This document shows positions 1-64,000 of a DNA stretch of 64,000 nucleotides, piece after piece. A program made the position numbers and the translations under genes. Source of the DNA: an uncultured Clostridia bacterium (GTDB lineage Bacteria; Acidobacteriota; Aminicenantia; UBA2199). Positions within the stretch are counted from its first letter, which is position 1. Every line of letters starts with the position of its first letter. The stretch lies in contig CAZCVI010000007.1 of the NCBI GenBank assembly GCA_964502145.1, positions 118,297 to 182,296 on the forward strand, in the 5' to 3' direction. The notes under the pieces are model-generated. The model worked only from the letters and a program-made list of their open reading frames with translations, was not told where the DNA came from and made no database searches.

Positions 1-477
1 CTGGATATGGATAAATTATTAACCGCTTTTCAAGAGTTCTTCAGGAAACATTTTGAAAGCTGGGTGGGTGGTTTTACCTATGCAGAAGCAGGCGCACAAC
101 TGTTATTGCAAGCATTTTTAGCCCGCCTTGTTAATGGCGGCGGCAGAGTAGAACGGGAATATGGCCTCGGACGCATGCGCACCGATTTATTGGTGTTGTG
201 GCCTTTAAATGTTAACCCAATTCTACCCAAAGACCACTATGCCCGCTTTGAACACGTGCAACAAGTAGTCATCGAATTAAAATTACAGCACACCAACACC
301 CTGGCCGCTACCATTCAAAGCGGTTTGGCACAAACCGTTCAATACATGGATAAATGCGGCACGAAAGAAGGGTATCTATTGATTTTTAACTCCTCCCCCA
401 CCGCCACCTGGGAAGAAAAACTCTTCAAAAAAGAAGAGACCTTCAATGACATCCCCATTAAAATCTATGGCATGTAA
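1..477 (+). CDS. C-terminal fragment of a PD-(D/E)xK (DUF1703/PDDEXK_9-like) domain protein; 5' end lies outside the window
   Basis: The ORF is in frame from base 1. The motif GRMRTDLLVLWP...VVIELKL is typical of the PD-(D/E)xK C-terminal domain of AAA-ATPase-like DUF1703 proteins. Confidence 0.5.
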   Translation: MDMDKLLTAFQEFFRKHFESWVGGFTYAEAGAQLLLQAFLARLVNGGGRVEREYGLGRMRTDLLVLWPLNVNPILPKDHYARFEHVQQVVIELKLQHTNTLAATIQSGLAQTVQYMDKCGTKEGYLLIFNSSPTATWEEKLFKKEETFNDIPIKIYGM

Positions 478-525
478 CACCACCCGCCACGGTGTCATAA
501 AAAAAAAATTTTTTTAAAAAAACCA

Positions 526-559
526 TTGACTTTTTAAGCCCAATTCTTTAAGATATAAT
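526..559 (+). promoter_or_regulatory. Sigma70-like promoter candidate (TTGACT, 17 bp spacer, TAAGAT, TATAAT adjacent)
   Basis: Motifs read directly from the sequence upstream of the repeat/protease locus. The spacing is ambiguous. Confidence 0.25.
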
Positions 560-593
560 CATACGTATTCAGCTTCTCATGGCGACTTGTTGA

Positions 594-1106
594 ATGATGG
601 CAGTGCAAGTCCAAAACCTGGACATGTTTTTTTACTCCCAATGGTTTCAGGGAGAAAAGAACAAGGAAACCAGGGAAAACAACAAGGAATCGAGGAAAAA
701 GAACGAAAAAACCAAGGAAAAGAACAGGGAAACGAGGGAAAGCGACAAAAGGCCCAGAGAAAAAGACAAGAAAACCAAGGAAAACAACAAAAAAACCAGG
801 AAAAAAGATAAGGGAACCAGGGAAAAATACAAAAACACCACTACAATGACAGAGTTTACCCTCACACTTGACCATTTCACTTCAACCCAGAGACATATTG
901 GTCGTGATAGTCCAAAAAATTCACGGGATATCACTCGCTTTTTTATTTTTCTAACCACTTCACCTCCACACTTCATCACTTCGATCTTTCCCCTCCTGCA
1001 TTCACCAGTAAAAATACAAAACAAGCGGCAACTTTTGACATCATCACCAGAACATGGTACACTTTACTCTTATTTAAAACATATATCAAAGCGGAGCGAA
1101 ACATGA
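594..1106 (+). CDS. Questionable ORF encoding a K/E/R/N-rich heptad-repeat low-complexity protein; may instead be a non-coding leader
   Basis: The ORF reads through the 21-bp (7-aa) repeat. Its stop overlaps the protease start in an ATGA arrangement at 1103-1106. There is no convincing RBS, and other frames and strands are also open across the repeat. Confidence 0.3.
   Translation: MMAVQVQNLDMFFYSQWFQGEKNKETRENNKESRKKNEKTKEKNRETRESDKRPREKDKKTKENNKKTRKKDKGTREKYKNTTTMTEFTLTLDHFTSTQRHIGRDSPKNSRDITRFFIFLTTSPPHFITSIFPLLHSPVKIQNKRQLLTSSPEHGTLYSYLKHISKRSET
648..838 (+). repeat. About 190-nt polypurine-rich tract made of roughly 9 degenerate 21-bp tandem repeats (e.g. GAAAAGAACAAGGAAACCAGG)
   Basis: The plus strand here is almost exclusively A/G with few C and very few T. 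A 21-bp periodicity is visible by eye. Confidence 0.8.
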
Positions 1107-2155
1107 TCGAGAATAAAAAATCACCTTTCAGCTTATCCATAGAAGCACTGGAACAAGAACTACTGGCCCGAAGCTCACAGATACCCAGTGAAAGACTATT
1201 CCTATTCAACGACACGGAAGGAACCACTTCCCGCCACAACATCATGAAAGAAATAAAAAAATCCCTCCTCTCCCCCCCTGCACTTAATTCGGCTCTGGCA
1301 GATATCAATACTTATGACCTGGCTAAAATACTGGTATTCAAAACCAAACCAGGCATGGACTGCACACGCGGCAATCTAGCGGAAGATATTTTAGATTGTT
1401 ATGAAATTACCGACGCCCCTATCCTCAATAATACTCTTTCCGTGGCCGCACTATGCAATGCAGACGATTTGCACGAAACCAGCCACGGTCACACATCTCT
1501 TAAAACCAAAAACTACGGCAAAACCTTTAACCTGTGCGAACTGGAACCCTTTCGCGACCAACCCATCGCCACCGGTAATATAGGGACCGGTTTTTTGCTG
1601 TCCGAAGATATTCTCGCCACCACTAACCGCTGGATAGAGCAAAACAATCTGACCCACTTGCGTGTCCTCTTTGGCTATTCCATGACAGATATCGGCTCCC
1701 CCAACACTACTTTCCAAGCCGAAGACATCTATCACGTTCGCAACATTATCCAACAGGGCTCCTCCCTTCAAGGCGACGATTGGGTTTTGCTAAAACTGGA
1801 CCGCAAGGTGACCGGATATAAAAAAGTCGTGCTCTCCAAAACAAAGATATCTTCTGATCAGGAAATATATGTGATCGGGCACCCGCTGGGCTTACCATTA
1901 AAGTACTCGGCAGGCGCATTCGTGGAAGAGACCCACGATTCTTCATTTACAGTTAACCTAAACATTTATGCCCCTTCCAGCGGTTCCCCCGTATTTGACC
2001 AAAACACCCACCACGTCATCGGCATAGTCGTCAGTTCCAATCGGCCTAATTTTATTTGGACAGGAAATGGCTGGTTGTCTGTCAACTCCCCGGACGGAAC
2101 AAAAATCACCTGCGCGCTAATTCCTGAAAAACTCCTTGATTTAGCAAAAGCATAA
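1103..2155 (+). CDS. Trypsin-like (S1/chymotrypsin-fold) serine peptidase with an uncharacterised N-terminal domain of about 200 aa
   Basis: DWVLLKLD carries the catalytic Asp context. GHPLGLP and PSSGSPVF carry the Ser nucleophile motif. GGAG lies 8 nt upstream of the ATG. Confidence 0.7.
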   Translation: MIENKKSPFSLSIEALEQELLARSSQIPSERLFLFNDTEGTTSRHNIMKEIKKSLLSPPALNSALADINTYDLAKILVFKTKPGMDCTRGNLAEDILDCYEITDAPILNNTLSVAALCNADDLHETSHGHTSLKTKNYGKTFNLCELEPFRDQPIATGNIGTGFLLSEDILATTNRWIEQNNLTHLRVLFGYSMTDIGSPNTTFQAEDIYHVRNIIQQGSSLQGDDWVLLKLDRKVTGYKKVVLSKTKISSDQEIYVIGHPLGLPLKYSAGAFVEETHDSSFTVNLNIYAPSSGSPVFDQNTHHVIGIVVSSNRPNFIWTGNGWLSVNSPDGTKITCALIPEKLLDLAKA

Positions 2156-2311
2156 ACGACTGACAACATACCGTCACCCAGACTGAAGGAAATCGTCTGC
2201 ATTCAATCCAACACCCCGGAGTTTTCTCTCCTAACGTCCTAGTTTCTTAACTTCCTAACCTCCATCTTTTTTTTTGATAGACTATTTTGCATGATTTATG
2301 GACTATTTTTA

Positions 2312-2340
2312 TTGCGACGCGTACAAAGTTCCCCTATAAT
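2312..2340 (+). promoter_or_regulatory. Sigma70-like promoter: TTGCGA, 17 bp spacer, TATAAT
   Basis: Consensus-like hexamers with a 17-bp spacer lie about 35 bp upstream of the AGGAGG RBS of the 2376 gene. Confidence 0.4.
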
Positions 2341-2375
2341 CATGCCATAACATATAAATTACAGGAGGTAATAAA

Positions 2376-2714
2376 ATGGCAAGTCAAGCCGAGGTTATAG
2401 TAAAAAACAAATTGAATGTAGGCGGTCTCAACGTGAACCGCAAAATCGAGAATGGTCCAATTGATTATAATACGACCATTGCAATTGGCGCAAATGAAAA
2501 CATCCCGCTATTGAGCACAGATGTTCAATTGGTCATCAACACCCCAGAAGGACGGGATACCAAAGAGTGCCTTCTCAAGTTAAGATCATCCGTGGATATG
2601 GCCGTGACATTTTCCAGAACCAATTCAAACTGGACATTTCAAATTATTCCCAACAGTTTACCACCAGATATTCCCCTGGCAGTAAACATCAGCGTGGGCG
2701 AAGACGAACCGTGA
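2376..2714 (+). CDS. Hypothetical small protein (112 aa)
   Basis: Strong RBS: AGGAGG lies 8 nt upstream of the ATG. The ORF is clean. No recognisable motifs. Confidence 0.6.
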   Translation: MASQAEVIVKNKLNVGGLNVNRKIENGPIDYNTTIAIGANENIPLLSTDVQLVINTPEGRDTKECLLKLRSSVDMAVTFSRTNSNWTFQIIPNSLPPDIPLAVNISVGEDEP

Positions 2715-3226
2715 TCAGTAAAAAAACAACATGGCAGAACTAGGGTAGAAATCACCAAAACCGAAACCTAAAAAAAAGCGGAAACAAACCAAAATGACAC
2801 ACGTCCCCTCTCTCCCCCTGATATTCGGTTTTAAAACAAAGAATTCTCCCCGTTCGTTAAAACAAGCACCCAGCCAAAACGTGTGGGCACTTGTGAGGTT
2901 AGACCGTAAAGTGGAGGAGCGGCAGGTAATGCCATTATCCCAAGGCAAAGTTCCCTGCCGCTTCCCACTCTTTACGATTATTTGGCACCCAGGGGGATGG
3001 CGGTCAGACTATAGACTTCCCCACCCCCTGTTTTCACCGCCTTACATACTTCAGGCGGGAAAAAATAACTGGAAACAAAAGTCGCAGGCGCGAAGCCAAC
3101 AAATCCCATCACAATACTTAAAAAAAGCAGGAGAATGCCTTATGAATAAAAGACTAAGTGTCAGTTATGCAATGTTGAAGATTATTATATTGAAGCTAAA
3201 AAAAAAACGATGAAGGATGCGGAACA

Positions 3227-3622
3227 ATGATCAAAGGAACTAAAATCACGGTTGAAAATAAACTGATTGCTGAAAAAAGAGATATCAATATCTACCACCA
3301 TTCCTCACGGGGCGCGCATCTGATTAGCTATGACAGATCTTTGGAGATTTACCTAAAAACCGATATTGAAAACGATTACCTGCACATTTCCGTGGTCAGT
3401 GGTCCGGGACATTTAAAAAATAGGAGCGTGGTCAATTTACCCTCATGGGCCAATTTTGAATTTTTCCTGGACGGTAAGGTTACCATCAATCATGCCAATA
3501 ATCGCATCCTGGTGGTTATCCCTCCCGGTCTACCAGAATGGCAAGTGCGGGTGATACGCCCTTATGACGGGGATTATGGAGAAGATCACATCATCATCGG
3601 CGATGAAATTGGTCTAATATAA
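3227..3622 (+). CDS. Hypothetical small protein (131 aa)
   Basis: ORF with an N-terminus (ITVENKL) loosely resembling that of the 2376 protein. A terminator-like hairpin follows downstream. Confidence 0.5.
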   Translation: MIKGTKITVENKLIAEKRDINIYHHSSRGAHLISYDRSLEIYLKTDIENDYLHISVVSGPGHLKNRSVVNLPSWANFEFFLDGKVTINHANNRILVVIPPGLPEWQVRVIRPYDGDYGEDHIIIGDEIGLI

Positions 3623-3700
3623 CACCATGGAAAGGGTTAACTTCCCCAACCGGTAGGGTCAAACAGAAAGGTGAGGATAAGGATAGGAGAAAGGAAGGGA

Positions 3701-3746
3701 AAGGTTAAGGTCGGGAAAACAACAGAACTATCTCGACCTTAACCTT
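3701..3746 (+). terminator. Perfect 13-bp stem hairpin (AAGGTTAAGGTCG...CGACCTTAACCTT) followed by a T-rich stretch
   Basis: The inverted repeat was read directly from the sequence. It lies downstream of the 3227..3622 CDS. Confidence 0.4.
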
Positions 3747-3971
3747 ATTCTCCATCATCCAATTTATAGTGCAAAAAACAGAAGCCCAACACAGAACCAG
3801 TCAATTTTTGAAATTTCTCTTGAAAAAAAAAGCGTTTTCCTTTACAATAGGGATTCAGTAAAATTTTTATTGTCTGACAAAAGCGAAAAGGGAGTATCTT
3901 GTCTCAGCCCAATAGACGATGTGATATAATCGTCCTCTGACCAAACCTACTCCTAAAGGAGGTAACATCCC

Positions 3972-6383
3972 ATGCCTACACCTGCCAATCCCCTGCTCTT
4001 GGTCATTGATGACGAGAAACCCATTCGTCAAAGTATCCGGTATTATCTGGAAGATTGCAATTATGGCATTGAAGAAGCAGAGAATGGCCATATCGGCATA
4101 CAGAAATTCAACCAGTTAAAACCAGACCTGGTCCTGGTCGATTTAAGAATGCCCGAACTGGATGGCATAGAAGTCTTAAAAGTCGTGACCCGCGAATCAC
4201 CCCACACGCCGATTCTCGTAATGTCCGGTACGGGTGTTATCGGCGACGCCGTCGAAGCGCTACGCCTGGGTGCTTGGGATTACCTTTTCAAACCATTCGA
4301 AGATTTAACCGTGTTGCGTCATGCCATTGAAAAAGCATTGGAACGAACACGCCTCATTCGCGAAAATCTGGCTTACCAGCACCAACTCGAAGCCATTGTC
4401 GCCCAACGCACCCAAGAATTGGACTTCGCAGCCAAAGAATGGCGCAAAAGCGAGGAAAAATACCGGCTCCTGGTCGAAAATCAACAAGATATGATCATCA
4501 AATTCGACACCCAGGGCCGCTTGCTCTTTGTCAGCCCCACCTATTGCAGAAACTTTGGCAAATCCCAGGAAGAACTACTCGGTCAATCCTTTATGCCCCT
4601 TATTCACCTCGACGATCACGCTAAAGTAAAACAATCCATTGAAGACGTCTATAAACCACCTTATTCAACCTCAGTGGAAGCACGTTCCCTGACCACCGAA
4701 GGCTGGCGCTGGCAAGCCTGGTTAAATACAGCCGTTCTGAATAAAGAGCAAGAAGTTCTGACCATTATCTCGGTGGGTCGCGATATTAGCGCGCGAAAAC
4801 AGGCCGAAGCAGAACGAGAACGCCTGGAAATGGCAGTGGAACAAGCCTCGGAAATTATCTTCATCACCGATACCAACGGCACTATCATTTATGCAAACCC
4901 CGCCTTTTCCACCATCACCGGATACTCCAAGCAAGAAGCCATCGGTCAAAACCCACGTTTGTTAAAAAGCGGCAAACAAGACCCCGATTTTTACCTCGAT
5001 TTGTGGTCCACCATTACCAGTGGCAAAACCTGGACCGGTCAGATCGTCAATCGTAAAAAGGACGGCTCTTTATATACCGAGGATGCCACGATTACTCCTA
5101 TTCGCTCCTATTCCGGCGAAATTGTCAGTTTTGTGGCAGTCAAACGTGATATCACCGAAGAACTAAAATTGCAAGCCCAGTTGCATCTCGCGCAAAAAAT
5201 GGAGGCTATTGCCAGTTTAACAGGCGGTATTGCCCATGATTTTAACAATCTCCTGACTGTGATCAATGGTCACGCTGAAATCGCCATGGTAAAACTGCAA
5301 AAAGGACAACCCGTACTCCGCGATGTTCAAGCCATCATGCAGGCTGGAGAACGTGCGGAAAATTTAACCCGACAACTCCTCACCTTTAGCCGCAAACAAA
5401 TCTACACTCCCAAAGTGATTGATATTAATTTCGTGATCAACCAGTTGGAAAAAATACTCCATCGTTTAATCAGCGAAGAGATTCACCTTGAAATAAATTT
5501 CGCCGCCGATATCCCACCCATTAAGGCGGACCCCGGACAAATCGAACAAATATTGATGAATCTGATCGTCAATGCCAGGGATGCTATTCTGGAAAATACC
5601 AGCCCCGGCAATGACAAACGAATTCTTATTGAAACTCATCGGATTTACCTCGATGAATCCTTTGTGGCCGATCATGTCGGCAGCCACATCGGCTTACATG
5701 TCGCCCTCATTGTCAGCGACACTGGTATTGGCATGGATGACGCGATAAAGGAAAAAATCTTCGAACCTTTTTTTACCACCAAGGAGAAAGGAAAAGGCAC
5801 CGGTCTGGGTTTGTCCACCGTGTATGGGATTATCAAACAGAACAACGGCAGTATCTTTCTCTATAGCGAACCCAATATCGGCACTACCTTTAAAATCTAT
5901 TGGCCTTCCACGGAAGAACAACACGCGCCAGAGGTCATCATTGAAAAAAACCACCTCGCGCTCACCGGAACCGAAACCATTTTACTGGTCGAAGACGACG
6001 ATGCAGTACGGACGTTTGCCTTGGATGCACTCACAGAAATGGGATACCACGTTTTTGAAGCCGCCAATGGAAAAATAGCCTATCACATGATTCAAGAAAA
6101 GCAAATGGTTCCCGATTTGTTGCTCACCGATCTGGTTATGCCCGAAATGAACGGGAAAGAACTCTCTGAAAAGTTGCGCGAAATGATGCCCAGCTTAAAG
6201 ATTCTCCTCGCTTCCGGGTACACCGATAATCGTATTCTTAAACGAGATGAACTCGGTGAAGGTGTCTATTATATTCAAAAGCCCTATTCATATCAATCAT
6301 TGGCAGCCAAAATCAGGGAGATACTCGATGAATCAACCAAAGAATCCACCTATGCATTAATTAACGAGCAGGTATCTTCATAA
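3972..6383 (+). CDS. Hybrid sensor histidine kinase/response regulator (REC-PAS-PAS-HisKA-HATPase-REC)
   Basis: N-terminal receiver (LVLVDLRMPELDG). H-box GGIAHDFNNLL. G-box GTGLGLSTVYG. C-terminal receiver (LLLTDLVMPEMNG). AGGAGG RBS. Confidence 0.9.
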   Translation: MPTPANPLLLVIDDEKPIRQSIRYYLEDCNYGIEEAENGHIGIQKFNQLKPDLVLVDLRMPELDGIEVLKVVTRESPHTPILVMSGTGVIGDAVEALRLGAWDYLFKPFEDLTVLRHAIEKALERTRLIRENLAYQHQLEAIVAQRTQELDFAAKEWRKSEEKYRLLVENQQDMIIKFDTQGRLLFVSPTYCRNFGKSQEELLGQSFMPLIHLDDHAKVKQSIEDVYKPPYSTSVEARSLTTEGWRWQAWLNTAVLNKEQEVLTIISVGRDISARKQAEAERERLEMAVEQASEIIFITDTNGTIIYANPAFSTITGYSKQEAIGQNPRLLKSGKQDPDFYLDLWSTITSGKTWTGQIVNRKKDGSLYTEDATITPIRSYSGEIVSFVAVKRDITEELKLQAQLHLAQKMEAIASLTGGIAHDFNNLLTVINGHAEIAMVKLQKGQPVLRDVQAIMQAGERAENLTRQLLTFSRKQIYTPKVIDINFVINQLEKILHRLISEEIHLEINFAADIPPIKADPGQIEQILMNLIVNARDAILENTSPGNDKRILIETHRIYLDESFVADHVGSHIGLHVALIVSDTGIGMDDAIKEKIFEPFFTTKEKGKGTGLGLSTVYGIIKQNNGSIFLYSEPNIGTTFKIYWPSTEEQHAPEVIIEKNHLALTGTETILLVEDDDAVRTFALDALTEMGYHVFEAANGKIAYHMIQEKQMVPDLLLTDLVMPEMNGKELSEKLREMMPSLKILLASGYTDNRILKRDELGEGVYYIQKPYSYQSLAAKIREILDESTKESTYALINEQVSS

Positions 6384-6479
6384 TGCCAGTCAGCGCGAAT
6401 TTTTTAAAGCAACCGGTGCCGCCACCCAAAACGAATGGCTCTGTTCACATTTAAAAATAAACATTAAAAGAGGTAAATC

Positions 6480-7238
6480 ATGGTTAATTCATTTCAATTC
6501 AAGCAAAAAATACAAACGCGACAACCCATGATCGGGTCCATGCTGACACTTGACAGCAGCGAGGTTGCCGAGATTTATGCAGCAGCCGGTTATGATTGGT
6601 TATTCGTGGATATGGAACACTCGACCCTGGACCCCAAAAGTGCGCAACGGATTCTACAGGCCGTCGGTAATAGTTGTCCCTGCGTGTTACGGCCCCCATG
6701 TTTTGATGAAGCATGGATCAAAAAGACTTTGGATACTGGCGCAGCCGGGATTCTTCTCCCCCGGGTGAATTCAGCAGCCCAAGCCCAACAAATACTCCGT
6801 TTTTGCAAATACCCGCCCACCGGGTGTCGCAGTGTTGGACTGACCCGCGCCCAGGGTTACGGTACCCAGTTTGAAGAGTATTTAGCCCACGCTAACCACG
6901 ATATTGCCGTTATTATTCAAATCGAAGATATCGCTGCCATTAATAATATAGAGGAAATCGTTGCCGTTCCCGGTATTGATGCCCTGTTTATTGGTCCTTA
7001 TGATCTTTCTGGCAGCATGGGCAAAACAGGACAGGTTAAAGACCCCGAAGTGCTGGCACAAATTGAAAAAGTACGCCGCGCCGGTTTAGAAGCAGGCTTG
7101 GCCGTGGGCATTTTTACAGTCAACCCCGCAGATGTAAAATCTTTGCTTCAACAAGGATTTACTTTGATTACAGTGGGCGTGGACACCTCTATCCTTTCCA
7201 AAACATTAAAAGAAACCCTCCAACTCATCCGCAATTAA
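6480..7238 (+). CDS. HpcH/HpaI family 2-keto-3-deoxy-acid aldolase
   Basis: Length and N-terminal region (DSSEVAEIYAAAGYDWLFVDMEHS) are characteristic of the HpcH/HpaI aldolase family. Confidence 0.8.
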   Translation: MVNSFQFKQKIQTRQPMIGSMLTLDSSEVAEIYAAAGYDWLFVDMEHSTLDPKSAQRILQAVGNSCPCVLRPPCFDEAWIKKTLDTGAAGILLPRVNSAAQAQQILRFCKYPPTGCRSVGLTRAQGYGTQFEEYLAHANHDIAVIIQIEDIAAINNIEEIVAVPGIDALFIGPYDLSGSMGKTGQVKDPEVLAQIEKVRRAGLEAGLAVGIFTVNPADVKSLLQQGFTLITVGVDTSILSKTLKETLQLIRN

Positions 7239-7256
7239 ACCCAATATTAGGCCATT

Positions 7257-7304
7257 CCCGGAGGTCCAGAGCCTTTTTTTTAAAAAGCGCCCTGGCCTCC
7301 GGGG
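7257..7304. terminator. Hairpin with a 12-bp stem (CCCGGAGGTCCAG...CTGGCCTCCGGG) and a T-run, sitting between convergent genes; possibly bidirectional
   Basis: Inverted repeat and TTTTTTTT were read in the sequence. Confidence 0.5.
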
Positions 7305-7314
7305 ACAACTAACT

Positions 7315-10300
7315 CTATTGACCCAATTCTATAGTAAATGCTTTTATTGGATGATATCCCTTGGCAATAACTGTACTGCCCTTAAATATACCCCATGAGG
7401 GCACGCGGCCTAGTTCGTTGGTCATCTGATAAAGCTGCAAAGCACTGTTGGCCAACAGTAAATACACCACCCGTTGCGCATTATAGGGATTCGGCAATAC
7501 CAATATTAACCCATCATCTGCCGCACCATAAGTCTTGCCCTGCCACTGGAAAACATTCTTGCCAGACTGTACTCCCAGTTTATCCAATAGCAGCGCCATA
7601 ATCCGATTGTCTGCTGGTCCACCCAGAACAATCAGGTCATGATCTTTTAATGCGTCCAGATTCACCTCGCTGTCTTTTAAAACCGGTGGCAATATCTCTG
7701 TGAATGTATCTGCCAACAGTTCCCGGTAGCGCAGTGTCAGCGTGTGATTCGCTTCAATCTGCTGGTTAGTCCCGTAGATAAAAAGAGTATGGTCAAAATC
7801 GTCGAAATAATTCGCAAAGGTATAATAATCCTCAAAAGAAACCGGGATTTCAGCCCCTGCATTAAACACCATTTTTCCCGGTTTTCCCGGTAACGTGAAA
7901 ACAAACGTGTTTGTTTCCTTGTTTACTTCTACCATTTCCCTATGCGTCCCTTTTTCCGTTTCCACAGACACCGACGTCATAAAATGATAGGGCGTTCCTT
8001 TTTGTTGGACTGTCAGGTTTAATGTCCATGTTTCACCCGTTTGTGTTGCCGTCGCATTGACCGTCATTTCTGGTAAAGTTTTCCGTTCCAGCCACTGCAT
8101 GATAAACATTTTTAATGGTTTAGCCGCGATTTTTTCCGCCGTGCTGATAAACTCGTCATTCCTCATCGGTCTCTCTTTGAACTCGTCATGCACCGCGTTC
8201 ATCACCTCGGAGAAGATTTTATTACCCAGATAAAGACGCAATTGATGCAATAAATAGGTTCCACGAATGCGGGGGATACGGTAATGACCATAACGATCGT
8301 ACATCCGTTGCGCTTCCAATGGAGCGATTGCTTCTTCATGGGCGATAGTGTACAGATATTGGGTATTCATAGATAAAAATTGTTCCGTTAGATATTCAAC
8401 CCCTTTGCCCGTGTCTTCAGGAAGTCCTTTTAACATGCGCCAATACCCGGCACTGCCACTGATAAACCAATTCTCCCGATTGGATGCCGGGTACACCGTA
8501 TTAAACCAGAGCATTCGCGTATCAAAACTATAAAACTCTTTCACTTTCGCGAAATCAGGTTTCCCAGCGCTCGCTACTTTCGCCGCGTTCGCTTCTTGGT
8601 CCAGCTTTTTTTTCAAAGCCACCAGCTTTTCCGTCACAAATATCGGGCTGATAATCGAATAACCCAGCGATAAGTGAGGCAATACATTCGGAAGATCCTT
8701 CAGTATACGTGTCCGATTGGAAGGGAATTTCTCCCGCAACGTCACCTTGCCAAAATGGGCGAGAAAAACCAGTTGTTTGGCCATCTCCGTCGTGGTAATT
8801 TTGCCATCGCACGCATGCGGTCTATTAATAGGAGAAGACGCCCACATATTAACACCCACAGTTGAATCAAACTTGCCATTGTATTTCTGGAAGAATTGCA
8901 TGAATGACACGTCCCGGTTCCAGGGCATAAAAATCAGATCATACGGCGCGTTGTCCGGGCCATTCACATATTCTTTGCGCACCTCGTCATCCTTGTTGTT
9001 ATTGTCGCTCCAGAAAAAACCCTTGGTGCCACCGGGAAAATCGCCCGTGCCACTGCGCCACAGCTTCATTTTCTTTGTGCCCAGCAACAAGATCGCTGTT
9101 TCATTCGTTTTTGCATCACCAATCAACCAATCATTCGTATACATGCCATTATTTTTTTCAAACAGAATCTTCACCACATCATCAATACTACTCGCATATT
9201 GCGCCGCTTTGCGAATCCGGTTCGATTGTGGCGTGCCGTTCATATCCAACGGTGTTTGACTCGTCGTCGTTTCCCCGATCATGATGCCCGCGTCATTCAC
9301 ATAAAAATCCGCGCCGGAATGAATGCCGCCGGGAAACGTTTCATACACCAATCGGTGCCCCGTGTCTGGTTTCACATCGCAGATCACGTTCCAATGAACG
9401 CCAGTGTAACCATTCCACATGAAAAGTTGCCCAAACACGATGTCGCCATTGGGAGTAGCCGGTCCATTGGCCAGAAAACCAGAACACTTATGCTCGCGCA
9501 ATGGAATATTTAATTCATCTTCAGCAGCCAGGAAATTTTTGCCGCTCAAGGCATGACGTGCGCCCCGTGCTCCGTCTGCCATCTGGTTAATGTCAATAAT
9601 AGAGTTAATGACCACGATATCCAACAGATCCAAAGCCGTTCCGTTAAAAGTAGCCCCCGCTTTAGCCGCGCCATCCGCGATACCTCTCATTTCCGTCAGA
9701 TACTCCGCGTCATACTTTCCTAACATGAAAGCATCCGTGATAAAACGCACTTTTTGCCAGCCATCTTCCGGTTTATTATTATTTTCCAGGTAAGCCAGTT
9801 TCGTGATATACGCCGCAATCTCATTGGCCAGTAAGTAACCGTATTGATAGCCCCGTTGATACGGTTTCCCTTCAATATGAACAAATATCCATCCTTTATC
9901 AGTATAGCGAAAAGCCGGCCCGAACCATTTGACTGTGTCCATTGGAACATAAGCCGTGATATCCTCCACTTTTTCCACGCCAATACCATCAAACCAAGTA
10001 TTTCCCATGGCTTTGCCATTGAACCCCAAATGTAACCTTATCCGGTCTTGGGTGCGGGTCGCGATAAAAAGAGTTTCTATTCTCGTCCAATCCGAGGTTC
10101 CCCCCACGGCAGGCGAGTGATTCGTAAAAGGCAGGGATTCCATTGTCAGACATGCTGCCACCGGTGTGGGATAACGGTCCATCGGACGCGTTACCGCCGA
10201 CTCTGTTTTTACCCAGCCGCTCAACCGGTACAGGTGTCCCACCTGAAAATGAAGGGGCGTGGAAAACACCTCGCTCTGTTCCCATCCCGTATGAGATATT

Positions 10301-10539
10301 TTCAGACTTTTTTCACCGCTGTGGGCATTTTTTTCATCGCTGCTCACCCGGACAACATCCCGTTGACCCACCGTGGCATTAATTTGCCAATTCGCGGGCA
10401 TTCCGTTGCTGTCCACTGTTTCAAAATCGTTGTTTAGCAACGGTATAGGTATCGGTTTTTCTTCTGTTGTATAAATAGGAACACTAAATACAAGAATAAT
10501 GATGCATGTCGCTAAGAAATGACCAAGTTTAGCCATGAT
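7315..10539 (-). CDS. Large secreted multidomain protein with an Ntn-hydrolase (peptidase C45 / acyl-CoA:6-APA acyltransferase-like) region
   Basis: The start was moved to the Met of MAKLGHF, because AGGAGG lies 6 nt upstream and a signal peptide/TM segment follows. An Ntn-type motif ...EHKCSGFLANG... is present. The track ORF extends to 10602 through a repeat-derived sequence. Confidence 0.6.
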   Translation of the reverse strand: MMAKLGHFLATCIIILVFSVPIYTTEEKPIPIPLLNNDFETVDSNGMPANWQINATVGQRDVVRVSSDEKNAHSGEKSLKISHTGWEQSEVFSTPLHFQVGHLYRLSGWVKTESAVTRPMDRYPTPVAACLTMESLPFTNHSPAVGGTSDWTRIETLFIATRTQDRIRLHLGFNGKAMGNTWFDGIGVEKVEDITAYVPMDTVKWFGPAFRYTDKGWIFVHIEGKPYQRGYQYGYLLANEIAAYITKLAYLENNNKPEDGWQKVRFITDAFMLGKYDAEYLTEMRGIADGAAKAGATFNGTALDLLDIVVINSIIDINQMADGARGARHALSGKNFLAAEDELNIPLREHKCSGFLANGPATPNGDIVFGQLFMWNGYTGVHWNVICDVKPDTGHRLVYETFPGGIHSGADFYVNDAGIMIGETTTSQTPLDMNGTPQSNRIRKAAQYASSIDDVVKILFEKNNGMYTNDWLIGDAKTNETAILLLGTKKMKLWRSGTGDFPGGTKGFFWSDNNNKDDEVRKEYVNGPDNAPYDLIFMPWNRDVSFMQFFQKYNGKFDSTVGVNMWASSPINRPHACDGKITTTEMAKQLVFLAHFGKVTLREKFPSNRTRILKDLPNVLPHLSLGYSIISPIFVTEKLVALKKKLDQEANAAKVASAGKPDFAKVKEFYSFDTRMLWFNTVYPASNRENWFISGSAGYWRMLKGLPEDTGKGVEYLTEQFLSMNTQYLYTIAHEEAIAPLEAQRMYDRYGHYRIPRIRGTYLLHQLRLYLGNKIFSEVMNAVHDEFKERPMRNDEFISTAEKIAAKPLKMFIMQWLERKTLPEMTVNATATQTGETWTLNLTVQQKGTPYHFMTSVSVETEKGTHREMVEVNKETNTFVFTLPGKPGKMVFNAGAEIPVSFEDYYTFANYFDDFDHTLFIYGTNQQIEANHTLTLRYRELLADTFTEILPPVLKDSEVNLDALKDHDLIVLGGPADNRIMALLLDKLGVQSGKNVFQWQGKTYGAADDGLILVLPNPYNAQRVVYLLLANSALQLYQMTNELGRVPSWGIFKGSTVIAKGYHPIKAFTIELGQ

Positions 10540-10580
10540 TCCTCCTTTTTTTCTTTCAACTCTGATTGGTTTTTTTACAT

Positions 10581-10596
10581 TGGCAGTGAATCCAGG
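10581..10596 (+). repeat. Solo copy of the terminal repeat (TGGCAGTGAATCCAGG) of the hairpin element family
   Basis: Identical to the right end of the 42686..42882 element. Confidence 0.4.
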
Positions 10597-10718
10597 ATTC
10601 ATTGAATTGTAGTAGTTCTAATTTCCCGGTAAACACGGGCAGTTGTCACGCCGCCCGTGTTTATCCGTTTGTAAAAATTTAAAATACCTGTTCCCCAGGT
10701 TAGATCATAGATTGGATG

Positions 10719-11645
10719 TTACTTATTGACCTGGAAAGTGCGGTCGCCTTTTTCCAGGAATTGGACGATTTGTTTCATGGCAGCGATGCCAGCGTTGATA
10801 TTGGCTTCTTCAGTTTGGGCGCCCAGTTTTTTGGTCGTAAAAAAGACCCTGGCCCCGTATTTTTCTTTGAGCACATCCTGGCATTTAGGCGCTACATCCG
10901 CCGCGTACATAAAATCTTTCCGTTCTTCCATGATTTTTTGCAAGCCTGTTTCGTCGATGACTTCTTCGCGGGCCGTATTGATCACAGCCACGCCTTTTTT
11001 AGTTTTGGACAGCAGCTCGTAGTTAACCGAGCCGATCGTTTCCTTGACTTTCGGCAGGTGAATCGAGATATAATCGCAGGTTGAATATAATTCATCCAGA
11101 GAATTGACCGGTTTCACCCCGTCCGCCATCATCCGTTCTTTTGGGATATAGGGATCAAACGCGCAGACGTCCATATCAAAGCCCTTGGCGATTTTATTCA
11201 CCAGGAAGCCGATATTTCCGTAAGCATGGATGCCCAGTTTTTTACCTTTTAACTCTGTGCCTGACTTCCCTGAATAGGCTTTTCTCGCCAGATTAATCAT
11301 CAAGCCGAAGACCAGTTCTGCCACCGCGTTGGAGTTTTGACCGGGAGTATTCATGACTACCACGTTATGTTCAGTAGCTGCTTTTAAATCCACGTTATCG
11401 TACCCCGCCCCGGCGCGTACAACGATCTTCAAATTTTTCCCCGCATCGATCACCGCAGGAGTAACCAGGTCGCTCCTGATGATCACCGCATCCACATCCG
11501 CCACGGCAGCCGTAAATTGAGTGGCATCCGTATAAGATTCCAACAACACCACATCGTATCCCGCTTCAGCGGCCACTTTTTTAATACCGTCCACTGCCTC
11601 TTTTGCAAAAGGTTTTTCAGTGGCAACCAACACTTTTTTTGACAT
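10719..11645 (-). CDS. D-isomer-specific 2-hydroxyacid dehydrogenase (D-3-phosphoglycerate dehydrogenase-like)
   Basis: NAD-binding motif GIHAYGNIG. The catalytic domain layout is typical of the SerA/2-hydroxyacid dehydrogenase family. Confidence 0.85.
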   Translation of the reverse strand: MSKKVLVATEKPFAKEAVDGIKKVAAEAGYDVVLLESYTDATQFTAAVADVDAVIIRSDLVTPAVIDAGKNLKIVVRAGAGYDNVDLKAATEHNVVVMNTPGQNSNAVAELVFGLMINLARKAYSGKSGTELKGKKLGIHAYGNIGFLVNKIAKGFDMDVCAFDPYIPKERMMADGVKPVNSLDELYSTCDYISIHLPKVKETIGSVNYELLSKTKKGVAVINTAREEVIDETGLQKIMEERKDFMYAADVAPKCQDVLKEKYGARVFFTTKKLGAQTEEANINAGIAAMKQIVQFLEKGDRTFQVNK

Positions 11646-11936
11646 GTGTCACCTCTCTTAAATTAGTCTTAAAATCTAATATAGCGTTATTATTATAAAA
11701 TCTATAAAATCGTTATTAATTCAATTTCTTTAAATTCGATTTTAAAACATTCCCACCCAATTGTCAATTAGAAATTTTATATCTAGTCAGTTTTTTGGCA
11801 GTAGGTATCATTGAATCTCTGATACGTTTCGCGCCACGATTTTATTTGACGCAAGTTAGATTGCAATATACTCATGTGGATGGCAAGCATTCATTGGGTT
11901 TTGGGGTACACCTTTTCCCTGTCATTGATTTATTGC

Positions 11937-12092
11937 TGAATCCACCGCCAAATTTCTTAAATCGTTGTGGACAATATGGACGTAGTGGACGATATGGACA
12001 AAAAAATGCTTTTGTTTTTGCTCCACTTCGTCCACATCGTCCATTAAGTCCATATCGTCCATGTTTTTTCACAAATCTGATGGTGAATCCAG
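11937..12092 (+). mobile_element. Hairpin element H1 (MITE-like): terminal repeats ...GAATCCACCGCCAAAT / GGTGAATCCAGG, arms of tandem 9-mers (nnnnTGGAC), conserved loop AAAAAAATGCTTTTGTTTTTGCTCCA
   Basis: Read directly from the sequence. It is homologous to the copies at 48.0, 51.9 and 61.5 kb. Confidence 0.7.
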
Positions 12093-12110
12093 GGGAGGCT
12101 GTTCAAAAAA

Positions 12111-12277
12111 CTGCCTAATGGTTCCGACGGTCAGGAACCTTTGAACCTGGCCGGGAATTAAAATTTAATTATAGTACATATTCCCGGTCAATTCAAGAGT
12201 GAAAAAACCGTCAAAAATTACCGAACGTGACCAAAATGTGACTATCTTTTTTTTTGACCAAAAAAAGAAGTGCCGTA
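12111..12277 (+). repeat. Island-boundary repeat copy A (about 165 bp) with core CCGAACGTGACCAAAATGTGACTAT and 5' motif GGTTCCGACGGTCAGGAACC
   Basis: It aligns along its length with 17711..17873 in the same orientation. A core copy also occurs at 20346..20367. Confidence 0.6.
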
Positions 12278-12355
12278 GTCTGGTTACGTTTGGTGGATTT
12301 ATAAACTGTCATCAGCTAGGAGTTCAAGTAGTCATTAATCGAAATGCTATATAAA

Positions 12356-12865
12356 CTATAAGCGTTGAAAACCATTTTCATTGTGCAGACTAATCCATAG
12401 GCGGAGGCCTGGGGTATAAGAACCGACAATTATCATTATAAAAGCATTCAGTTCGTGCTTTGATTTTAAAAAGGAGTCTTGCATTGAGTGCAAGTCTATT
12501 ATAGAAGGAGATGGATTTCGCTGAAAATGGGTATGCCATTCTCCCACAAAGTGGAGATCTGTATTGAAGAACTGGGAAATGATATCTTTTTGCGGCTTTC
12601 GATACGGAATAAAGCTGAACTTGCTCCTCTTATCTAGTTTGTGTGGTGTTGTAGCTTGTTTGATGATGATTCTTGGTAGGCAAAGTTCGGCGAATAAAAG
12701 TCCTCCGGCTTCTGGTTTTCCACCAGTTTGGCGATAAAATTTAAAGATTTCTATCACCGGATCACTTAACTCCAAAATTTGACCCGAATTTGGTATTCGG
12801 TATCGAAAAACAGTGTCTTTGCTATCATCTAATTGCATACGGTGCAATCCTTTTTGGAATCCCAA
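12356..12865 (-). CDS. cap3: Cap3-like JAB/JAMM (MPN+) deubiquitinase-family peptidase
   Basis: JAMM motif E...HTHx7SxxD (EWHTHFQRNPSPSIIDL). It is the last gene of the operon and its start overlaps the end of cap2. The start could instead be M10 at 12838. Confidence 0.8.
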   Translation of the reverse strand: MGFQKGLHRMQLDDSKDTVFRYRIPNSGQILELSDPVIEIFKFYRQTGGKPEAGGLLFAELCLPRIIIKQATTPHKLDKRSKFSFIPYRKPQKDIISQFFNTDLHFVGEWHTHFQRNPSPSIIDLHSMQDSFLKSKHELNAFIMIIVGSYTPGLRLWISLHNENGFQRL

Positions 12866-14580
12866 CTTGTATAATGCACCCTGGAATATCCTTTTGAATC
12901 AATACGCACCTTCCATTCCGGGGAAATCAATGCATCAGTATTCCAAAAATACTCTCTATCACTTATCCAAGTCTTGAGTTCGGACCTTTCAGGTTTTTCA
13001 TTAAGGCTCCTTATTGCCTCATTGACAATTAATGAAACCACTGGTAGCATTGCAGCCGGGCCATACTGTTGATATTGTGTGCATTCACCGGGTTCACGTT
13101 TTAGTGTCTTCCCCTGAAATTTCGTTACTGCATATTTAAACTGACCGAATCTATTCATCTCACATGCCAAACAACCACTTCCATTTACCCTCAATAGACA
13201 GTGACCCGCGACGGCATAAGGCTCAAGCCATCCAAATAGAATAGGGGGAATTTTAATCTCATGAGATATGTAATTTAAAGGTCCTTCGCTTCTCCAGTCC
13301 CCAATAGTACTGACAATGATATCATAATTATCAAATAATTTATCATTGTCTCGAAGCGCATCTTGCCATTTCTTTGTAATCCAAGAAATTTGAAGATGTG
13401 GCATCTCGTTTCCTAAAGATAGAGCTGTTGCTTGTGCTTTGAACCTTCCACAAAATTTTGCTCCTAAAATGTGTCGTCCGATATTTGCCCATTTTAATTT
13501 GTCGTGATCTATAATAGTTATTTTGGAAACTCCAGCCTTGGCCAAATAATGTGCAACATATCCACCCAATGAACCGCAACCTATTAGTAATACAGCGCGT
13601 TTCTGAAAACTTCCTCCGTCCCCTCCACGAGAGTGAATCCAGGAATAATCTATACGTTCAACCAAGCATTTTGTGACTTTTGTCTTTTTCATCAATGGCA
13701 GACATTTGTCTATTATTTCTCTAATAGATTGCTTACCACTCATTATGAGATTATAATTAGTTACAGTCGTTACCTGAAAATAGACTCCCCCAAGAGCATA
13801 GCCATTATCTGTTTTCTGAGCTAAGAGAACAAAAATAAGAGGCTGTTTGGATACAAACAGCTTGATTAGCAACTCAAGCTCTTCTTCTGCATTTATAGAT
13901 AGTAACATGGTGACTAAGTCACTTAATGTCTCAGGGTATTCTTTTGGAAGTAAAGGGGCATCAAGAACTACCAAAATCCCATTTCTTGTTGATTTAACTT
14001 GGTTTTTAGTTCCAAAAAAATTCTCTTGCCATTTTTTTAAGCTTTCGGTAGAGATTGACGCAAAGATGAAATTTTCAGAATATGATATATCAAATGAGGT
14101 ACCAAGAACTTCTGGAGAATCAATAAGTAGAGAGACTTTGCCTCCGCTATCCAGGCAACGATTCCAATATACAGAAAATTCTGTTTGAAAATCGTCCACT
14201 TCTTTTCCTTCAAGTATTTTCTTTGTGGACTCAACTACTTCCCAAAATAAATCAACCGGATTATTAATATCAATACTTGATGATTCAGGAATAACACATA
14301 AATTACCATCTTCAAAGACATGAGGTATTTTTAATATCAATTTTTCGCCTCCAAGCACTTTGATTTGAGGAGGCTGGTCTGGAAAATCTTTGGTCAAGAG
14401 AACATGTATTTCCCATTTCTTTCCATTTGTTTCGACAAAGCTGCTCCATACTTTAAATTCTGATGGGTATCCATTATCTTCAGGTGGTAATTCACAAAAT
14501 TCCTTGTTATCAGCCAAAGCTTCAGAAATCATCTGAATAGACCGGTTTCGTCTGTCATTCAAACTGGACAAACTACTCAT
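12829..14580 (-). CDS. cap2: Cap2-like E2-E1 fusion (UBC-like N-terminus plus ThiF/MoeB-type E1 adenylation domain)
   Basis: E2-like PHVFEDGNLCVIP carries the catalytic Cys. E1 Rossmann motif LLIGCGSLGGYVAHYLAKAGVSKITIIDHD. C-terminal CxxC. ATGA overlap with the upstream CD-NTase gene. Confidence 0.85.
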   Translation of the reverse strand: MSSLSSLNDRRNRSIQMISEALADNKEFCELPPEDNGYPSEFKVWSSFVETNGKKWEIHVLLTKDFPDQPPQIKVLGGEKLILKIPHVFEDGNLCVIPESSSIDINNPVDLFWEVVESTKKILEGKEVDDFQTEFSVYWNRCLDSGGKVSLLIDSPEVLGTSFDISYSENFIFASISTESLKKWQENFFGTKNQVKSTRNGILVVLDAPLLPKEYPETLSDLVTMLLSINAEEELELLIKLFVSKQPLIFVLLAQKTDNGYALGGVYFQVTTVTNYNLIMSGKQSIREIIDKCLPLMKKTKVTKCLVERIDYSWIHSRGGDGGSFQKRAVLLIGCGSLGGYVAHYLAKAGVSKITIIDHDKLKWANIGRHILGAKFCGRFKAQATALSLGNEMPHLQISWITKKWQDALRDNDKLFDNYDIIVSTIGDWRSEGPLNYISHEIKIPPILFGWLEPYAVAGHCLLRVNGSGCLACEMNRFGQFKYAVTKFQGKTLKREPGECTQYQQYGPAAMLPVVSLIVNEAIRSLNEKPERSELKTWISDREYFWNTDALISPEWKVRIDSKGYSRVHYTSWDSKKDCTVCN

Positions 14581-15644
14581 CCGAACCTGCCGCCACCCCT
14601 GTGATCGACTGAACCTTTAGGAGTTGAAACTGCTATCCCAGCAGCAAAGTTGCTAACATTTTGACTATCGTTATTATTTTCATCATATTTTTTAAAGAAG
14701 CCATCACTCTTAAACACCCAATCCCAGATTGTGCTAGCGTCGGATTGCTTACAATCTATATTATCAAGAATTTCCAGTTTCTCCAGTGCTTCCTTGATTT
14801 TTTCCAATAACTGACAGACACTGTCATCCATTAAGGTTCGGGTAATTTGTGGATTATCGGGGTGTGCAAGATTAAAAATAACTTTCGAACATTCCAAACG
14901 TTTTTTCAGGTTCTTTAGAAGATTTCGAAAAGCTATGTCTAAGCCGCTTGAAAACTCCGGCTGACATTCAGATACAAGCATAGTTAACTTCATACCATTG
15001 GGTAAATCCCAATTTCTTTGACTGCGGCAGAATCGTTTCAATAACTGTACGAGTCTCCTCATTTGGGTACCTTTGCCATCCGTATTGTAGTTGCGATTTG
15101 TAACCTCAGATTCGAACCATACAGTAACCTGCGTCGGGTCTGAAACTGTCCAATTTTCGCCACTGGCAAGTTCTCGTTCGTATTTCCCTTCTCCATCATT
15201 ATACTTTCGATACACAGGAAAATCAACGTGATGTTTTTCTTCATCTCCATCTGCATAGAAAACACGAACACAATTGGTGCATAGTCTTGGCTGTCGATTA
15301 AAACGATTGTCCTTTAGTGCCTCTCGTACTTTATTTTTTACATCCATAGCTGACAATTCGTTTCCTTCAGCATTTATTAGATCACTTTTCCATAAAACCA
15401 AGCCATCATCTATATCGTATTCTTCATCCAAAAAACGTGCCTGAATAATGGTTTTCATTGCCATTGAGCCCTGGGGTTTGAAAGAAGATTCCCCGATGCT
15501 CAACCCCTCTATCTCTTCGGGAAGTCTTTTAATCAAGCGGTCACGGTTTACCTTTCTATGATTGAACAACTTATTTTTAGAATCCTCTCTAAGACATACC
15601 TTTTCATCCCAAAAGGCCTCTATTCGCTTACTATAATCGTACAT
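14577..15644 (-). CDS. cGAS/DncV-like nucleotidyltransferase (CD-NTase)
   Basis: Pol-beta-type GS...DID motif (QGSMAMKTIIQARFLDEEYDIDDG). Third acidic residue in HHVDFPVY. C-terminus ends ...GGGRFG, a Gly terminus suited to Cap2-mediated conjugation. Confidence 0.8.
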   Translation of the reverse strand: MYDYSKRIEAFWDEKVCLREDSKNKLFNHRKVNRDRLIKRLPEEIEGLSIGESSFKPQGSMAMKTIIQARFLDEEYDIDDGLVLWKSDLINAEGNELSAMDVKNKVREALKDNRFNRQPRLCTNCVRVFYADGDEEKHHVDFPVYRKYNDGEGKYERELASGENWTVSDPTQVTVWFESEVTNRNYNTDGKGTQMRRLVQLLKRFCRSQRNWDLPNGMKLTMLVSECQPEFSSGLDIAFRNLLKNLKKRLECSKVIFNLAHPDNPQITRTLMDDSVCQLLEKIKEALEKLEILDNIDCKQSDASTIWDWVFKSDGFFKKYDENNNDSQNVSNFAAGIAVSTPKGSVDHRGGGRFG

Positions 15645-15652
15645 GATCTCTC

Positions 15653-16408
15653 CTATTCTGTAGTTTCACTGAGTTGATTTGCGTATGCCATCCAATCAAC
15701 TGCTGGGACAGTGGCAAGTGATTGAAGTTTCCAAAGTAGACGAAATGCAAAATATGCAAGGGCGTTTCTCCTCGGACCAAATGAGTAATTATTATCCTCT
15801 GAAAAGACATCAAAGCAAGCTCCCGTCACTGCAAAACCACAATCAATTTTTTTGTGACCCGTCAATTGCAGATGATTTTGTTGGAAAGTGTCGCCTAGCC
15901 CATCGCCCCAACTAACATCTATAGCAAGGATTCCCCCAATGATATTAAACAATGGTTTTGCGTTGAATACACCTCCAGCGTGAAAAATATCGACGGATGT
16001 GCGTTTAAGCTTACGAACCGATGCAATCTTTTCGCCTGCGTATTCAAGGTATTGCTTATTAATGGTTGGTTTACATTCAAACACCGCGTAAACCGCTTCT
16101 GCCGGAACGTATCTGTGTTTGGCGTTGTCCAATAATGTTGGAGTATATTGCCGGTCAAATACCACAACATCAATTGAATCACTAACCGCTCCTTCACTGT
16201 CAAGAACGATAGCCTTCTCTACTGTGTACCGATTTGGTAGATATGAACGCAGGAAATCAAGAAAAAACTGTTCATTTACTTCTCCGCGGTCACCTGGATG
16301 CGTAATACGTGAAGATGAGCGAAGGTTTACTTCAAGACATTCTTGTTCGGATGAAAAAGCATCTCTGAGGAACTGTGTCGAGTTGGGAATATTTAATATT
16401 GCACACAT
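15653..16408 (-). CDS. Putative CBASS effector with a restriction-endonuclease-like PD-(D/E)xK motif (possibly NucC-like; about 251-284 aa)
   Basis: SIDVVVFD...AVFECKP gives D...D...ExK. The start is ambiguous. ATG 16408 follows the upstream stop. ATG 16507 has a GGAG 3 nt upstream but would overlap the DUF2188 gene by 74 nt. Confidence 0.55.
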   Translation of the reverse strand: MCAILNIPNSTQFLRDAFSSEQECLEVNLRSSSRITHPGDRGEVNEQFFLDFLRSYLPNRYTVEKAIVLDSEGAVSDSIDVVVFDRQYTPTLLDNAKHRYVPAEAVYAVFECKPTINKQYLEYAGEKIASVRKLKRTSVDIFHAGGVFNAKPLFNIIGGILAIDVSWGDGLGDTFQQNHLQLTGHKKIDCGFAVTGACFDVFSEDNNYSFGPRRNALAYFAFRLLWKLQSLATVPAVDWMAYANQLSETTE

Positions 16409-16433
16409 CTTGGTGTCAGTGTATTTATAAAAA

Positions 16434-16682
16434 TTACATTTCAGTATCTTTGATTGATCTCGGATCATTTCCCGGGGCAATAGTATCTTTACTACGAATT
16501 TTCCCATTAACTCCCTTTGTGATCAATTCACCACCACCTTGGTTATTGAGCATTTTTTTTGCAGTGTCCCCTGCCTCTTTTTGAGTATTGTGAAGCGAAG
16601 ATGCTTGATCGGAATCAATCCGCTTATTAACCCATTTTCCATCATTACGCTTGTAAACTATTCTATCTCTGTCTTTGCTCAT
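16434..16682 (-). CDS. DUF2188-family small protein (82 aa)
   Basis: The DUF2188 pattern is present (VYKRNDGKWVNK...TQKEA...ELITKGVNGKIRSKDTIAPGNDPRSIKD). AAGGAG lies 6 nt upstream of ATG 16682. The track ORF starts further upstream at TTG. Confidence 0.7.
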   Translation of the reverse strand: MSKDRDRIVYKRNDGKWVNKRIDSDQASSLHNTQKEAGDTAKKMLNNQGGGELITKGVNGKIRSKDTIAPGNDPRSIKDTEM

Positions 16683-17347
16683 ATCTTTCTCCTTTGTTAA
16701 TATTAACAATTCTCATCTTTTTCCTTTCCTTATGATTCTGACCCTTGTTTTCAGTATCCATGGGGCTATTAACTTTATTTTCCTCCTTCTCTGGCTCTAA
16801 ATCTGAGTCAAACGTCACCACATAAATATTATCCTAAAATGCTAATATTATATTGTAGCATCAATTTTCCATTTTGTCAACAAAAAAAACAGTATCTATT
16901 CAGTTTTTTGGCAGCGGCCCCACCCACGTCGCTTTGCGCCGTGGGATTATAACTGGAAAGAAACTCGTGCAATTGGGAGTGCTTGGAAACAGTAGAGTAA
17001 AAGAATGCGACAAGGATGTCGCGTCTACATAGACGCGCCATCCCTGGCGCATTAAAAAAAAATATACTGCCAAATTACTGGTATCTCCTGAAGAGGTATT
17101 TGCTCCCATGGATGATATTTGGGCGGATTATCTGTGACAAAAGCCAAATCTCGGCAGTTACGGAAAACCTTACACCAAAAACAATGATTAGTGTGCTCAT
17201 TTGTAAATAAATTCCCCGATTTTTCGGAAATTTTGCCCTCCAGCCTGATTCGCAAGTGAATTAGGGTCAGTGATGACTGAATTAGAGTCAAAAAAGTGCA
17301 AATAGGGTAAACGATGACCGATTTTCATGTAAATTTTTCCTCAAAGG

Positions 17348-17380
17348 GTCAACGATGACCCTCGGAGGGACATCGTTGAC
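17348..17380. repeat. Near-perfect 33-bp palindrome GTCAACGATGACCCTCGGAGGGACATCGTTGAC
   Basis: Read directly. It is part of a composite element that is repeated in inverted orientation at 57.2 kb. Confidence 0.8.
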
Positions 17381-17422
17381 TGATTTAGATAGAATTCAGT
17401 GCAAATTCGTATCATTTTGACC

Positions 17423-17640
17423 GATTTTCAGTCGTGGATGACCGATGGCGGACAATTTTGTCCGACAAGGGACAATGATGAGTGATTTTCAGTCGTGGAT
17501 GACCGTTGGCGGACAATTTTGTCCAACAAGGGACAATGATGAGTGATTTTCAGTCTCTGATGACCGATGGCGGACAATTTTGTCCAACAGGGACAATGAT
17601 GAGTGATTTTCAGTCGCTGGTGACCATTGGGCGGCAAAAA
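17423..17640 (+). repeat. Tandem direct repeats: 3.5 units of about 61 bp (GATTTTCAGTCGTGGATGACCGATGGCGGACAATTTTGTCCGACAAGGGACAATGATGAGT), each with an internal small hairpin
   Basis: Units run 17423-17483, 17484-17544 and 17545-17604, then a partial unit. No unique spacers are present, so this is not CRISPR. Confidence 0.85.
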
Positions 17641-17710
17641 TAATACTATTAGGCTTGGCAATGCTTTTATTCCTGAAATATAGCCTGACCAGAAACTAAA
17701 AAATAATTCC

Positions 17711-17873
17711 CCTGCCTCCGGCGGCCAAGAATGCTTGAACCCGGCCTAAATCTGAAATATAATTATAACAGAAGTTCCCAGACAACTCAAAAGGAAAAAA
17801 ATCACCCAAATTCCCCGAACGTGACCAAAACGTGACTATTGTTTGTTTTTAACTAAATGCCGTTCTGCTATTT
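17711..17873 (+). repeat. Island-boundary repeat copy B (homolog of 12111..12277)
   Basis: Shared core CCGAACGTGACCAAAACGTGACTAT and a shared 5' region (CTGCCTCCGGCGGCCAAGAA...TTGAACC.GGCC...AATTATA...). Confidence 0.6.
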
Positions 17874-17908
17874 GATACGCGAATTGATGGATAGGTTGTT
17901 CGTTGTTC

Positions 17909-18661
17909 CTAATGACCTTTTGGAACTATTACAACCTTGACAATAAAATCGTCGTTATTTCTGGCAAGATCATTTTCTAATCCTCTTGGGTTTGATATCA
18001 ATCCTTCTGGATCATAAACAAAACAGATGAGTTTCTTACAATCTGGATGTTTTTGATATCGCTGAATATCCACTAGTAGCTCTTCTCCAATCTGTTTCTC
18101 CTTTAAGGTTTTCCGGGTCTTCTTTACTTCAATGATTATTTGTTCTTCCTTTATGAGGAAATCTATCCTTGAGTTACTCCCGGCATAGCTTGGCGTATAT
18201 TCTTCAGGTCGGATATCATCAAAAAAAATGTGTAACAGCGAATGCAACAAATCCTGCGTGTCATATTCATCGTTGACTTCCAGTGTTGCACCTTCTGAAT
18301 GGCGTGATCTCAGTTGCTTCGCAACAAGATGAAAACGCGAACATATTTGCTCTATCAGTTTAAGAGAATTTTGTTTACTTGGCTCCGATACCAGTTGGGA
18401 TAGCTTTTCTTTGCTTAGAGTCCACGGAAATGGCTCACCGCAATTTTCACAATGTGTCGGAACAGGTTCTGTAGAAGGAATACCAAATACACCATCAACA
18501 TGGTAATCTCCCTTTATTGGATGATTACAGTGCGGACATTGGTGAATAGTTTTTTCACCACAACTTGGACAGAAGCTTTTTCTAAACTCAGGATATTTAT
18601 TGTAATTGTCTGTAGTTTGATGACCTTTCAAACAAACTTGCTGAACATCATAATCTCCCAT
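17909..18661 (-). CDS. Hypothetical protein with two N-terminal zinc ribbons and a C-terminal PD-(D/E)xK-like nuclease-fold motif
   Basis: CPSCGEK...CPHCNH...CENCGE. C-terminal ...FFDD...RIDFLIKEEQIIIEVKKT gives D...ExK. Confidence 0.55.
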   Translation of the reverse strand: MGDYDVQQVCLKGHQTTDNYNKYPEFRKSFCPSCGEKTIHQCPHCNHPIKGDYHVDGVFGIPSTEPVPTHCENCGEPFPWTLSKEKLSQLVSEPSKQNSLKLIEQICSRFHLVAKQLRSRHSEGATLEVNDEYDTQDLLHSLLHIFFDDIRPEEYTPSYAGSNSRIDFLIKEEQIIIEVKKTRKTLKEKQIGEELLVDIQRYQKHPDCKKLICFVYDPEGLISNPRGLENDLARNNDDFIVKVVIVPKGH

Positions 18662-19067
18662 ATTTTTTATTACTCCTTTTTTTAATCATTATTGTAATTT
18701 TAAATGATTTAATTTTTTATAATCACAACGTTGTATTATAGCATAAAACATGGATTTGTCAATTTTTTTTGGAGTTCTCCAATTTTTCAATAATTTTAAA
18801 TGGCGATTAGGGGCACACGAAAACAAAGCATGTTCAATCATAGCCAAACCGGGCAACCTGTTCACTCCACATCGTTCATCACCACCTCCTGCGAATACGC
18901 TTCGGCTGGCATACTCTGGCTTTTGCTGCAACGCAGCGGGGAAGCAAAACCCAGGTAAGCCAGACCTGCGCTAAAATCCGGGCGGAGGTGGTTTGAATGC
19001 ATAAAAAAAGTTTCGTGAACAGGCACCCCGTGCAGAGAAATTATTTATTTTTATTCCCAAAAGGGGT

Positions 19068-19096
19068 TGATTTTCATTCTTCAAGTGTGTAATATA
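19068..19096 (+). promoter_or_regulatory. Promoter candidate: TTGATT, 17 bp spacer, TAATAT
   Basis: Read upstream of the 19187 gene. Confidence 0.3.
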
Positions 19097-19186
19097 GCAG
19101 AAGTGGACATTAATATCAAAACCTGTTGGTGGCTGAAGTAAAAGCTGAAGGTGAAAAGGTCAATGGAAACAGATTGAAAAAAAACT

Positions 19187-20299
19187 ATGGATAATAAAAA
19201 CAACTATGAACGCAAAATAAGAGGACGCAAACGCATGGATGCCTCATTCCCCGTTGGGCCTGGAAATGGCGATTTGCCGGAAAGTTATGACACCACGCTT
19301 GGTTCTATCAAAGCACGCATCCAGACTGAACGTCTTCGTATGGTTTTGTCTGCCAATGAAGCAATGATATTGCTGTATTGGGATATTGGCAATGAAATTC
19401 TTGAACGCCAACAACAGGAAGGTTGGGGGGCAAAGGTTATTGACCGACTTTCGGCTGATCTGTGCAAATCTTTTCCCGATATGAAGGGCCTTTCAATGCG
19501 AAATTTACTATTCATGCGTTCTTTTGCGGAAGCATACTCGGATCGGCAAATAGTGAAACAGCTTGTTTCACAATTGCCTTGGGGGCACAATATCCGTATT
19601 TTACAAAAAATCAAAGACCTGGAGAAACGCTTGTGGTACATCAAAATGAGCATTCAAAACGGCTGGTCCCGAAATATTCTTGAACTTCAGATTGATTCCT
19701 GTACATGTGAGCGTCAAGGACAGACCATAAATAATTTTGCAATCACATTGCCTCCTGGGGATTCAGACATGGCAGCTCAAGTATTTAAGGATCCATATCT
19801 ATTCGATTTTATAGGAACAGCCGATCCTCGTCGTGAACGCGAAATTGAGCAGGCCCTAGTAGATCACATTCAGCAGTTCCTGCTGGAACTCGGGACAGGA
19901 TTTGCATTTGTAGGACGGCAGGTTCACCTTGAATTGGGCGATAATGATTTCTATATCGATTTGCTTTTTTATCATCTTATATTACGTTGTTATGTGGTCG
20001 TTGAATTGAAGGCTGTGCCTTTTGAGCCAGGTTTTGTTGGCACATTGAACATGTATTTGTCTGCTGTAGATGATCTATTGCGCCATCCGGACGACAAACC
20101 AACCATTGGATTATTGCTTTGTAAGAACAAAAAACAGCTATTGGTAGAGTATGCACTTCGTGGCTTTCGAAAACCTATCGGTGTGGCTGAATGGGAGACG
20201 AAGCTTGTTAAATCGTTACCTTCTGAATTGAAAGGCTGTTTGCCTACGATAGAAGAGATTGAAGCGGAACTTACAAAGAAAGTGCAAAATAATGAATAA
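19187..20299 (+). CDS. YhcG-like DUF1016 PD-(D/E)xK nuclease-family protein
   Basis: The length and the C-terminal motif DFYIDLLFYHLILRCYVVVELKA are characteristic of the DUF1016/YhcG family. Confidence 0.7.
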   Translation: MDNKNNYERKIRGRKRMDASFPVGPGNGDLPESYDTTLGSIKARIQTERLRMVLSANEAMILLYWDIGNEILERQQQEGWGAKVIDRLSADLCKSFPDMKGLSMRNLLFMRSFAEAYSDRQIVKQLVSQLPWGHNIRILQKIKDLEKRLWYIKMSIQNGWSRNILELQIDSCTCERQGQTINNFAITLPPGDSDMAAQVFKDPYLFDFIGTADPRREREIEQALVDHIQQFLLELGTGFAFVGRQVHLELGDNDFYIDLLFYHLILRCYVVVELKAVPFEPGFVGTLNMYLSAVDDLLRHPDDKPTIGLLLCKNKKQLLVEYALRGFRKPIGVAEWETKLVKSLPSELKGCLPTIEEIEAELTKKVQNNE

Positions 20300-20715
20300 A
20301 ACTTACGTCGTGAGATTGCGATCGGGAAAACAATAAGAACGGTTAAACGTGACCAAAACGTGATTGGTTTATACCATTTTTTAGTAGTTTTTAGTGGTTT
20401 ATAGTAAAAATAAAAATGCTGAAGAAATTCACTGGTTAATGATTTTTACCACACAACTATCTTTTTGGGGACTGATAAAAAAATCAGACCGTTGCCTCCG
20501 GCGGCCAAGAACCCTTTCGAGAAAGGGTTCCTGGACCTCCTAAAGCTTTTGCTATTTAAGGGACTCAACCATACTTACAGAAACTGGTAGGTACACAAAG
20601 AGTTACTAAACAAATGGGACGCAGTCCCCCCTCCGACGGCCAGGGGGCTCTTTTTTAAAGACCACCCTGACCGTGGAACATCGGGCAAAACTTTTTATAT
20701 ATTTATCACAGCGTG

Positions 20716-23700
20716 CTATTTTGCAAACTTGGATTTAATCGTGACCAGAACCGTCTGTTTAGCCGTTTTACCGTTATTTTCCCTACCGACAAACACCAAA
20801 CGGTAATCACCGATGAAGCCCACTCCAGGCTGCCAATAATAGATACCATTTTTAGCGTCCAACGTGGAACCTACTGGTAACTGGCGCAATTCCGTTCCTA
20901 CCTGCAAATAACCAGTACAACCATACCCTACTTGCCCACCCAGTTCTAATACCAGACGTTCCATTTCCCGTATAGTTATTCGCACTATACCTTCTTTATC
21001 CACTGTTGGAATCATAGCTTCCTGACGAACATCATAACCGGTTCGAACTTTTATAGGTCCAGACGTGTCCGTTGACACTATTTCTTTTAAGAACACACCA
21101 CCAGTCGCTGACGTAACCTGCGATTGACCACGCGCATAACCAGAATTCATGCACGTAAAATACCGACTGCCTACGCCATCCATATTACCGGCATTATCAA
21201 TGGCCAACCACTGGATAGTATGCACACCATTGGCATACACGGTGGTATCAAAATCGAAATACGCCAACGAACCAAGACTGTTAGCAAAATTGGGAAACAA
21301 AGAGGCAATATCACCACGGAAAATATTATACTTGGGCTTACCAATCGAAACACCATCAATATAAACATCCAATGTGGAACCATCAATAGGTATTTTATTC
21401 GGCCACGGCGTCAACACCCACCCCTGATTCCTGTAATTTCTTCCCGAAGCCGTTCCGCCCTGGACCGGTGTATCAATCGCGCCAAACGGTTTTACCGCGT
21501 TTTTATTGTCGCAATAAATGGTTTTTTTACCCAGATACACCTTATGTCCGAAATAATCCTGGGCATAGGCATGGAGCGTAAATGTTCCGTTCCCACCATC
21601 CGGTAACATGTTGGTTAAAAGCATGTACCCCCAACCCGCCTGATAATTCATCGGGTAACCAGGAAAAGCAGCTTCCAAATCGGGTCGCGCACCATCTACC
21701 ATTACACCATCGCCAATAAAAACCATACCAGAACCTTCATTGGCCACAGCATCCCGCCACAGCGAAACCTTCTCTATACCAATATCATCAACTGCCCACC
21801 CGGTAACGGGTATACTGCTCATAACCGTGGCACCATCTTCGGGCGTATCCATGCTACCAATAGGTTCGGCATCACTGTTAGCCGGATAAACCCGCAACGT
21901 GACAGCTACAGTCTGTGGTGAATTGACGGCGTTGGTGGATGCGACAGTGACAGTGCCAGTATAAGTTCCTACTGCTAACCCAACAGTGTGTACCGTGACT
22001 TCCAATATTCCGGACTGAGTGCCACTGAACGCATTAATCCTAAACCAATCCGCACTAACCGTGGCAGTCCATTTCAAAATATCATTGCCACTATTGTTGA
22101 CAATAACCTTTTGAGTGGGGGTTTGTGCTGAACTGGACTTGACCGTAGCAAAAAAGAGTTCCTTTCGACTCAATGAAATCGTGGGGTTGGGATTGTCGCT
22201 CACTATCGCAAAAGACTGGTAATTGGTATATGTTGGGATACCATCGCCAGCCTCACTGATGCGTATATAACAGTTGTTGGACACAACATTGGGAACTGTC
22301 CAAGAATAGCTGCCATCATTGGGAGTGGATGCAATAATAGTGGTCCAAGAACTTTTATTATTGGTGGAATACTCCAGTTTCAGTGCCCCCACGGTCAGAT
22401 AGGATTGCCAAATGATATTATGTACCGAGCCCGTCTGCCATCGTTCACCCCCCATAGGTGAAAGCAACACCACGGAGGGTTGGGGTACTAAAATACTAAA
22501 TACGGCGTCACTGGTATCGGACAAGGGGGTGCCAGCCACGCGGCTGACTCTCACTTTACATTGGGTAGAAGGAGTATTGGGCACGGCCCAACTATAAAAA
22601 CCATTATTGGCAGTCGAAGACACGATTGTCGTCCAGGAAGTACTGTTGTTAGTGGAGTATTCGATTTTAACATTCCCAATAGCACCGCTGGAAGTCCAAA
22701 GAATATTCTGTTGCAACCCGGCAAAAAAGGCTTCACCCCCATTGGGCATGGTCACAGTGATGGCGTCACCACCACTACCACCAGAACTAATGGAAAACAC
22801 GGCATTACTGGTATCGGTGGGCACACTGTCCGAAGCATCACTAACCCGCACCAAACATTGGGATGCAGGGGTGTTGGGCACCGACCAAGAATAGGTCCCG
22901 GTATTGGGAGCGGCACTGGAGATTATATTCCAACTCGCGCCATTGTTCGTGGAATATTCTAACTTTACATTAAAAATCGCCCCAGTATAATTCCAAGTAA
23001 TCGGATAAACCGCTCCCCCGGTCAAACTTTCGCCACCATTGGGTGCAGTGAGGTTAATCGTGGGGGTCGTGGCAGAAACAATCGAAAAATTAGCATCACT
23101 GCTATCAATCGGATCACTATCCGCAGCTTCGCTGACACGCACCTTGCATTGAGTGGAGAGAGAATCCGGCACATTCCAGGTATAAGTGCCATCATTGGGC
23201 GTACTGCCAATGATCTCTGTCCAGTTGGCGCCAGCATCGACTGTATACTCGATCTTAACATTCCCCACTGTGCCGGTGGTAGACCACCTGATATTATAAT
23301 CATGGGTGGCGGACCACTCTTCAGCCCCATTGGGCGCCAGAACCGTAATGCGTGGTACACCATCGTCAGCTATGGTAAAAACCCGGGAGGGCTCCCCTAC
23401 TGGAAAACCATCCGCATCATGCACCACGAGCTTACAATTGGTGGACGGCGTAAAAGGCACAATCCATCTGTATAAGTCACGCTCATCACCATTTTGTCTG
23501 AAACTCACGATTCTGATCCAATTATTTCCGCCATCAATTGAATAATCGATGTTCACATGGGTTGTAAAGCCGATCACAGTCCAGCGAACAATATATTCCT
23601 GGCCCACAGTGAGGACTTCTGCCTTGGTAGGGGCTGTCACGCTAATGGTATACGTGCCATCCCAGCCCCAGTGAACCCCAATCATGGATAAGTTAGACAT

Positions 23701-24849
23701 GGCAACGACTACATCGTCCTTGCCATCAAAATTAACGTCGCCCAGAGCAAAACCACCAGTCGTCGGCCATGACCCGTAATATTGCTCGACATTCATGCCA
23801 TGGGTCAGGTCACTCTGCGTAAAAAGACCGATAGTCCCCAAACCACTATGAGCCACAAGAATATCTTTAAAACCATCACGATTGGCATCGCCGATTAACA
23901 ATGCCTCTGGATAAGCCAACGACTTATAGGTCACCATAGCATTCAGTGTTCCCGCATTATTTTGCAGGTAAATACCGACGAACGAGTAGCGACCATCATT
24001 ATGATTGGACACCACTACATCGGACCGCCCGTCATTATTGACATCGCCCAATACCACTTCACCAGGAGAAAGGGCAAGCGAAGCAGGCCCCATATCGTAA
24101 TAGGCTGCCCCTGCAAAGGTTCCAGGTGTAGCACCAGATTGCAGATAAACCGCGACTTCATCCGCATCCGCTTGCCGCATAGTCACGATATCATTTATAT
24201 GATCATTGTTCACATCGCCGATTTCAATATCATTGGCTATAGCATCCGTATCAATAACACTGGATAGCGTTAGATTCCCGCCGCCATCCTGCATCAGGAG
24301 TTCCAGATGCGAGGAACCGGCACCAAACGTATCGGCCACTACATCGGGCAAACTATCATTATTCACATCCCCCACCCTGATCGTGGTGGGCGTACCATGA
24401 GTCAGTGGAATTAAAACCATGGCATCCAGGGTTTTACTGGTATTCTGGAAATAAACACCGATTCCACCTTCAGCACGTATGATCACATCGTTTAATCCGT
24501 CACTATCAATATCAGCGATACCGATACTCTGGTGAATCTTAGTAGTAGTGACTATATTCGTGTCGTATTTCACCGGGTCCATTAATTCCCCGGATGTATT
24601 CTGGATAAAAACTATCAGTTTAAAATCATTTTCATGGGGGTGTATCAAGTTGCTTTCGTTTAAAACCACCACATCCTTCCGCCCATCATTATTTATATCG
24701 CCGATAGCAATCCCTGCTGGTACCGAACCCGTTACATAGCTTCTGACTGGGTGCAACCACCCCTCGTTATAATCAGCAAACACCACGGGTGTGAAAGCCA
24801 GAAGCAGAAATGCCACAATCATTATATATAATATCTTCCTTAAGCCCAC
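20716..24849 (-). CDS. Giant secreted surface protein: FG-GAP/VCBS beta-propeller repeats, an array of about 90-aa Ig-like (Kre9/KNH-like) domains, and a conserved C-terminal module of about 430 aa
   Basis: GDVNNDGRSDVVV-type repeats. Repeating ...NGGE.W..G....I.W...G...V.IEYS.......W..I....N.G.Y.W.VP..S..C.VRVS units. GTG start chosen at 24849, with AGGAGG 6 nt upstream and a classic signal peptide (GLRKILYIMIVAFLLLAFTPVVFA). Confidence 0.75.
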   Translation of the reverse strand: MGLRKILYIMIVAFLLLAFTPVVFADYNEGWLHPVRSYVTGSVPAGIAIGDINNDGRKDVVVLNESNLIHPHENDFKLIVFIQNTSGELMDPVKYDTNIVTTTKIHQSIGIADIDSDGLNDVIIRAEGGIGVYFQNTSKTLDAMVLIPLTHGTPTTIRVGDVNNDSLPDVVADTFGAGSSHLELLMQDGGGNLTLSSVIDTDAIANDIEIGDVNNDHINDIVTMRQADADEVAVYLQSGATPGTFAGAAYYDMGPASLALSPGEVVLGDVNNDGRSDVVVSNHNDGRYSFVGIYLQNNAGTLNAMVTYKSLAYPEALLIGDANRDGFKDILVAHSGLGTIGLFTQSDLTHGMNVEQYYGSWPTTGGFALGDVNFDGKDDVVVAMSNLSMIGVHWGWDGTYTISVTAPTKAEVLTVGQEYIVRWTVIGFTTHVNIDYSIDGGNNWIRIVSFRQNGDERDLYRWIVPFTPSTNCKLVVHDADGFPVGEPSRVFTIADDGVPRITVLAPNGAEEWSATHDYNIRWSTTGTVGNVKIEYTVDAGANWTEIIGSTPNDGTYTWNVPDSLSTQCKVRVSEAADSDPIDSSDANFSIVSATTPTINLTAPNGGESLTGGAVYPITWNYTGAIFNVKLEYSTNNGASWNIISSAAPNTGTYSWSVPNTPASQCLVRVSDASDSVPTDTSNAVFSISSGGSGGDAITVTMPNGGEAFFAGLQQNILWTSSGAIGNVKIEYSTNNSTSWTTIVSSTANNGFYSWAVPNTPSTQCKVRVSRVAGTPLSDTSDAVFSILVPQPSVVLLSPMGGERWQTGSVHNIIWQSYLTVGALKLEYSTNNKSSWTTIIASTPNDGSYSWTVPNVVSNNCYIRISEAGDGIPTYTNYQSFAIVSDNPNPTISLSRKELFFATVKSSSAQTPTQKVIVNNSGNDILKWTATVSADWFRINAFSGTQSGILEVTVHTVGLAVGTYTGTVTVASTNAVNSPQTVAVTLRVYPANSDAEPIGSMDTPEDGATVMSSIPVTGWAVDDIGIEKVSLWRDAVANEGSGMVFIGDGVMVDGARPDLEAAFPGYPMNYQAGWGYMLLTNMLPDGGNGTFTLHAYAQDYFGHKVYLGKKTIYCDNKNAVKPFGAIDTPVQGGTASGRNYRNQGWVLTPWPNKIPIDGSTLDVYIDGVSIGKPKYNIFRGDIASLFPNFANSLGSLAYFDFDTTVYANGVHTIQWLAIDNAGNMDGVGSRYFTCMNSGYARGQSQVTSATGGVFLKEIVSTDTSGPIKVRTGYDVRQEAMIPTVDKEGIVRITIREMERLVLELGGQVGYGCTGYLQVGTELRQLPVGSTLDAKNGIYYWQPGVGFIGDYRLVFVGRENNGKTAKQTVLVTIKSKFAK

Positions 24850-24985
24850 GTTATACCTCCTGTACCCATTGATATGATACGTATATATTATTTGTATAAA
24901 AGACATCTAATTATAAGATTATACTCTAACCTGGAAACACGGTCAAATTTAAAAATTTTGACGGTGTTTCCAAGCTAAAACACTG

Positions 24986-27900
24986 TTAATACTGAGATTT
25001 TGGTTGAATCGTAACCAGCACAGTCCGTTTGGTTGAATTACCCTGGGCATCGGTGGAGACCAATACCAAGGGGTAATCGCCGATGAATCCCACGCCTGGC
25101 TGCCAATAGAACACACCTTTTTGATTATCAAAAGAAGAACCAATAGGTAAAGGACGCCATTGTTCACCGACCTTGAGAAAGCCAGTCAAATAGCTGCCGG
25201 GTTGTAGATCAAGTGCCAATACCAACCGTTCCATTTCAGAAATAGTGACACGCAAAACACCATTTTCATCAGCTCTTAACACACTGCTGGCTGTGCCCTT
25301 TCCATAGCCTGTTTTCATCCTAACGGGAGTGTAGCAGTCCAGAGGCAATTCCTCCACGTGCAAGGCAGAAAGGTTTAAGCCTGACATGTTCCGGTTGGAC
25401 AGGGTGGAGTTTTGGCGTCGATACCCGGCATTCTGCTGGATCACAAAGTAACGACTGCCAATACCATCGGTATTACCGGCACTGTCCCGGGCCATCCAAT
25501 GAATGGTATGCACACCACTTTCAAAAGCAGTGGTATTAAAATCCACGAACGCCAATGAGGCATTACTGTTGGCATAACCAGGAAAAAATCCGGCAATATC
25601 CGCGCGATATATATTGTAAGTCAAATGGCCAATAGATTTCCCATCAATAAAAGCTTCCAATGTGGTGCCATTGGTAGGGATGTAATTGGGCATGGGTGTC
25701 AGCACCCAGCCCTGGTTGCGATAATTGTTTCTGGAAGCCATGCCACCCTGAGCGGGAGTATCAATGGCACCAAACGGTTTCACCGCGTTTATATTATCAC
25801 AGATCACCGTTTTACTGCCCAGAAGCACCTCGTGCCCGACACCGTCCACAGCATAAACATGAAAGGTATAAGAGCCATTCCCGCCATTGGGCAACATGTT
25901 GGTCAACATCATATAGCCCCACCCAGCCTTGTAATTCATGGGGTAACCGGGATAAGCGAGTTCGACATCAGGTCGTGCGCCTTCAACCAGCACAGCCTCA
26001 CCCACAAAAACCTCACCACTTCCTTCACCGGCCACAGCATCTCGCTTGATGAGAACTTTTTCAATGCCAACATCATCCAATGCCCAACCGGTGACAGGTA
26101 CGCTACTCATGAGCGTGGCACCGGATAGCGGGGTTTCAAAATTGCCAAAAGGAACAGCATCACCGAGCGCAGGATAAACGGTCAGGGTGACAAGAACGGA
26201 TGTAGTTGGAATAGTGACATCCTCGGAGGAAAAAACAACGGCTTCAATATACGTGCCGGGCGCCAGACCTGTAGGTAATGCGCTCACGGTAACTGTACCG
26301 GTCTGCGTACCATGAGCACCAACCAACCTGAGCCAATCGCCAGTGGCCACAGCGGACCAATCCAATGTCCCCCCACCGCCATTATCAACAAGAATAGTCT
26401 GCGCAGGAGTCACGGCAATGCTGGACTTAACTGCGCTAAAAAAGAGTTCGGTGCGGTTCAATGAGATCAAAGGTTCAACACTCTCGGTGACAATAGAAAA
26501 TGCCAGCGGGCCAGTCGCGGAGGGCACACCATCAGACGCTTCACTGATCTTGATAAAACAAGAAACGGAAGGTTTCGCGGGCACAAGCCAGGAATAATTA
26601 CCATCATTGGCTGTGGCGGAAACAATCGTGACCCAGGAACTCTTATTGTCAGTGGAGTACTGGATTTTGACATCCCCAATGCCACCGTAACTCGACCAAG
26701 TAATAGTCTGGGTAGTTCCCATCTGCCACGTTTCACCACCCACGGGAGATTGAATCGCAATAGAAGGAACGGGTTCACCAATAGTGAATGCCGCATCACT
26801 GGCATCGGATATGGAGGTTTCTTCAGCCCGTGTCAGTTTCACCTTGCATTGGGCAGAAGGGGTGTTGGGAACGGGCCATGCATAGGTACCGGTGTTCTTG
26901 GTGGCAGATTTAGCAAGGGTCCAAGAAGAACCATTATTAGTAGAGTATTCCACCTTTAGATTGCCAATAGCGCCATCAGAGGTCCATGTCACATTATGGG
27001 AATTGCCAGCAGTAAACACTTCACCACCATTGGGAGATGTAAGGGTGATTTTAGGGGTTGCGGTGGGATTGGTGATAATAAAAAAAGAACTACTGCTGCT
27101 ATCAATGGGATTGCCGTCCAAGCTGTCGCTAATCCGGAACTTGCATTGAGTGGCAGGGGTATTGGGTACTTTCCACGTGTAAGACCCGCTATTGTCGCTA
27201 GTGGCTATATGATTCCAAGATGACCCATTATCTGTAGAATACTCGAATTTCACATTATAGATGGTCCCGTTACTGTTCCAGGTAATAGAGGCATTCGCCC
27301 CCCCGTACAAACCTTCACCACCATTGGGATAAATGAGGTTCAACACGGGAGTAGTAGCAGAAACAATAGAAAAATTGGCATTGCTGTTATCGGTGGGATC
27401 ACTGTCCGAGGCTTCACTGATACGCACGAGGCATTGGGTAGATTCAGTGGTGGGCACAGTCCACGCATAACTGCCGTTATTGGTCACAGAAGCAGTGATG
27501 GCGGTCCAAGCAGTGCCATTATTGGAGGAGTAATCGATTTTTACATTTCCGGTCGTACCCGTAGACAACCAGGTGATATTATACGTTTTTCCCGCCACCC
27601 ACATTTCACCGCCATTAGGGGATGTCAGGATCAGGCGACTTGTCCCATCATCCACAATGGAAAACGTTCCCGAAGGAGTCCCGCCGGGATAACCGTCCTC
27701 ATCGGTAATCAGAATTTTACAATTGGTGGAAGTGGTGTAGGGCACAGTCCACGAATAAGACCCATCATCCGGGGTTGGATCGGCTACATTCAACCATGTC
27801 ACGCCACCATCCAGGGAATAATTAATGACCACATTGGTGGTGCCAACAGTGGTGGTCCACTGGATGTTATAGGTAGTGCCCATGGTCAAGGTATCTCCAG

Positions 27901-27994
27901 TGGTGGGACTTGTCACAGTACTGGCCCATCCCAAAACAGGGAAGACTACCCATACCAGTGCTAACAGATATAATACAAAAATCGCTTTCTTCAT
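24986..27994 (-). CDS. Paralogous giant surface protein (Ig-like domain array plus the same C-terminal module of about 430 aa)
   Basis: Signal peptide MKKAIFVLYLLALVWVVFPVLGWA. GGAGG RBS. The C-terminal 430 aa are colinear with the C-terminus of the 20716 gene product. Confidence 0.85.
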   Translation of the reverse strand: MKKAIFVLYLLALVWVVFPVLGWASTVTSPTTGDTLTMGTTYNIQWTTTVGTTNVVINYSLDGGVTWLNVADPTPDDGSYSWTVPYTTSTNCKILITDEDGYPGGTPSGTFSIVDDGTSRLILTSPNGGEMWVAGKTYNITWLSTGTTGNVKIDYSSNNGTAWTAITASVTNNGSYAWTVPTTESTQCLVRISEASDSDPTDNSNANFSIVSATTPVLNLIYPNGGEGLYGGANASITWNSNGTIYNVKFEYSTDNGSSWNHIATSDNSGSYTWKVPNTPATQCKFRISDSLDGNPIDSSSSSFFIITNPTATPKITLTSPNGGEVFTAGNSHNVTWTSDGAIGNLKVEYSTNNGSSWTLAKSATKNTGTYAWPVPNTPSAQCKVKLTRAEETSISDASDAAFTIGEPVPSIAIQSPVGGETWQMGTTQTITWSSYGGIGDVKIQYSTDNKSSWVTIVSATANDGNYSWLVPAKPSVSCFIKISEASDGVPSATGPLAFSIVTESVEPLISLNRTELFFSAVKSSIAVTPAQTILVDNGGGGTLDWSAVATGDWLRLVGAHGTQTGTVTVSALPTGLAPGTYIEAVVFSSEDVTIPTTSVLVTLTVYPALGDAVPFGNFETPLSGATLMSSVPVTGWALDDVGIEKVLIKRDAVAGEGSGEVFVGEAVLVEGARPDVELAYPGYPMNYKAGWGYMMLTNMLPNGGNGSYTFHVYAVDGVGHEVLLGSKTVICDNINAVKPFGAIDTPAQGGMASRNNYRNQGWVLTPMPNYIPTNGTTLEAFIDGKSIGHLTYNIYRADIAGFFPGYANSNASLAFVDFNTTAFESGVHTIHWMARDSAGNTDGIGSRYFVIQQNAGYRRQNSTLSNRNMSGLNLSALHVEELPLDCYTPVRMKTGYGKGTASSVLRADENGVLRVTISEMERLVLALDLQPGSYLTGFLKVGEQWRPLPIGSSFDNQKGVFYWQPGVGFIGDYPLVLVSTDAQGNSTKRTVLVTIQPKSQY

Positions 27995-28104
27995 TTTTTA
28001 ACCTCCATCACTACCGGATACTAAAAATCATCGGATCATTCGCACCCGTAGTTTTTTTATCCTTCGGTTTATCGTTCCATTTTTCTTTTTGCGGTTCTCA
28101 TCGG

Positions 28105-30654
28105 TTAAGTCCATATTACCATATTCATTTCATAGGGGTCGAAGATCAACGAGTGGTAAGGGGTGATACGGATTTTAAACCCGAAAATACCGGTTGTTTT
28201 ACAAGCCATTTCGCCAGCGAAACGGTATTTCCCCTCCCCCAGCGGGGTGACCTCTTTTAAATTCTCGATCCCTGTACTGGTCAATTGATGATTGGATGAA
28301 ATACGTCCATAATAAAGGTCAACCTTAATATCTTCGGGTAGCAGTTTGCCGGTAAAAACATCCACTTGCACCCGGAAACTGTCATTGATCTTATAGACAT
28401 GCGCATCCTCGCATTGGATGTTTTCGACTTTAATCAAGTAAAAGTCCTGGCGGATTTTCGTTTTCCATTCCACCAGTTCCCTGGTGTTTTTAAAGCCATT
28501 TTCGCTGAGCAATCTGTAACTTCGACCAGCCTGGACATAGAATTTTTCAGAATACTCTTTGAGCATGCGGTGGGTATTAAAGAAAGACACCACGGAGACA
28601 AAGGCATTTTTCATCATCTTGATCCACTCGCGGGGCAAGCCGTCCAGACCTTTATCGTAAAACATGGGAATCACATCATTTTCAATAATAGAATAGAGGG
28701 CCTTGCTTTCGACTTCATCCTGGTACGTGCGATCACTAAACACTTCAGGACTACCAATAGCCCAGCCATTAACGAGATCATACGCCTCGTCCCACCACCC
28801 ATCCAAAACACTCAGATTAAGCACGCCATTAACCGCGGCTTTCATACCAGATGTCCCACTGGCTTCATGGGGTCGCAGGGGGTTGTTTAACCAGACATCG
28901 ACTCCCTGCACCATATATCTGGCCACATTCATATCATAATCCTCGATAAAAACAATCTGCTTGAACAAATTATTGGCATGGATAGAATGAATGATGTTTT
29001 TAATGATTTCTTTCCCAGCCGTATCCTGGGGATGAGCTTTGCCAGCAAAAATGAACTGCACGGGTCGCAAGGGATCGTCGGCCAGCTTCATGAGTCGCTG
29101 TAAATCACGAAATATGAGATCACCCCGCTTGTAAGAAGCAAACCGTCGTGCAAATCCGATAGTTAGCACCTCGGGGTCCAACGCTTCCTGGGATTGGTTG
29201 ATCAACAACTGGGAAGCCCCCTTGGCCATCAATTGCTCTTTTAACCGGGTGCGGATAAAATAAATCAACCGCCGCCGTCTAACACAATGAACGCGCCAGA
29301 TTTCCGGGTCAGGGATATTCTCGGTTTTTTTCCATAAGGAAAAACGATCCTGTTTTTCCTGCCAATTGTCGCCCAGATAGCGTCGGAACAGCTCGGACAT
29401 TTCAAAGGAGAGCCAGGAAGCCAGATGAACGCCATTGGTCACGGCCCGGATAGGAATATGTTCTTCGGGCACATCGTTCCATAAATGCTTCCACATGGTT
29501 TTGGCCACAGTACCGTGGAGTTGCGATACACCGTTAACATAGGACGCATTGCGAATAGCCAGTACTGGCATTGAAAAATTCTCACTGTAATTTTCGGGTT
29601 TGGTTCTACCAAACGCTAAAAATTCTTCGATAGAGATACCGAGGTCCTTGGCATATTGGGAAAAATAAGTCTGGATAAGGTCGGGTGAAAATTCATCATT
29701 CCCGGCTGCGACTGGGGTATGGGTAGTAAAAACAGCGGTTTTACGGGTGACTTCCATGGCTTGGTCAAAGGTAAGGCGTTGTTTTTGCATGAGTATTTTA
29801 GCCCGCTCAAAAATAGCAAAGGAGGAATGACCTTCATTCATATGAATCACATCGACCTCGATGCCGAGAGTGTCGAGTAAGCGGATACCACCGATACCGA
29901 GGATAATTTCCTGTTGGATGCGAAATTCTCTATCGCCGCCGTAGAGTTGCGAGGTTAATTTCCTGTCAATCTCGTTATTTTTGGCAATATTGGAATCCAT
30001 CACATAGATATTAATGCGCCCTACAGATAATCGCCATACTTTTAAATAGAGGGTTCTACCGGGTAATTCTACATGGATTTCAAGGGGTTGACCATCAGGC
30101 GCAACCTCTTCACGGATAGGCATATTATAAAAATCATTGATATCGTAAAAATCTTGTTGCCAACCGTCTTGATTTAAATATTGTCGAAAATACCCCAACT
30201 GATACAGTAGGCCGATACCATGGAGGTTAAGTCCGAGATCGCTGGAACTCTTGATATGATCGCCTGCTAACACGCCAAGACCACCGGAATAAATAGGCAA
30301 AGCCTCGGTCAGACCATACTCCAAAGAAAAATAACCAATCGCGGGGAACTCTTCCCCGGACTGCGTTTTTATCCCTATCAGATACTCGGTCAATCGCTTG
30401 TGTACACGTGATACTTCCAATACATAGCCTTCATCGTTGGCCAATTCATCCAACCTTTCCTGACCGACTTCCCCCAGCATCTTGACTGGATTATGCCGCA
30501 CCATGTCCCACAAACTGTCATCCATGCGGATAAATAACTTGATCGCATCCGGGTTCCAACTCAACCAGATATTGTGGGCGATGTCATACAAACCGTTTAA
30601 TTTCTCGGGTACATCCGGGATTACTTTAAAAGTCTTTATTTTATTCTCAACCAT
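28105..30654 (-). CDS. glgP: Alpha-glucan (glycogen/maltodextrin) phosphorylase, GT35 family
   Basis: The PLP-lysine region EASGTSGMKAAVNG is present. Length is about 850 aa, with the typical core. Confidence 0.9.
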   Translation of the reverse strand: MVENKIKTFKVIPDVPEKLNGLYDIAHNIWLSWNPDAIKLFIRMDDSLWDMVRHNPVKMLGEVGQERLDELANDEGYVLEVSRVHKRLTEYLIGIKTQSGEEFPAIGYFSLEYGLTEALPIYSGGLGVLAGDHIKSSSDLGLNLHGIGLLYQLGYFRQYLNQDGWQQDFYDINDFYNMPIREEVAPDGQPLEIHVELPGRTLYLKVWRLSVGRINIYVMDSNIAKNNEIDRKLTSQLYGGDREFRIQQEIILGIGGIRLLDTLGIEVDVIHMNEGHSSFAIFERAKILMQKQRLTFDQAMEVTRKTAVFTTHTPVAAGNDEFSPDLIQTYFSQYAKDLGISIEEFLAFGRTKPENYSENFSMPVLAIRNASYVNGVSQLHGTVAKTMWKHLWNDVPEEHIPIRAVTNGVHLASWLSFEMSELFRRYLGDNWQEKQDRFSLWKKTENIPDPEIWRVHCVRRRRLIYFIRTRLKEQLMAKGASQLLINQSQEALDPEVLTIGFARRFASYKRGDLIFRDLQRLMKLADDPLRPVQFIFAGKAHPQDTAGKEIIKNIIHSIHANNLFKQIVFIEDYDMNVARYMVQGVDVWLNNPLRPHEASGTSGMKAAVNGVLNLSVLDGWWDEAYDLVNGWAIGSPEVFSDRTYQDEVESKALYSIIENDVIPMFYDKGLDGLPREWIKMMKNAFVSVVSFFNTHRMLKEYSEKFYVQAGRSYRLLSENGFKNTRELVEWKTKIRQDFYLIKVENIQCEDAHVYKINDSFRVQVDVFTGKLLPEDIKVDLYYGRISSNHQLTSTGIENLKEVTPLGEGKYRFAGEMACKTTGIFGFKIRITPYHSLIFDPYEMNMVIWT

Positions 30655-30815
30655 GTTATTGCTCCTTAGAAAGCTAAATTATACGATATTAACGATAATG
30701 GAGCAAGGGAGGATACAATTTTAATAGTTCTAACTGAATTCGAAAGATACACGCCACAAAAAAAACTTCCACCTCGCAATATACCGACTTCCAGCATAGA
30801 CACGGGCGAAGCCTA

Positions 30816-31184
30816 CTATAAAGCGGAGATCATCTGCTCTTGATAGATATTTAAATAAAAATTCAACTTCCCGTCAAACACATCGGGTTCAGATAAGATC
30901 ATCAAAAAGTATTCAGATGTTAAGGAGAAGATACGGAGGTGATAATTGTAAAAATTCATCTTTATAACATAATTACTGGGCGAAACCTTGGTCTTATCGA
31001 GCTTGGAAATGATATCGGCTAATTCGGCACCGGAAAATTCGAGATCCACCTCTTTTGCATCGGAAAAGTATGATTTCTCCAGTTCAAGACCATCCTTACC
31101 CCAGACACCGATGGCAATTATGCCTTTGTTGTTCTCGTAGAATGTATTGAATACGTCTTCAAACAATTTTATCTCCTTTTCCAT
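30816..31184 (-). CDS. Hypothetical small protein (possible roadblock/LC7-like fold)
   Basis: The call rests on size and secondary-structure pattern only. It overlaps the end of the upstream TPR gene by 16 nt. Confidence 0.4.
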   Translation of the reverse strand: MEKEIKLFEDVFNTFYENNKGIIAIGVWGKDGLELEKSYFSDAKEVDLEFSGAELADIISKLDKTKVSPSNYVIKMNFYNYHLRIFSLTSEYFLMILSEPDVFDGKLNFYLNIYQEQMISAL

Positions 31185-32857
31185 GTGTTTTGGATCACTT
31201 TTAAAAATTCATTTAAAACATCAATCTTCCTTTGATTGGCTCGTATTCCTTTCAACTGGTTGATTTTTATCAGGAATCGCTCCTCCTTGCGGGTGTTGTA
31301 TAACTTCGCATAAATCATCGCGGCATCCTCCAACAATCCCTGTTTTAAGTAAAGTTCGGCAGCACTCTCCGTGATAATTTGAGCTTCTTCTTCAACTACT
31401 TCCTGACTATCTTCTTGAATCTCTTCCTCAATTACATCTTGAAGCTCTTCTTGACTATCTTCTAGAATCTCTTCCTCAATTACATCATGAATTTCTTCGT
31501 GAATTTCTTCCGCAACAGGTTCATCCAGACCCATTGGTTCAATGGGTTCAGGTTCCGTCACGTCTGGGACAGCGGAGTAGAATTGAGATACATCAAATTC
31601 CTCACCTTCACTCATCCCTAAACTACCGATGTCAGAACCAGATGAGGATTCTACGCTTGGTTCTTCCTTTACTGGCGGTTCCCATCCCAGGGAGAAATCC
31701 TCTTCTAACGGTGCAGGAACTGGCTCTTCAACTTCATTTAAATCCCCTGTTTCGTCAAAATAGTCAAAATCGCCGAAATCCACATCCGGGGGGGGCGGCA
31801 TTTGGGTTAACTGGTCATTGGGAATTTCTGATTCTGCGAATTCAGTTTCTTTTTCCAGTTCTTCTTGAATGGAAAGCATCCCCGCTTCTTCTACCTCGTC
31901 AGCAGTAGCGGTATCTTCTGGCATTACCAAGTTTTCGCTATCGGCCACGGGTGACTCTTCCGGCATGCCCCAGTCGAGAATAGGGTCCAGTGCCATAGGT
32001 GGTTCGAGATTCTCATTTTCGAGATTCTCAGTCGCCCCAAGATCCCCAAAATCAAGCGCAGGAGGAGAGATAGGCTCCGCCATATCCGGGAATTCGAGAG
32101 CTTCGGGAGTATCAGTGGGAATAGATTCTTCCTCCTCGGCCAACGCTTCTTCAGTATGCCAAACTGGAGGAATATCAGAAATAGATGGCAGTTCCACAAG
32201 TTCTTCATCCAGCCCTAGATCATCAAACAAAATAGGGGGTGGCAACGAGGGTTCGGGTTCAGAATTTTCAAAAAGATCAGGTGTCTCGGTGGGTGGAGGA
32301 GCTTGTCTTGCAGATTCATGAGCAGTGGCAGTAGTATTCGTCACGGTATCAGAAGAAGATATTTTTTTATCATTAACCGCTTTTAGAACCTCCGCGACAT
32401 CAAATTCATGAATGGTATCGGTACGATTAAATTGCTCGCTATGATAGGTGACAAAATCCATTTTCTTACCGCTGGGGCCACCACCACTCTTTTTAATGGT
32501 ATTTATTCTATCAATAGATTCCTTGGCATCGGCATTAAACGGATCCAAGAAAAGAATTCTATTGTAATATTCAAGAGCTTCATCAAACTTGTTTCGCTTT
32601 AGAGCCAGTATACCTCCTTCGGCCAACAAATTGATATTGTTGGGGAAAAGCTGCATCATTTCATTCAATGCCTCAACAGCTTCCCCCAATCGGTTCAACT
32701 CCTTCAAGGTTCTAACATGAAGCAATTTAATCGGGAAGGAATGGGGATAATCCCGGATCAGTTTTTTTGAAAAGTTGAGTGCCTCGGAGAATCTCTTCTG
32801 CTTGAAGAGATTCTCCAATGCCTCTAATTGCAATCTTTCACTCTTTATATCCGCCAT
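31169..32857 (-). CDS. TPR-repeat protein with a long acidic Pro/Glu/Asp-rich low-complexity central region
   Basis: TPR-like helical repeats at both ends. The central section (E/D/P-rich) is of the ...PPPTETPDLFENSEPEPSLPPP... type. Confidence 0.7.
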   Translation of the reverse strand: MADIKSERLQLEALENLFKQKRFSEALNFSKKLIRDYPHSFPIKLLHVRTLKELNRLGEAVEALNEMMQLFPNNINLLAEGGILALKRNKFDEALEYYNRILFLDPFNADAKESIDRINTIKKSGGGPSGKKMDFVTYHSEQFNRTDTIHEFDVAEVLKAVNDKKISSSDTVTNTTATAHESARQAPPPTETPDLFENSEPEPSLPPPILFDDLGLDEELVELPSISDIPPVWHTEEALAEEEESIPTDTPEALEFPDMAEPISPPALDFGDLGATENLENENLEPPMALDPILDWGMPEESPVADSENLVMPEDTATADEVEEAGMLSIQEELEKETEFAESEIPNDQLTQMPPPPDVDFGDFDYFDETGDLNEVEEPVPAPLEEDFSLGWEPPVKEEPSVESSSGSDIGSLGMSEGEEFDVSQFYSAVPDVTEPEPIEPMGLDEPVAEEIHEEIHDVIEEEILEDSQEELQDVIEEEIQEDSQEVVEEEAQIITESAAELYLKQGLLEDAAMIYAKLYNTRKEERFLIKINQLKGIRANQRKIDVLNEFLKVIQNTWKRR

Positions 32858-32879
32858 TTCAGTCTACGGTTAGCAGTCG

Positions 32880-34520
32880 TTAATCCTTACCGACTTGGGT
32901 AACCAAAATCGTGGCCTTTGCACCATTGCTAGCAAGAAAAGTAATAATGGCCTGTCGTGGAGTAGTGTTGGGATTGGCAGCTTGGATAGTAATCAAGACC
33001 GATGCATTGGCGGTTGTTCCGTTGTTAGGCACAATTCCAATCCATGTCACATCAGTATTCACCGACCATGTCATGACATCACTGGAAGTAGGATTGGTGA
33101 CGGTAGCGATGAACGTACTTCCCGCTGTCGCTGGCGAAGTATACGTGGTGGGTGAAACAGCAAGAGAAGGACCGCCACCTTGATTCACTGTAATAATCAC
33201 GATGTTAGTCACTCCTGTCGACGTGGGTGTTAAGGTGACAGTACCGGTTCTGCTGGTCTGTGCATTCGCGATAGTATTAAGAATAAAAGAATCGTTGGTT
33301 GTACCACGAGACTTCGACACAACTATCCAATTCACATTGGGAGTGATAATATAGTCGATAGAAGTGGAATTGGTACCGCTATTGTAAACATTGATGGTGG
33401 TAGAGGTTTGGATATTCGCTTCGACATTGATGGTGGTAATGTCTGCGGCCAATACCCCACCAGCAGGTACATCGTTACCTTTCTGATTGATGGAAACTTT
33501 GACAGAAGTGGCTTGGGTATCGGTGGCGGAAATAAGAATTTCACCGGAACGATCCTCGCCTGACGTATTTTCATCCACAACAACGGTGAAACTACCGGGG
33601 GTCACACCACTGGATGGGTTGACATGAATCCAAGGCGAATTAGGCATAACCGTGTAACCGATATTGGCATCACCGGTTCCGTTGGTGACATTAATCGAAA
33701 CTGTACCTCCTGCGACCACCACGTCCCATTGCGCTACATCAACAGCCAATGTATTCCCACCACCAAACTCCGCTATAAAATCGACATAATAACGATCAGT
33801 CATAATCGGGTTAGCAGTGGTAAAAGTATAGGCGCTAGGAGAAAATGTATAACCTTTTGCAGAGGGCGTGATAGAACCATACCAGCCGGGGCTAACAAAG
33901 AATTCGTAGCTACCGCTGGGACGGGTCACGGTCACGCCGCTGGGATTCCCATCATCACCTTCCAAGGCAATAGTCACACCCTCCACGCCGTTTCCAGAAG
34001 GCGTTAAGACGTTCCCATGAATAACCACACCCTGATTCATATAAGGAATGATACGAAGGGGAACAACATCCCACACATCGGACAGGGGCAGGTTATCCAA
34101 TCTACCGTTATCTACCAAAGTGGCTTTAATCGCACCGGTGATTGTAGACCTAACATTGGATGCTGGGGGTAAAAAATAAGTGATCTGCGCCCGCCCATTA
34201 CTGTCGGTAACGCGGGTATCACTCAATTTATATCCCTCAAAAAAACCATAGCCCAAACCATCTTCAAAAACAATGGTATAACCGCTGGCGGGTTTACCGT
34301 CATTCTTTAAGGCCCGCACAGCAATTAAGGTCGAGGTAGCGGGCTCAGACTGCGGCACATAAAGAGTAGACGGGTTGGCAGTACCTGATAAGACTATCCG
34401 GTAACCAGCAGGACCACCGACAACCGGATCGGAGGTCGCCCCTCTCTTACACGATGTCGTGCTAATAAGACCAATAAGAGCAAAACACAATATTATAATC
34501 AACACGCTATTTTTTTTCAT
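32880..34520 (-). CDS. Cell-surface lipoprotein with multiple Ig-like/carboxypeptidase-regulatory-like beta domains
   Basis: Start chosen at MKKNSVLIIILCFALIGLISTTSC, a lipoprotein-type signal, with AGGAGG 9 nt upstream. The body is rich in T/S/G beta-sandwich segments. Confidence 0.6.
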   Translation of the reverse strand: MKKNSVLIIILCFALIGLISTTSCKRGATSDPVVGGPAGYRIVLSGTANPSTLYVPQSEPATSTLIAVRALKNDGKPASGYTIVFEDGLGYGFFEGYKLSDTRVTDSNGRAQITYFLPPASNVRSTITGAIKATLVDNGRLDNLPLSDVWDVVPLRIIPYMNQGVVIHGNVLTPSGNGVEGVTIALEGDDGNPSGVTVTRPSGSYEFFVSPGWYGSITPSAKGYTFSPSAYTFTTANPIMTDRYYVDFIAEFGGGNTLAVDVAQWDVVVAGGTVSINVTNGTGDANIGYTVMPNSPWIHVNPSSGVTPGSFTVVVDENTSGEDRSGEILISATDTQATSVKVSINQKGNDVPAGGVLAADITTINVEANIQTSTTINVYNSGTNSTSIDYIITPNVNWIVVSKSRGTTNDSFILNTIANAQTSRTGTVTLTPTSTGVTNIVIITVNQGGGPSLAVSPTTYTSPATAGSTFIATVTNPTSSDVMTWSVNTDVTWIGIVPNNGTTANASVLITIQAANPNTTPRQAIITFLASNGAKATILVTQVGKD

Positions 34521-34533
34521 AATCATAAACCTC

Positions 34534-35136
34534 CTATTCCGGATCCGCAAAATTCGAACACCAAATGGAAATGCTACCCACGGCGGGTTCCAAACGATTA
34601 CCAGCAAGATCCCTGGCGTAGAAAGTAATTTTAGCTTCTAATTTCAAAACATGTTCTTGCCCTAAATTCACCAATTCCACAAGGGGGGATTCCAATTTCG
34701 CATTGTGCTGAATCAGTATAAACGACAATGATGATTCGGTGGTTTCTCCAGTATCAAGGGTCAGATATACTTTTTGCGAAAAGCCGTATGGAACATCGAC
34801 ACCCTCAATATTCAAGCCATCGGCACGGGTAAATTTAACGTCAACTTGATCAATAATGACATGCTGGTAGAAAGTACTATCCGAAGCGCCTACTTTGGTA
34901 GGATCGAGGAGTACGGAAGTAAAGGTACCGGTCACGTTATCGTTAAAGATAGAACCTTTGGTTAGCACATCGGAAAGAATGGTGGTGGTATCCGCTCCAT
35001 CTTTATCGACGCCAGTGAGAGACCACAAAATAAGCTTGACAGAAGAATTGGTAACATTCTCCAATTTATTGCATCCGGAAAAACCGAGCAACAACACACA
35101 CAACAATATACCCAATAATAAAGATTTTATCTTCAT
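34534..35136 (-). CDS. Lipoprotein of unknown function
   Basis: Signal peptide with lipobox (LLLGFSGC). It lies immediately downstream of pilQ. Confidence 0.6.
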   Translation of the reverse strand: MKIKSLLLGILLCVLLLGFSGCNKLENVTNSSVKLILWSLTGVDKDGADTTTILSDVLTKGSIFNDNVTGTFTSVLLDPTKVGASDSTFYQHVIIDQVDVKFTRADGLNIEGVDVPYGFSQKVYLTLDTGETTESSLSFILIQHNAKLESPLVELVNLGQEHVLKLEAKITFYARDLAGNRLEPAVGSISIWCSNFADPE

Positions 35137-35146
35137 CTTTATTCTC

Positions 35147-37975
35147 CTATTTAATAATTCTCGGGGTTATAAAGATCAATAGTTCCTTTTGTTCGTTACG
35201 GCGGGAGGAATTTTTAAATAAATTCCCCAGCAAAGGAATCTTGCTCAACAAAGGAACACCAGATTTGGTAGTGGTTTTTTCGACCTTGTACATACCACCG
35301 ATGACAATCGTACCGCCATCGGCTACCATGACAGTGGTGGTAATCGCCTGGGTAGTAATGGGGGGGATGCCATTAACAAGGTTACCAAAATCGGCGGAAT
35401 TGTTATTAATTTCCAACTTGGTGACCACGGTACCATCGGCAGTGATTTGTGGCGTTACTTTCAACTCCAATGCGGCGGGTTTGTACACGACGGTAATGGT
35501 GTTGTTCTGAATAGTTTGCACGGGAATTTGTTTTCCCTGCATGATGGTAGCTTCCTGATTGTTCTGGGTGGTGGTTTTGGGGGCGGAAATGATCCGGCCC
35601 TCACCATTGGTCTGCATGGCAGAAAGCGCCATATCCAACCTGAGGGTATTGGCCACATTTCCCAGTGTGAATACTGTACCAGAAGTAGCACCAGTGGCGG
35701 GAAGATTGACAGCATAGCCGCCAAGGGGACCAACCAGCGGGGATGAATCGGATACAAACTGATTGCCACTAACACCGACGGAATTGGGGAATTTCAACGT
35801 GGTTTGATTGCCATGTGTGGCATCGGCAATAAAATTATACCCCCACTGAATACCGAAACTCTCGATAAAGTTGGCATTGGTCTCAACGATTCTGGCCTCA
35901 ATGGATACCTGGGGATTGGCTGTATCCAAAACCTTGATCAAACGCTTCATTTCCTGTATCTTGTCGGGAATATCAGAAATAATCAAGGTATTGGTGCGGG
36001 GGTCCTGCAATATTTTACCCCTCTCGGATAACTGCTCTTTTAAAATCACGGCGGCTTCACCGACCTTGGCAAAACTCATGGTCTTGGTAAATACTTCGAG
36101 TTCTTCTGAATCTTGCTTGGCATTGACCAGTTCGCGTCGTTGCCTGGCTTCTGCCGCCAGATTGGAGACATTGCCAATACGCAGGATATTTCCTTCCTGG
36201 ATCATGGAAAGATTATTAATCTTTAAAAAGAGTTCCAATGCCTGATCCCATGGAACCTGGGTTAACTGGGCGGTCACGCGACCACTAATACCGGGGTCCA
36301 TCACGATGTTCAAGCCGGAAATCTTGGCAATAATCTTGATAACATCCTTTAAATCGGCATTATGAAAATTAAACCCCATGGGATCACCGACATATCTTTT
36401 TTTACCGGTAGCAATGGTCTGATTAAGATACGTGATTTGGGCGGAAGGTTCATTACCAGAATCGGTTACCTTATCTGGAGCGGGAGAATCCTGTGCCACC
36501 TCGGACTTTTCATCGCTAAAAAAATCTTCGGTGACAGCCTCTACAGGGCCGGAAATTTTGCTCACAACGGGTATAGTACCATCCTTGGCAGTAATTTTAT
36601 TTTCTACTGGTTCCGCTTTGACAATGGCTTTATCTTGGGTTTTATCTTCACTTACGGTCACACCCCTGGTCACGGGATTGTCCGGGCTTGGGTCACTCAG
36701 TTCCACACCTGATTCGTTACGGGTAATGATAATACCGGAATCATTCTTTTCCACGTCCCCGGCTTGGGCATAGGTTTTGGCAATAGGGGCCACTTTTACT
36801 TCAGTGGTACTGGTGGCACTGGTATTGGCCTGATTTATTCCTGTATCCATTACCTGTTCATCTTTTACCGGTTTTTTTATTTTCTTGGCTGCCGGTGTTG
36901 CGGGTGAAGTGGTATCTTGTTTGGTGGGAATAGCTTGTGCCACTAGTGCAGGTTGGGGATCATTGTGACTGGTTTTCTTTTTTTTATCGAGGTTAACGGC
37001 AGTGTACTCTGCACTATTGGCGATATCAGTTGTTTTATTAAAAAAAGTCACTTCCAGTATATTTCCATCGCCATTTTTGGGGGATACTTTATAATTTTTT
37101 AAATAATGCAAATCAAAGACAACCCGATAAATGGAAGCGGAATTATAAGAGCCCCTGATCTTCTTCACATTAAGCTGCTCCACGATCTTCTGTATCCGAG
37201 CGCCATGGACACCTTGAAAGTCAATGGCCAATCGTATAGGATCGGTGGGAATAGGAATAACGGAGAAATCGGCCAGACGGGACAAAATAATATCGAATTT
37301 CACGCAATTCTCGTCTTTCTGGCTCAGGATAATATCCTTTATGGTCACGGACTCATCGTTCCCAATGTCAGCCGCGTTGTCACGACTCTTCGCTATAGGC
37401 GGAAGGGTTGGTGTGACCGAGGGAGCCTTAGCAGGCTGGGGTTTTACCTCGGTGCGGATATTTGGTAACGATTGCGCCGCCGATTCTACAGGCGGGGTGG
37501 TTTTCGGGGTAATCGTTGCCGGAGCCCGGGGTGTTGTGACCGCCATGGTTTTGTTCGTTGCCACTGTATCGGCGCTAAAGGGGAACTCAATATACAAGCC
37601 TTTACGGTTAGTAAATACCCTGTAATTAACCTGTTGCTTCAACAAGATGTCCACATCGGTATAAGGTCCGCTACCGTCGATCTTCAGCGAATCAATGATG
37701 GCAGAATCGAAGGAAAGCTGGTTTTTCCCCAATTGGAAGGTCACATTGTTAATCCTCATGACGATGCGTTTGGTGTTACCCTTCTCTGGGTAAAACACAT
37801 CTGGGATGGGGATCATTTTACCGATTTTAAAGTAGAGCTGAACGAAATCGGTTCCTTTTAGATATTCAACATCCTTAACAGTAAAATCGGTTTTATCGTC
37901 AGCATCTGCATAAAATGCTAAACCGGCTATACAATATAAGATCAATATAACGGTTAAAAATGATTTGATATTCAT
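35147..37975 (-). CDS. pilQ: Type IV pilus secretin PilQ
   Basis: The C-terminal secretin domain ends ...GGTIVIGGMYKVEKTTTKSGVPLLSKIPLLGNLFKNSSRRNEQKELLIFITPRII. There are N-terminal AMIN-like regions and a Thr/Pro-rich linker. Confidence 0.9.
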   Translation of the reverse strand: MNIKSFLTVILILYCIAGLAFYADADDKTDFTVKDVEYLKGTDFVQLYFKIGKMIPIPDVFYPEKGNTKRIVMRINNVTFQLGKNQLSFDSAIIDSLKIDGSGPYTDVDILLKQQVNYRVFTNRKGLYIEFPFSADTVATNKTMAVTTPRAPATITPKTTPPVESAAQSLPNIRTEVKPQPAKAPSVTPTLPPIAKSRDNAADIGNDESVTIKDIILSQKDENCVKFDIILSRLADFSVIPIPTDPIRLAIDFQGVHGARIQKIVEQLNVKKIRGSYNSASIYRVVFDLHYLKNYKVSPKNGDGNILEVTFFNKTTDIANSAEYTAVNLDKKKKTSHNDPQPALVAQAIPTKQDTTSPATPAAKKIKKPVKDEQVMDTGINQANTSATSTTEVKVAPIAKTYAQAGDVEKNDSGIIITRNESGVELSDPSPDNPVTRGVTVSEDKTQDKAIVKAEPVENKITAKDGTIPVVSKISGPVEAVTEDFFSDEKSEVAQDSPAPDKVTDSGNEPSAQITYLNQTIATGKKRYVGDPMGFNFHNADLKDVIKIIAKISGLNIVMDPGISGRVTAQLTQVPWDQALELFLKINNLSMIQEGNILRIGNVSNLAAEARQRRELVNAKQDSEELEVFTKTMSFAKVGEAAVILKEQLSERGKILQDPRTNTLIISDIPDKIQEMKRLIKVLDTANPQVSIEARIVETNANFIESFGIQWGYNFIADATHGNQTTLKFPNSVGVSGNQFVSDSSPLVGPLGGYAVNLPATGATSGTVFTLGNVANTLRLDMALSAMQTNGEGRIISAPKTTTQNNQEATIMQGKQIPVQTIQNNTITVVYKPAALELKVTPQITADGTVVTKLEINNNSADFGNLVNGIPPITTQAITTTVMVADGGTIVIGGMYKVEKTTTKSGVPLLSKIPLLGNLFKNSSRRNEQKELLIFITPRIIK

Positions 37976-38550
37976 TGTTTTGATGCCTCCTCTTCAGGGG
38001 TTAATCTTATTGTGATCAATTTTTCTTTTGTTCCGCCCAGGGCGATGGTCAGTATCCGTTTAAATACAACAGCGTTCACATCAATGTCGATAATTTCCCC
38101 GTCATAGACACTGTCTCCCACTTTTACATCGTAAGGTCTTCCATCTGGTCCCTTAAACAGCGCGATATATTTCCCCTGTTTATATAAAATGCCTTCCAGT
38201 TCCAATTCGTCAATCAGCAAACCGGCAATACCTTCTTTGGCTTCCCTTTTAATCTTGACACTTTTCCCTCGCAGTAAATCCCAAAAAGGATCGCGGCGTC
38301 CCCGAGGTTGATAGATAAAGTCCCCGCTGGTGATTTCGTCATCCAGCACGCTTTTTTCTTCCTGTTCGGCAATAGCGGCAGCGCTACTGGCGCCTTCCAT
38401 GGCATTTGGATCTATCTCTTCTTTTACTTCTTCTTTTTTGGGGGCTACTTTTTTAGGTTCTTCCTTTGGCTTGGTTTGGGATTGGGGAAGAACATCTAAA
38501 ACCATAAAAAACATGATAAAAATAACGAGTAAAATCTTCATTTTCCTCAT
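37972..38550 (-). CDS. pilP: PilP-like pilus assembly protein
   Basis: Position lies between pilO and pilQ with 4-nt overlaps on both sides. Disordered Lys/Glu-rich N-terminus followed by a beta domain. Confidence 0.6.
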   Translation of the reverse strand: MRKMKILLVIFIMFFMVLDVLPQSQTKPKEEPKKVAPKKEEVKEEIDPNAMEGASSAAAIAEQEEKSVLDDEITSGDFIYQPRGRRDPFWDLLRGKSVKIKREAKEGIAGLLIDELELEGILYKQGKYIALFKGPDGRPYDVKVGDSVYDGEIIDIDVNAVVFKRILTIALGGTKEKLITIRLTPEEEASKQ

Positions 38551-39176
38551 TCTGCCTCCTCCCTCGCCTCAGGCTCTGGCCGGGGTCTTGGGGTTCTAAC
38601 GGCTGCGGTTACACTCTTTGCCACTGGCTCCTGGTAGGTATAGGTAGACGCTACAAAAGTGGCTGAAATCGAGAAGATACTGGTCATAGGATTAAGGGGG
38701 GCGATAGTTAAATTACTGACGGTAAAGATCTTCTTCAATTTTGCCAGTTGGTCAAAAAATATCCCCAGGTTATGGTAATTGCCATCCAAGGTGATGGAAA
38801 TAGGAATTTCCGTATATACTTCTTGGCGTCGTTCGGCCTGGGTGGACCAACTTTGAATCCTTAACCGTGCGCCGGAGATAATCGATTGTACTTTTCTCAG
38901 TATCTGGCTGATCTCTTTTCCTTCTGGTAATATCTCTTTTAACGTGCCCAGAAACTTTTCCTTTGCTTCTTTTTCTAATTTGATCTGATTTAATTGGGTC
39001 TCTTTCTTCTCTGCCTTTTTAATGTCATTATTCAGACTTTCAATTTGGGTGTCCAGAGTCTCGATCCTGGATTGATTATCAGAATAATAAAACATATAAA
39101 AGAAGACGAACAATATACCGCCAATAAATAAAAAAGTTAATAACTGACCATACCAGGGTAAACTTTTTAAGTCCAT
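38547..39176 (-). CDS. pilO: Type IV pilus assembly protein PilO
   Basis: N-terminal TM helix followed by a coiled coil. Operon position. Confidence 0.75.
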   Translation of the reverse strand: MDLKSLPWYGQLLTFLFIGGILFVFFYMFYYSDNQSRIETLDTQIESLNNDIKKAEKKETQLNQIKLEKEAKEKFLGTLKEILPEGKEISQILRKVQSIISGARLRIQSWSTQAERRQEVYTEIPISITLDGNYHNLGIFFDQLAKLKKIFTVSNLTIAPLNPMTSIFSISATFVASTYTYQEPVAKSVTAAVRTPRPRPEPEAREEAE

Positions 39177-39184
39177 ACTACACC

Positions 39185-39817
39185 TTATCCCTTTCTCTTT
39201 TTAGCCCCGGATTCTTTTTCTGCATCCTTACGGGCTTCATCTTTATCTTTGTATAAAAAAGTGAGTCTGAAATCAAACACATCCTGACCAGACTGGGTTT
39301 GCCTGACGGAACCGGGGAATTGGACATCGTCAAAACAACCGGTCCCCTTCAAATTATTGATAAAGTCGGAGATCAAATTATTATGAATCGCCTTACCTTG
39401 GATATTAACCAATTTCCCGGAAAAGGTGAGACTTTGGAGCCACACCCAGTCGGGTATAGCATTGCACAACTGGTCCATCATCTTAACGGTATCTTGCTGT
39501 CGGCTTTTTAATTCCGAAATCAATTTTATTTTCTTATCGACCATACTTTTGGCATTTTCAAGTTCATCCAATTGTTTCAGCACATTGTCCAGTTCATCTT
39601 TCCTGGCCTGTTTTTCGATCAATAACTTCTCTCTATCATCAATCGCACTGGCCTGGGTAAAATATAAAAAGGCAATAGTACCCAGAGTCAATAAAGTGGC
39701 AAATACGATAGCCGCTGTACTGATCTTATTTTGCCGGGATTCTTCGGGAAATGCTTTCCCCTCGGCGCCGCCACTGATTTCTTTTTTTTCGGGACTAAGT
39801 AGATTTACTCTAATCAT
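39185..39817 (-). CDS. pilN: Type IV pilus assembly protein PilN
   Basis: Characteristic N-terminus MIRVNLL. TM helix and coiled coil. Confidence 0.8.
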   Translation of the reverse strand: MIRVNLLSPEKKEISGGAEGKAFPEESRQNKISTAAIVFATLLTLGTIAFLYFTQASAIDDREKLLIEKQARKDELDNVLKQLDELENAKSMVDKKIKLISELKSRQQDTVKMMDQLCNAIPDWVWLQSLTFSGKLVNIQGKAIHNNLISDFINNLKGTGCFDDVQFPGSVRQTQSGQDVFDFRLTFLYKDKDEARKDAEKESGAKKRKG

Positions 39818-40896
39818 TTGACATCTCCAACAGCCCTTAATGCCAATCCCATGGCCACATTAAACTCGGGGGCCTTTTCTTTGATAAAATCCAGATCGAA
39901 TTTTTTTTCATTGATTTCAATGTTATTAAAAGGGTTGACAATTTCCACGGGGATATCGAATTCCTGGGAGAAAAAATCAATGATGGATTCCAGGTTGGAT
40001 GTTCCACCGCTCAGTAAAATATTATCAATTCGTCCTTCGGAGGTATTGGAGCGATAAAATTCGAATGTTTTCTTGATCTCAGATTTAAGCTCGTTAAAGA
40101 TCAGATTGATGACCGGTTTTACTGCGGCTGTGGAAACGCCGTCGACTTGCCTGCCCTTTTTCACGGATTCGGCCTTCTCATACTTCAGGTTCAATTCTTT
40201 CTGGATTAAATCGGTGAATTGATTTCCTCCAAAAGCGATATCGCGGACAAACACGGGGTTACCGTTCTTGGCAATGATCACATTGGTAATGGATGCGCCA
40301 ATATTAATAATGGCAATGCTACGATCAATATACATCTCATAATTGTACATGACACTGTTTAATACGGCAAAAGATTCCAAGTCAACAATCTCGGTGGTTT
40401 TATCGGCAATAGCAATGACATTTAAATAATCGTTTAATTTTTCCTTTTTAGTAGCGGCCAGAATAACGCCCACGCGATCGGGATGGATATCTGACGATTC
40501 GATGATCTCGTAATCGATATTGACCTCTTCCGGGGTGAATGGAATATGGGGGCGTGCTTCCCATAAAATATGTTCATGCATTTCGTTCTGACTTAAACGT
40601 TGCACTTCGATCCGCTTTACGATAACGGAGCTACCGGAAACGCCGAAAGATAACTGGTTGGTTTTGGTCTTAGACTCGTGGAAGATATGAGCTATGGCGT
40701 CAGCCACAGCGGTGGAGTCCATAATACTGCCTTCAACGATAGATTGATACGGAACCGGCTCATACCCGAATGCCACCAACTCGTAATGCATCTCTTTACC
40801 CTTTTTCTTGGGTTTTAACTCAATGAGCTTTAACGCAAACGAGCCAATGTCTAGGCCCAATATTTTTTTTGGTTTCAAAAAGCTAAAAAATGACAT
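39814..40896 (-). CDS. pilM: Type IV pilus assembly ATPase-fold protein PilM
   Basis: Actin-like fold motif LGLDIGSFALKLIEL. First gene of the pilMNOPQ operon. Confidence 0.9.
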   Translation of the reverse strand: MSFFSFLKPKKILGLDIGSFALKLIELKPKKKGKEMHYELVAFGYEPVPYQSIVEGSIMDSTAVADAIAHIFHESKTKTNQLSFGVSGSSVIVKRIEVQRLSQNEMHEHILWEARPHIPFTPEEVNIDYEIIESSDIHPDRVGVILAATKKEKLNDYLNVIAIADKTTEIVDLESFAVLNSVMYNYEMYIDRSIAIINIGASITNVIIAKNGNPVFVRDIAFGGNQFTDLIQKELNLKYEKAESVKKGRQVDGVSTAAVKPVINLIFNELKSEIKKTFEFYRSNTSEGRIDNILLSGGTSNLESIIDFFSQEFDIPVEIVNPFNNIEINEKKFDLDFIKEKAPEFNVAMGLALRAVGDVK

Positions 40897-41529
40897 TGAT
40901 TTCTCCGTTTCCTTTTATATTATTCATTTTCATTGTCCATTTATTATCCATTTATTATCCATTCATTGTCCATTCATTGTCTATATCACTGTTTGTGCAT
41001 CATCCATTCTTTTCTAACACAGCAAAAATAAAAAGTCAAGTATTTTATTTTTTTTTTTACTGTCATATCGGGGGTTTCACCCGTGAATTTTCTGGAAATC
41101 CTGGTTGCAAGGGCATTTTGTGTTTTAAGACGAAAACCTTCACTACCAAATTGTTTAAAGCACTGGCACTGTTTTTCCTCAGGGTCCAACCGCCCTGTCC
41201 ATTCAAAACCAACCATATGCATGCCAACCTTTTTTCGTTTCAAAGTAAAACCTCCAATTTAGTGTATAGCAAATTTCCTGCCAACACTGAACAAAATCGT
41301 GAATGTCTCTATATCGGCGTTATTGCGGGTAAATTGAGGAAATAAACGGCGTCATTTTCCTGACACTATGCATTAAAGATTGTCAAGGATATGATAAAAT
41401 ATACCTTTTCGGGGAAATTTTTTCTGTTTTTAGCGTGGGCTTGGGGGGGTATAAAAAAAGACAGAAATCGCCTGAAATGGTGCAGTGCTATAGCGAGAAG
41501 TCGGTGATTACTGTTTCTAATGAAGGAGT

Positions 41530-42015
41530 TTAATATTCATCCAAGTGAACAAACTCGGCATTTTCAATCCATGTGATAGGCCGGGAAAGAAATTCCACCA
41601 TGTTCTCCAAGAGATACCGGTGTCTTTCTTCGTCTTGGGCAATCTTTAGAAGGATGGCTTTGGCGTCTTTATTATCGATCTCTTCTGCCTTCTCCTTGTA
41701 AAAAGCGGCACTTTTTATTTCCACCTCTATGGCTTTTTTATACAAGTCAATTTCCGATATATTGACATTAAAGTCTTCAAGTTGGTCCTTCATTTCCGCA
41801 AAAATAGTTTTTGCCTTTCCTAATATTGCGGTTCCCCGGATATCCGGGCTCATTTCGTCTTTGAGTTGTTTGAAAGCATTATAGTGTCCCACCTCGTCGT
41901 CAGCCAAGAGAATGAGAATCCGATTCAGTCCATCCTGATGACACTTATGGGCAAGATCCCGATAATATGCTTCTCCATCTTTTTCCATTTGCATAGCGTA
42001 GTCAAATACGTTCAT
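41530..42015 (-). CDS. Ferritin-like di-iron protein (rubrerythrin family, no rubredoxin domain)
   Basis: Paired E...ExxH motifs (DDEVGHY, QDEERHRY). Confidence 0.75.
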   Translation of the reverse strand: MNVFDYAMQMEKDGEAYYRDLAHKCHQDGLNRILILLADDEVGHYNAFKQLKDEMSPDIRGTAILGKAKTIFAEMKDQLEDFNVNISEIDLYKKAIEVEIKSAAFYKEKAEEIDNKDAKAILLKIAQDEERHRYLLENMVEFLSRPITWIENAEFVHLDEY

Positions 42016-42145
42016 TGTATAACCTCCAATAGGTTTTCCGATTCTTAACTCGTTAATAATAATGATTCTTTAATAATAATGATATAGAAAAAAAAATACA
42101 AGGGTTCCCTGGGAATTTTTTTTTAAAGTGAAAAGAATCGACGTG

Positions 42146-42586
42146 TTAGCCTTCGGCGACTTTTTGGTGTTGCAAAAATTCGAGGATCTGTTTTTTGTTT
42201 TCCAACTTGTAACCGAGAAAATATTTTAACACGGCCAGACGGATTTCAGGCACGTAATCAATGTAGAAAAAGAGGTCGAGCATTTCTTCGGTAAATTCGC
42301 CGTAATCGGCAGTTTTACTTTTTTCTTCCTCTTGGATGACCATGTCTCCCTTTCCTGAGATGAGCCAATTGGTATCAATGTTATAATGAGTTTTGAAATA
42401 ATGGCAAATAAGCATATTGGGGGAAACAATCCCTTTCTCTATGCGGGCGATATTGGCTTGATTCATCCCGAAAATAGCACTGGTCTCCTTTTGAGATAAT
42501 CCGACATAATGCCGCATCTGTCGAAATCGTTCGCCTATACAGGCTTTTAAATCTCTAATGGTAGTACCGTTTACTTCAGAAGTCAT
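42146..42586 (-). CDS. XRE-family helix-turn-helix transcriptional regulator
   Basis: HTH region LSQKETSAIFGMNQANIARIEKG. Confidence 0.8.
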   Translation of the reverse strand: MTSEVNGTTIRDLKACIGERFRQMRHYVGLSQKETSAIFGMNQANIARIEKGIVSPNMLICHYFKTHYNIDTNWLISGKGDMVIQEEEKSKTADYGEFTEEMLDLFFYIDYVPEIRLAVLKYFLGYKLENKKQILEFLQHQKVAEG

Positions 42587-42685
42587 ATCACCTCCAAATT
42601 ATAACAAGGTATAATTATATATAAATTAACGGAGAAACTCAAGGTATCAGCAAAAATTTTTTAAGATTTTTAACTCAAGGTTATA

Positions 42686-42882
42686 ACCTGGATTCACCGG
42701 CAGGTTGATGGGAAGTCTGGGAAGTCTGGGAATTATGGGAGGAATGGGAGGAATGGGAATATTTCTGTTTATCCCATAATTCCCATAATTCCCATAATTC
42801 CCAGAGTTCCCATAATTCCCATAATTCCCAGACTTCCCACTTGCTTTTACGATACTCTCATTGAACTGGCAGTGAATCCAGT
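42686..42882 (+). mobile_element. Hairpin element H2 (same family, different arm sequence): arms of tandem 9-mers nnnTGGGAA on one side and TCCCATAAT-type on the other, with ends CCTGGATTCACC...CAGTGAATCCAG
   Basis: Read directly. It has the same architecture and terminal repeats as H1/H3/H5, but the arm repeats are unrelated in sequence. Confidence 0.7.
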
Positions 42883-42900
42883 GGCCATCTTTGATATCAG

Positions 42901-43248
42901 TCATACACCCACTGGCATATCCCATAATAGTGACCAATTTTTGACACAAGGCAGTGAATCGCGAACTATTTCAGGCATTACCCGGCTTAGAATTTGGCAC
43001 TGGGTGCTTTTTACCAGTTCTGCCAGCCGAGTCTCCACCCGTTTATTTTCCAGAGAATTGTATTTTTGTTTAATCAGGGAAATTTCCATTGCCAGTTCCC
43101 CGATTTTTTTTTCAAACATGTTTTCGCCGGTGGAAAGCAGGATTTTTAGTCGGGAGATGATACGATCTTTCTGATGATAATCTTCAAGGGCGCGTTCGCC
43201 GATTTTCCAGTTTATTCGGGTATTACCGCGAATTTTTTCGCTGCTCAC
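42901..43248 (-). CDS. Hypothetical small coiled-coil protein (uncertain)
   Basis: ORF only. No RBS or motif support. Its 3' end abuts repeat H2. Confidence 0.3.
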   Translation of the reverse strand: MSSEKIRGNTRINWKIGERALEDYHQKDRIISRLKILLSTGENMFEKKIGELAMEISLIKQKYNSLENKRVETRLAELVKSTQCQILSRVMPEIVRDSLPCVKNWSLLWDMPVGV

Positions 43249-43342
43249 AGCTTTGACCAGTTGGATTTCACGTCGTGATAGATAAAATCGCCTTCCACTT
43301 GAACGTCAACGACTGGAATTCCATCAAGCCACCCCCGATCAG

Positions 43343-43478
43343 CAGGCTGGACTATCTGGACATACTGGACTTACTGGACAAGCTGGAAAAAGCAAAGGTT
43401 TTGTGAAGTCCAGTAAGTCCAGTATGTCCAGTATGTCCAGACAGTCCAGTTTTTTCTGAAACTTGATTGTGAATCCAG
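43343..43478 (+). mobile_element. Hairpin element H6 (divergent copy): arms of nnnCTGGAC 9-mers, right end TGTGAATCCAGG, degenerate left end
   Basis: TATCTGGACATACTGGACTTACTGGACAAGCTGG, then a loop, then CCAGTAAGTCCAGTATGTCCAGTATGTCCAGACAGTCCAG. Confidence 0.5.
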
Positions 43479-43683
43479 GTTTCTTGGCATGCCCATGCTT
43501 CGGACCAGAAACAAATGGCTTAAAAATTCATGAAACGGCTTCTAATAAAGATTTTTGATAACCCACCGCATCAGTAGTGGTTGATTTAGGTTGATTTAGG
43601 TTTTTTGGATAATTGACATTGCTTTTAAAATCTAGTACAATACAATAAAAGACGTTGCTAATAATGTAAAAGAGGTTGAAAAA

Positions 43684-45807
43684 ATGAAAATCTTAAGAGC
43701 CGCCGTCATCCTTGTGGTTATGCTTTTTTTTGTAGGTCATTCCACGGTTGAAGCCAGTGCGGAAAAAACTACCACCCCAAAAAAATCGGTTAAGGATCTT
43801 TCACCAAAATACAAAAAATGGCTGAAAGATGATGTGGAATATATTATCTCGAAATGGGAGAAACAAGTATTCCTCCAGTTGGAATCGGACCGAGAACGCG
43901 AAATGTTTATGGCGGCGTTCTGGAAAAACAGGGACCCCAATGTCTACACAGAAGAAAATGAATACAAAACGGAACACTATCGCCGCATCAAATATGCGGA
44001 TGATAAATTCGGGAAAGGAACCCCAACATCGGGTCGCCGTACAGAACAAGGCCGAATCTACATCATCCTTGGGGAACCGAATTCAATCGAACGCTATGAT
44101 CAAGAAACAGAAATCTATCCAGTCATCATCTGGTTTTATTCTGGATTGGCAGAGTATGGTCTTCCGAATGCATTTTACGTGGTTTTTTTCAAAGAGGATA
44201 ATTCGGGTGACTTTGAACTATACAGCCCACTCCGACACGGTCCGCACAAATTACTGGTCAGTAATGATGACGATGATACGCATGATATTACCACGGCTTA
44301 TAATAAGCTCCTCAAAGTAATTCCCAATGTAGCCAAGGTGTCAATGTCCCTGATCGAGGGAGACACCCTCCCCGGTGGCAGACCCACGGTGAGCTCGGAT
44401 ATATTAATCTCAAAACAAATCGTGGAAGCCCCAACAAAACGGGTAAACGATGAGTATGCAAAAAAACTCTTAAAATACAAAAACTATATTGATGTGGATT
44501 ACTCGGTCAATTACATCCCCAATAAGTCCAAAGTAAAAATCTTTAAAGACGATACATCTGGACTCTATTTTGTCCATTACCTGGTTGAACCGCAAAAACT
44601 CTCCCTTGAGCAATTCGAAGATTCCGTATACGGGAACCTGGAAATCAATGGGAGTGTTTTTAATAAAGATGGCGAATCCATATACCAGTTTTCAAAAAAC
44701 GCCCCTATTCGACTGAAACCGAACCAAATGGAAAAGGTAAAAGACAAATTATTCAGTTTCCAGGATTTTTTCCCCCTTATTCCAGGCAATTACCGTTTGG
44801 AAATACTGATCAGAAATACCACTTCCAAGGAATTTACCTCGGTAGAAAGGGATTTGGTCATCCCAGCCACGACTAGCCCGGGTATGGGCATGACATTACT
44901 CGCCAATAATATCCGCCGGGACCCGAAATTCAAAACCAGCGATAAACCCTTTTTTGTTAACGGCACCCAGATGCTTGCTTCCCCGCAGAATGACTTTACC
45001 GCCGATGACAAATTATACTTCTTTTTTCAGGTTTACGGGTTAACGGAAGCCCAGATCAAGAATGGGTATTTTGTTTTCTCTTTTTTTAAAGATGACGATG
45101 AAGAAAAACCACTAAAAACCTTCAAGAAAGCCATCGCCGATTATTCTGGACCGGATCGGATTAATTTTATGGAAGAAATTCCACTGGCTGGCATGTCGGC
45201 CACCTATTATGTGGTCCGGGTTTCGGTATACGGGAAACCGGAGCAATTTTTATTTAAAGGCGAAGAACCATTCTTCATCAGTCCAGTCTCCCCACTGACA
45301 AGACCCTGGGTCGTATCGCTGAGCACACCCGCAGATGGCCCGGAACATTTGAATAGCCTGGCCATTCAATATACCAATATCAAAGACTACACCAACGCCA
45401 GCAATTATCTGGAACAAGCCTATCACCGCGCTCCCAATTCGGCCAAACTAGCACTAAATTACTGCCAATTGCTGCTGCAAATGAAAAACTACCAGAAAAT
45501 CAAAACGATTGCGACACCTTTCCTGCAAACCAATGAAAAACAGGAGTTTTATTCCTACCTCGGTTATGCATCGGCAAGCCTCGGGGAGTATGTCGAGGCG
45601 ATTACCCATTTCAAGGATCATCTGGCCTATTTTGGCACAAACATTAAAATACTAAACGCCATTGGTGAATGCTATCGGAAATTGGGGAATAAAGAAGAAG
45701 CACTGATTGCCTGGCAGAAATCATTGGAACTTTTGCCAGACCAAGAACAATTGCGGACTCTGATTAAAGAGTTGAAAAAAGATAATGGTAAGGGGACCAT
45801 TAAATAA
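43684..45807 (+). CDS. GWxTD domain-containing secreted protein with C-terminal TPR repeats
   Basis: Signal peptide. GWxTD-like region ...RRTEQGRIYIILGEPNSIERY.... Confidence 0.8.
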   Translation: MKILRAAVILVVMLFFVGHSTVEASAEKTTTPKKSVKDLSPKYKKWLKDDVEYIISKWEKQVFLQLESDREREMFMAAFWKNRDPNVYTEENEYKTEHYRRIKYADDKFGKGTPTSGRRTEQGRIYIILGEPNSIERYDQETEIYPVIIWFYSGLAEYGLPNAFYVVFFKEDNSGDFELYSPLRHGPHKLLVSNDDDDTHDITTAYNKLLKVIPNVAKVSMSLIEGDTLPGGRPTVSSDILISKQIVEAPTKRVNDEYAKKLLKYKNYIDVDYSVNYIPNKSKVKIFKDDTSGLYFVHYLVEPQKLSLEQFEDSVYGNLEINGSVFNKDGESIYQFSKNAPIRLKPNQMEKVKDKLFSFQDFFPLIPGNYRLEILIRNTTSKEFTSVERDLVIPATTSPGMGMTLLANNIRRDPKFKTSDKPFFVNGTQMLASPQNDFTADDKLYFFFQVYGLTEAQIKNGYFVFSFFKDDDEEKPLKTFKKAIADYSGPDRINFMEEIPLAGMSATYYVVRVSVYGKPEQFLFKGEEPFFISPVSPLTRPWVVSLSTPADGPEHLNSLAIQYTNIKDYTNASNYLEQAYHRAPNSAKLALNYCQLLLQMKNYQKIKTIATPFLQTNEKQEFYSYLGYASASLGEYVEAITHFKDHLAYFGTNIKILNAIGECYRKLGNKEEALIAWQKSLELLPDQEQLRTLIKELKKDNGKGTIK

Positions 45808-46733
45808 TGAAAGACAAAAAACAATTAAGATATATCGGTTTTTTAATGCTTCTGGTGGTGCCGGTTTTGCTGCTCACTTTTTGCAGCAAGAATGCCAAAT
45901 TACTCAAGGAATTACCCGAGATAGACCAGGAATTTATCTCGACAGTCCGGTACCTTATCACTTCCGCCGAGAAGAAGAAGTTTTTCACCCTGACCAACGA
46001 AACCGAAAGAAAGCAGTTTCGCCTGGACTTTTGGAAAAAGCGCGACCCTGATCCCGCGACTGAAGAAAATGAATTCCAGCAGCAGTATTTCGAACGCATT
46101 GAAGAGGCCAATCGGCTTTTTTCCATAGGTCATTATAAAGGTTGGCTTACGGATCGGGGCCATGTACTGGTCATTTTAGGACCGCCGGAAACCAAACGTG
46201 TTTATCCCAGCGGTTACCAAGTAGAGGATTATCCCAGCGAGGTTTGGTTTTACGGGTATTTTCCCGTGGTATTTGTGGACCGCAATCGAACAGGAGATTA
46301 CGATCTTGTCACATTGAACCTCTGGCATATGGCAGAAATAGTAAAAGCCCAAAAAAACGAAATACCTTCGGTTGCCCATGAAAATACCCCTTTCGGATTT
46401 AAGTCTAAGATATTTATGGATAAAAAAGCGGGGCACCATAACCTGCAACTCGCCCTTCCCTACCGCAATATCATTTTTCAAAAAGGAAAAGAAGGCTTCA
46501 ACGCGGATATTATCATCCGGGTTGAAATTATAGAGACAAAAAAAAATATCACCCAGTCGATGAACAAAAATCATTCGATAATGGTCACTGAAAGTGAGCT
46601 GAAGAAATTGTCAAACAACTACATCCTGTCGATTCCACTCAAACTGGAAGCAGGCAAGTACGAGGTGACCGTGATTATTGAAAGCAAGGCGGATAATATC
46701 AAGGTCAAGGACAAAATCAGCTTCAAAATTTAG
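45807..46733 (+). CDS. GWxTD domain-containing protein (paralog, 308 aa)
   Basis: HYKGWLTDRGHVLVILGPP. Its start overlaps the previous stop by 1 nt (TAATG). Confidence 0.8.
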   Translation: MKDKKQLRYIGFLMLLVVPVLLLTFCSKNAKLLKELPEIDQEFISTVRYLITSAEKKKFFTLTNETERKQFRLDFWKKRDPDPATEENEFQQQYFERIEEANRLFSIGHYKGWLTDRGHVLVILGPPETKRVYPSGYQVEDYPSEVWFYGYFPVVFVDRNRTGDYDLVTLNLWHMAEIVKAQKNEIPSVAHENTPFGFKSKIFMDKKAGHHNLQLALPYRNIIFQKGKEGFNADIIIRVEIIETKKNITQSMNKNHSIMVTESELKKLSNNYILSIPLKLEAGKYEVTVIIESKADNIKVKDKISFKI

Positions 46734-46821
46734 CAGTATCAGACTGGTTGAAAGAATAACTGAAAGAATGATTGAGAGAATAATAGAGAAAATGATATAT
46801 ACTAGATATTAGGAGAAAACA

Positions 46822-47808
46822 ATGAAAATTAACAGAGTAATACAAATGACGGTTATTGTATTAATGGTCCTTGTTATTACTGGAGTTTCCAGTAATGTAT
46901 ATGCACAGGATGGTCGGGGACGTGGGCTGATGCGTGGATCGGTCACCGATGAAGCGGGAAATGCAATAGCTCAAGCCAATGTTCAAATCGTCTTGCACGC
47001 GAATAAAGAGGTTAAATTTAATACAAAAACCAACGACAAGGGCAAGTTCACCTTTAACGGTCTAACCGGCGGTAACTGGCAGATTTTCGCATCAGCACCA
47101 GATTACATGGAAGGGCAAAAAATGGCAGCTATCCTTCAAGTCCCGGATAACCCGCCGATTTTAATCATTTTAAAAAAAATAACCGTGGCAGATTTGGCCC
47201 AGGCGGCTCAAACCGCTTTGGATAAAAACGCCTCTTTGATTGATCAAGGCAAACAACAGTTCAACGAAGCCAAATATGATGAAGCTCTGGAGCTTTTCCA
47301 GCAATTCCTGGTCAAACAGCCTGAATTCTACCAGACCCATTTACTGATTGGAAATTGTTATAAAGAAAAAGGCGAACTTGATCAAGCGATGGAATCGTAC
47401 AAAAAAGCACTTGAAATGGCCCCCAAAGAGAATCCAGACAAAACGTTAATTTCCCAGGTAGATTCGGCCATGGGTGATCTGTACATCCGCAAAGGCGACC
47501 TGAAAACGGCCCAGGAATACTTCAAAAAATCATTGGAACTGAACCCCACCGACGAAATTTTAGCCTATAATGTGGGTGAAATTTTCTTCTCCAATAATAA
47601 AACCGACGAAGCGCTGGTGTATTTCAAATTAGCCACCACGATCAAACCAGAATGGAGTCAACCTTACCTAAAAATCGGGTATGCCTACCTGAATTCCGGC
47701 GACTTTCCCAACGCCAAAGCCAATTTCAACAAGTTTCTCGAACTTGATGCCAATTCCCCAGAAGCTCCAGCTATTAAAGAGTTGCTGGATAGTCTAAAAG
47801 ATCAATAA
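46822..47808 (+). CDS. Secreted protein with an N-terminal carboxypeptidase-regulatory-like beta domain and TPR repeats
   Basis: Signal peptide. GSVTDEAGNAIAQANVQIV. TPR helices. AGGAGA RBS. Confidence 0.7.
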   Translation: MKINRVIQMTVIVLMVLVITGVSSNVYAQDGRGRGLMRGSVTDEAGNAIAQANVQIVLHANKEVKFNTKTNDKGKFTFNGLTGGNWQIFASAPDYMEGQKMAAILQVPDNPPILIILKKITVADLAQAAQTALDKNASLIDQGKQQFNEAKYDEALELFQQFLVKQPEFYQTHLLIGNCYKEKGELDQAMESYKKALEMAPKENPDKTLISQVDSAMGDLYIRKGDLKTAQEYFKKSLELNPTDEILAYNVGEIFFSNNKTDEALVYFKLATTIKPEWSQPYLKIGYAYLNSGDFPNAKANFNKFLELDANSPEAPAIKELLDSLKDQ

Positions 47809-48032
47809 TAAATAATTATCCCTCCGGATAAATTATGAAAGGATGATACCAGGGGAGTCTGTGATGAGTGGTCAATCCACTTACTACAGAGCTCCCCATT
47901 TTTCCACCACAAAATCAAAACCGCAAAAACCCAGTTTTGCGCCAAATCCTTGTGCGATAGCGGGGGGTTTTTAGGAATCTGCCATTTATACATCTACTTA
48001 TCAATATGAAATCCTGCAACCCTATCTTCCAT

Positions 48033-48200
48033 CCTGGATTCACCGCCAAATATCTAAAATCGTTGTGGACGATATGGACTTAGTGGACGATATGGACAAA
48101 AAAATGCTTTTGTTTTTGCTCCACATCGTTCACATCGTCCATATCGTCCACTAAGTCCATATCGTCCATGTTTTTTCACGAATCTGGCGAAGAATCCAGG
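48033..48200 (+). mobile_element. Hairpin element H3 with best-preserved terminal inverted repeats (CCTGGATTCACCGCCA ... TGGCGAAGAATCCAGG)
   Basis: Arms are (GATATGGAC)n against (GTCCATATC)n. Same loop as H1/H5. Confidence 0.75.
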
Positions 48201-48229
48201 CCATAGACAGAAAAATGTCATAGTTGGCA

Positions 48230-48358
48230 ATAACGTAATAGATTATTGGCACGATTTTGGTGTTGGATACGTTGGTGATGTTCGCATTGAGGTTGAGGTT
48301 CGATTTATAACCCAGTTTCAAATTATATTCCAGCAGGTGTACCCGTTTTGGCCTATCC
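48230..48358 (-). pseudogene. Remnant of the 3' end of a TonB-dependent receptor paralog, truncated next to H3
   Basis: It translates to ...YNLKLGYKSNLNLNANITNVSNTKI..., matching the C-terminal region of the intact receptor at 48575.. (YNLKLGSKFNLNLNANITNVTNNKI). The nucleotide similarity is also visible. Confidence 0.6.
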
Positions 48359-48486
48359 ATTAAACCCCCACTGTTAAACCAAAATTAACCAGTCGCTCCA
48401 TGGGCACAACACCCTCATTTAATTTCCAACATTAATTATATTGGAAAAACAAAAGGAAAACATCACAACAAATAATCTGGATAATT

Positions 48487-48530
48487 AAAAAAAAACCCCC
48501 TGACTTGCGCCAGGGGGCCTTTTTATTTCG
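48487..48530. terminator. Bidirectional intrinsic terminator (CCCCCTG-loop-CAGGGGG flanked by an A-run and a T-run)
   Basis: Read directly. It lies downstream of the TonB receptor gene. Confidence 0.6.
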
Positions 48531-48574
48531 GTGCAACGAACAACACGAATCGTTACAACATTGTTTTTTGTTAA

Positions 48575-51500
48575 TTAAAAACTCAGTTTAGCACCAAGTC
48601 TGATGGCAATGGGAGGGGTAAAGAAATATTCCATACCATATCTTGGGTCAATGGGAACACCGAGTGAAGTCATCAACGTATTAACATCAAAACCAGCAAC
48701 GATATCCTCGTTAGACAAATCTATGCTCTGACCAGAAATGAAGTTATAGATTCTCTGGGCAATTTTGTTGTTGGTAACGTTGGTGATGTTGGCATTGAGG
48801 TTGAGATTAAATTTGGAACCGAGTTTCAAATTATACTCAAGATACATATCGAGCTGCCACAAGAAGGGAGTTCTACCCATATCGCCTCTACCATTGGGGT
48901 AATAACCCTGCTGGTTGTTGAGGGTGAAATCTGTACTGGTAGGAGTACCGGTTTTGGCATAAGCATTAACACCGACGGTTAGACCAAAATCAAAGGTATA
49001 AGCGCCGTACACTTTTAAATCAAGGGGACGATCAGTAGGCAAGTTGCCTTTGGTCAGTTTCCCATGAGAATCATAGTGGAGGAACCAGAGGTCAAAATAT
49101 CTTTGAACCATGGGGTTCTGACGACCATTCTCTTCGGAACTGGCAAGACCAGCCATAATACCTCTCAAAGAACTTAAGGTTACTGTAACACCACCCAACC
49201 AGTTATTGCTGAACTTTTTGTCCAAGGTTAACTGTACGGAGTAGTATTCACGAGTAGGATCCGGGCAAACTCTGTTGACGGGCATATAACCCTGAATGCC
49301 AGACTGAAGGTACTGTTCATTAATCCAAGCACTACCGGGGTTGCCGATGAAGTAATTTTCATTACCATCAATTTCAACGCCGATGTCTTCGATAACATTG
49401 ATAAGACGATGATGTAAGAATCTTGCGGTAAAAGCAAGATCATCACTGATCTTTTGTTGGAAACCAAGGGATACTTCCATCTTGCTTCCAGCTTTGATAT
49501 CCGGTTGAATCAGGTCAAATGAACCTAAACGATGATTGATATGTTCATAGAACTGACCGCCAAGGACTGGAGCTGTCGATTTGGTGAAGCCCCAACCTTT
49601 CTGATTAGCATACTGGGTCCAATCCAAGGTAGCAATATCGTACCAGGAATCTTCCCATTTCAAGCCGCCGAAAGAACCAACAGCCATGTCAAGTTTCATT
49701 ACGTCATAATAAATACCAAAGCTACCAAATACCTTGGTGGCTCCGTCGCCTTTGAAGTCATAAGCAAAACCTACACGGGGTGCAATTTTGTCAAAGAAAT
49801 CAAAACGATATGCTGAATCTGGATGATTTACTTTATCCATAGAAGGCATATCTTCTCTTTCTAAACGCACACCATAGTTCACGGTTAAGTTATTACCGAT
49901 AGTCCAAGCATCCTGTAGATAAATGCTGAAACGATCACTGGTTAAATCACCAACGGTTCCATAAGGACCCAATTCACGGGTATAACCATAGGTGGTGTTA
50001 TAAACAGTTCCGTCACCTTTGGTATAAATACTGTATAAACCACTGGGTTGTTTCCATCTGAAGAGCCAGTAAGGAGTTACAATAGCCTGTGAGATTTTGT
50101 CAATATAAACCTGGTTCCAACCGAAACCAGCTTTGGCCACGTGTTCGCCGCCAGCATTAAAATAGAGGGTTAAATCGGCCTTTGCCAAAAGTTTGCGCAA
50201 AAGATCCGTTTTATCCTCGTACAACGAATCCATGGTTACATTAGCCCAACCAGCAGCACGTTTCAAGTCTGTGGGCATTCCAGGAACATTGTAGTTCGAA
50301 ACGCCGTGGACAAGACGGGTAACTGGGGTAGCTTTATCACCATAGAAATAGGCGTTGCTTCTGTAATAACCACCACCGATAGTTAAGAAACCAGCGTTTC
50401 CAATGGAATAATCCAAGTTGGCAGCCATGTTAACCAACGGCTCTCTCCAACCCCAACCTTCCCAAGCAGCCAAGTTTCCAGTCGAAGGATTGCTTGAACC
50501 ATCCTGATTGGGTAACTGATTCTGCTGTTCGCGGAAATTGATGTTGCCACTGAGACTTAAACGGATATTCTTTCCAAGTGCTGCAGTGAGTTTGAGGGAA
50601 CCATCATAGCGGGTATCTTTGAATGTGTACTCAGTACCATCCATTGAAGGTGAATTGTTAAACACACCAACACGGGTACGGGTTCTGAAATTGGGCATAA
50701 AGGCACCGAAGAACCATAATTTATCTTTGATAATATAACCACCCAAAGAAAAACCGGGTTCAATACGATTCCATTTGTCCACAGAGTAATTAATGTACTC
50801 GGCTTGAGTAGAATCAAAGGGGTTCAATTGAAGAATTTCACGGGGATCGCCTTCTGTTGCACTGCCATCATAATAAGCAGTCAGATCACCATGGAACTCA
50901 TTGCTACCACTACGGGTAATAACGCTGATAACACCACCCATGGAGCCGCCGTATTCTGCAGCATAACCACTGGATTTAACCTGAACTTCTTCGATAAAAT
51001 CGGTGTTAAGGTTGTTTCCTGACACACCACCTTCCATCGTCGTGGTATCCATACCGTCGACGAAAAAGGTATTTTCAGAAGCACTGGCACCGTCAAAGGA
51101 GATTGCAGTTCCTCTGCCGTTGTCAAAAGACCCTTCTGCCATGTCATCAAAATTCCTTTCATAGTTAACACCAGCTTGCTGGGTAGCTACGGAGAGGAAG
51201 TTCCGACTGGCTTTGGGAAGTTTGGAGAATGATTCTTTAGTAATGTTTACTGCAGTTGCACTCTTCCGCACATCAACCAAGGGGACTTTACCAATAACAA
51301 CAACTTCTTCACGAAGTTCGCCTGTCTGCATGATCTCGTCGAGTTTGAAGGTTTTACCTAAATCAACCCGAACACCTTTTCTCTTGATAGTTTTGAAGCC
51401 TTCAAGACTAAAAGATATGGTGTAAAGACCGGTGGGAATACCTATCAAACGATAAGAGCCATTCTCATTGGTGACACTTACTTTACTACCAATGAGTTTT

Positions 51501-51655
51501 TCACCTGTAATTTCTACGGAAACGCCAGGAATGGCAGAACCGTCTTCCAATACAACTGTACCGATGATTTCACCGGACTGTTCTTGGCTGTGGAGAAGTC
51601 CACCGCACAAAAGCATCGTTGCAACCAACAAGATCAAAATTTTGTGTTTAAGCAT
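48575..51655 (-). CDS. TonB-dependent outer-membrane receptor with an N-terminal carboxypeptidase-regulatory-like domain
   Basis: Signal peptide. CarboxypepD_reg-like N-terminus (GTVVLEDGSAIPGVSVEITG). The barrel is about 1000 aa and ends with a C-terminal Phe (...RLGAKLSF). Confidence 0.9.
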   Translation of the reverse strand: MLKHKILILLVATMLLCGGLLHSQEQSGEIIGTVVLEDGSAIPGVSVEITGEKLIGSKVSVTNENGSYRLIGIPTGLYTISFSLEGFKTIKRKGVRVDLGKTFKLDEIMQTGELREEVVVIGKVPLVDVRKSATAVNITKESFSKLPKASRNFLSVATQQAGVNYERNFDDMAEGSFDNGRGTAISFDGASASENTFFVDGMDTTTMEGGVSGNNLNTDFIEEVQVKSSGYAAEYGGSMGGVISVITRSGSNEFHGDLTAYYDGSATEGDPREILQLNPFDSTQAEYINYSVDKWNRIEPGFSLGGYIIKDKLWFFGAFMPNFRTRTRVGVFNNSPSMDGTEYTFKDTRYDGSLKLTAALGKNIRLSLSGNINFREQQNQLPNQDGSSNPSTGNLAAWEGWGWREPLVNMAANLDYSIGNAGFLTIGGGYYRSNAYFYGDKATPVTRLVHGVSNYNVPGMPTDLKRAAGWANVTMDSLYEDKTDLLRKLLAKADLTLYFNAGGEHVAKAGFGWNQVYIDKISQAIVTPYWLFRWKQPSGLYSIYTKGDGTVYNTTYGYTRELGPYGTVGDLTSDRFSIYLQDAWTIGNNLTVNYGVRLEREDMPSMDKVNHPDSAYRFDFFDKIAPRVGFAYDFKGDGATKVFGSFGIYYDVMKLDMAVGSFGGLKWEDSWYDIATLDWTQYANQKGWGFTKSTAPVLGGQFYEHINHRLGSFDLIQPDIKAGSKMEVSLGFQQKISDDLAFTARFLHHRLINVIEDIGVEIDGNENYFIGNPGSAWINEQYLQSGIQGYMPVNRVCPDPTREYYSVQLTLDKKFSNNWLGGVTVTLSSLRGIMAGLASSEENGRQNPMVQRYFDLWFLHYDSHGKLTKGNLPTDRPLDLKVYGAYTFDFGLTVGVNAYAKTGTPTSTDFTLNNQQGYYPNGRGDMGRTPFLWQLDMYLEYNLKLGSKFNLNLNANITNVTNNKIAQRIYNFISGQSIDLSNEDIVAGFDVNTLMTSLGVPIDPRYGMEYFFTPPIAIRLGAKLSF

Positions 51656-51889
51656 TAAGCCTCCTTAAAATTTTTTTGTTTGTTTTTAGGTTCACGTAAA
51701 TCATATATTTATTAAGCAATAATAATGCCAAGTCATCCAAAAATCGAAAACCCTTTACTTAAAACAATTACACCCCATCCCTACTGGCAATCATTCAAAC
51801 TTTTGAATTGTTTTTTCATTTTATTGTACAAAAAAAGCATTGGCATAAACCATACTATATTATTATTGTCGACCTACTGGGAATAGATA

Positions 51890-52075
51890 CCCACCTCCAC
51901 CGCCAGGTTTTTGTAATCGTTGTGGACGACGTGGACAGAATGGACGATATGGACGATGTGGACGATGTGGACGATATGGACAATAAAATGCGTTTGTTTT
52001 CGGTCCACGTCGTCCACTAAGTCCACTCTGTCCACGTCGTCCATTCATTTTCAAGAATAGGATGGTGAATCCAGG
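51890..52075 (+). mobile_element. Hairpin element H4 (arms GACGTGGAC/AGAATGGAC/GATATGGAC..., loop AATAAAATGCGTTTGTTTTCGGTCCA), adjacent to tRNA-Phe
   Basis: Read directly. It ends GGTGAATCCAGG. Confidence 0.7.
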
Positions 52076-52196
52076 GATTAACCTTGAGACACTGGTGTGG
52101 AAGGAGTAAAAAGAGGAGAAGAAAGGAAAAATTAAGAAATTATATGAATAGGACTTGACTTCCTTCCACTTTTCCATTATAATAACATTTTATAAT

Positions 52197-52269
52197 GCCG
52201 GGATAGCTCAGACGGTAGAGCGAGGGACTGAAAATCCCTGCGTCCGCGGTTCAATTCCGCGTTCCGGCA
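52197..52269 (+). tRNA. tRNA-Phe (anticodon GAA)
   Basis: Hand-folded 73-nt cloverleaf. Acceptor stem GCCGGGA/TTCCGGC. Anticodon loop CTGAAAA. T-loop TTCAATT. Discriminator A. Confidence 0.9.
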
Positions 52270-52465
52270 TTTTTTTTAATCCTACTAGCCCCTCCAAAAC
52301 TTCCAACAATACCCAGTGCGATAAAAAAAATTTGTCGACATACTTTCCCTTTTTAGGGAAAAGTGGTATACTGTAAGATCAAAACATAGTGTCATCAAAA
52401 TCAAAAAAAGGATATAATAGGATACTATATTAACAATATAAATAAACAATATAAGGAGATATCTT

Positions 52466-53659
52466 ATGAGAAAAAAATGGTATGTACTGTTCGTGTTAAT
52501 TCTTTTCGTAATGCAAGGTGCGCTTCTTACTGCTGTTGATAATCCGCCCAAACCGGTAACCAAGCTGATCGAAAAGGCAGAGAAGGCGTTTAAAAAGAAC
52601 GAGATTGACAAAGCAATGGAGAGTTACAATCAGGCCTTGGCACTGGCTCCTGAATATGGTCCGATATATTTGGGAATTGCCCGCATCCAGTCGAGCCAGA
52701 AAAAATATGATGAAGCAGTGGTAAATCTGGAAAAAGCACTGCAATTCGACCCGGAATCGACTACGGTCAAACAGTTTTTCGCCAATACCTTGTTTAATGC
52801 TGGCAGGGAAGCGAGTACTCAGAGGGATTTAAATAAAGCCAATGACTATTTCACCAAATTAATCGGTATCCCGGGCATTTCCTCACAGGAGCCCAAATAC
52901 TATTTAGAAACTCTGTTCCAGATCGGCAACAACTATTCGATGCTGGAAAAATTTGCACAAGCCAACGACTATTTCAAAAAATTAGTAGAAATTCCTGAAA
53001 TCGCCATTGCTGATCCGGGGCTGGTGCTCCATGTATATTATAAGATGGGTATCAATGCGAATCAGGCGCAAAAATTTGCCGACTCCAATACATACCTGGA
53101 AAAATTGCTCGGCTTCCCCAATGCCCAGACCAATAATTCCAAGGTGTTCACGATCTGCCATTACATGGTGGGGTTGAATTCATCCCAGCTTAAAGAGTAT
53201 GCAAAATCCGAGGAATACCTTAATAAATTCATCGAGTTGAACAAAGTCGAAGCCAACAACAATCCCCAGTTAGAACCATTGGCCCATTTTATTCTGGGTT
53301 CCAATTTAATGACGGTACTGGATGAGGAAGTGCAGAAGATCAGGGATGACGCCAACGAGAAGCGAGAGAAGAAAAAAGATATCCAAGAACTGGCTGGCAA
53401 ATCCCCCCAAATCGAAACCTATCTTTCCAAAGCCATTGAACTGCAACCGGAACTGGAACCCGCCTACATGCAACTGGGTAACTACTACTACTACCTCGGC
53501 AACATTCCCAAAACGATTGAGTACTACAAATCATTGATAGAAAAATTCCCGACTTCCCAGGACATTGGCGCTTATAAACAGTTCTTGACTGATCTGGAAA
53601 AACCGGTTGAAGTGGCAAAGCCGGAAGCTAAGGCTGATGCGAAGAAGAAAAAAAAATAA
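52466..53659 (+). CDS. Secreted TPR-repeat protein with a lysine-rich C-terminus
   Basis: Signal peptide. Multiple TPR-like repeats. AAGGAG RBS. Confidence 0.8.
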   Translation: MRKKWYVLFVLILFVMQGALLTAVDNPPKPVTKLIEKAEKAFKKNEIDKAMESYNQALALAPEYGPIYLGIARIQSSQKKYDEAVVNLEKALQFDPESTTVKQFFANTLFNAGREASTQRDLNKANDYFTKLIGIPGISSQEPKYYLETLFQIGNNYSMLEKFAQANDYFKKLVEIPEIAIADPGLVLHVYYKMGINANQAQKFADSNTYLEKLLGFPNAQTNNSKVFTICHYMVGLNSSQLKEYAKSEEYLNKFIELNKVEANNNPQLEPLAHFILGSNLMTVLDEEVQKIRDDANEKREKKKDIQELAGKSPQIETYLSKAIELQPELEPAYMQLGNYYYYLGNIPKTIEYYKSLIEKFPTSQDIGAYKQFLTDLEKPVEVAKPEAKADAKKKKK

Positions 53660-53689
53660 TTTAGCATAGACAATTATAAGATAGACAAT

Positions 53690-53747
53690 ATCAGTTATAT
53701 CAGTTATATCAGTTATATCAGTTATATCAGTTATATCAGTTATATTT
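53690..53747 (+). repeat. Tandem 9-bp repeat (ATCAGTTAT, about 6.5 units)
   Basis: Read directly. It lies immediately upstream of the terminator hairpin. Confidence 0.85.
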
Positions 53748-53748
53748 A

Positions 53749-53771
53749 CAGGGGATGCATGGCATCCCCTG
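53749..53771 (+). terminator. Intrinsic terminator: CAGGGGATGC-ATG-GCATCCCCTG followed by TTTCCTTTT
   Basis: 10-bp perfect stem with a T-rich tail. Confidence 0.6.
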
Positions 53772-53842
53772 TTTCCTTTTAAAAAAAAATCCACTTCATC
53801 AAGATGGTGAGATTCCCCCCCTACCTTTCATATCTATTGAAC

Positions 53843-54247
53843 ATGAAAAGAAAAAGACATCCATTAAATCGCTTTTTTTCAGCATGGCTAGTGCTGATTC
53901 TATTAATAGTGCTGACAGGCAACGGAGGGACCGGTGAAGCGGCAACAGGTTCGCTGAAAGTCCTTTACCCGAATGGCGGCGAGGTCATCAAAGGGGGAAG
54001 TGTGATTGCTCTGACATGGCAATCGGAGGGAATGGAACCGGATGGCAAGGTAGTTATCATCCTTTACAAAAATGGCCTCAAACACTCCCTGATTACAGCA
54101 CAAACACGGGACAACGGCAATTATTCGTGGAAAATATCGACACAATTACCGGAAGGAAACGATTACAGGATCAGGATTCGTTCCTTGGCCGACCTGGCTG
54201 TCAACGATTTCTCCGACCAAAATTTTTCAATAGTAAAAACGCTCTGA
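53843..54247 (+). CDS. Small secreted protein made of a single Ig-like domain of the type repeated in the giant surface proteins
   Basis: Start chosen at MKRKRHP..., followed by a signal/TM segment. ...YPNGGEVIKGGSVIALTWQSEG...VVIILYKNG...DNGNYSWKISTQLPEGNDYRIRIRS matches the repeat unit. Confidence 0.6.
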   Translation: MKRKRHPLNRFFSAWLVLILLIVLTGNGGTGEAATGSLKVLYPNGGEVIKGGSVIALTWQSEGMEPDGKVVIILYKNGLKHSLITAQTRDNGNYSWKISTQLPEGNDYRIRIRSLADLAVNDFSDQNFSIVKTL

Positions 54248-54360
54248 CCCTACTCTTGCCCACGCTAGACGCCAGCCCATAAGAATTTCTTATTAATTCC
54301 TTTTTTTTTATTCCTTTTTTTAGTCTTTTTTTTTTGGGCGGAATATAGTATATTAATGGT

Positions 54361-56865
54361 ATGATGAAAGCACATGAATCGTTCAAAAATATTTTGGTTT
54401 CGTGGATAATACTGGTACTGCTGATCACATTTGGAAGTGGCTTGGGTTACGGGGATGAATTAATAGAAAAACTTTTCTCGGCCCAAAATTGGTCGCAATT
54501 GGACACGCTATTCTTGGACGACAGCAGCACGACGCTCAAGGATTATTTCTCTGCGAGTAAATCAGTAAAAATTATGACTTCGCTTGAAAATCAAATGACC
54601 TATAAAGTGAAGTTTGCCGATATGGGCGAGATAGGGATAATCACCTTTGAAAAGAAGGGCGACAAGTACCTCAATCTGAAAATTAAAAACCAAATCCGAC
54701 CATTGTACTTTATTGAAAAGTTCAAAAAGTACAGGGTAGCCAACATTCATTTTAACTTGGGTGACGCCGAAATCCATCTGCTCAGCGGGGTGCTCTACGA
54801 GACAATTCCCTTTCAGTCTTTACTTCTCTTTGAAGGCAGTTGGAATTTTACGGTGACTCCCAACGACAAGGAAGAACAGTTGACATTAAAACGAAAATAC
54901 CGTCGGGATTCTTTTTCCCAATCGTCCAAATCCGCTATCTTTGTTCTAAAAGACAAGGATTTCTTAAGCAAGTTACCGGCGGATGGGGAGACGGAAACAC
55001 TGGAAAATGATTTGCAATCTCTATTCTTGATGTACCGTGACGCCTACGGGGTTTCTATCAAACAATTCGAGGAGTACTGGTATTTGCCGTTCGCAGACGA
55101 AACCAATCTGGTTATTTTTAGACAGGACAAGCAGTCATTTTATTTCTATTCTTATAATACGAGTCTGGTGCCAGATACACAGTTATCTGAATCTATCACT
55201 AATAATATGATCCTGAGTTATAATTCAGTCAAAGGGTTCAAATTAAGTTTTGGTTCGGCGGATACGGTGGCTAAAATCAATCTGAATCTTTTTCTTAACC
55301 CGGTCACGAACTTTATTTCAGGAACGAGTTTGATCCTATATAAAAATACGTCTACACTACGGGTATTTCAATTGGCTGAAGCGATCTCGCTGATTGGGAA
55401 TTTCAACTTGGAAGCAAAAGGAGTAAATATTTTCCAGAAGAAGGATAATTACTACCTGATGGGTTTGGAAGCGGATACGTTGTCGCTTTACTTTAATGGC
55501 CATATCAAACCGGAACCGGAAAACTTCGAGATTTTTAATTTCCAAAAGACGCCAGGGAACATTAATGGGATTGAAAAAAAAGAGGATGATTTTTATTTTT
55601 TATCCAGGACAGATAATTATTACCCGAATCCGGGCAATGATTTTTTTAAGATGGAGTTGTCAGTGGCGATTCCGAGTCGTTTAAATTGTCTGGCATCAGG
55701 GGAACTGGTGAATAAAAAGGTCATGGATGAGACGACGGTGTTCAAATTCAGCAGTCCGGGCACCAAGGGTATTTCATTGGTGGTAGGTGATTTTTTACTA
55801 CGCCACAAAGTAAAGACCTCTATCCCACTCCATATATATACACCAACTTCGAAAAGAATTCCCCGATATCTGGATCTGGGGGAAATTAAGAAAGCGACTG
55901 ATTTTTTCTTTCATTCCTTTGGTCCGCTTGACCTCCCGGCCATCCATCTTTTGTTAAAGCCGGGCATACAGGAGGGCGGGGTGAGCAATAACGGGTTTCT
56001 AATCGTTAACCTGCCCCCAGAGAAGAACCGAAACCCACTGATGATATCGGTGCCGATCATTGCACCGGTGATAGAAAAAGTATTGTACAGTCCGGTTTTA
56101 ATCCGTAGCCGCTCGGAGGATCACATCATGCACGAGATGGCGCACCAGTGGTGGGGCGGGGTGATCTCCTGGAAATCATACCACGACATCTGGATAACGG
56201 AAGGACTGGCACACTTCTCGGTCATGTATTTTCTAAAAAAAAATCTCAATGATAAAAAATACCTCCAACTGCTTAAAAAAATAAAACGCTGGGTGTTCAA
56301 ACACAGCGAAACAGGACCTATTATCTACGGTACACGCATTAACCTGCTGGAAAATAGTTATGAAGCTTACCAGAGCATCATCTATAACAAAAGTGCGCTG
56401 GTTTTTTTAATGCTGCTGGACATGATGGAGGAAGCGGAGTTTTTGCAGCGGTTACATGGGGTGCTGGCAAAATTCAAATACCAGAGCGTGTCAACTATGC
56501 AATTTATCCGCGAATTTTGCGGTGAGAATCAGCAGTTGTTGACTTTTTTCCAAAAATGGATTTATTCCCGTGTTTTGCCTATGGTGACATTAAAATTGGT
56601 CCCGGAAGACGCGGAAAACGATACGAAATCCTTAAAAAAAGTAGTGATCACGATTGAACAACTGAATGGGGATGAACCCTTTATTTTCCCTCTCCAACTC
56701 AAAATAGTCACGGGGAAAGGGACGTTCATGCAAAAAGTGCTGATGACGGAAATGAAGCAACGATTTGTTATTTCCATGCCGCATAGTATCCGTTCGATTG
56801 ATATCGGGGAAAATGCAACCCCGTTTAGAGAGAAGAAACAAACCAACCTGCCCTATATAAATTAG
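54361..56865 (+). CDS. M1-family zinc metallopeptidase (aminopeptidase N-like), secreted
   Basis: HEMAHQWWGG...WITEGLAHF gives the HExxH, 18 residues, E gluzincin signature. N-terminal signal peptide. Confidence 0.8.
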   Translation: MMKAHESFKNILVSWIILVLLITFGSGLGYGDELIEKLFSAQNWSQLDTLFLDDSSTTLKDYFSASKSVKIMTSLENQMTYKVKFADMGEIGIITFEKKGDKYLNLKIKNQIRPLYFIEKFKKYRVANIHFNLGDAEIHLLSGVLYETIPFQSLLLFEGSWNFTVTPNDKEEQLTLKRKYRRDSFSQSSKSAIFVLKDKDFLSKLPADGETETLENDLQSLFLMYRDAYGVSIKQFEEYWYLPFADETNLVIFRQDKQSFYFYSYNTSLVPDTQLSESITNNMILSYNSVKGFKLSFGSADTVAKINLNLFLNPVTNFISGTSLILYKNTSTLRVFQLAEAISLIGNFNLEAKGVNIFQKKDNYYLMGLEADTLSLYFNGHIKPEPENFEIFNFQKTPGNINGIEKKEDDFYFLSRTDNYYPNPGNDFFKMELSVAIPSRLNCLASGELVNKKVMDETTVFKFSSPGTKGISLVVGDFLLRHKVKTSIPLHIYTPTSKRIPRYLDLGEIKKATDFFFHSFGPLDLPAIHLLLKPGIQEGGVSNNGFLIVNLPPEKNRNPLMISVPIIAPVIEKVLYSPVLIRSRSEDHIMHEMAHQWWGGVISWKSYHDIWITEGLAHFSVMYFLKKNLNDKKYLQLLKKIKRWVFKHSETGPIIYGTRINLLENSYEAYQSIIYNKSALVFLMLLDMMEEAEFLQRLHGVLAKFKYQSVSTMQFIREFCGENQQLLTFFQKWIYSRVLPMVTLKLVPEDAENDTKSLKKVVITIEQLNGDEPFIFPLQLKIVTGKGTFMQKVLMTEMKQRFVISMPHSIRSIDIGENATPFREKKQTNLPYIN

Positions 56866-57039
56866 CTATAATTTGAGTATTACGTATTGAGTATTACGTA
56901 ATTTCAGACTTGTTCAGACGTGCTGATTGCAGCGGAAACGGTGTTGGAATTGGATTTTGGGTAATTCTTCCAAGAGAAAGGAACTGGCTTTGTCATGAGA
57001 GATCGTGGACGAGTAAAAAGCACCCATCACTACCGCTAT

Positions 57040-57230
57040 TTAGTCAAAATTTGCGGCCATCGGTCACGACGGAATAAAAATCACTCATCATTGTCGCGTG
57101 AGGGACAAAATTTTCCGCCATCGGTCACCAGCGAGTGAAAATCATGCAAAATGATACAAATTAGCTCTGAATTCTATCAAAATCGGTCAACGATGTCCCT
57201 CGGAGGGTCATCGCTAACGCTTTAAGGTAG
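57040..57230 (-). repeat. Inverted copy of the 17.3-17.6 kb composite element (about 2 units of the 61-bp repeat plus palindrome GTCAACGATGTCCCTCGGAGGGTCATCG)
   Basis: The reverse complement aligns with 17340-17540. Confidence 0.7.
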
Positions 57231-57386
57231 TCAAAATCCGGGGTGGGCGGGGTATTAACACGTTATTAGCTTCTTCCCCACCAACCCCGGGGCAACTGCA
57301 TTCGTTTAGAATGCAGCCAAATTTATGCTTTTTTTGTACTTTTCAGTGTGATGGGTTTTTAGCCTTTTTGGCTTTGGCCCTCGCCC

Positions 57387-58163
57387 TTACTTTTGATTAC
57401 CCGTGGTATCAGCAGCAGGAGTAGGTTCGCTCACAGGTTGGGTTTCAACCGTGGCTTCGTCTGCTTTCTGTTGTTTTTCTTTTTCAAACTCCTGGGTAGT
57501 AGCGATCTTGGTGATGACCAAACGTCCCTGGCGGGTATTGTTTTCCAGTTTCAAGACATTTTTTCGCAACATAAAGACGTAATCCTGGGTGCTGCCATCA
57601 ATGGCGGTAATTTGGACATTGGCTTTGACCAGGTGGGTTTCACCGGTGTAGAGTTCAAAATTCCTGTCGATGGTGGTGGATGCTTTAATCAATGTTTTTT
57701 CGATGCCGATCATTTTTTTGGTCTCATTGATCTGTTGCACCAACTTAACTATGGTTACTTTTCTTCCATCCAAATCGGCTTGAGCGAGGTCGATATTTTT
57801 CTGGAGTTCAGCTTTTTGGTCGCGTCTACCGGTTCCGTCCAATTGATCTTGCATTTCTTCCAATGCAAATTTCTTGTCCATATGGACTTCAATCTCTTTT
57901 TTCCTGGCTTCAGTCAGGTCGGCCAATTTTTTCTCAAGAACAGGAAGTTGCATGGGACCAACAATAGGAGCCTCAATAGACATTATTTTAAAAGACTTAA
58001 ACTCAATGTCTTTGGGTTCAATGGCCATAGAAGCCAGCGTGTCATTATCGTTCACCTTCATCGCTTCAAAATACTTGGAAATCGTGACTTCTTCACCTTT
58101 TTGACACGCGGTCATCATGAGCATCAGACCGAACACTGCCAGCAATAAAATAGTTTTCTTCAT
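57387..58163 (-). CDS. Lipoprotein of unknown function
   Basis: Signal peptide with lipobox (LMMTAC). The body is coiled-coil-rich. Confidence 0.7.
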   Translation of the reverse strand: MKKTILLLAVFGLMLMMTACQKGEEVTISKYFEAMKVNDNDTLASMAIEPKDIEFKSFKIMSIEAPIVGPMQLPVLEKKLADLTEARKKEIEVHMDKKFALEEMQDQLDGTGRRDQKAELQKNIDLAQADLDGRKVTIVKLVQQINETKKMIGIEKTLIKASTTIDRNFELYTGETHLVKANVQITAIDGSTQDYVFMLRKNVLKLENNTRQGRLVITKIATTQEFEKEKQQKADEATVETQPVSEPTPAADTTGNQK

Positions 58164-58450
58164 AGTGGTTCTCCTTTAAATTTCGTGGTTTTAAAAAAAT
58201 GCCTGGGCATTTCATTGATATTTATTTCAACGCCTTTTTTACCGGCCTCAATTAGGCGGTTGGGAAAAAGGGTGTTTCCTACATTACCAGTACGCAGATA
58301 AGCCGGAACCATGGCTGGGGGTATAGTAACCGCACCTCCAAAACCAAGGTGACACCGTCTTCTTAATAGATCACGACAGGGGGCGATCACCTCGTCCAGA
58401 CATATTGGAAAGCAAGACAACTTTTCTATTTTCTCAGTCTCTGTATACAT
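58160..58450 (-). CDS. Hypothetical small Cys-containing protein
   Basis: ATGA overlap with the downstream lipoprotein gene suggests co-translation. CxxxC...C...C pattern. Confidence 0.45.
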   Translation of the reverse strand: MYTETEKIEKLSCFPICLDEVIAPCRDLLRRRCHLGFGGAVTIPPAMVPAYLRTGNVGNTLFPNRLIEAGKKGVEININEMPRHFFKTTKFKGEPL

Positions 58451-58574
58451 AAGTATAGATTATAAGGAATTTGGAAGTGAAAATCAAGCGAAATCTAATT
58501 TTTCACTAAATCATATTGCCAGATTTTTTTTTGGGGGGTACTGGAAGACGGGAAAACAAGAAAACAATGAGACA

Positions 58575-59297
58575 TTAATCCCGTGCGTTGCGCAGGAGTT
58601 CTTTCATCCGCAGCACTGCTTTTTCCAGTCCCATGAAGGTGGCATTGGCGATGATGGAATGACCGATATTCAGTTCATCTATTCCGTCTAACCGTGCGAT
58701 AGGGATGACATTTTGATAGGTCAAGCCGTGACCGGCGAGAACCCTGAAATTCACCTTGCGGGCATAAATGACTGCTTTTTCGATTTTATCCAATTCGAGG
58801 CGGGCATAGTGGGTATTCCAATTTTTAGCGTATTGGCCGGTATTGATTTCAATGGTTTTGATGCCCAATTTGTAGCAGGCTTTAATCTGTTCGATATCGG
58901 GGTCGACAAAAACAGATACTTCGATACCAGCGGCATGAAGGTTACTGGCGACTTCTTCAACTTTGTCATTGTACACGACAACATCCAAACCACCACTGGT
59001 GGTCACTTCCTCGGCGCTTTCAGGGACAAGGGTGCAGGTATCGGGTTTATTTTTTAATGCCAGTTTGACCATTTCCATGGAAATGGCCATCTCAAGGTTC
59101 AAGCGGCTTTTAATCACGGCCCGGAGCAATTCTAAATCGCGGTCCTGAATATGACGCCGATCCTGCCGGATATGGATAGTAATACCATCGGCACCAGCCA
59201 ATTCCGCGAGGGCCGCAGCATATACGGGATCGGGTTCATTGGCCATGCGGGCTTGCCTCAAGGTTGCAATATGATCAATATTCACTCCCAATTTCAT
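58575..59297 (-). CDS. pdxJ: Pyridoxine 5'-phosphate synthase
   Basis: MKLGVNIDHIATLRQAR N-terminus. Start set at the ATG with AAGGAG 6 nt upstream. The track ORF begins 8 codons earlier. Confidence 0.9.
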   Translation of the reverse strand: MKLGVNIDHIATLRQARMANEPDPVYAAALAELAGADGITIHIRQDRRHIQDRDLELLRAVIKSRLNLEMAISMEMVKLALKNKPDTCTLVPESAEEVTTSGGLDVVVYNDKVEEVASNLHAAGIEVSVFVDPDIEQIKACYKLGIKTIEINTGQYAKNWNTHYARLELDKIEKAVIYARKVNFRVLAGHGLTYQNVIPIARLDGIDELNIGHSIIANATFMGLEKAVLRMKELLRNARD

Positions 59298-59349
59298 GTG
59301 TCTCTCCTTTATTTGCATCATTTCCTTTTGCTTTTATTTAACTTTTCTT

Positions 59350-60744
59350 TTATTTTCCTATGGCTGAACGAATGACCTGTTCAAACCGAGTCATATTTTC
59401 TTCGATGATGTGGGGATGTTGGGATTCCATCATGAGCCGTATTATCGGCTCAGTGCCAGAATAACGGATCAACAGCCGCGAATGGTCACGGTACTTCTCA
59501 TTAAAAGCAGTGCTCATCTGTTGGAGTTGTTCCCACTGCTGGAGGTCTTTCTTGTGGGTAATGGGGATATTTTTTATGACCTGGGGATACACTTTGAACT
59601 GTTCAATCACCTGGGAGGGATGGATATCCAGGGTAGCGAGTGCTTTGAGAAAGTAGAGCGCGGTGAGTAAACCATCGCCAGTGGGTTGAAAAGAGGGCAA
59701 CACGATATGACCGGATTGTTCACCACCGAGTATAGCGCCCCGCAGTTTTAATTCACTGGAGACGTATTTATCGCCGACTTCGGTTCTCAAAAATAGAATA
59801 CCCAGTTGTGCCAAGGCTTTTTCCAGTCCGAGATTTGCCATCACTGTGCCAACGACAAGCTTGGTATTATTAAAATCTTGACTGGTTTTTAAGAAATACG
59901 CGGCGAGGATATAAAGAATAAAATCACCATCCAGAAGATGCCCGTGGCTATCGACAAACAACACCCTGTCGCCATCACCGTCAAAGGCAATACCGATATC
60001 AGCATTTAAAGCCTGCACGGTTTGGGCCAATGAAGCGGTATGGGTAGAGCCGCAATGGAGATTAATATTGCGCCCATCTGGAGCGGCATGGGTGACGGTG
60101 AGGTGCGGAAATACTTCACGGAAAACACGGGGTGCAAGCTGAAATGTGGCACCATGGGCACAATCCAAGACGACTTTAAAACGGGCGCCAGGGATTCCCT
60201 GGGCGTGGGTGGCTAAAAACTGGTAGTACAACTGGTTGGTTTTGGCGGGGTCGGTAATAATGGCTGGTTCAATAGCTTGGACCGGTATTTGTTCAGCTTC
60301 ACACGGGTTAAAGAAGATATGCTCCAACTCTTGTTCCATGGTATTGGAAATCTTCTCACCCCTGGAATTGAATATTTTGATACCATTGTCAGTATAGGGA
60401 TTATGGGAAGCAGTGATCATAATGCCATAATCAAAATCGCCATTACGGGTGACGAAGGACAAACCGGGGGTGGGGATCACACTGCAACTGTAAATTTCGG
60501 TTTGAGCTGCTTGTTGAAGAATACCGGTGGTCAGGAGCCGCTCTATAGAAGAACCGGAGCTACGTGTATCACGACCAATTACAATGCGACACGGTTTAGG
60601 GGCGGCGTGGAGATACTGGCCGATGGTCGTACCAAGTTTTAAAATGGAAGGATCATCGAAAGGGAACTGACCCACAAGACCACGAATCCCATCGGTGCCA
60701 AATAATTTTTGCCCTTTATCCTTCATTTTTTTGTTGATTTTCAC
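59350..60744 (-). CDS. glmM: Phosphoglucosamine mutase
   Basis: FGTDGIRG. Phosphoserine loop TASHNPYTDNGIKIF. GTG start per the track. ATG 60726 is an alternative. Confidence 0.9.
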   Translation of the reverse strand: MKINKKMKDKGQKLFGTDGIRGLVGQFPFDDPSILKLGTTIGQYLHAAPKPCRIVIGRDTRSSGSSIERLLTTGILQQAAQTEIYSCSVIPTPGLSFVTRNGDFDYGIMITASHNPYTDNGIKIFNSRGEKISNTMEQELEHIFFNPCEAEQIPVQAIEPAIITDPAKTNQLYYQFLATHAQGIPGARFKVVLDCAHGATFQLAPRVFREVFPHLTVTHAAPDGRNINLHCGSTHTASLAQTVQALNADIGIAFDGDGDRVLFVDSHGHLLDGDFILYILAAYFLKTSQDFNNTKLVVGTVMANLGLEKALAQLGILFLRTEVGDKYVSSELKLRGAILGGEQSGHIVLPSFQPTGDGLLTALYFLKALATLDIHPSQVIEQFKVYPQVIKNIPITHKKDLQQWEQLQQMSTAFNEKYRDHSRLLIRYSGTEPIIRLMMESQHPHIIEENMTRFEQVIRSAIGK

Positions 60745-61423
60745 TGTTGGCTGTCCCTTCTTTTATTTTATTCCCGACTTGGAGATGGATTTCAATGGTA
60801 TCGGCATCATCGAATTTTAAGATATCCTTGCTTTTTTTAAGGGGGAGGCGAATAACACAGCTTTCATTGATAGTGGTTAAATCTACCCAATCGACGACTT
60901 CTACAAAGGAAATTTCTTCGATTTGAGACTTATACCCGAAGATGCGCACTTTTTCTGGTACGATCTGGCGATCCTGAAGAACGATGCCGGGTTTGAGTTC
61001 TCCTTTGTACCGGACCCGTACTGGCACTTCGCGGCTGACAAACTCCTTGACGATGATTTCAATCATGCGGGGATGAATGGATACGAGCTTCACGCCAGCG
61101 GGGTATTGAAGATAATCCTCGGTGAAATAGTTGAGTCTGGTCCCCTCAGTGACATCTTTTAAGTCGATCTTGATCTTAAAATCGGCATCGGCGAGTTTTC
61201 CCAGTTCTTTGGAGGTGCCGCGGATGGTTAAGCGGGCTTTTTCGGGGCGGACACTGCTGACATCAATATTTCCGGCCACATTGAAGTACTCGACATTCAC
61301 ATCGATAGTCCGTTCGGAATTGGAACGTTCTTTCCCGGAAATCATTGCCCATGCGAGCAACGCCAAGAAAAGCGCGGTGACTTTTAATCCGAAATTGTTA
61401 AAAACCAGTTTCTTTATATTCAT
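60716..61423 (-). CDS. cdaR: YbbR-domain protein (CdaR-like regulator of diadenylate cyclase)
   Basis: N-terminal TM anchor followed by YbbR-like beta repeats. It sits in the conserved position between cdaA and glmM. Confidence 0.75.
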   Translation of the reverse strand: MNIKKLVFNNFGLKVTALFLALLAWAMISGKERSNSERTIDVNVEYFNVAGNIDVSSVRPEKARLTIRGTSKELGKLADADFKIKIDLKDVTEGTRLNYFTEDYLQYPAGVKLVSIHPRMIEIIVKEFVSREVPVRVRYKGELKPGIVLQDRQIVPEKVRIFGYKSQIEEISFVEVVDWVDLTTINESCVIRLPLKKSKDILKFDDADTIEIHLQVGNKIKEGTANSENQQKNEG

Positions 61424-61441
61424 TACGACCTGTTATCCCTA

Positions 61442-61608
61442 CCTGAATCCACTGCCAAATTTCTGAAATCGTTGTGGACGATATGGACGATATGGACTTA
61501 GTGGACGATATGGACAAAAAAATGCTTTTGTTTTTGCTCCACATCGTCCACTAAGTCCACTCTGTCCATGTCGTCCATGTTTTTTCACGAATCTGGCGGT
61601 GAATCCAG
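61442..61608 (+). mobile_element. Hairpin element H5 inserted in the cdaA-cdaR intergenic region
   Basis: CCTGAATCCACTGCCAAAT...(GATATGGAC)n...loop...GTCCAT repeats...TGGCGGTGAATCCAGG. Confidence 0.75.
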
Positions 61609-61696
61609 GCCTAATACATTATACAAAACATTATACAAAACATATATATCATATATATATGGTATGATATAAATCATCTATTTGATATCCTGAACC

Positions 61697-62455
61697 TTAT
61701 ACATTGTAATGCAGCAAGCGATTTTTGAGTCCTTCGCGGTCCAGACCACGGGTGAGTTCACCGTTCACGGCCAGAGAAATCTTCCCGGTTTCCTCGGATA
61801 CGACAATGGCAATACAATCGGTTTGCTGGGTAATCCCGATAGCGGCGAGATGGCGGGTTCCGCCTGGGCTGAGTTCGAGCATGGGGGGCAATTGAAAAAA
61901 ACAACGCGCCACTTCAATCCGGTCCTTGCTAATCACCACGGCCCCATCGTGCAGGGGTGAACTGGGCGTAAAGATGGTTAGCAAGAGGTCTTTATCGACG
62001 ATAGCATCAATTTTTACGGGTTTGTTGACATAGTTTTTTACTTTGATTTCCCGTTCTATAGCTATAATGGCGCCCACCCTGGACAGGCTGAGCGCCACAA
62101 CGGTATTGATGATCTCATCCTTGACCTCGGATTTCTCGGTTAACGAGTAACGGGTTTTTAATTTACTGCCAATCTCGGACAGAATCTCCCGCAACTCATC
62201 TTGAAACAACACGATGATAGCAAAAATAAGGTAGGTTAAAAAGTTGTTCAGGATAAAGGAAAAGGCATTCAATTTCAACAGGCTGGAAATTAAGGCCACT
62301 ATACCGATAGACATTAAACCCACTGCCATTTGGTAAGACTTGGTGCCCTTGATCAGCAGCAATAAATAGTAGAATAACAAGAAGAGAAAAAATATATCAA
62401 TCACATCGGTAATGCTGAAAGAGGAAAACGCATTAAAAATGTAATCGCTAATCAT
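61697..62455 (-). CDS. cdaA: Diadenylate cyclase CdaA (membrane-anchored DAC domain)
   Basis: Three N-terminal TM helices. DAC motifs DGA and GTRHLAA. 4-nt overlap with ftsH. Confidence 0.9.
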
Positions 62456-64000
62456 TTATTCTCGCCACGATCGGATGGATGCTGTTTATTTTGGCCAGTG
62501 GTCCCAGTTTGGGCTTCACCTTCCAATTCGATTTCGTCATCATCTTCTTCTTCTTTTGCATTGGTAGGGGTAGTATTTTTATTGGCTTTTTCTTCATCAT
62601 CAAGAGGCTTGAGTGGGATGTCAGCAATGATATCGTGTATCTCATCGGCAGAGAGGGATTCCCTTTCGAGTAGATAATTGGCGATTCGTTCTAGTTTATC
62701 CTTGTTTTCCAAGATGGTTTGTTTGGTGCTCTGGTAGGCGGTGGTGATGAGATTAAATACGGCATCGTCGATTTTTCTGGCGGTTTCCTCGGAGTATTCG
62801 GTATGGTGCATCATGTCCCTGCCCAGAAAGATCATCTCTTCTTTTTGTCCGAGCCGAATCGGGCCCAAGGTGGACATACCCCATTCACAAACCATTTGTC
62901 TGGCAATGGCAGTAGCTTTATCAAAGTCGTTACCAGCACCGGAAGTGATAGTATTGAGGAAGATTTCCTCGGAAATACGACCGGCTAAAAGCACGCGAAT
63001 CTTGGCTTCCAGATATATTTTGGAATAGGAGTACTTATCGTTCATAGGAAGTTGTTGGGTGACTCCCAGTGCCATACCGCGAGGAATGATGGATACTTTA
63101 TGGATGGGGTCTGTATCATTATCGAGCACAGCTATCAGGGCATGACCGGCCTCGTGGAAAGCGGTTATTCTTTTTTCTTCGTCGGAGATGATCATGCTAC
63201 GTCTTTCAGCTCCCATCAATACTTTATCCTTGGCGAATTCAAAATCTTTCATATCAATTTTTTTCTTGCCTTTTCGGGACGCAAAGAGAGCGGCTTCATT
63301 GACCATATTAGCGATATCAGCACCGGTGAAGCCAGGTGTGGAACGGGCCAGTATTTTTAGGTCAACACTATTGGCCAGGGGGACTTTGACGGTATGCACT
63401 TTAAAAATTTCTTCTCTGCCTTTGACATCGGGAGCGGAGACGGTAATGCGGCGGTCAAATCGGCCAGCGCGCAGGAGGGCGGAATCAAGGATATCGGGGC
63501 GGTTGGTAGCGGCAATAATGATGATCCCGACATTGGTATCAAAACCGTCCATTTCAACCAGGAGGGCATTGAGGGTTTGTTCTCGTTCATCATGACCACC
63601 CCCCATACCTGCACCACGTTGACGGCCAACAGCGTCAATCTCGTCAATAAAGATCAGGCAGGGCGAGTGTTTTTTACCTTCTTCAAACAAGTCCCTGACC
63701 CGCGAGGCGCCAACACCGACAAAAAGTTCCACGAAATCGGAACCGGAAATAGAAAAGAAAGGCACTTTGGCTTCACCGGCAATCGCACGGGCCAGTAAGG
63801 TTTTACCTGTACCCGGTTGCCCGACCAGCAAAACACCTTTGGGAATACGTCCGCCCAAGCGTTGGAATTTCTTGGGCTCTTTTAAAAAGTCGATGATTTC
63901 TTGCAACTCTTCTTTGGCTTCATCAATGCCAGCGACATCTTTAAAGGTAACTTTCTCTTTCTCCCCGATGAACATGCGGGCTCGGCTTTTTCCAAAGGAG
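62452..64000 (-). CDS. ftsH: ATP-dependent zinc metalloprotease FtsH (N-terminal part lies outside the window)
   Basis: Walker [12 protein letters not shown] region. Zn-binding HEAGHAL. The ORF is open to the window end. Confidence 0.9.

Follow-up and report, generated by a model that had tools for sequence, protein, structure and literature searches.

Six hairpin-forming repeats found in the window (the whole 64,000-nucleotide stretch of DNA analysed here) are copies of a small, non-coding MITE that has recently multiplied in one Aminicenantes bacterium. As a class, such an element is ordinary; its arms, which consist of 9-bp repeats, are unusual for bacteria. Our search of the literature yielded no bacterial MITE in which a short conserved motif is repeated along two opposed arms with a variable number of units. 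In the reading that we favor, at a probability of about three in four, the six elements would be non-autonomous copies of a DNA transposon, a “foldback” MITE with an IS1380-type partner, array cores that are putative binding sites, and an orientation that avoids the formation of terminators. An earlier examination of the DNA (the sequence-only reading) had placed the six elements on one strand; all were located at the positions given, on the plus strand, as was a right-end remnant (Table 1). The copies range from 159 to 196 bp in size, and all are intergenic. The open reading frames that overlap them are short and unsupported, and we thus ascribe no coding capacity to the elements.

Table 1. 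Copies of the element and a solo remnant, in window coordinates.
Feature	Position	Strand	Length	Ends, arms and flanks	Surroundings
H1	11935–12093	+	159 bp	left end GCTGAATCCACCGCCA; TGGAC-type 9-mer arms; loop AAAAAAATGCTTTTGTTTTTGCTCCA; T6 run; right end TGATGGTGAATCCAGG	CBASS JAB gene and 2-hydroxyacid dehydrogenase gene, both on the minus strand
H2	42687–42882	+	196 bp	second subfamily; ends of the H1 type, CCTGGATTCACCGGCA ... TGGCAGTGAATCCAGT; arms of TGGGAR-NNN 9-mers, 42708–42760 and 42772–42839	
H3	about 43312–43479	+		left end degenerate (ACTGGAATTCCATC, one extra base), hence approximate left boundary; CTGGAC-NNN 9-mers, arms 43347–43387 and 43409–43449; T6 run; right end TTGATTGTGAATCCAGG	
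H4	48033–48200	+	168 bp	perfect left end; arms of 32 nt at 100% complementarity; direct repeat CCAT at 48029–48032 and 48201–48204	between convergent genes, past a real terminator at 48489–48524
H5	51890–52075	+	186 bp	left end degenerate (CCCACCTCCACCGCCA); 7 units in left arm, 4–5 in right arm; flanks GATA / GATT	between divergent TonB-receptor gene and tRNA gene, upstream of predicted tRNA promoter (52155–52183)
H6	61442–61609	+	168 bp	perfect right end; direct repeat CCTA at 61438–61441 and 61610–61613	between cdaA and cdaR (ybbR) in the minus-strand cdaA-cdaR-glmM operon
Solo right-end remnant	10568–10596	+		GGTTTTTTTACATTGGCAGTGAATCCAGG	just upstream of the start codon of a minus-strand gene, 7315–10536

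The six elements share the ends CCTGGATTCACCGCC...GGCGGTGAATCCAGG. The 16-nt end motif has 12 matches at three or fewer mismatches, compared to 0.34 expected by chance, which bears out the proposal that terminal inverted repeats are common to the copies. The right ends are indeed shared, with GAATCCAG invariant in all six, but H3 and H5 have degenerate left ends. The 9-bp periodicity of the arms was recovered by Tandem Repeats Finder, which detected arrays of period 9 in the left and right arms of all six copies. These arms are inverted repeats (32–53 nt, 77–100% complementarity), and H4 has a folding energy (−83.9 kcal/mol; z = −12.8) well beyond those of shuffled sequences; the hairpins that had been claimed are therefore present. 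Some particulars required revision. The CTGGAC unit type, assigned earlier to the copy at 61442, exists, but at 43343 (H3, the third listed). Only H1, H4, and H6 have the 26-nt “conserved loop” in exact form; H5 has a variant of it, and H2 and H3 have none. The T-run lies after the 3′ arm, not after the loop; a T6 run follows the hairpin on the plus strand in four of the six copies (H1, H3, H4, and H6). Subfamilies with different cores reside in a single genome (TGGGAR in H2 vs. TGGAC in H1). A single transposase that recognized the ends as well as the arrays would sit uneasily with H2, which has TGGGAR units between the same ends.

The flanking sequences bear the marks of transposition. Exact 4-bp target-site duplications border H4 (CCAT) and H6 (CCTA), and the flanks of H5 match at three of four positions. 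An exact duplication was absent from three of the five copies that were scored (H1, H2, and H5), the ends of H1 and H2 being mutated; H3 was left out of the scoring because of its degenerate left end. Among related elements in a Nitrospiraceae metagenome-assembled genome, four of six complete copies have exact 5-bp duplications (TTGAG twice, GTGAA, and TTCAC). The orthologous sites of close relatives provide a second line of evidence: the cdaA-cdaR spacer is 273 bp long with H6 in place, is only 9–22 bp long in four relatives that do not have the element, and is 113 bp long in the closest, 95%-identical relative, too short to accommodate it. No copies were encountered in approximately 80 kb of sequence from four relatives. 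At the H5 site, the intergenic DNA was too diverged for a base-exact empty site to be aligned. The elements are thus small, non-coding, and multi-copy, and they have shared terminal inverted repeats, 4–5 bp duplications, and a presence/absence pattern at orthologous sites, all of which strengthens their earlier description as “MITE-like”.

The same design, i.e., these ends together with arrays of GTCCAY 9-mers, is found in metagenome-assembled genomes of Nitrospiraceae, Hydrogenedentes, Victivallales, Omnitrophota, Planctomycetota, and Syntrophobacteraceae. It is thus not confined to Aminicenantes but extends to five or six further phyla at least. All three sets of elements have in common the unit logo N-R-TGGAC-R-N, including at positions outside the search pattern. 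In the Nitrospiraceae, the spacers between motifs are 36% Watson-Crick paired, slightly above the random expectation of 25%, and so it is the motif array that is conserved there, not the hairpin. When complementarity between arms was compared within and between elements, no element-specific covariation was evident; a first version of this comparison was uninformative, as free end gaps inflated the identities. Relatives in the Nitrospiraceae and elsewhere do not have the T-run, one arm has expanded alone at locus L014 (GTCCATTCC repeated seven times), and a related variant is built of 7-bp units, so that the 9-bp period does not hold universally. A first scan of viral sequences gave no matches, and a second gave only collagen-like coding repeats; 9-bp GTCCA periodicity alone is thus not specific.

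What might the arrays be for? The conserved motif array suggests arrayed protein-binding sites. The idea that the 9-mers are such sites, already part of the sequence-only reading, gains some support from the maintenance of the motif across phyla while the spacers are non-complementary, and the sites remain putative. A broader proposal may be entertained tentatively, and we consider it doubtful: the R-TGGAC-R nonamer arrays would be predicted sites for a dedicated protein (the DNA-binding domain of a transposase, or an accessory or host factor) and, together with the CCTGGATTC ends, would define an undescribed superfamily of bacterial “foldback” transposons, spread by horizontal transfer over at least six phyla (Aminicenantes, Nitrospirota, Hydrogenedentota, Lentisphaerota, Planctomycetota/Omnitrophota, and Desulfobacterota), with an uncharacterised autonomous member.

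The common orientation of the six copies is real, but it is weak evidence of a bias (2 × 0.5^6, p about 0.03), and it is not a property of the family: two Nitrospiraceae copies (L011) lie 1.5 kb apart in opposite orientations. Nor does it hold regardless of neighboring gene orientation, as had been stated, for the three copies situated between co-directional genes (H1, H2, and H6) are all flanked by minus-strand genes. In these three copies, the T-run is on the plus strand and the flanking genes are on the minus strand. Selection against a hairpin and T-run on the sense strand may underlie the shared orientation, an argument for which just three copies are informative (p about 1/8). The GC skew of the window is mostly negative, and most of its genes are on the minus strand.

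Several other explanations for the hairpins were weighed. The elements could be structured-RNA genes or cis-elements (small RNAs, RNase III substrates, or intrinsic terminators) in which the hairpin is selected and mobility is incidental. Their very stable folding and the T6 runs noted above would fit such a function, as would the better folding of one strand via G:U pairs in approximately 7 of 11 Nitrospiraceae copies. However, no strand asymmetry (G:U vs. A:C) is consistent among the copies in the window, and the G:U excess in the Nitrospiraceae, a signal confounded by shared ancestry, may come from one master copy. The spacers there pair only slightly more than random ones, to the same extent within elements as between them, and these relatives, like others, have no T-run. 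As to terminators, H1, H2, and H6 are antisense to their neighbors and therefore would not terminate them, and H4 lies beyond another, real terminator. Searches of Rfam 15 found no matching family: the sole match in the window at gathering score was the tRNA, and in E-value mode only generic miRNA-precursor hairpin models appeared, far below threshold at about half the required scores. A known RNA is thus not supported, and we give the RNA explanation in general a slim chance.

Another candidate mechanism is movement as single-stranded DNA, in the manner of REPIN- or PATE-like hairpins, by a Y1/HUH transposase (RAYT/TnpA-REP or IS200/IS605); a replication-linked strand bias would then be accounted for. 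The capacity to form hairpins, the placement of six copies on one strand, and the skew and gene direction of the window are in keeping with it. The TnpA-REP and IS200/IS605 Y1 transposases are associated with neither terminal inverted repeats nor target-site duplications, and PATEs have subterminal hairpins and no terminal inverted repeats or duplication, and they insert on the 3′ side of a fixed sequence of four or five nucleotides. The present elements have both inverted repeats and 4–5 bp duplications, their ends (CCTGGATTC) carry no GTAG or CGTC tag, no window ORF that was scanned contains a Y1 transposase domain (Y1_Tnp), and the L011 copies occur in both orientations. We judge this mechanism very improbable. 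Derivation from an IS200/IS605 PATE does not fit the inverted repeats and duplications; the flanks also vary between copies (CCAT, CCTA). The Y1 partner that had been suggested is thus not supported, the ends instead resembling those of the IS1380 family of DDE transposases. The earlier assertion that the elements are neither REP nor BIME is confirmed by the duplications and by the missing tags and Y1 transposase. Equally hard to credit are 9-mer arrays with a host function (iterons, DnaA-box clusters, centromere-like sites, or nucleoid-protein sites) whose resemblance to transposons is superficial. Strict 9-bp periodicity, variable linkers, and a conserved core that is kept across phyla are what such arrays would present; yet the elements are scattered over unrelated intergenic sites and are missing from the orthologous sites of close relatives, making them dispensable for the host. 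Moreover, target-site duplications mark transposition, one variant has 7-bp units, and subfamilies with different cores coexist (H2 vs. H1). The units also miss the DnaA-box consensus at required positions: the likeness that had been perceived reduces to the outermost unit, TGTGGACGA, which is within two mismatches of TGTGGATAA and fails at those positions. The unit logo likewise does not fit a DnaA-box cluster or iterons (TTATNCACA (TGTGNATAA)). A coding reading of the 9-mers (Gly-X-Y) was rejected owing to stop codons in the arms and the intergenic location of all copies, and integron attC sites, CRISPR, and IS607-type ends were rejected because there was no attC R-box match, there were no spacers, and inverted repeats and duplications were present.

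For the foldback MITE, then, a partner was sought. Because no transposase was found, we infer its nature from end sequence and duplication length; an IS1380-family DDE transposase is the likeliest partner. The members examined were ISEcp1, IS1247, IS1678, and ISKpn23. The ends of ISEcp1 (IRL CCTAGATTCTACGT and CCTAAATTCCACGT) and those of the window elements (CCTGGATTCACCGC and CCTGAATCCACTGC) both start with CC; when CCTGGATTCACC and CCTGAATCCAC from the elements were compared with CCTAGATTCTAC and CCTAAATTCCAC from ISEcp1 and CCTGAATAATTC from IS1678, 8–11 of 14 bases were alike, a similarity that is suggestive, not decisive. Other family members begin with CCTGAATTATTCA, CCTGAATAATTCA, and CCCACATTCC. 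ISEcp1 and IS1247 generate 5-bp direct repeats, as seen in the Nitrospiraceae; duplications in the window are 4 bp long. Unlike IS1380 insertion sequences, the window elements have no transposase gene, present or linked, and none of the four characterised members contains subterminal 9-mer arrays.

Searches for an autonomous partner covered several sources. A tblastn search with the ISEcp1 transposase gave no match in the window or in loci L001–L040, nor did a partner emerge from a Pfam scan of the window ORFs, from an all-against-all blastn comparison of 38 genome loci (L001–L038) for shared long repeats, from a search for end pairs 0.9–3.5 kb apart, or from a blastn search of plasmids with H4. 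A metagenome scan with the left end, which did not recover the window’s own organism, returned 10 loci: only two (L063 and L067) were related, most others were chance or coding matches, and none was an autonomous element with the same ends. One of these loci adjoined an unrelated IS3 element. Single-array copies in other phyla were considered as the ends of full-length transposons and rejected, as the adjoining ORFs are housekeeping genes (e.g., PolA, AsnB, HisS, and CorA).

The following scheme would account for the observations. A transposase encoded elsewhere in the genome would recognize the terminal inverted repeats of approximately 16 bp (CCTGGATTCACCGCC) and insert the element at a staggered cut, leaving duplications of 4 bp in the window and of 5 bp in the Nitrospiraceae relatives. 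Each half comprises an array of 9-bp units with a conserved R-TGGAC-R core and variable linker bases, and the inversion of one array with respect to the other renders the whole element a near-palindrome. Arrays would grow and shrink by replication slippage, and their conserved cores would presumably be bound, as subterminal sites, by either the transposase or some accessory protein. In the AT-rich host, only one strand of the hairpin and T6 would function as an intrinsic terminator; inside minus-strand transcription units, copies would therefore survive only in the orientation seen, a consequence of terminator avoidance rather than replication.

How does this design compare to known elements? 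The IS-derived bacterial MITEs (e.g., Correia/NEMIS in Neisseria, MITEAba12, and Nezha) are likewise small, non-coding, intergenic, and multi-copy, with terminal inverted repeats, short duplications, a transposase acting in trans, and lineage expansion. Their interiors contain no inverted tandem arrays of short repeats, whereas the interior here is almost wholly two opposed 9-mer arrays with a variable number of units. BrickBuilt, an always intergenic MITE of Porphyromonas gingivalis, has a minisatellite body of variable copy number; it is, however, a single array of direct tandem 23-nt repeats with unrelated ends, not two opposed foldback arrays (PMC4596501). REP, BIME, and REPIN sequences are also short, intergenic palindromes present in many copies, but REPs are 20–40 bp long, have GTAG or CGTC tags, no duplications, and an associated Y1 transposase (RAYT) (PMC3733652, PMC3116915); the window elements have none of these traits. 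Closest in design are the Foldback elements of eukaryotes and those plant MITEs that carry subterminal repeats. Drosophila FB, Galileo, and Tm1 have long inverted arms of short tandem subrepeats, variable in unit number, that fold back (PMC3169594, PMC4168063), and in Emigrant/Lemi1 the transposase binds both terminal inverted repeats and subterminal repeated motifs (PMC1636448). These elements differ from ours in being eukaryotic, in the much larger size of FB and Galileo, and in their transposase superfamilies; the likeness is confined to design, the sequences being unrelated. Should the arrays prove to be bound by the transposase, they would provide a simple model, in bacteria, of the part that subterminal repeats play in assembling a transposition complex, and they would point to an uncharacterised IS1380/piggyBac-like branch of transposases in uncultivated phyla.

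The elements also have practical consequences. Their hairpin and T-run may create or block transcription termination, and one copy (H6) is located within the essential cdaA-cdaR-glmM operon; the elements thus matter for annotation and for the reading of operons in Aminicenantes. They break short-read assemblies of the organism as well: contigs assembled from its short reads end within H1, H4, and H6. Contig breaks inside elements are typical of multi-copy repeats.

The hairpin family with arms of 9-bp repeats that had been described from the sequence alone is real. Its members are bounded by CCTGGATTC...GAATCCAGG, and a 16-nt end motif, CCTGGATTCACCGCCA, has 12 matches in the window at ≤3 mismatches, versus 0.34 expected from shuffles; these matches pair as left (+) and right (-) ends that enclose six elements (H1-H6). 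Terminal inverted repeats surround all six, as had been proposed, but H3 and H5 have degenerate left ends. Tandem Repeats Finder detected period-9 arrays in both arms of every element (6/6), and a repeat finder scored the arms as inverted repeats of 32-53 nt with 77-100% complementarity; H4 has a folding energy of -83.9 kcal/mol (z = -12.8). Every copy in the window is intergenic. Some details of the sequence-only reading required amendment: the conserved 26-nt loop is exact in three copies and in those three only, the T-run is present but follows the 3' arm rather than the loop, and CTGGAC units belong to the copy at 43343 rather than to that at 61442. We conclude that the elements are a lineage-expanded family of MITEs with an unusual foldback design of opposed short-repeat arrays and IS1380-like ends. 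The MITE class is known; to judge from the literature searched, the foldback array design is new for bacteria. The RTGGAC arrays may serve the transposase as binding sites.

Elements and other features of the window
Feature	Position	Strand	Remark
H1	11935-12093	+	end-motif pair
H2	42687-42882	+	end-motif pair
H3	about 43312-43479	+	end-motif pair, left end degenerate
H4	48033-48200	+	end-motif pair
H5	51890-52075	+	end-motif pair, left end degenerate
H6	61442-61609	+	end-motif pair
Right-end remnant	10568-10596		
DUF6602 protein	15653-16507	-	CBASS-like operon
DncV-like CD-NTase	14577-15644	-	CBASS-like operon
E1/E2 fusion (ThiF + Prok-E2_B domains)	12829-14580	-	CBASS-like operon
JAB deubiquitinase-like protein	12356-12865	-	CBASS-like operon
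61-bp tandem repeat	17423-17625		between 16709 and 17909
DpnII/MboI-type restriction endonuclease gene	17909-18661		
YhcG PDDEXK nuclease gene	19187-20299		
115-aa ORF	42901-43248	-	exactly between H2 and H3
AT-rich spacer DNA	61614-61696		beside H6
Perfect 9-bp tandem repeat	53688-53745		
A-rich tandem repeat	654-840		overlaps ORFs at 594-1106
11-bp repeat	40918-40981		start of ORF 40890-41345

Evidence of mobility came from the flanks and from relatives. CCAT lies on both sides of H4 (48029-48032 and 48201-48204) and CCTA on both sides of H6 (61438-61441 and 61610-61613), while H5 is flanked by GATA and GATT; two exact 4-mer repeats among five scored copies would arise by chance with a probability of roughly 1e-4. 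Within the conserved cdaA-cdaR-glmM operon, H6 separates cdaA from cdaR (ybbR), in a spacer of 273 bp. The same spacer measures 17, 9, 22 and 12 bp in the Aminicenantes relatives L068, L069, L071 and L072, and 119 bp, with no element inside, in L070. For the closest relative, whose CdaA is 95% identical, the gene table alone gives a spacer of 113 bp, too short for the 168-bp H6. No copy was found in about 80 kb from four relatives, versus six in the 64-kb window, indicating a recent expansion of the family in the host lineage.

Beside H6, the spacer also contains an AT-rich stretch of about 95 bp that includes a 12-bp tandem repeat (ACATTATACAAA x2.7) and CATATATAT repeats. Relatives whose spacers measure 9-22 bp have no such stretch; the 113 bp in the closest relative suggest that it is older than the MITE insertion.

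The DNA of the window belongs to a 202-kb metagenome contig (ENA ERZ27262927 k141_389012), and JGI sample 3300020048 contains the organism too; homologues of its CdaA that are 82-86% identical carry the name Candidatus Aminicenantes. In short-read assemblies of the same organism, contigs end inside H1, H4 and H6, as is expected of a multi-copy repeat.

Several other identities were weighed against a MITE family. REP/REPIN and IS200/IS605 elements lack terminal inverted repeats and duplications, and carry GTAG/CGTC tags or a linked Y1 gene. The present elements have both inverted repeats and duplications, and neither tags nor a linked Y1 gene among the window ORFs covered, which speaks against these classes and bears out the original remark that the family fits neither REP nor BIME. 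The Y1 or TnpA-REP partner that had been suggested is not supported either: a Pfam scan or the contig gene tables, covering about three dozen of the larger window ORFs, returned no transposase or Y1/HUH domain. Iterons of the host would recall the 9-bp periodicity; the elements, however, are missing at orthologous sites in relatives, and the supposed likeness to DnaA boxes was not borne out, the unit logo failing the consensus. Coding Gly-X-Y repeats are contradicted by stop codons in the arms and by the intergenic position of the copies. Against a known RNA family, a tRNA is the sole feature of the window to reach an Rfam threshold, and in E-value mode generic miRNA-hairpin models alone score, at about half their thresholds.

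For the MITE family, terminal inverted repeats together with short duplications of fixed length point to a DDE transposase. The window ends, CCTGGATTCACCGC and CCTGAATCCACTGC, begin with CC, like the inverted repeats of the IS1380 family: those of ISEcp1, taken from its sequence, are CCTAGATTCTACGT (IRL) and CCTAAATTCCACGT (IRR), and the ends of a Lactiplantibacillus IS1380 member, IS1678 and ISKpn23 are CCTGAATTATTCAC, CCTGAATAATTCATAC and CCCACATTCCCC, respectively. Published work attributes 5-bp direct repeats to ISEcp1, and IS1247 likewise makes 5-bp direct repeats. With 8-11 of 14 bases alike and a matching duplication length, the resemblance is suggestive, not proof; overall, the IS1380 family could be the source at slightly under even odds. 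The window, locus, plasmid and metagenome searches made yielded no autonomous element, and none of four IS1380 members examined has subterminal arrays.

The design extends well beyond the host. A scan of GTDB, each species being represented by one genome, sought three GTCCA units spaced 9 bp apart with GAATCCAG after them and recovered at least 38 loci; about a third of the matches listed were coding or chance, and the remaining listed loci were intergenic elements of the same design. A Nitrospiraceae MAG holds at least 14 copies of 167-211 bp with ends CCTRGATTCGGCAG...CTGCCGAATCYAGG, each laid out as at least four NNNRTGGAC units, a loop and at least four GTCCAYNNN units; four of six complete copies are flanked by exact duplications of 5 bp (TTGAG twice, GTGAA, TTCAC). 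The same design occurs in Hydrogenedentes MAGs (L001, L008, L032, L037), Victivallales (L028, of the CTGGAC type), Omnitrophota (L022), Planctomycetota (L031, L034, L035) and Syntrophobacteraceae (L006, L009). The Hydrogenedentes copy L001 1-116 has its loop and subterminal sequence (…CAGGTGAGTCTT…, …CAACTGCCGAATCCAGG) in common with Nitrospiraceae copies such as L019 and L026, a sharing that suggests either horizontal transfer between phyla or bin contamination. In some phyla a single array lies beside an end; the neighbouring ORFs are housekeeping genes, so these copies are small or half-elements rather than ends of large transposons. A half-element remnant with the TGGGAR units of the H2 subfamily (TCTGGATTCACTACCAAATTAATGGGAAGAATGGGAATTGGA on the window's + strand) lies at L055 122-171, where the contig ends about 5 kb to the right of the window. 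In viral collections, only collagen-like coding repeats matched.

A metagenome scan with the left end added two further relatives, L063 13-260 and L067 873-1110 (JGI Ga0105099 contigs), whose end folds locally as a small hairpin (CCTGGATTCACCGCC-AAAT-GGGGCGGTGAATCC). Their arms consist of 7-bp units, GTTCAAC and TTTGAAC; tandem-repeat arms are therefore the general feature, and their period need not be 9. In L022, L034, L035 and L037 (Omnitrophota, Pirellulales, Planctomycetota, Hydrogenedentota), a small hairpin at the terminus, GTCATTCCGGCGAAGGCCGGAATCCAGG, adjoins the GTCCAY arrays and may resemble the widespread ATTCCC-N8-GGGAAT type palindromes, e.g. Neisseria dRS3.

When units are aligned on TGGAC, three independent sets, drawn from the window, the Nitrospiraceae MAG and other phyla, all give the logo N-R-TGGAC-R-N. 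A purine precedes the core in 92-100% of units and follows it in about 81-86%, a preference not imposed by the search pattern; other positions are near random. Linkers in the Nitrospiraceae arms are 36% Watson-Crick and 14% G:U paired, slightly above the 25% and 12.5% expected at random, and pair no better within than between elements. What is conserved in that family is thus an inverted array of a 6-7 bp motif, not a perfect hairpin. At L014 4531-4598, one arm has seven perfect GTCCATTCC units and the opposite arm four; such varying unit number, with one arm expanding alone, indicates slippage. Units that keep their core, vary freely in their linkers and stand at fixed spacing in both orientations have the look of arrayed protein-binding sites; they may be such sites, at less than even odds. 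Precedents exist in the plant MITE Emigrant, whose subterminal repeats are bound by the Lemi1 transposase (PMC1636448), and in eukaryotic Foldback-type elements (PMC3169594, PMC4168063). In its simple form, this proposal is opposed by H2 and the L055 remnant, which share the ends yet use TGGGAR units, and by L063 and L067, which have 7-bp units.

The common strand of the copies, also described previously, holds for the window (6/6, p about 0.03) but is not a property of the family, since the Nitrospiraceae locus L011 carries two copies 1.5 kb apart in opposite orientations. In host copies, the T6 after the 3' arm makes the + strand, but not its reverse complement, read as a very strong intrinsic terminator. 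Three copies, H1, H2 and H6, have co-directional minus-strand genes on both sides (H6 inside an operon), and in all three the T-run is on the non-transcribed side; H4 is between convergent genes, beyond a real terminator at 48489-48524, and H3 and H5 are upstream of predicted promoters. Given that minus-strand genes predominate in the window, selection against copies in the sense orientation would be enough for the strand bias; this explanation draws on three informative copies.

Other features of the window deserve mention. H1 is about 260 bp downstream of a type II CBASS-like defence operon (12356-16507, -). The ORF between H2 and H3 is predicted to be coiled-coil-rich and has no Pfam match. 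Adjoining the two nuclease genes is the 61-bp repeat (3.3 copies, 91% identity), each unit of which contains a small palindrome, GGACAATTTTGTCC. The perfect 9-bp repeat, ATATCAGTT x6.4 (100% identity), has neither hairpin nor CCTGGATTC ends and is unrelated to the MITE family; a GC-rich stem-loop, AGGGGATGCATGGCATCCCCT, with a T-run directly follows it. The A-rich repeat has periods of 21/42/63 bp, and the 11-bp repeat, of about five copies, opens an ORF with no Pfam match.

Follow-up and report, generated by a model that had tools for sequence, protein, structure and literature searches.

Direct repeats bracketing CBASS and nuclease genes in an Aminicenantes-like genome are most likely attachment sites left by a phage D3-type integrase

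Introduction

In the genome of an Aminicenantes-like bacterium, a CBASS module lies between two direct repeats of about 165 bp and is followed by a pair of nuclease genes, which raises the question of what these repeats are and how the modules came to be arranged along them. An earlier note on the same DNA (the window, a stretch of 64 kb analysed at its full length) had proposed recombination-mediated gain or exchange of cassettes by an unknown mechanism. Most likely, a phage D3-type integrase left these repeats behind as attachment sites. In particular, we consider it probable that they are attL-type junctions of elements of the D3 integrase family and that the island is an accretion of cassettes without integrases. 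This Aminicenantes-like genome would thus hold a CIME-like (cis-mobilizable-element-like) accretion of defence cassettes; an integrase-less cassette island is a known route of building anti-phage islands.

A low-GC island of defence genes between direct repeats

The island (around 11.8-20.7 kb) has a GC content of 36-42% versus 45-50% in its flanks, and all of its cargo consists of defence or candidate defence genes. Annotation of the Pfam/PADLOC type bears out the gene content first proposed, namely CBASS, DUF2188, tandem repeats and two nuclease genes. The CBASS operon is of type II, with JAB (12356-12865), E1/E2 (12829-14580), the cyclase (14577-15644) and a NucC-type effector (15653-16507), and is accompanied by a DUF2188 gene (16434-16709; PADLOC candidate PDC-S16). 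Comparison with related loci, as the earlier note had suggested, revealed that both the island and the core of the repeats are absent beside the orthologous dehydrogenase in three relatives (dehydrogenase 74-77% identical). Its GC content, this absence and its cargo mark the island as foreign DNA.

12111..12277, + strand: R block 1, probable attL-type junction on the 3' side of the CBASS module, with an O-like hairpin and a P'-type arm
12356..16709, − strand: cargo 1, in transcription order DUF2188, NucC-type effector, CD-NTase, E1/E2 and JAB
17711..17873, + strand: R block 2, probable attL of the nuclease element E2, with O2 and a P' arm

The direct repeats around the CBASS module are real: the best local alignment of the two intergenic regions scores 63, versus 13.2 ± 1.6 (maximum 20) in 200 shuffles, and maps to 12123-12263 and 17717-17858. 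The ungapped direct match covers 141 nt (12123-12263 versus 17717-17857) at 72% identity, while in a MAFFT alignment the R blocks reach a mean column identity of 80% over about 200 columns. The reading first given to them, in which homologous exchange of the RecA type swaps or deletes the cassette, draws on the fact that exchange between direct repeats bracketing the module would delete 5.6 kb. We regard it as very unlikely, as the two blocks are no more than 72-80% identical and share no perfect stretch longer than 16 nt, which falls short of what RecA-dependent exchange usually requires to be efficient. It also leaves unexplained the third core, the 19-nt repeat of the second module, the match to integrase arm sites and a second bracketed locus on contig L034, all described below. 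The repeats are instead read as site-specific att junctions because their core is a D3-family tandem arm-type site; the proposal that they are related to recombination and delimit acquired modules stands, while the mechanism need no longer be called unknown.

The core as a pair of putative arm-type half-sites

The sequence CCGAACGTGACCAAAAYGTGACTAT is found in both R-block copies, and AACGTGACCAAAAYGTGA occurs three times in 64 kb (12224, 17818 and 20346), always on the + strand and always within the low-GC island, against 0.05 occurrences expected. The third copy reads AACGTGACCAAAACGTGATTGG; both this sequence and the core content of the two repeats are as originally given. Read on the opposite strand, the core AGTCACGTTTTGGTCACGTT consists of two GTCACGTT half-sites at a spacing of 11 bp.

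12224..12245, − strand: core 1, two putative tandem arm-type half-sites, ATAGTCACATTTTGGTCACGTT
17818..17840, − strand: core 2, putative P' arm tandem arm-type sites, AGTCACGTTTTGGTCACGTT, 87 nt inside O2
20346..20406, − strand: core 3 with a P-type flank, putative P arm of E2, 130 nt inside O3

The flank of core 3 contains 2.9 copies of a 10-nt repeat, TTTTTAGTAG, and is conserved with positions 864-808 of contig L034 (79% identity over window positions 20345-20400). On that contig, a type IIG restriction-modification gene and one further ORF lie between a P'-type and a P-type core, so that the search for further cores flanking defence genes did return such a case. A full R block including the O-like motif is present on the Aminicenantes contig L032 (nhmmer E = 1e-15). 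Two observations count against the att model: cargo-gene homologues elsewhere had no cores on their flanks, and contig L033 has its hairpin in inverted orientation, at a distance of only 40 nt from the core.

The core in integrase genes and phage attP sites

A 20-mer of the core was scanned against one genome per species, and a separate scan covered metagenomes. The 20-mer scan returned 15 matches, nine of which fall within the 3' end of genes for tyrosine integrases of 360-390 aa or immediately downstream of it. In nine proteobacterial integrase genes the core codes for ..ESRFGHV.., downstream of TERYAHLAPEN. A tRNA gene adjoins the core in seven of the nine integrase loci, as well as in L024 (from the one-genome-per-species scan) and L031 (from the metagenome scan), both devoid of an integrase. 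The orientation of core and tRNA is constant, the core lying 45-69 nt beyond the tRNA 3' end (144 nt in L031), and the tRNA genes represent seven different species. The core thus belongs to the element rather than to its target.

The core-bearing integrase family includes the phage D3 Int (100% match). Across a survey of 80 viral loci and the genome hits, 16 distinct variants of the tandem site were collected, ten of the G/G type (TCACG..TCACG or CTACG) and six of the A/A type (NCACA..NCACA or CTACA), with no mixed G/A pair among the 16. In parallel, five kinds of complete phage attP carry the same half-site variant on both arms. The attP sites of D3, BR141b and L088 have TTCACG on each arm, and in D3 eight of the nine occurrences of TTCACG in 2.8 kb fall within 125 nt of the annotated AttP; both arms are of the TCACGT type in L042, the CACGC/TCACG type in L118 and the CACAA type in Cruim01. 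The Synechococcus phage Ssp-JY37 carries an identical 15-mer, CACAATCTGGACACA, at 1997 (inside int) and at 2300. Because the half-sites co-vary and the same variant recurs on the other attP arm, the cores can be read as putative integrase arm-type binding sites. Arm DNA would presumably be bound by the N-terminal 60 or so residues of the D3-family integrases, a segment that searches of Pfam and PDB sequences did not cover.

It is very improbable that GTGAC-N6-GTGAC is instead the operator of a transcription factor and that promoters in the R blocks regulate the adjacent defence genes or read through into them. Direct repeats spaced by 11 bp would suit a DNA-binding protein, L032 has a helix-turn-helix gene 170 nt away from its core, and promoter-like sequences are conserved on both strands of both R blocks (TTGAAC-17-TATAAT at 17735-17763 on the + strand; TTGAGT-17-TATAAT at 17790..17762 and TTGAAT-17-TATAAT at 12196..12168 on the − strand). 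However, such matches are frequent in the AT-rich DNA of this region (39 versus 24.7 expected), the cores lie at the 3' ends of operons whose real promoters are elsewhere (16880..16852 and 18762..18735), and the core is specifically tied to integrase 3' ends, to tRNA genes and to both attP arms.

The nuclease element and its 19-nt repeat

The nuclease module, E2 (17732-20511), is bounded by a perfect 19-nt direct repeat, TGCCTCCGGCGGCCAAGAA, at 17713-17731 and 20493-20511.

17713..17731, + strand: O2, left copy of TGCCTCCGGCGGCCAAGAA, beyond which the hairpin unit is truncated
17909..18661, − strand: E2 cargo, DUF2321 plus DpnII/MboI-fold nuclease, without a methylase
19187..20299, + strand: E2 cargo, YhcG/DUF1016 PD-(D/E)xK nuclease, PADLOC candidate PDC-S02
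20491..20540, + strand: intact REP-like hairpin unit with O3 (20493-20511, right 19-nt copy), candidate attR and regenerated target

Two cores lie inside E2 in the same orientation, 87 nt from its left end and 130 nt from its right end, and the reconstituted arm-to-arm spacing is 252 nt, versus 218-240 nt in D3 and 303 nt in Ssp-JY37. The cargo consists of the two nuclease genes only, the DpnII/MboI-fold gene occupying the position that the integrase gene has in phage D3. The layout of E2 is att-like, with the geometry attL-cargo-attR. As part of the explanation that we hold to be probable, E2 is a complete mini-element without integrase, with a P'-type arm on its left and a P-type arm, the third core, on its right, and the 19-nt repeat is a candidate crossover site. 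The view that the repeats delimit modules is thus kept with two amendments: the units end at TGCCTCCGGCGGCCAAGAA and not at the cores, and the core at 20346, though present, is no separator after the nuclease module but the other arm inside its right end. The contig break points of sister assemblies do not fit junctions at O2 and fit O3 only within 1 nt.

The earlier statement that the window has no integrase agrees with both searches made. Most window ORFs of at least 150 aa gave no Pfam match to recombinase families (several others were judged from precomputed Pfam calls, the check covering all but a few), and tblastn of six D3-family integrases against the window gave nothing better than E = 0.17. 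No cognate integrase was identified in the host lineage. We propose that the enzyme of these elements would be a heterobivalent (lambda-type) tyrosine integrase belonging to the Pseudomonas phage D3 family. Each repeat leads from a candidate crossover segment, a CCTCCGGCGGCCAAG-type motif in a REP-like terminator hairpin, to an arm-type pair situated about 87 nt inward of it. A series of site-specific insertions, each into the target as regenerated, would give a tandem or nested accretion, the integrase genes having been lost or never present; for the elements to move again, a cognate integrase would have to be provided in trans. Both the order of insertion and any present-day mobility are presumptive.

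It is unlikely that the cores are dead scars only, that is, the last remnants of degraded integrase genes, defining no mobile unit and serving no present function. Such decay would fit the SRFGHV coding of the core in proteobacterial integrases, the tRNA and core without integrase in L024 and L031, the window without integrase, and the degenerate look of O1 and of the right end of the CBASS module. Against it, TAG stands directly before the site in every Aminicenantes-type copy, integrase-like translation is absent around these copies, and the same 20-22 nt are retained in at least eight independent non-coding places whose surroundings all differ. Moreover, E2 retains both arms and its perfect flanking 19-nt repeat, and in phage attP the same sites recur in P arms that are non-coding.

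The CBASS module and its flanks

11963..12062, unstranded: 100-nt hairpin of 9-nt TGGAC(A/G)AT repeats, DNA fold z = -6.6
12119..12138, + strand: O1, small hairpin GGTTCC-GACGGTCA-GGAACC with the CCGRCGGYCARG motif, diverged candidate crossover segment
17423..17625, unstranded: 61-nt tandem repeat, 3.3 copies
20626..20655, + strand: O4, hairpin CCCCCT-CCGACGGCC-AGGGGG followed by a T run, terminator-like and resembling O1

Within the same probable explanation, the junction behind which the CBASS module lies is like that of E2 in kind, but older and more diverged. O1 and O2 share just 13 of 18 positions, and the module is atypical at its right end, the middle junction, where O2 has no canonical P-type core on its left; both points count against the att model. 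The 61-nt tandem repeat, which has the palindrome GGACAATTTTGTCC in its first three units and a GGTGACCA half-site in its last, partial unit, 87 nt left of O2, may serve the CBASS element as an atypical P arm. The TGGAC(A/G)AT hairpin may represent a putative binding array for an accessory protein.

Comparison with known systems

Like the attP, attL and attR sites of the D3 family, the window sites have tandem NCACG half-sites at 11-bp spacing on both arms; these share one orientation and stand 60-130 nt away from the crossover region. Sites identical to the window core occur in the 3' ends of proteobacterial integrase genes of the family, and the arm-to-arm spacing of 252 nt in the window falls among the 218-303 nt of D3-family phages. 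In contrast, the window sites are non-coding and adjoin no integrase gene, whereas the P' pair of the D3 family lies inside the integrase ORF, and the host is an Aminicenantes-like bacterium. The candidate target here is a REP-like hairpin rather than a tRNA gene, which counts against the att model; to our knowledge, every characterised D3-family integrase targets a tRNA gene.

CIMEs, as in ICESt1/CIME of Streptococcus thermophilus, keep attL and attR without integration or transfer genes, and accrete by insertion into an att site regenerated by a previous insertion (PMC5704250). The window elements similarly adjoin one another, have att-type junctions in common and lack integration and transfer genes, but they are tiny (2.8 kb and about 5.6 kb), carry defence genes only and have a middle junction that is atypical on the CBASS side. 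No ICE, phage or integrase is visible nearby, and mobilisation in cis or in trans is putative.

Integron cassette arrays likewise have short or promoter-poor defence cassettes in a row, each with a 3' recombination site, and a recombinase outside the cassette. Unlike them, the window has no IntI, attI or Pc, its cargo genes run in both directions, and its sites are not imperfect palindromes of the attC type with GTTRRRY cores but arm-type sites that would imply a lambda-type intasome. P4/P2-like and enterobacterial tRNA-linked defence islands at hotspots also combine CBASS, nuclease and restriction genes in low-GC acquired DNA with att-type repeats, whereas the hotspot here is neither a tRNA gene nor a prophage locus, and satellite and phage genes are absent.

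Hairpins and L blocks

The CCTCCGGCGGCCAAG motif belongs to a hairpin family with another member outside the island (7262-7305), and the family of the CCGRCGGYCARG motif is likewise found there and in other Aminicenantes-type contigs. This, together with the better folding than shuffles of 16885-17090 (z = -5.2) and 11780-12125 (z = -4.6), would speak for a generic intergenic REP/BIME-type element or a small RNA gene with no tie to mobility. We consider this extremely unlikely, as the core occurs three times in 64 kb, in the island only, and is missing from the three related loci, the R block itself has no stable fold in the DNA fold analysis, and an Rfam search gave no match even at E <= 5 except spurious miRNA hairpins. 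The generic REP named in the earlier note as a possible refutation fails for the core and applies in part to the CCTCCGGCGGCCAAG motif.

11761..11801, + strand: L block copy 1, 41 nt, with a 22-nt core at 11780-11801
16874..16914, + strand: L block copy 2

The 15-mer TCAGTTTTTTGGCAG is duplicated as reported, at 11787 and 16900 rather than 11779 and 16891, and is part of this 41-nt block, whose copies are 78% identical. The L block and the GGACAA-type repeats are common to both intergenic regions and are not predicted by the att model. Copy 1 abuts the -35 element of the leftward dehydrogenase promoter (TTGACA-17-TAAAAT, 11767..11739) and copy 2 that of the leftward DUF2188/CBASS promoter (TTGACA-17-TACAAT, 16880..16852), the 15-mer lying just upstream of the -35 element in both.

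The island, its cargo and its relatives

The window is chromosomal, with pilMNOPQ, glmM, cdaA, ftsH, pdxJ and a glycogen phosphorylase gene, and its GC content is 36-42% at 11.8-20.7 kb as compared with 45-50% on either side. This low-GC part is an island of foreign DNA with the following features:

11.8-20.7 kb island, - strand: type II CBASS genes (NucC-type effector, CD-NTase, E1/E2, JAB)
Ahead of the CBASS genes, same operon: DUF2188 gene
17909-18661: gene for a DUF2321 + DpnII/MboI-fold nuclease
Within the island: gene for a YhcG PD-(D/E)xK nuclease
17732-20511: nuclease module, called E2
12111-12277 and 17711-17873: direct repeats of about 165 bp, R1 and R2 (R blocks)
12224, 17818 and 20346: cores 1, 2 and 3
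12119-12138, 17713-17731, 20493-20511 and 20626-20655: candidate crossover motifs O1 to O4
11761-11801 and 16874-16914: 41-nt repeat, the L block

The type II CBASS gene set is complete, comprising CD-NTase, E1/E2 (Cap2), JAB (Cap3) and effector, and Pfam agrees with PADLOC (E-values of 9e-98 for the cyclase, 1e-126 for E1-E2, 4e-48 for JAB and 6e-93 for the NucC effector). The closest known CD-NTase homologue is 72% identical, and the cores are absent around the two homologues whose contigs were read (64-65% identical; L157 1594-8590, L158 5784-9061). Both directly adjoin type III CRISPR-Cas genes (Cas10, RAMP genes), and this CBASS lineage is therefore found in defence islands elsewhere too. 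The closest homologues of the DUF2321 + DpnII/MboI-fold protein (71-83% identical) also lie in other contexts without cores. Since homologues of both genes occur elsewhere without cores, the idea that the cargo moves as a unit was abandoned. At 60-83% identity, the DpnII-fold protein is spread across very distant phyla, namely Proteobacteria, cyanobacteria, Bacteroidota and Nanoarchaeota. One homologue in another contig (the L124/L125 entry) has C5 DNA methylase and Vsr genes beside it and an unrelated integrase adjoining, and the gene at 17909-18661 has no methylase partner in the window.

The source is an Aminicenantes-like organism: dehydrogenase homologues of 71-72% identity bear this name, and a homologue of the repeat is found in an Aminicenantes contig. 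Three relatives (L036-L038; dehydrogenase 74-77% identical) have other neighbour genes and lack the core. The comparison with related genomes proposed in an earlier note thus yields the absence of core and island neighbours; as the relatives' own neighbours differ, it yields no clean orthologous empty site. To the right of the island, 20716-27994 on the - strand encodes two very large secreted-type proteins of 1396 and 1002 aa with FG-GAP, Ig-like and BACON domains. DNA repeats recur every 291-297 nt within the gene for the former (22289-23592), which is annotated as 1377 aa in sister assemblies.

Direct repeats and cores

The view that the two segments of about 165 bp are homologous direct repeats is borne out by alignment. 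The ungapped match of 12123-12263 to 17717-17857 extends over 141 nt at 72% identity, and mean column identity in the MAFFT alignment is 80%. When the two intergenic regions are aligned locally, the top-scoring alignment coincides with this match and scores 63, against 13.2 ± 1.6 in 200 shuffles. The 15-mer that had been placed at 11779 and 16891 is also duplicated, with its copies at 11787 and 16900 instead. The sequence AACGTGACCAAAAYGTGA is present at 12224, 17818 and 20346, always on the + strand, with 0.05 copies expected by chance in the 64-kb window and no further copy there at up to three mismatches. Read on the - strand, cores 2 and 3 are AGTCACGTTTTGGTCACGTT and AATCACGTTTTGGTCACGTT. 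The core is a direct repeat and is not palindromic; no stable fold is seen for the R block.

The homology of R1 and R2 would also serve homologous exchange through the 165-bp repeats. With identity in the range of 72-80% and a longest perfect common run of 16 nt, such exchange is very unlikely, and it leaves the third core and a perfect 19-mer around E2 unexplained. That the core is a generic REP element, the objection raised in the earlier note, or an RNA gene is scarcely credible. A hairpin family with a copy outside the island does include the O motif by itself, but all three copies of the core fall within the island and L036-L038 have none. Rfam, both at gathering thresholds and at E <= 5 over 11.6-20.75 kb, returns only a tRNA-Phe gene and spurious miRNA-like hairpins. 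No tRNA-like match at E <= 5 is found in 11600-20750, the sole tRNA gene of the window being that of tRNA-Phe at 52196.

As had been claimed from the sequence for an integrase, no recombinase gene is found in the 64-kb window. A weak integrase match at 51131-51595 lies inside a TonB-dependent receptor gene, and tblastn with six integrases gives no match to remnants near the cores. An excisionase-like domain is present in none of five small ORFs tested in and beside E2, and blastn of 16850-17900 against phage genomes gives no match.

The core word in integrase genes of the phage D3 family

A scan with AACGTGACCAAAAYGTGAYT of a collection holding one genome per bacterial and archaeal species gave 15 matches, as compared with about 4 expected by chance. 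Nine of them fall within or immediately behind the 3' end of tyrosine integrase genes of 360-390 aa, one is an Aminicenantes homologue of the repeat (L026), and three, inside unrelated genes, look like chance. In the integrase genes, the reverse strand of the core reads TCA CGT TTT GGT CAC GTT and encodes S-R-F-G-H-V, downstream of the catalytic TERYAHLAPEN motif. The family is that of the integrase of Pseudomonas phage D3, one viral locus being D3 itself (100%). A tRNA gene adjoins the core in seven of the nine integrase matches as well as in L024 (same scan) and L031 (metagenome scan), two loci that have core and tRNA gene without an integrase. The core lies 45-69 nt beyond the tRNA 3' end (144 nt in L031) in constant relative orientation, while the tRNA species differs between loci (Leu-tag, Leu-taa, Arg, Pro, Met, Val, Gly). 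Because the core stays constant while the tRNA target changes, it is part of the element and not the crossover site. A viral-contig scan with a 16-mer gave 31 matches in mixed contexts, about the chance number, from which nothing was inferred.

The tail peptide points to selection on the DNA. In an unbiased sample of 80 viral loci, found through the protein, and in the genome matches, the DNA that encodes the peptide S/T-(R/Q)-x-x-(H/Y) has in every case the form of a direct repeat, NCAC(G/A)-N6-N(C/T)AC(G/A). Among 16 distinct variants the fifth base of the two half-sites is G/G in 10, A/A in 6 and mixed in none. The half-sites thus co-vary, which amounts to selection at the DNA level for a recognition word in duplicate. 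The D3 family is therefore predicted to carry its P' arm-type sites within the C-terminal coding sequence of the integrase, which would fix the tail peptide (D3-family loci L040-L119, L120 and L159-L161). Pfam and PDB sequence searches gave no confirmation of an N-terminal arm-binding domain in these integrases.

The same word is found on both arms of the attP in phages:

Words on the two attP arms
D3 (AttP annotated, AF165214.2), BR141b and L088: integrase side, TTCACG pair 58-83 nt from the attP core; other arm, TTCACG/GTCACG sites 76-122 nt from the attP core
L042: TCACGT type on the integrase side and on the other arm
L118: CACGC/TCACG type on both arms
P. syringae phage Cruim01: CACAA type on both arms
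Synechococcus phage Ssp-JY37: CACAATCTGGACACA at 1997 (inside int) and an identical 15-mer at 2300, non-coding

In D3, eight of the nine TTCACG-type occurrences in 2.8 kb cluster at attP. In D3-family attP sites, the non-coding P arm has the same variant as the P' arm sites of the integrase gene. This two-armed layout is, as far as the sequences can tell, that of the arm-type sites of a lambda-type attP. The lambda arm consensus is (C/A)AGTCACTAT; it has AGTCAC in common with the family word, which may serve as a lead. The co-change of P' and P arms provides a simple sequence rule to find this family's attP arms and orphan att scars in any genome. The cores of the island correspond to the recognition word of these predicted arm-type sites, in which the integrase would bind the half-site pair GTCACGTT-N3-GTCACGTT, and the 3' end of a cognate D3-family integrase gene may carry GTCACGTTTTGGTCACG.

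The nuclease element E2

At the ends of E2, TGCCTCCGGCGGCCAAGAA forms a perfect 19-nt direct repeat (17713-17731 and 20493-20511). Cores 2 and 3 are placed 87 and 130 nt inward of the left and the right copy, respectively, in the same orientation, so that the word of the family's integrase 3' ends and phage P arms is present inside both ends of E2. Its gene content is limited to the DpnII-fold and YhcG genes, and the former reads towards the P' arm, which is the place of the integrase gene in D3. Closed to a circle, E2 has its tandem sites 252 nt apart, as compared with 218-240 nt in D3 and 303 nt in Ssp-JY37. E2 thus has an attL-cargo-attR geometry, and we infer that the 19-nt repeat, a candidate crossover segment, is the site of strand exchange. 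Excision of E2 would leave the empty-site junction ...ATAATTCCCC-TGCCTCCGGCGGCCAAGAA-CCCTTTCGAG... and a circle junction ...ATCAGACCGT-TGCCTCCGGCGGCCAAGAA-TGCTTGAACC...

The 165-bp repeat can in turn be read as a predicted attL that reaches from the crossover motif as far as the P' arm sites, which would explain why R1 and R2 become similar at the CCTCCGGCGG motif and cease to be so shortly beyond the core. An unexplained repeat is thereby replaced by a specific, testable mechanism, with the kind of enzyme (a phage-D3-type integrase), the unit boundaries and the junction sequences.

As the core is also an integrase 3' end, the island copies could be functionless scars of integrase genes. This is distinctly improbable, given that the same 20-22 nt survive in at least 8 non-coding places and that E2 is intact with two arms. 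A role as a regulatory operator has a very low probability as well. The cores lie at operon 3' ends, away from real promoters. Promoter-like sequences do face outward between arm sites and O (TTGAGT-17-TATAAT at 17790..17762 in R2, TTGAAT-17-TATAAT at 12196..12168 in R1) and could give read-through across the junction, but such matches are weak evidence in DNA so AT-rich.

The att-site reading of the cores extends to other contigs. The left flank AAATTnCCGrA marks a P'-type context (cores 1 and 2, L026/L032, L033 and one core of L034, L034-A) and the right flank TTATACnAnTTTnTAGTnnTTTnTAGT a P-type context (core 3 and the other core of L034, L034-B). In the metagenome contig L034, the two types lie 4 kb apart and bracket a type IIG restriction-modification gene and one ORF, with the P'-type core just beyond the 3' end of the cargo, as in the window. 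An architecture like that of E2, as judged from its predicted arm sites, thus recurs around another defence gene; an O-type flanking repeat was not found within this contig. L032 has a complete R block, in which an O-like CTCCGGTGGCCAG precedes the core by about 90 nt, at the edge of the housekeeping cluster nusA-infB-truB.

Directly beside core 3, a 10-nt tandem repeat, TTTTTAGTAG, is present in 2.9 copies at 20378-20406, and a similar TTTnTAGT periodicity follows the matching core of L034. It may be an accessory-factor binding site in the P arm. As for assemblies, L009 is a Logan contig identical in three samples that corresponds to window 17747-20521 and spans the interior of E2 only. Its right end is 1 nt from the k=31 branch expected at the left edge of the 19-nt repeat; its left end is unexplained by a junction at the left copy. 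The L013/L014 contigs stop at 16968, and all these ends could reflect population variation or assembly artefact. Contig breaks in sister assemblies were discarded as evidence for polymorphism, most of them being due to tandem repeats or the long hairpin, or ambiguous.

A hairpin as candidate target, and known systems

The 19-nt flanking repeat of E2 belongs to a REP-like hairpin. Its right copy forms the left shoulder of an intact unit, GCCTCCGGCGGCC-AAGAACCCTTTC-GA-GAAAGGGTTCCTGG-ACCTCC, and at the left copy the unit ends after CCAAGAA. Such terminator-like units, with conserved GC-rich shoulders CCGGAGGnCCAG ... CTGGnCCTCCGG, lie at 7262-7305 and 20491-20540 in the window, in L026 (312-373) and in L033 (1-42), and are common to several Aminicenantes-type contigs. 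The unit at 7262-7305 is outside the island, between convergent genes, with a fold z of -4.95. Since units occur outside the island and in other contigs of this type, the family is a plausible native target, and the landing site may thus be a terminator-like hairpin and not a tRNA gene.

Elements bearing an attP, in which a 19-nt crossover segment lies between a P and a P' arm, would insert into the REP-like hairpin and regenerate it at one end, and a later element would use the regenerated target. The integrase genes would have been lost, or never on board. It is an unlikely possibility that these are live mini-cassettes of 3-6 kb, integrase-free and att-flanked, each with one defence system and moved in trans by a D3-family integrase into REP-like terminator hairpins. 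If live, they would form an integron-like immunity-cassette platform, since REP-like hairpins occur many times per genome; it would differ from an integron in having a lambda-type intasome with arm sites at both ends in place of IntI and attC. An integron cassette array itself, defined by an IntI with attI and Pc and by attC imperfect palindromes with RYYYAAC/GTTRRRY, was rejected: the window has no IntI integrase, the core is not palindromic and the R block lacks a stable fold.

The closest known descriptions of E2 are the att sites of lambda-type integrases and CIMEs with tandem accretion. E2 resembles D3-family att sites in its arm-type words on both sides and its perfect 19-nt direct repeat, whereas the 64-kb window lacks a cognate integrase, and the family members seen here integrate at a tRNA 3' end while E2 is flanked by a REP-like hairpin instead. 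CIMEs and tandem accretion were defined for ICESt1-type elements, with attL and attR kept and integration and transfer genes absent (PMC5704250). The structure of E2 corresponds to this definition, as no integrase, excisionase or transfer genes were found in it. Its very small size, defence-only cargo, candidate REP-like target and host in an uncultivated phylum are unusual. CBASS and single-gene nuclease systems appear to travel in this phylum as very small att-flanked cassettes.

The CBASS module and other irregularities

The CBASS module has an attL-type junction, composed of O1 and core 1, with O1 and O2 matching at 13 of 18 positions. No P-type core is found left of O2, where only a GGTGACCA half-site at 17617-17626 is present; it falls in the incomplete final unit of a 61-nt tandem repeat (3.3 copies), units 1-3 of which each contain the palindrome GGACAATTTTGTCC. 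R1 and R2 are homologous, putative attL-type junctions, and the left half of the middle one lacks a canonical P arm. The corresponding place in the first intergenic region is taken by a 100-nt hairpin made of 9-nt TGGAC(A/G)AT repeats. Both regions open with the L block, which abuts the upstream side of the -35 element in strong leftward promoters and pairs with CTGCC..AAAACTG, a segment to its right. Given these L blocks and the matching repeats and hairpin, the two intergenic regions are homologous in layout over their whole length. One conjecture is that an earlier element, now lost, left its P arm behind as the left part of the first region. O1 matches O4 at 12 of 13 positions and is less like O2 and O3; nesting, with O1 paired to O4 and O2 to O3 so that a larger O1...O4 element would enclose E2, is no less possible than a tandem order. 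L033 has its hairpin in inverted orientation, at a distance of only 40 nt from the core.

Further structures are present in the same regions. On the + strand, 16891-17085 is GC-rich with several hairpins, closed by a stem of the L block and CTGCCAAATTACTG, and has an RNA fold of -70.1 kcal/mol (z = -5.2). Rfam gives no match to this segment. It is situated on the upstream side of the DUF2188/CBASS promoter, from which it diverges, and may represent a non-coding RNA or a DNA structure. The hairpin at 11963-12062 is near-perfect, with 4-5 tandem 9-nt units per arm (DNA fold z = -6.6), and Logan contigs of two samples have their break points in it (12003 and 12064). At 17240-17640, iteron-like words GGGnnAnnGATGAC precede the 61-nt tandem repeat; this stretch resembles an array of sites for a dimeric DNA-binding protein, perhaps an excision, partition or replication factor, and has the word GGACAA in common with the 9-nt repeats of 11963-12062.

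Follow-up and report, generated by a model that had tools for sequence, protein, structure and literature searches.

A predicted type II CBASS operon with a CdnB-like cyclase, a NucC effector and a DUF2188 leader gene in an uncultured bacterium

A compact five-gene operon, encoded on the minus strand at positions 12356-16682 of the analyzed DNA (a stretch of 64,000 nucleotides from an uncultured bacterium, referred to as the window), is predicted by sequence comparison to be an intact, ordinary type II CBASS, with a four-gene architecture that is already known. The best explanation, which we consider very probable, is that this CBASS was horizontally acquired and is expressed from one promoter, that its CdnB-like cyclase signals to NucC, and that DUF2188 is an optional leader gene.

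Operon structure and core proteins

All five ORFs of the initial annotation were found again at the locus by an ORF check of the window. They are co-directional and are listed in the order of transcription.

16434..16682, minus strand: DUF2188, 82 aa; first cistron, with an ATG start behind the ribosome-binding site AGGAG
15653..16408, minus strand: NucC, the effector endonuclease, 251 aa; the frame also has possible starts at 16468 and 16507
14577..15644, minus strand: CD-NTase, 355 aa; CdnB-like
12829..14580, minus strand: Cap2, 583 aa; E2-E1 fusion
12356..12838, minus strand: Cap3, 160 aa; JAB/JAMM isopeptidase; the ORF reaches a TTG at 12865 (169 aa, 12356..12865)

The gene for Cap2 shares 4 nt with that for CD-NTase and 10 nt with that for Cap3, while an 8 nt gap separates NucC from CD-NTase. 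The start of the nuclease gene is less clear-cut. The longest ORF (15653..16507) codes for 284 aa, and its ATG at 16507 is the only candidate that is preceded by a Shine-Dalgarno-like motif. Start codon selection by public gene callers differs, being ATG 16408 (251 aa) on two contigs and ATG 16468 (271 aa) on two others. The overlap with DUF2188 that was reported initially holds for the start at 16507 (74 nt), which would imply tighter coupling of the two genes, but not for the homology-supported start at 16408, which leaves a 25-nt gap. The same gene layout, with an identical cyclase protein, occurs on at least four contigs, each from a different assembly sample.

The initial annotation had proposed a type II CBASS, and CD-NTase, Cap2 (E2-E1), Cap3 (JAB) and a nuclease effector were all matched. 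With profile E-values of 9e-98 (CD-NTase), 1e-126 (Cap2 E1-E2), 4e-48 (Cap3 JAB) and 5e-17 (DUF2188), the family matches are far beyond chance. The outcome that had been named as speaking against CBASS, namely a 355-aa protein devoid of HMM similarity to CD-NTases or a 583-aa protein devoid of HMM similarity to Cap2, is contradicted by strong matches of both.

The 355-aa protein is assigned to the cyclases by PADLOC (Cyclase, 9.1e-98) and to DncV-like_NTFase by Pfam (PF21654, 2e-16). The GS...DID...D signature, as described initially, is located at G59-S60, D77-I78-D79 and D141, and G59-S60, D77/D79 and D141 do not vary among 30 homologues. The best PDB match is BfCdnB (7LJO, clade B04), with a profile E-value of 5e-19 compared to 4e-8 for DncV. 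Foldseek aligns the two proteins with E 7e-17 and a TMt of 0.84 at 24% identity. When sequence and fold are both considered, the nearest solved enzymes are BfCdnB, followed by DncV and DwCdnB. Judged from these nearest-structure matches, the cyclase seems to be closest to clade-B CdnB rather than to CdnC/CdnD, the cA3 synthases of the classical kind.

The C-terminus of the cyclase deserves attention. In the AF2 model (pLDDT 86 overall), residues 327-355 score below 50, so that a disordered tail is predicted, and this tail ends at residue 355 in the GGGRFG noted before. The cyclases of Cap2-linked relatives (L005, L007, L033 and L040) end exactly in GGGR[FY]G, and conservation of this end is confined to them. 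Cap2-less relatives have extra C-terminal residues, H-x-F-Y-G-[DE]-x(1-5), or an AGS-C domain. From the sequence and the predicted flexibility of the tail, its terminal glycine would be usable for conjugation by Cap2.

Cap2 matches the PADLOC E1-E2 profile (1e-126) over residues 9-582, the Pfam domains Prok-E2_B (6.5e-11) and ThiF (1.9e-26), and the Cap2 structures 7tsq/7to3. It had been described as a UBC-like E2 joined to a ThiF-type E1. In agreement with this, the motif PHVFEDGNLC is found at 86-95 (E2 Cys95) and the Rossmann motif GCGSLGG at 334-340; CxxC motifs are located at 470-473 and 579-582. Cap3 matches PADLOC JAB (3.9e-48) and Pfam Prok-JAB (2.4e-7), while its score against the NCBIfam Cap3 equivalog (1.9e-14, 54 bits) is below the curated 200-bit cut-off. 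The complete JAMM motif (HTHx7SxxD) attributed to the last gene is present at 102-115 (H102-x-H104-x7-S112-x2-D115, 160-aa numbering), and E43 is also found, within EAGG (43-46).

At least four further public contigs (L033, L040, L142 and L143) have the gene order NucC-CD-NTase-Cap2-Cap3, and none of these carries DUF2188. Most relatives of the cyclase belong to two-gene NucC-CD-NTase (type I) systems, and pairing of this cyclase family with NucC is seen in more than 30 loci. In one locus (L145), a 63%-identical cyclase is paired with a CHAT-SAVED effector. The nearest genomic cyclases (47-60% identity) are from type I systems of Verrucomicrobiota/PVC MAGs, which share the NucC-then-cyclase order but lack Cap2/Cap3; two of them (L013, L039) carry an upstream DUF2188 gene. 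Known type II systems (CdnD-Cap2-Cap3-Cap4 from Enterobacter cloacae, those from Bacillus cereus WPySW2 and Pseudomonas aeruginosa Pa011, and DncV from Vibrio cholerae) have the same core set and order logic as the window, with a Gly-tailed cyclase, a Cap2 with E2 Cys and ThiF Rossmann motif, and a JAMM-type Cap3. The Pa011 system also has an adjacent DUF2188 gene. These systems, however, use Cap4 or CapV as effector and CdnA or CdnD as cyclase, whereas the window codes for NucC and a CdnB-like cyclase. The type III CBASS from E. coli MS115-1 and P. aeruginosa ATCC27853 (CdnC/CdnD, HORMA, TRIP13 and NucC) have the effector family, its active site and its cA3 pocket in common with the window, but are regulated by HORMA/TRIP13 instead of carrying Cap2/Cap3, and their cyclase belongs to another clade. 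NucC is also found in type III CRISPR systems (Serratia, 7zgv; Vibrio metoecus, 6uxf), where the signal comes from Cas10 rather than from a CD-NTase.

Transcription and flanking regions

The following features were found in the regions that flank the operon.

16852..16880, minus strand: sigma-70-like promoter, TTGACA-17-TACAAT with TG; DUF2188 follows about 170 nt further downstream
12123..12263, strand not assigned: 141-nt direct repeat, copy 1, just downstream of Cap3
17717..17857, strand not assigned: 141-nt direct repeat, copy 2; bounds the cassette region on its upstream side and lies just 3' of the DpnII-like gene
11761-11801 and 16874-16914: 41-nt repeat pair, the second duplicated element

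The promoter-like site has 11 of 12 consensus matches and ranks second between 11.5 and 19.5 kb, in a scan that relies on consensus match only and that returned 39 sites compared to 21 expected from shuffles. From its sequence, it is likely to be the operon promoter, and the whole operon is probably transcribed from a single promoter upstream of DUF2188. No terminator was predicted 3' of Cap3. Upstream of the operon, only non-coding repeats and the promoter-like site are found, the next gene coding for a DUF2321/DpnII-like protein. Small ORFs at 16663-17661 have no Pfam matches, there is no HTH, M78 or WYL regulator upstream of the operon, and Rfam has no credible match in the 1.2-kb upstream region. 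CBASS that are regulated by CapH/CapP or CapW have a divergent pair of HTH and M78 peptidase genes or a WYL regulator upstream, whereas the window has none nearby.

With the 141-nt and 41-nt repeat pairs (72% and 78% identity, respectively) on both sides, the cassette lies between two copies of an intergenic block. The 18-mer AACGTGACCAAAACGTGA, which is embedded in the repeat, has 3 copies in the window, with 0.03 expected. The 141-nt element folds into weak structure (z about -1.9). An integron cassette was considered as an explanation of the flanking repeats; the region screened for an integrase, 12-21 kb, has none, and one of the neighboring genes points in the opposite direction. From its sequence characteristics, we consider the operon as probably horizontally acquired. 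Its GC content is 0.37-0.41 compared to 0.45-0.48 in the flanks, and two relatives that retain the serA-PLB synteny have no defence genes upstream of serA.

NucC and the putative signal molecule

The gene upstream of the cyclase was described initially as a potentially new effector with a restriction-endonuclease fold, possibly a NucC-like DNase. The fold and the likeness to NucC stand, while novelty is rejected. PADLOC assigns the protein as "Endonuclease (NucC)" (6.1e-93), and the PDB matches are led by Serratia NucC (7zgv, 2.7e-80), with E. coli NucC (6p7o) at 7e-47. The active site is retained as I79-D80, followed by 30 residues and E111-C112-K113 (ID-x30-E-C-K, 251-aa numbering), where the motif for the PD-(D/E)xK core of the family is IDx30E-A-K. 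The cA3-pocket residues of NucC were defined by mutagenesis by Lau et al. Equivalents of R53, Y81, T226 and V227 of E. coli NucC are conserved, as is H136 from the gate loop, while the gate-loop latch Y141 is conservatively changed to F; these positions were mapped by hand from the NucC alignment to the residues named in bioRxiv 10.1101/694703. These matches identify the 251/284-aa nuclease as a canonical NucC. The lack of a SAVED or other sensor domain, as noted initially, is to be expected because the NucC trimer itself forms the pocket in which the cyclic trinucleotide is bound (bioRxiv 10.1101/694703).

By homology to characterized systems, we infer that the CdnB-like CD-NTase is primed by Cap2, which would adenylate the flexible C-terminal Gly355 of the cyclase and conjugate it, and that Cap3 (JAB) would undo this. 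The cyclase product would most likely be a cyclic trinucleotide, e.g., 3'3'3'-cAAA. The NucC trimer would take up this signal in its three-fold pocket, pairs of trimers would join to form a hexamer, and degradation of dsDNA by this hexamer would abort the infection.

The nucleotide product is uncertain because the cyclase is nearest to clade B, the characterized BfCdnB has 3'3'-cGAMP as its main product, and the cA3 synthases on record are CdnC/CdnD. The enzyme might thus make a signal other than cA3, such as a cyclic dinucleotide, as does BfCdnB, which would entail a shifted ligand specificity of NucC and new chemistry. The ranking of the solved enzymes and the latch residue changed to F fit this, but we regard it as improbable: every base- and phosphate-contacting residue of the NucC pocket is kept, this pocket has three-fold symmetry, and NucC is a stable partner of the cyclase family in the loci mentioned above. 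In addition, BfCdnB is just 24% identical, and a product deduced from clade membership is a weak guide.

DUF2188 and wider significance

The family assignment of the small first gene as DUF2188 is borne out by Pfam (PF09954, 4.8e-17, 62.3 bits compared to a cut-off of 22 bits) and by PADLOC, where the protein matches the single-gene candidate PDC-S16 (1.8e-16). The AF2 model has a beta3-alpha-beta2 topology (pLDDT 84). PDB searches with the single sequence and with a profile returned designed helical repeats only, which are spurious. An assignment as "Pepco" domain was rejected, since the Pepco preprint describes a different 117-aa pore-forming protein.

The gene was initially considered not to be a known CBASS component. 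This is correct insofar as it does not belong to the defined Cap proteins, but DUF2188 has already been drawn beside the P. aeruginosa Pa011 type II CBASS, it is a PADLOC candidate, and the literature links it to defence operons. A neighborhood search found DUF2188 in 5 of 49 related CBASS loci (spanning type I NucC, type II patatin and E2-only/TM systems), in all five directly upstream of the first CBASS gene and on the same strand. The association is, however, not specific to CBASS: none of the 80 closest DUF2188 loci contains CD-NTase, Cap2 or Cap3, and their neighbors are HTH/M78 regulators, methylases, R-M systems, TIR and TA genes. Operons of R-M and TIR systems equally start with DUF2188, which often follows regulators of the HTH/ImmA type. 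As in the window, DUF2188 is the first gene before variable cargo in operons with CapH/CapP (HTH and ImmA/IrrE M78 peptidase), exemplified by the L046 CBASS, an A. vitis TIR operon, a D. widdelii type I R-M system and a Methylocaldum Vsr/MTase/GIY-YIG cluster; the window lacks both the HTH and the M78 gene upstream. The consistent first-in-operon position could mean functional importance.

We regard DUF2188 as a promiscuous defence-island module that serves as an optional leader gene, and we infer that it is dispensable. An auxiliary or regulatory role is most likely; the gene would be co-transcribed but would remain outside the nucleotide-signaling pathway. That it is instead a genuine CBASS component (an antitoxin-like brake on NucC, a signal buffer, a sensor or an expression-coupling factor), which would make this a new five-gene variant, seems unlikely to us. 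It would explain why DUF2188 is first, on the same strand and at a gap of at most 25 nt or overlapping in six independent CBASS loci with three effector types and two DUF2188 subfamilies, and the drawing at Pa011 as well as the location of the sole strong promoter-like site upstream of DUF2188 would fit. Further points in favor are an M. abscessus prophage, where a DUF2188 domain is the C-terminus of an annotated antitoxin beside a BrnT-like toxin, and the HicB-N-like fold that has been proposed for the family in the literature. However, neither the four closest relatives of NucC type II nor about 30 relatives of NucC type I carry DUF2188, and the strongly varying partners (R-M, TIR, TA or none) and the CBASS-free closest loci also speak against such a role. 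Alternatively, DUF2188 may be unrelated to CBASS and stand alone, whether as a single-gene defence candidate, as the remnant of a TA system or as a moron of a mobile element, and adjoin CBASS by defence clustering, which we consider possible but rather doubtful. The PDC-S16 entry is in accordance with this, as are solitary copies on plasmids beside TA loci and within phage-plasmid structural modules, and homologues with 70-80% identity across phyla, which suggest frequent transfer. The slot immediately 5' of CBASS is nevertheless non-random, and DUF2188 also precedes defence genes elsewhere, behind HTH/M78 regulators. It is tempting to speculate that many defence operons (CBASS I/II, R-M and TIR), often under CapH/CapP-like control, share DUF2188 as a generic front-end component, which modulates expression or activity of the toxic effectors encoded downstream and would act here on a CBASS with a clade-B-like cyclase and NucC; we put this forward only tentatively.

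As a CBASS, the locus adds little, being a further example of type II, with an effector that is already known, from a bacterium that has not been cultured. The stable pairing of CdnB-like cyclases with NucC, together with the one case of a SAVED effector, predicts that cyclic-trinucleotide synthesis occurs outside clades C and D. This family also provides natural type I and type II sister systems that contrast exactly at the cyclase C-terminus. Finally, unrelated defence operons repeatedly begin with DUF2188, and a compact operon without HTH/M78 genes is suited for testing this small protein.

Operon layout and effector assignment

The initial annotation described a compact type II CBASS operon, and this call proved correct. 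All five ORFs (within 12356-16709) run in the same direction on the minus strand, and the motifs quoted for them were all found at defined positions.

16434..16682, minus strand: DUF2188 protein (82 aa; ATG start preceded by AGGAG)
15653..16507, minus strand: nuclease ORF, NucC (284 aa, or 251 aa if the ATG at 16408 is used)
14577..15644, minus strand: cyclase ORF, CD-NTase (355 aa)
12829..14580, minus strand: Cap2 ORF (583 aa)
12356..12865, minus strand: Cap3 ORF (169 aa, or 160 aa if the ATG at 12838 is used)

The PADLOC profiles for the cyclase (E 9.1e-98), E1-E2 (Cap2, 1e-126) and JAB (Cap3, 3.9e-48) all matched, as did those for the nuclease ("Effector: Endonuclease (NucC)", 6.1e-93; "NucC nuclease", 4.1e-72). 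Pfam assignments are in accord (DncV-like_NTFase, Prok-E2_B and ThiF, Prok-JAB, DUF6602, DUF2188). Public annotation has these genes too, on four contigs that come from different assembly samples, and the 355-aa cyclase sequence is identical on all of them. The junctions are tight, but the genes overlap only in part: there are overlaps of 4 nt and 10 nt, while NucC and the cyclase are 8 nt apart and DUF2188 overlaps the nuclease solely in its longest ORF. The NucC start codon is ambiguous. Homology to solved NucC begins around residue 28-47 of the 284-aa ORF (structure-database sequence alignment), and two of the four public gene calls use the start at 16408, leaving a 25-nt gap after DUF2188; the sole Shine-Dalgarno-like motif, however, stands before the ATG at 16507.

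The effector had been considered potentially new because a sensor domain was not apparent. By sequence, the nuclease is assigned to NucC (Serratia NucC, 7zgv, 2.7e-80; E. coli MS115-1 NucC, 6p7o, 7e-47), and NucC senses its ligand in a three-fold pocket that its trimer forms, so the argument for novelty fails. In E. coli NucC, mutagenesis showed a need for the IDx30EAK residues D73, E104 and K106, for R53, Y81, T226 and V227, which contact cA3, and for H136 and Y141, which latch the gate loop (Lau et al., bioRxiv 10.1101/694703). Mapped through the alignment, all of these are kept except Y141, which is replaced by F; the active site reads ID-x30-E-C-K (79-113).

Cyclase product, C-terminal tail and related systems

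Cyclase residues G59-S60, D77, D79 and D141 do not vary in 30 homologues (55-72% identity). By single sequence, profile and predicted fold, the closest solved enzyme is Bacteroides fragilis CdnB (7LJO, clade B04). The profile E-value is 5e-19 for BfCdnB versus 4e-8 for DncV, and the model matches BfCdnB at 24% identity (Foldseek, E 7e-17, TMt 0.84). DncV and Deinococcus CdnB come next, ahead of CdnC and CdnD, which make cA3. BfCdnB mainly makes 3'3'-cGAMP (PMC10442399), so that clade membership is no predictor of cA3. We infer that the product is most likely a cyclic trinucleotide, since the NucC pocket is kept, more than 30 loci stably pair NucC with a cyclase of this family, and a 63%-identical cyclase is paired with a CHAT-SAVED effector.

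In type II CBASS, Cap2 activates the cyclase C-terminus and conjugates it to a target (summarised in PMC11153139). The window cyclase does end in Gly: its last residues, 327-355, come out disordered in the AF2 model and close with GGGRFG. In the 49 related genome loci, the type of C-terminus correlates with the presence of Cap2. Cap2-linked cyclases end in GGGR[FY]G (L005, L007, L033, L040) or ...GGQYA (L029), while about 30 relatives devoid of Cap2 and Cap3 either run 1-5 residues beyond a conserved H-x-F-Y-G or have an AGS-C domain at the C-terminus. The pattern supports the view that the tail of the window cyclase is functional in conjugation. The Cap2-less NucC-cyclase relatives within L006-L037 have either of the latter two ends, and in Cap2-linked ones nothing follows GGGR[FY]G. 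The difference resembles a natural type I/type II switch at the conjugation tail, or a masked Gly that would require processing.

The order NucC-cyclase-Cap2-Cap3 occurs in four further places, two in genomes (L033, L040) and two in metagenomes (L142, L143; cyclases 60-62% identical to that of the window). The majority of relatives are two-gene NucC-cyclase systems from Verrucomicrobiota and other PVC MAGs. The window system is thus another instance of an already known, recurrent architecture. In one contig (L144, GCA_024449935.1, 1917-7993), a 64%-identical cyclase and Cap2 adjoin Cas10 and RAMP genes of type III CRISPR, placing two different kinds of nucleotide-signalling defence side by side.

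Genomic setting

GC content is 0.37-0.41 over 12-21 kb, versus 0.45-0.48 on either side. Together with two further genes, the CBASS genes constitute a small low-GC defence island.

17909..18661, minus strand: DUF2321 zinc-ribbon/DpnII-MboI-like nuclease (250 aa; DpnII/MboI-type REase domain, Pfam 7e-60)
19187..20299, plus strand: YhcG/DUF1016 PD-(D/E)xK protein (PADLOC candidate PDC-S02, 6e-147)

The DpnII-like protein, in which the zinc ribbon is fused to the REase domain, matches the PADLOC "Aga_Helical-REase" models, and a methylase is absent next door. A strong bidirectional terminator-like hairpin (z -4.0, ~20478-20516) follows the YhcG/DUF1016 gene. The best named relatives of the flanking serA-like gene are from Ca. 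Aminicenantes MAGs (71-72% identity); in two relatives that keep the serA-phospholipase-B synteny, defence genes are absent upstream of serA.

The DUF2188-CBASS cassette lies between the copies of a duplicated intergenic block, which comprises a 141-nt repeat (12123-12263 and 17717-17857, 72% identity) and a 41-nt repeat (11761-11801 and 16874-16914, 78% identity). The 41-nt copy at 16874-16914 includes the -35 box of a promoter-like site upstream of DUF2188. The block could mark insertion or recombination boundaries, or could be a shared operator. The -35 box in the 41-nt unit is common to the predicted serA-like and DUF2188 promoters. The 141-nt unit contains GTCAC-N6-GTCAC and a TTGAnT-17-TATAAT promoter-like site. 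An 18-mer occurs three times (12224, 17818, 20346; 0.03 expected). Between DUF2188 and the DpnII-like gene, a 61-nt tandem repeat lies in non-coding DNA (17393-17637; 3.3-4 copies, ~91% match); it has no Rfam match, and the ORF spanning it has no Pfam match. A search of the 1.2 kb 5' of DUF2188 found neither an HTH/M78/WYL regulator nor an Rfam family, and the ORFs there have no Pfam match.

DUF2188 as a companion of defence operons

The window protein scores 62 bits against PF09954 and also matches PADLOC candidate PDC-S16. It had been regarded as not a known CBASS component. This is half right: DUF2188 is neither a defined Cap protein nor CBASS-specific, but it has already been drawn adjoining the Pa011 type II CBASS, and published work citing Burroughs & Aravind 2020 reports it in CapH/CapP-linked operons. 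An iterated HMM search detected it in five of the 49 related CBASS loci, in every case just ahead of the leading CBASS gene and in the same orientation. Two of these are type I NucC systems (L013, L039). In L046, a divergent gene pair (121 aa and 197 aa; CapH/CapP-like judging by layout) precedes DUF2188-patatin-cyclase-Cap2-Cap3. In L049 and L052 the order is an upstream gene of ~200 aa, DUF2188, a hydrophobic protein of ~200 aa, a cyclase and an E2-only protein. Read by eye, the hydrophobic protein is a putative TM effector, and the upstream gene has an XRE-type HTH-like beginning in one of the two loci.

This placement might suggest that DUF2188 is a genuine functional component that modulates the downstream CBASS, which we consider rather unlikely. 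It is found in none of the four NucC-cyclase-Cap2-Cap3 loci, and CD-NTase, Cap2 and Cap3 are found in none of the 80 closest metagenomic DUF2188 loci. There, HTH_3 and Peptidase_M78 are enriched upstream, and on the downstream side lie, among others, DNA methylases, type I and type ISP R-M, TIR, trypsin and DUF2321. Named examples are Desulfosarcina widdelii (L061, AP021875.1: HTH-M78, DUF2188, type I R-M), a Methylocaldum plasmid (L149, NZ_OX458334.1: XRE, DUF2188, Vsr/C5-MTase/GIY-YIG) and an Agrobacterium plasmid (ImmA/IrrE+HTH, DUF2188, TIR protein). Solitary copies adjoin TA loci or lie within a phage-plasmid. The 82-aa subfamily retains 70-80% identity across phyla. Its AF2 model is a small beta3-alpha-beta2 domain (pLDDT 84) with no significant match in a structure search.

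L061 and L149 share a trio (a ~210-220-aa hypothetical protein, a ~360-aa XRE/HTH-M78 peptidase fusion and DUF2188) in front of two different R-M systems, type I and Vsr + C5-MTase + GIY-YIG, which suggests a portable regulatory front end. In one metagenome locus, a DUF2321 protein is directly 3' of DUF2188. In Mycobacterium phage prophiT48-1 (L148, 1785-2719), a BrnT-like toxin precedes a 197-aa protein annotated as an antitoxin, and the last 70 residues of that protein form a DUF2188 domain that is 46% identical to the DUF2188 protein of the window.

DUF2188 is a recurrent, non-specific companion of CBASS. We read it as a module that takes the first position in defence operons of many kinds and is optional in this CBASS family. 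The remaining value of the locus lies in the pairing of a CdnB-like cyclase with NucC and in a compact operon suited to testing DUF2188.
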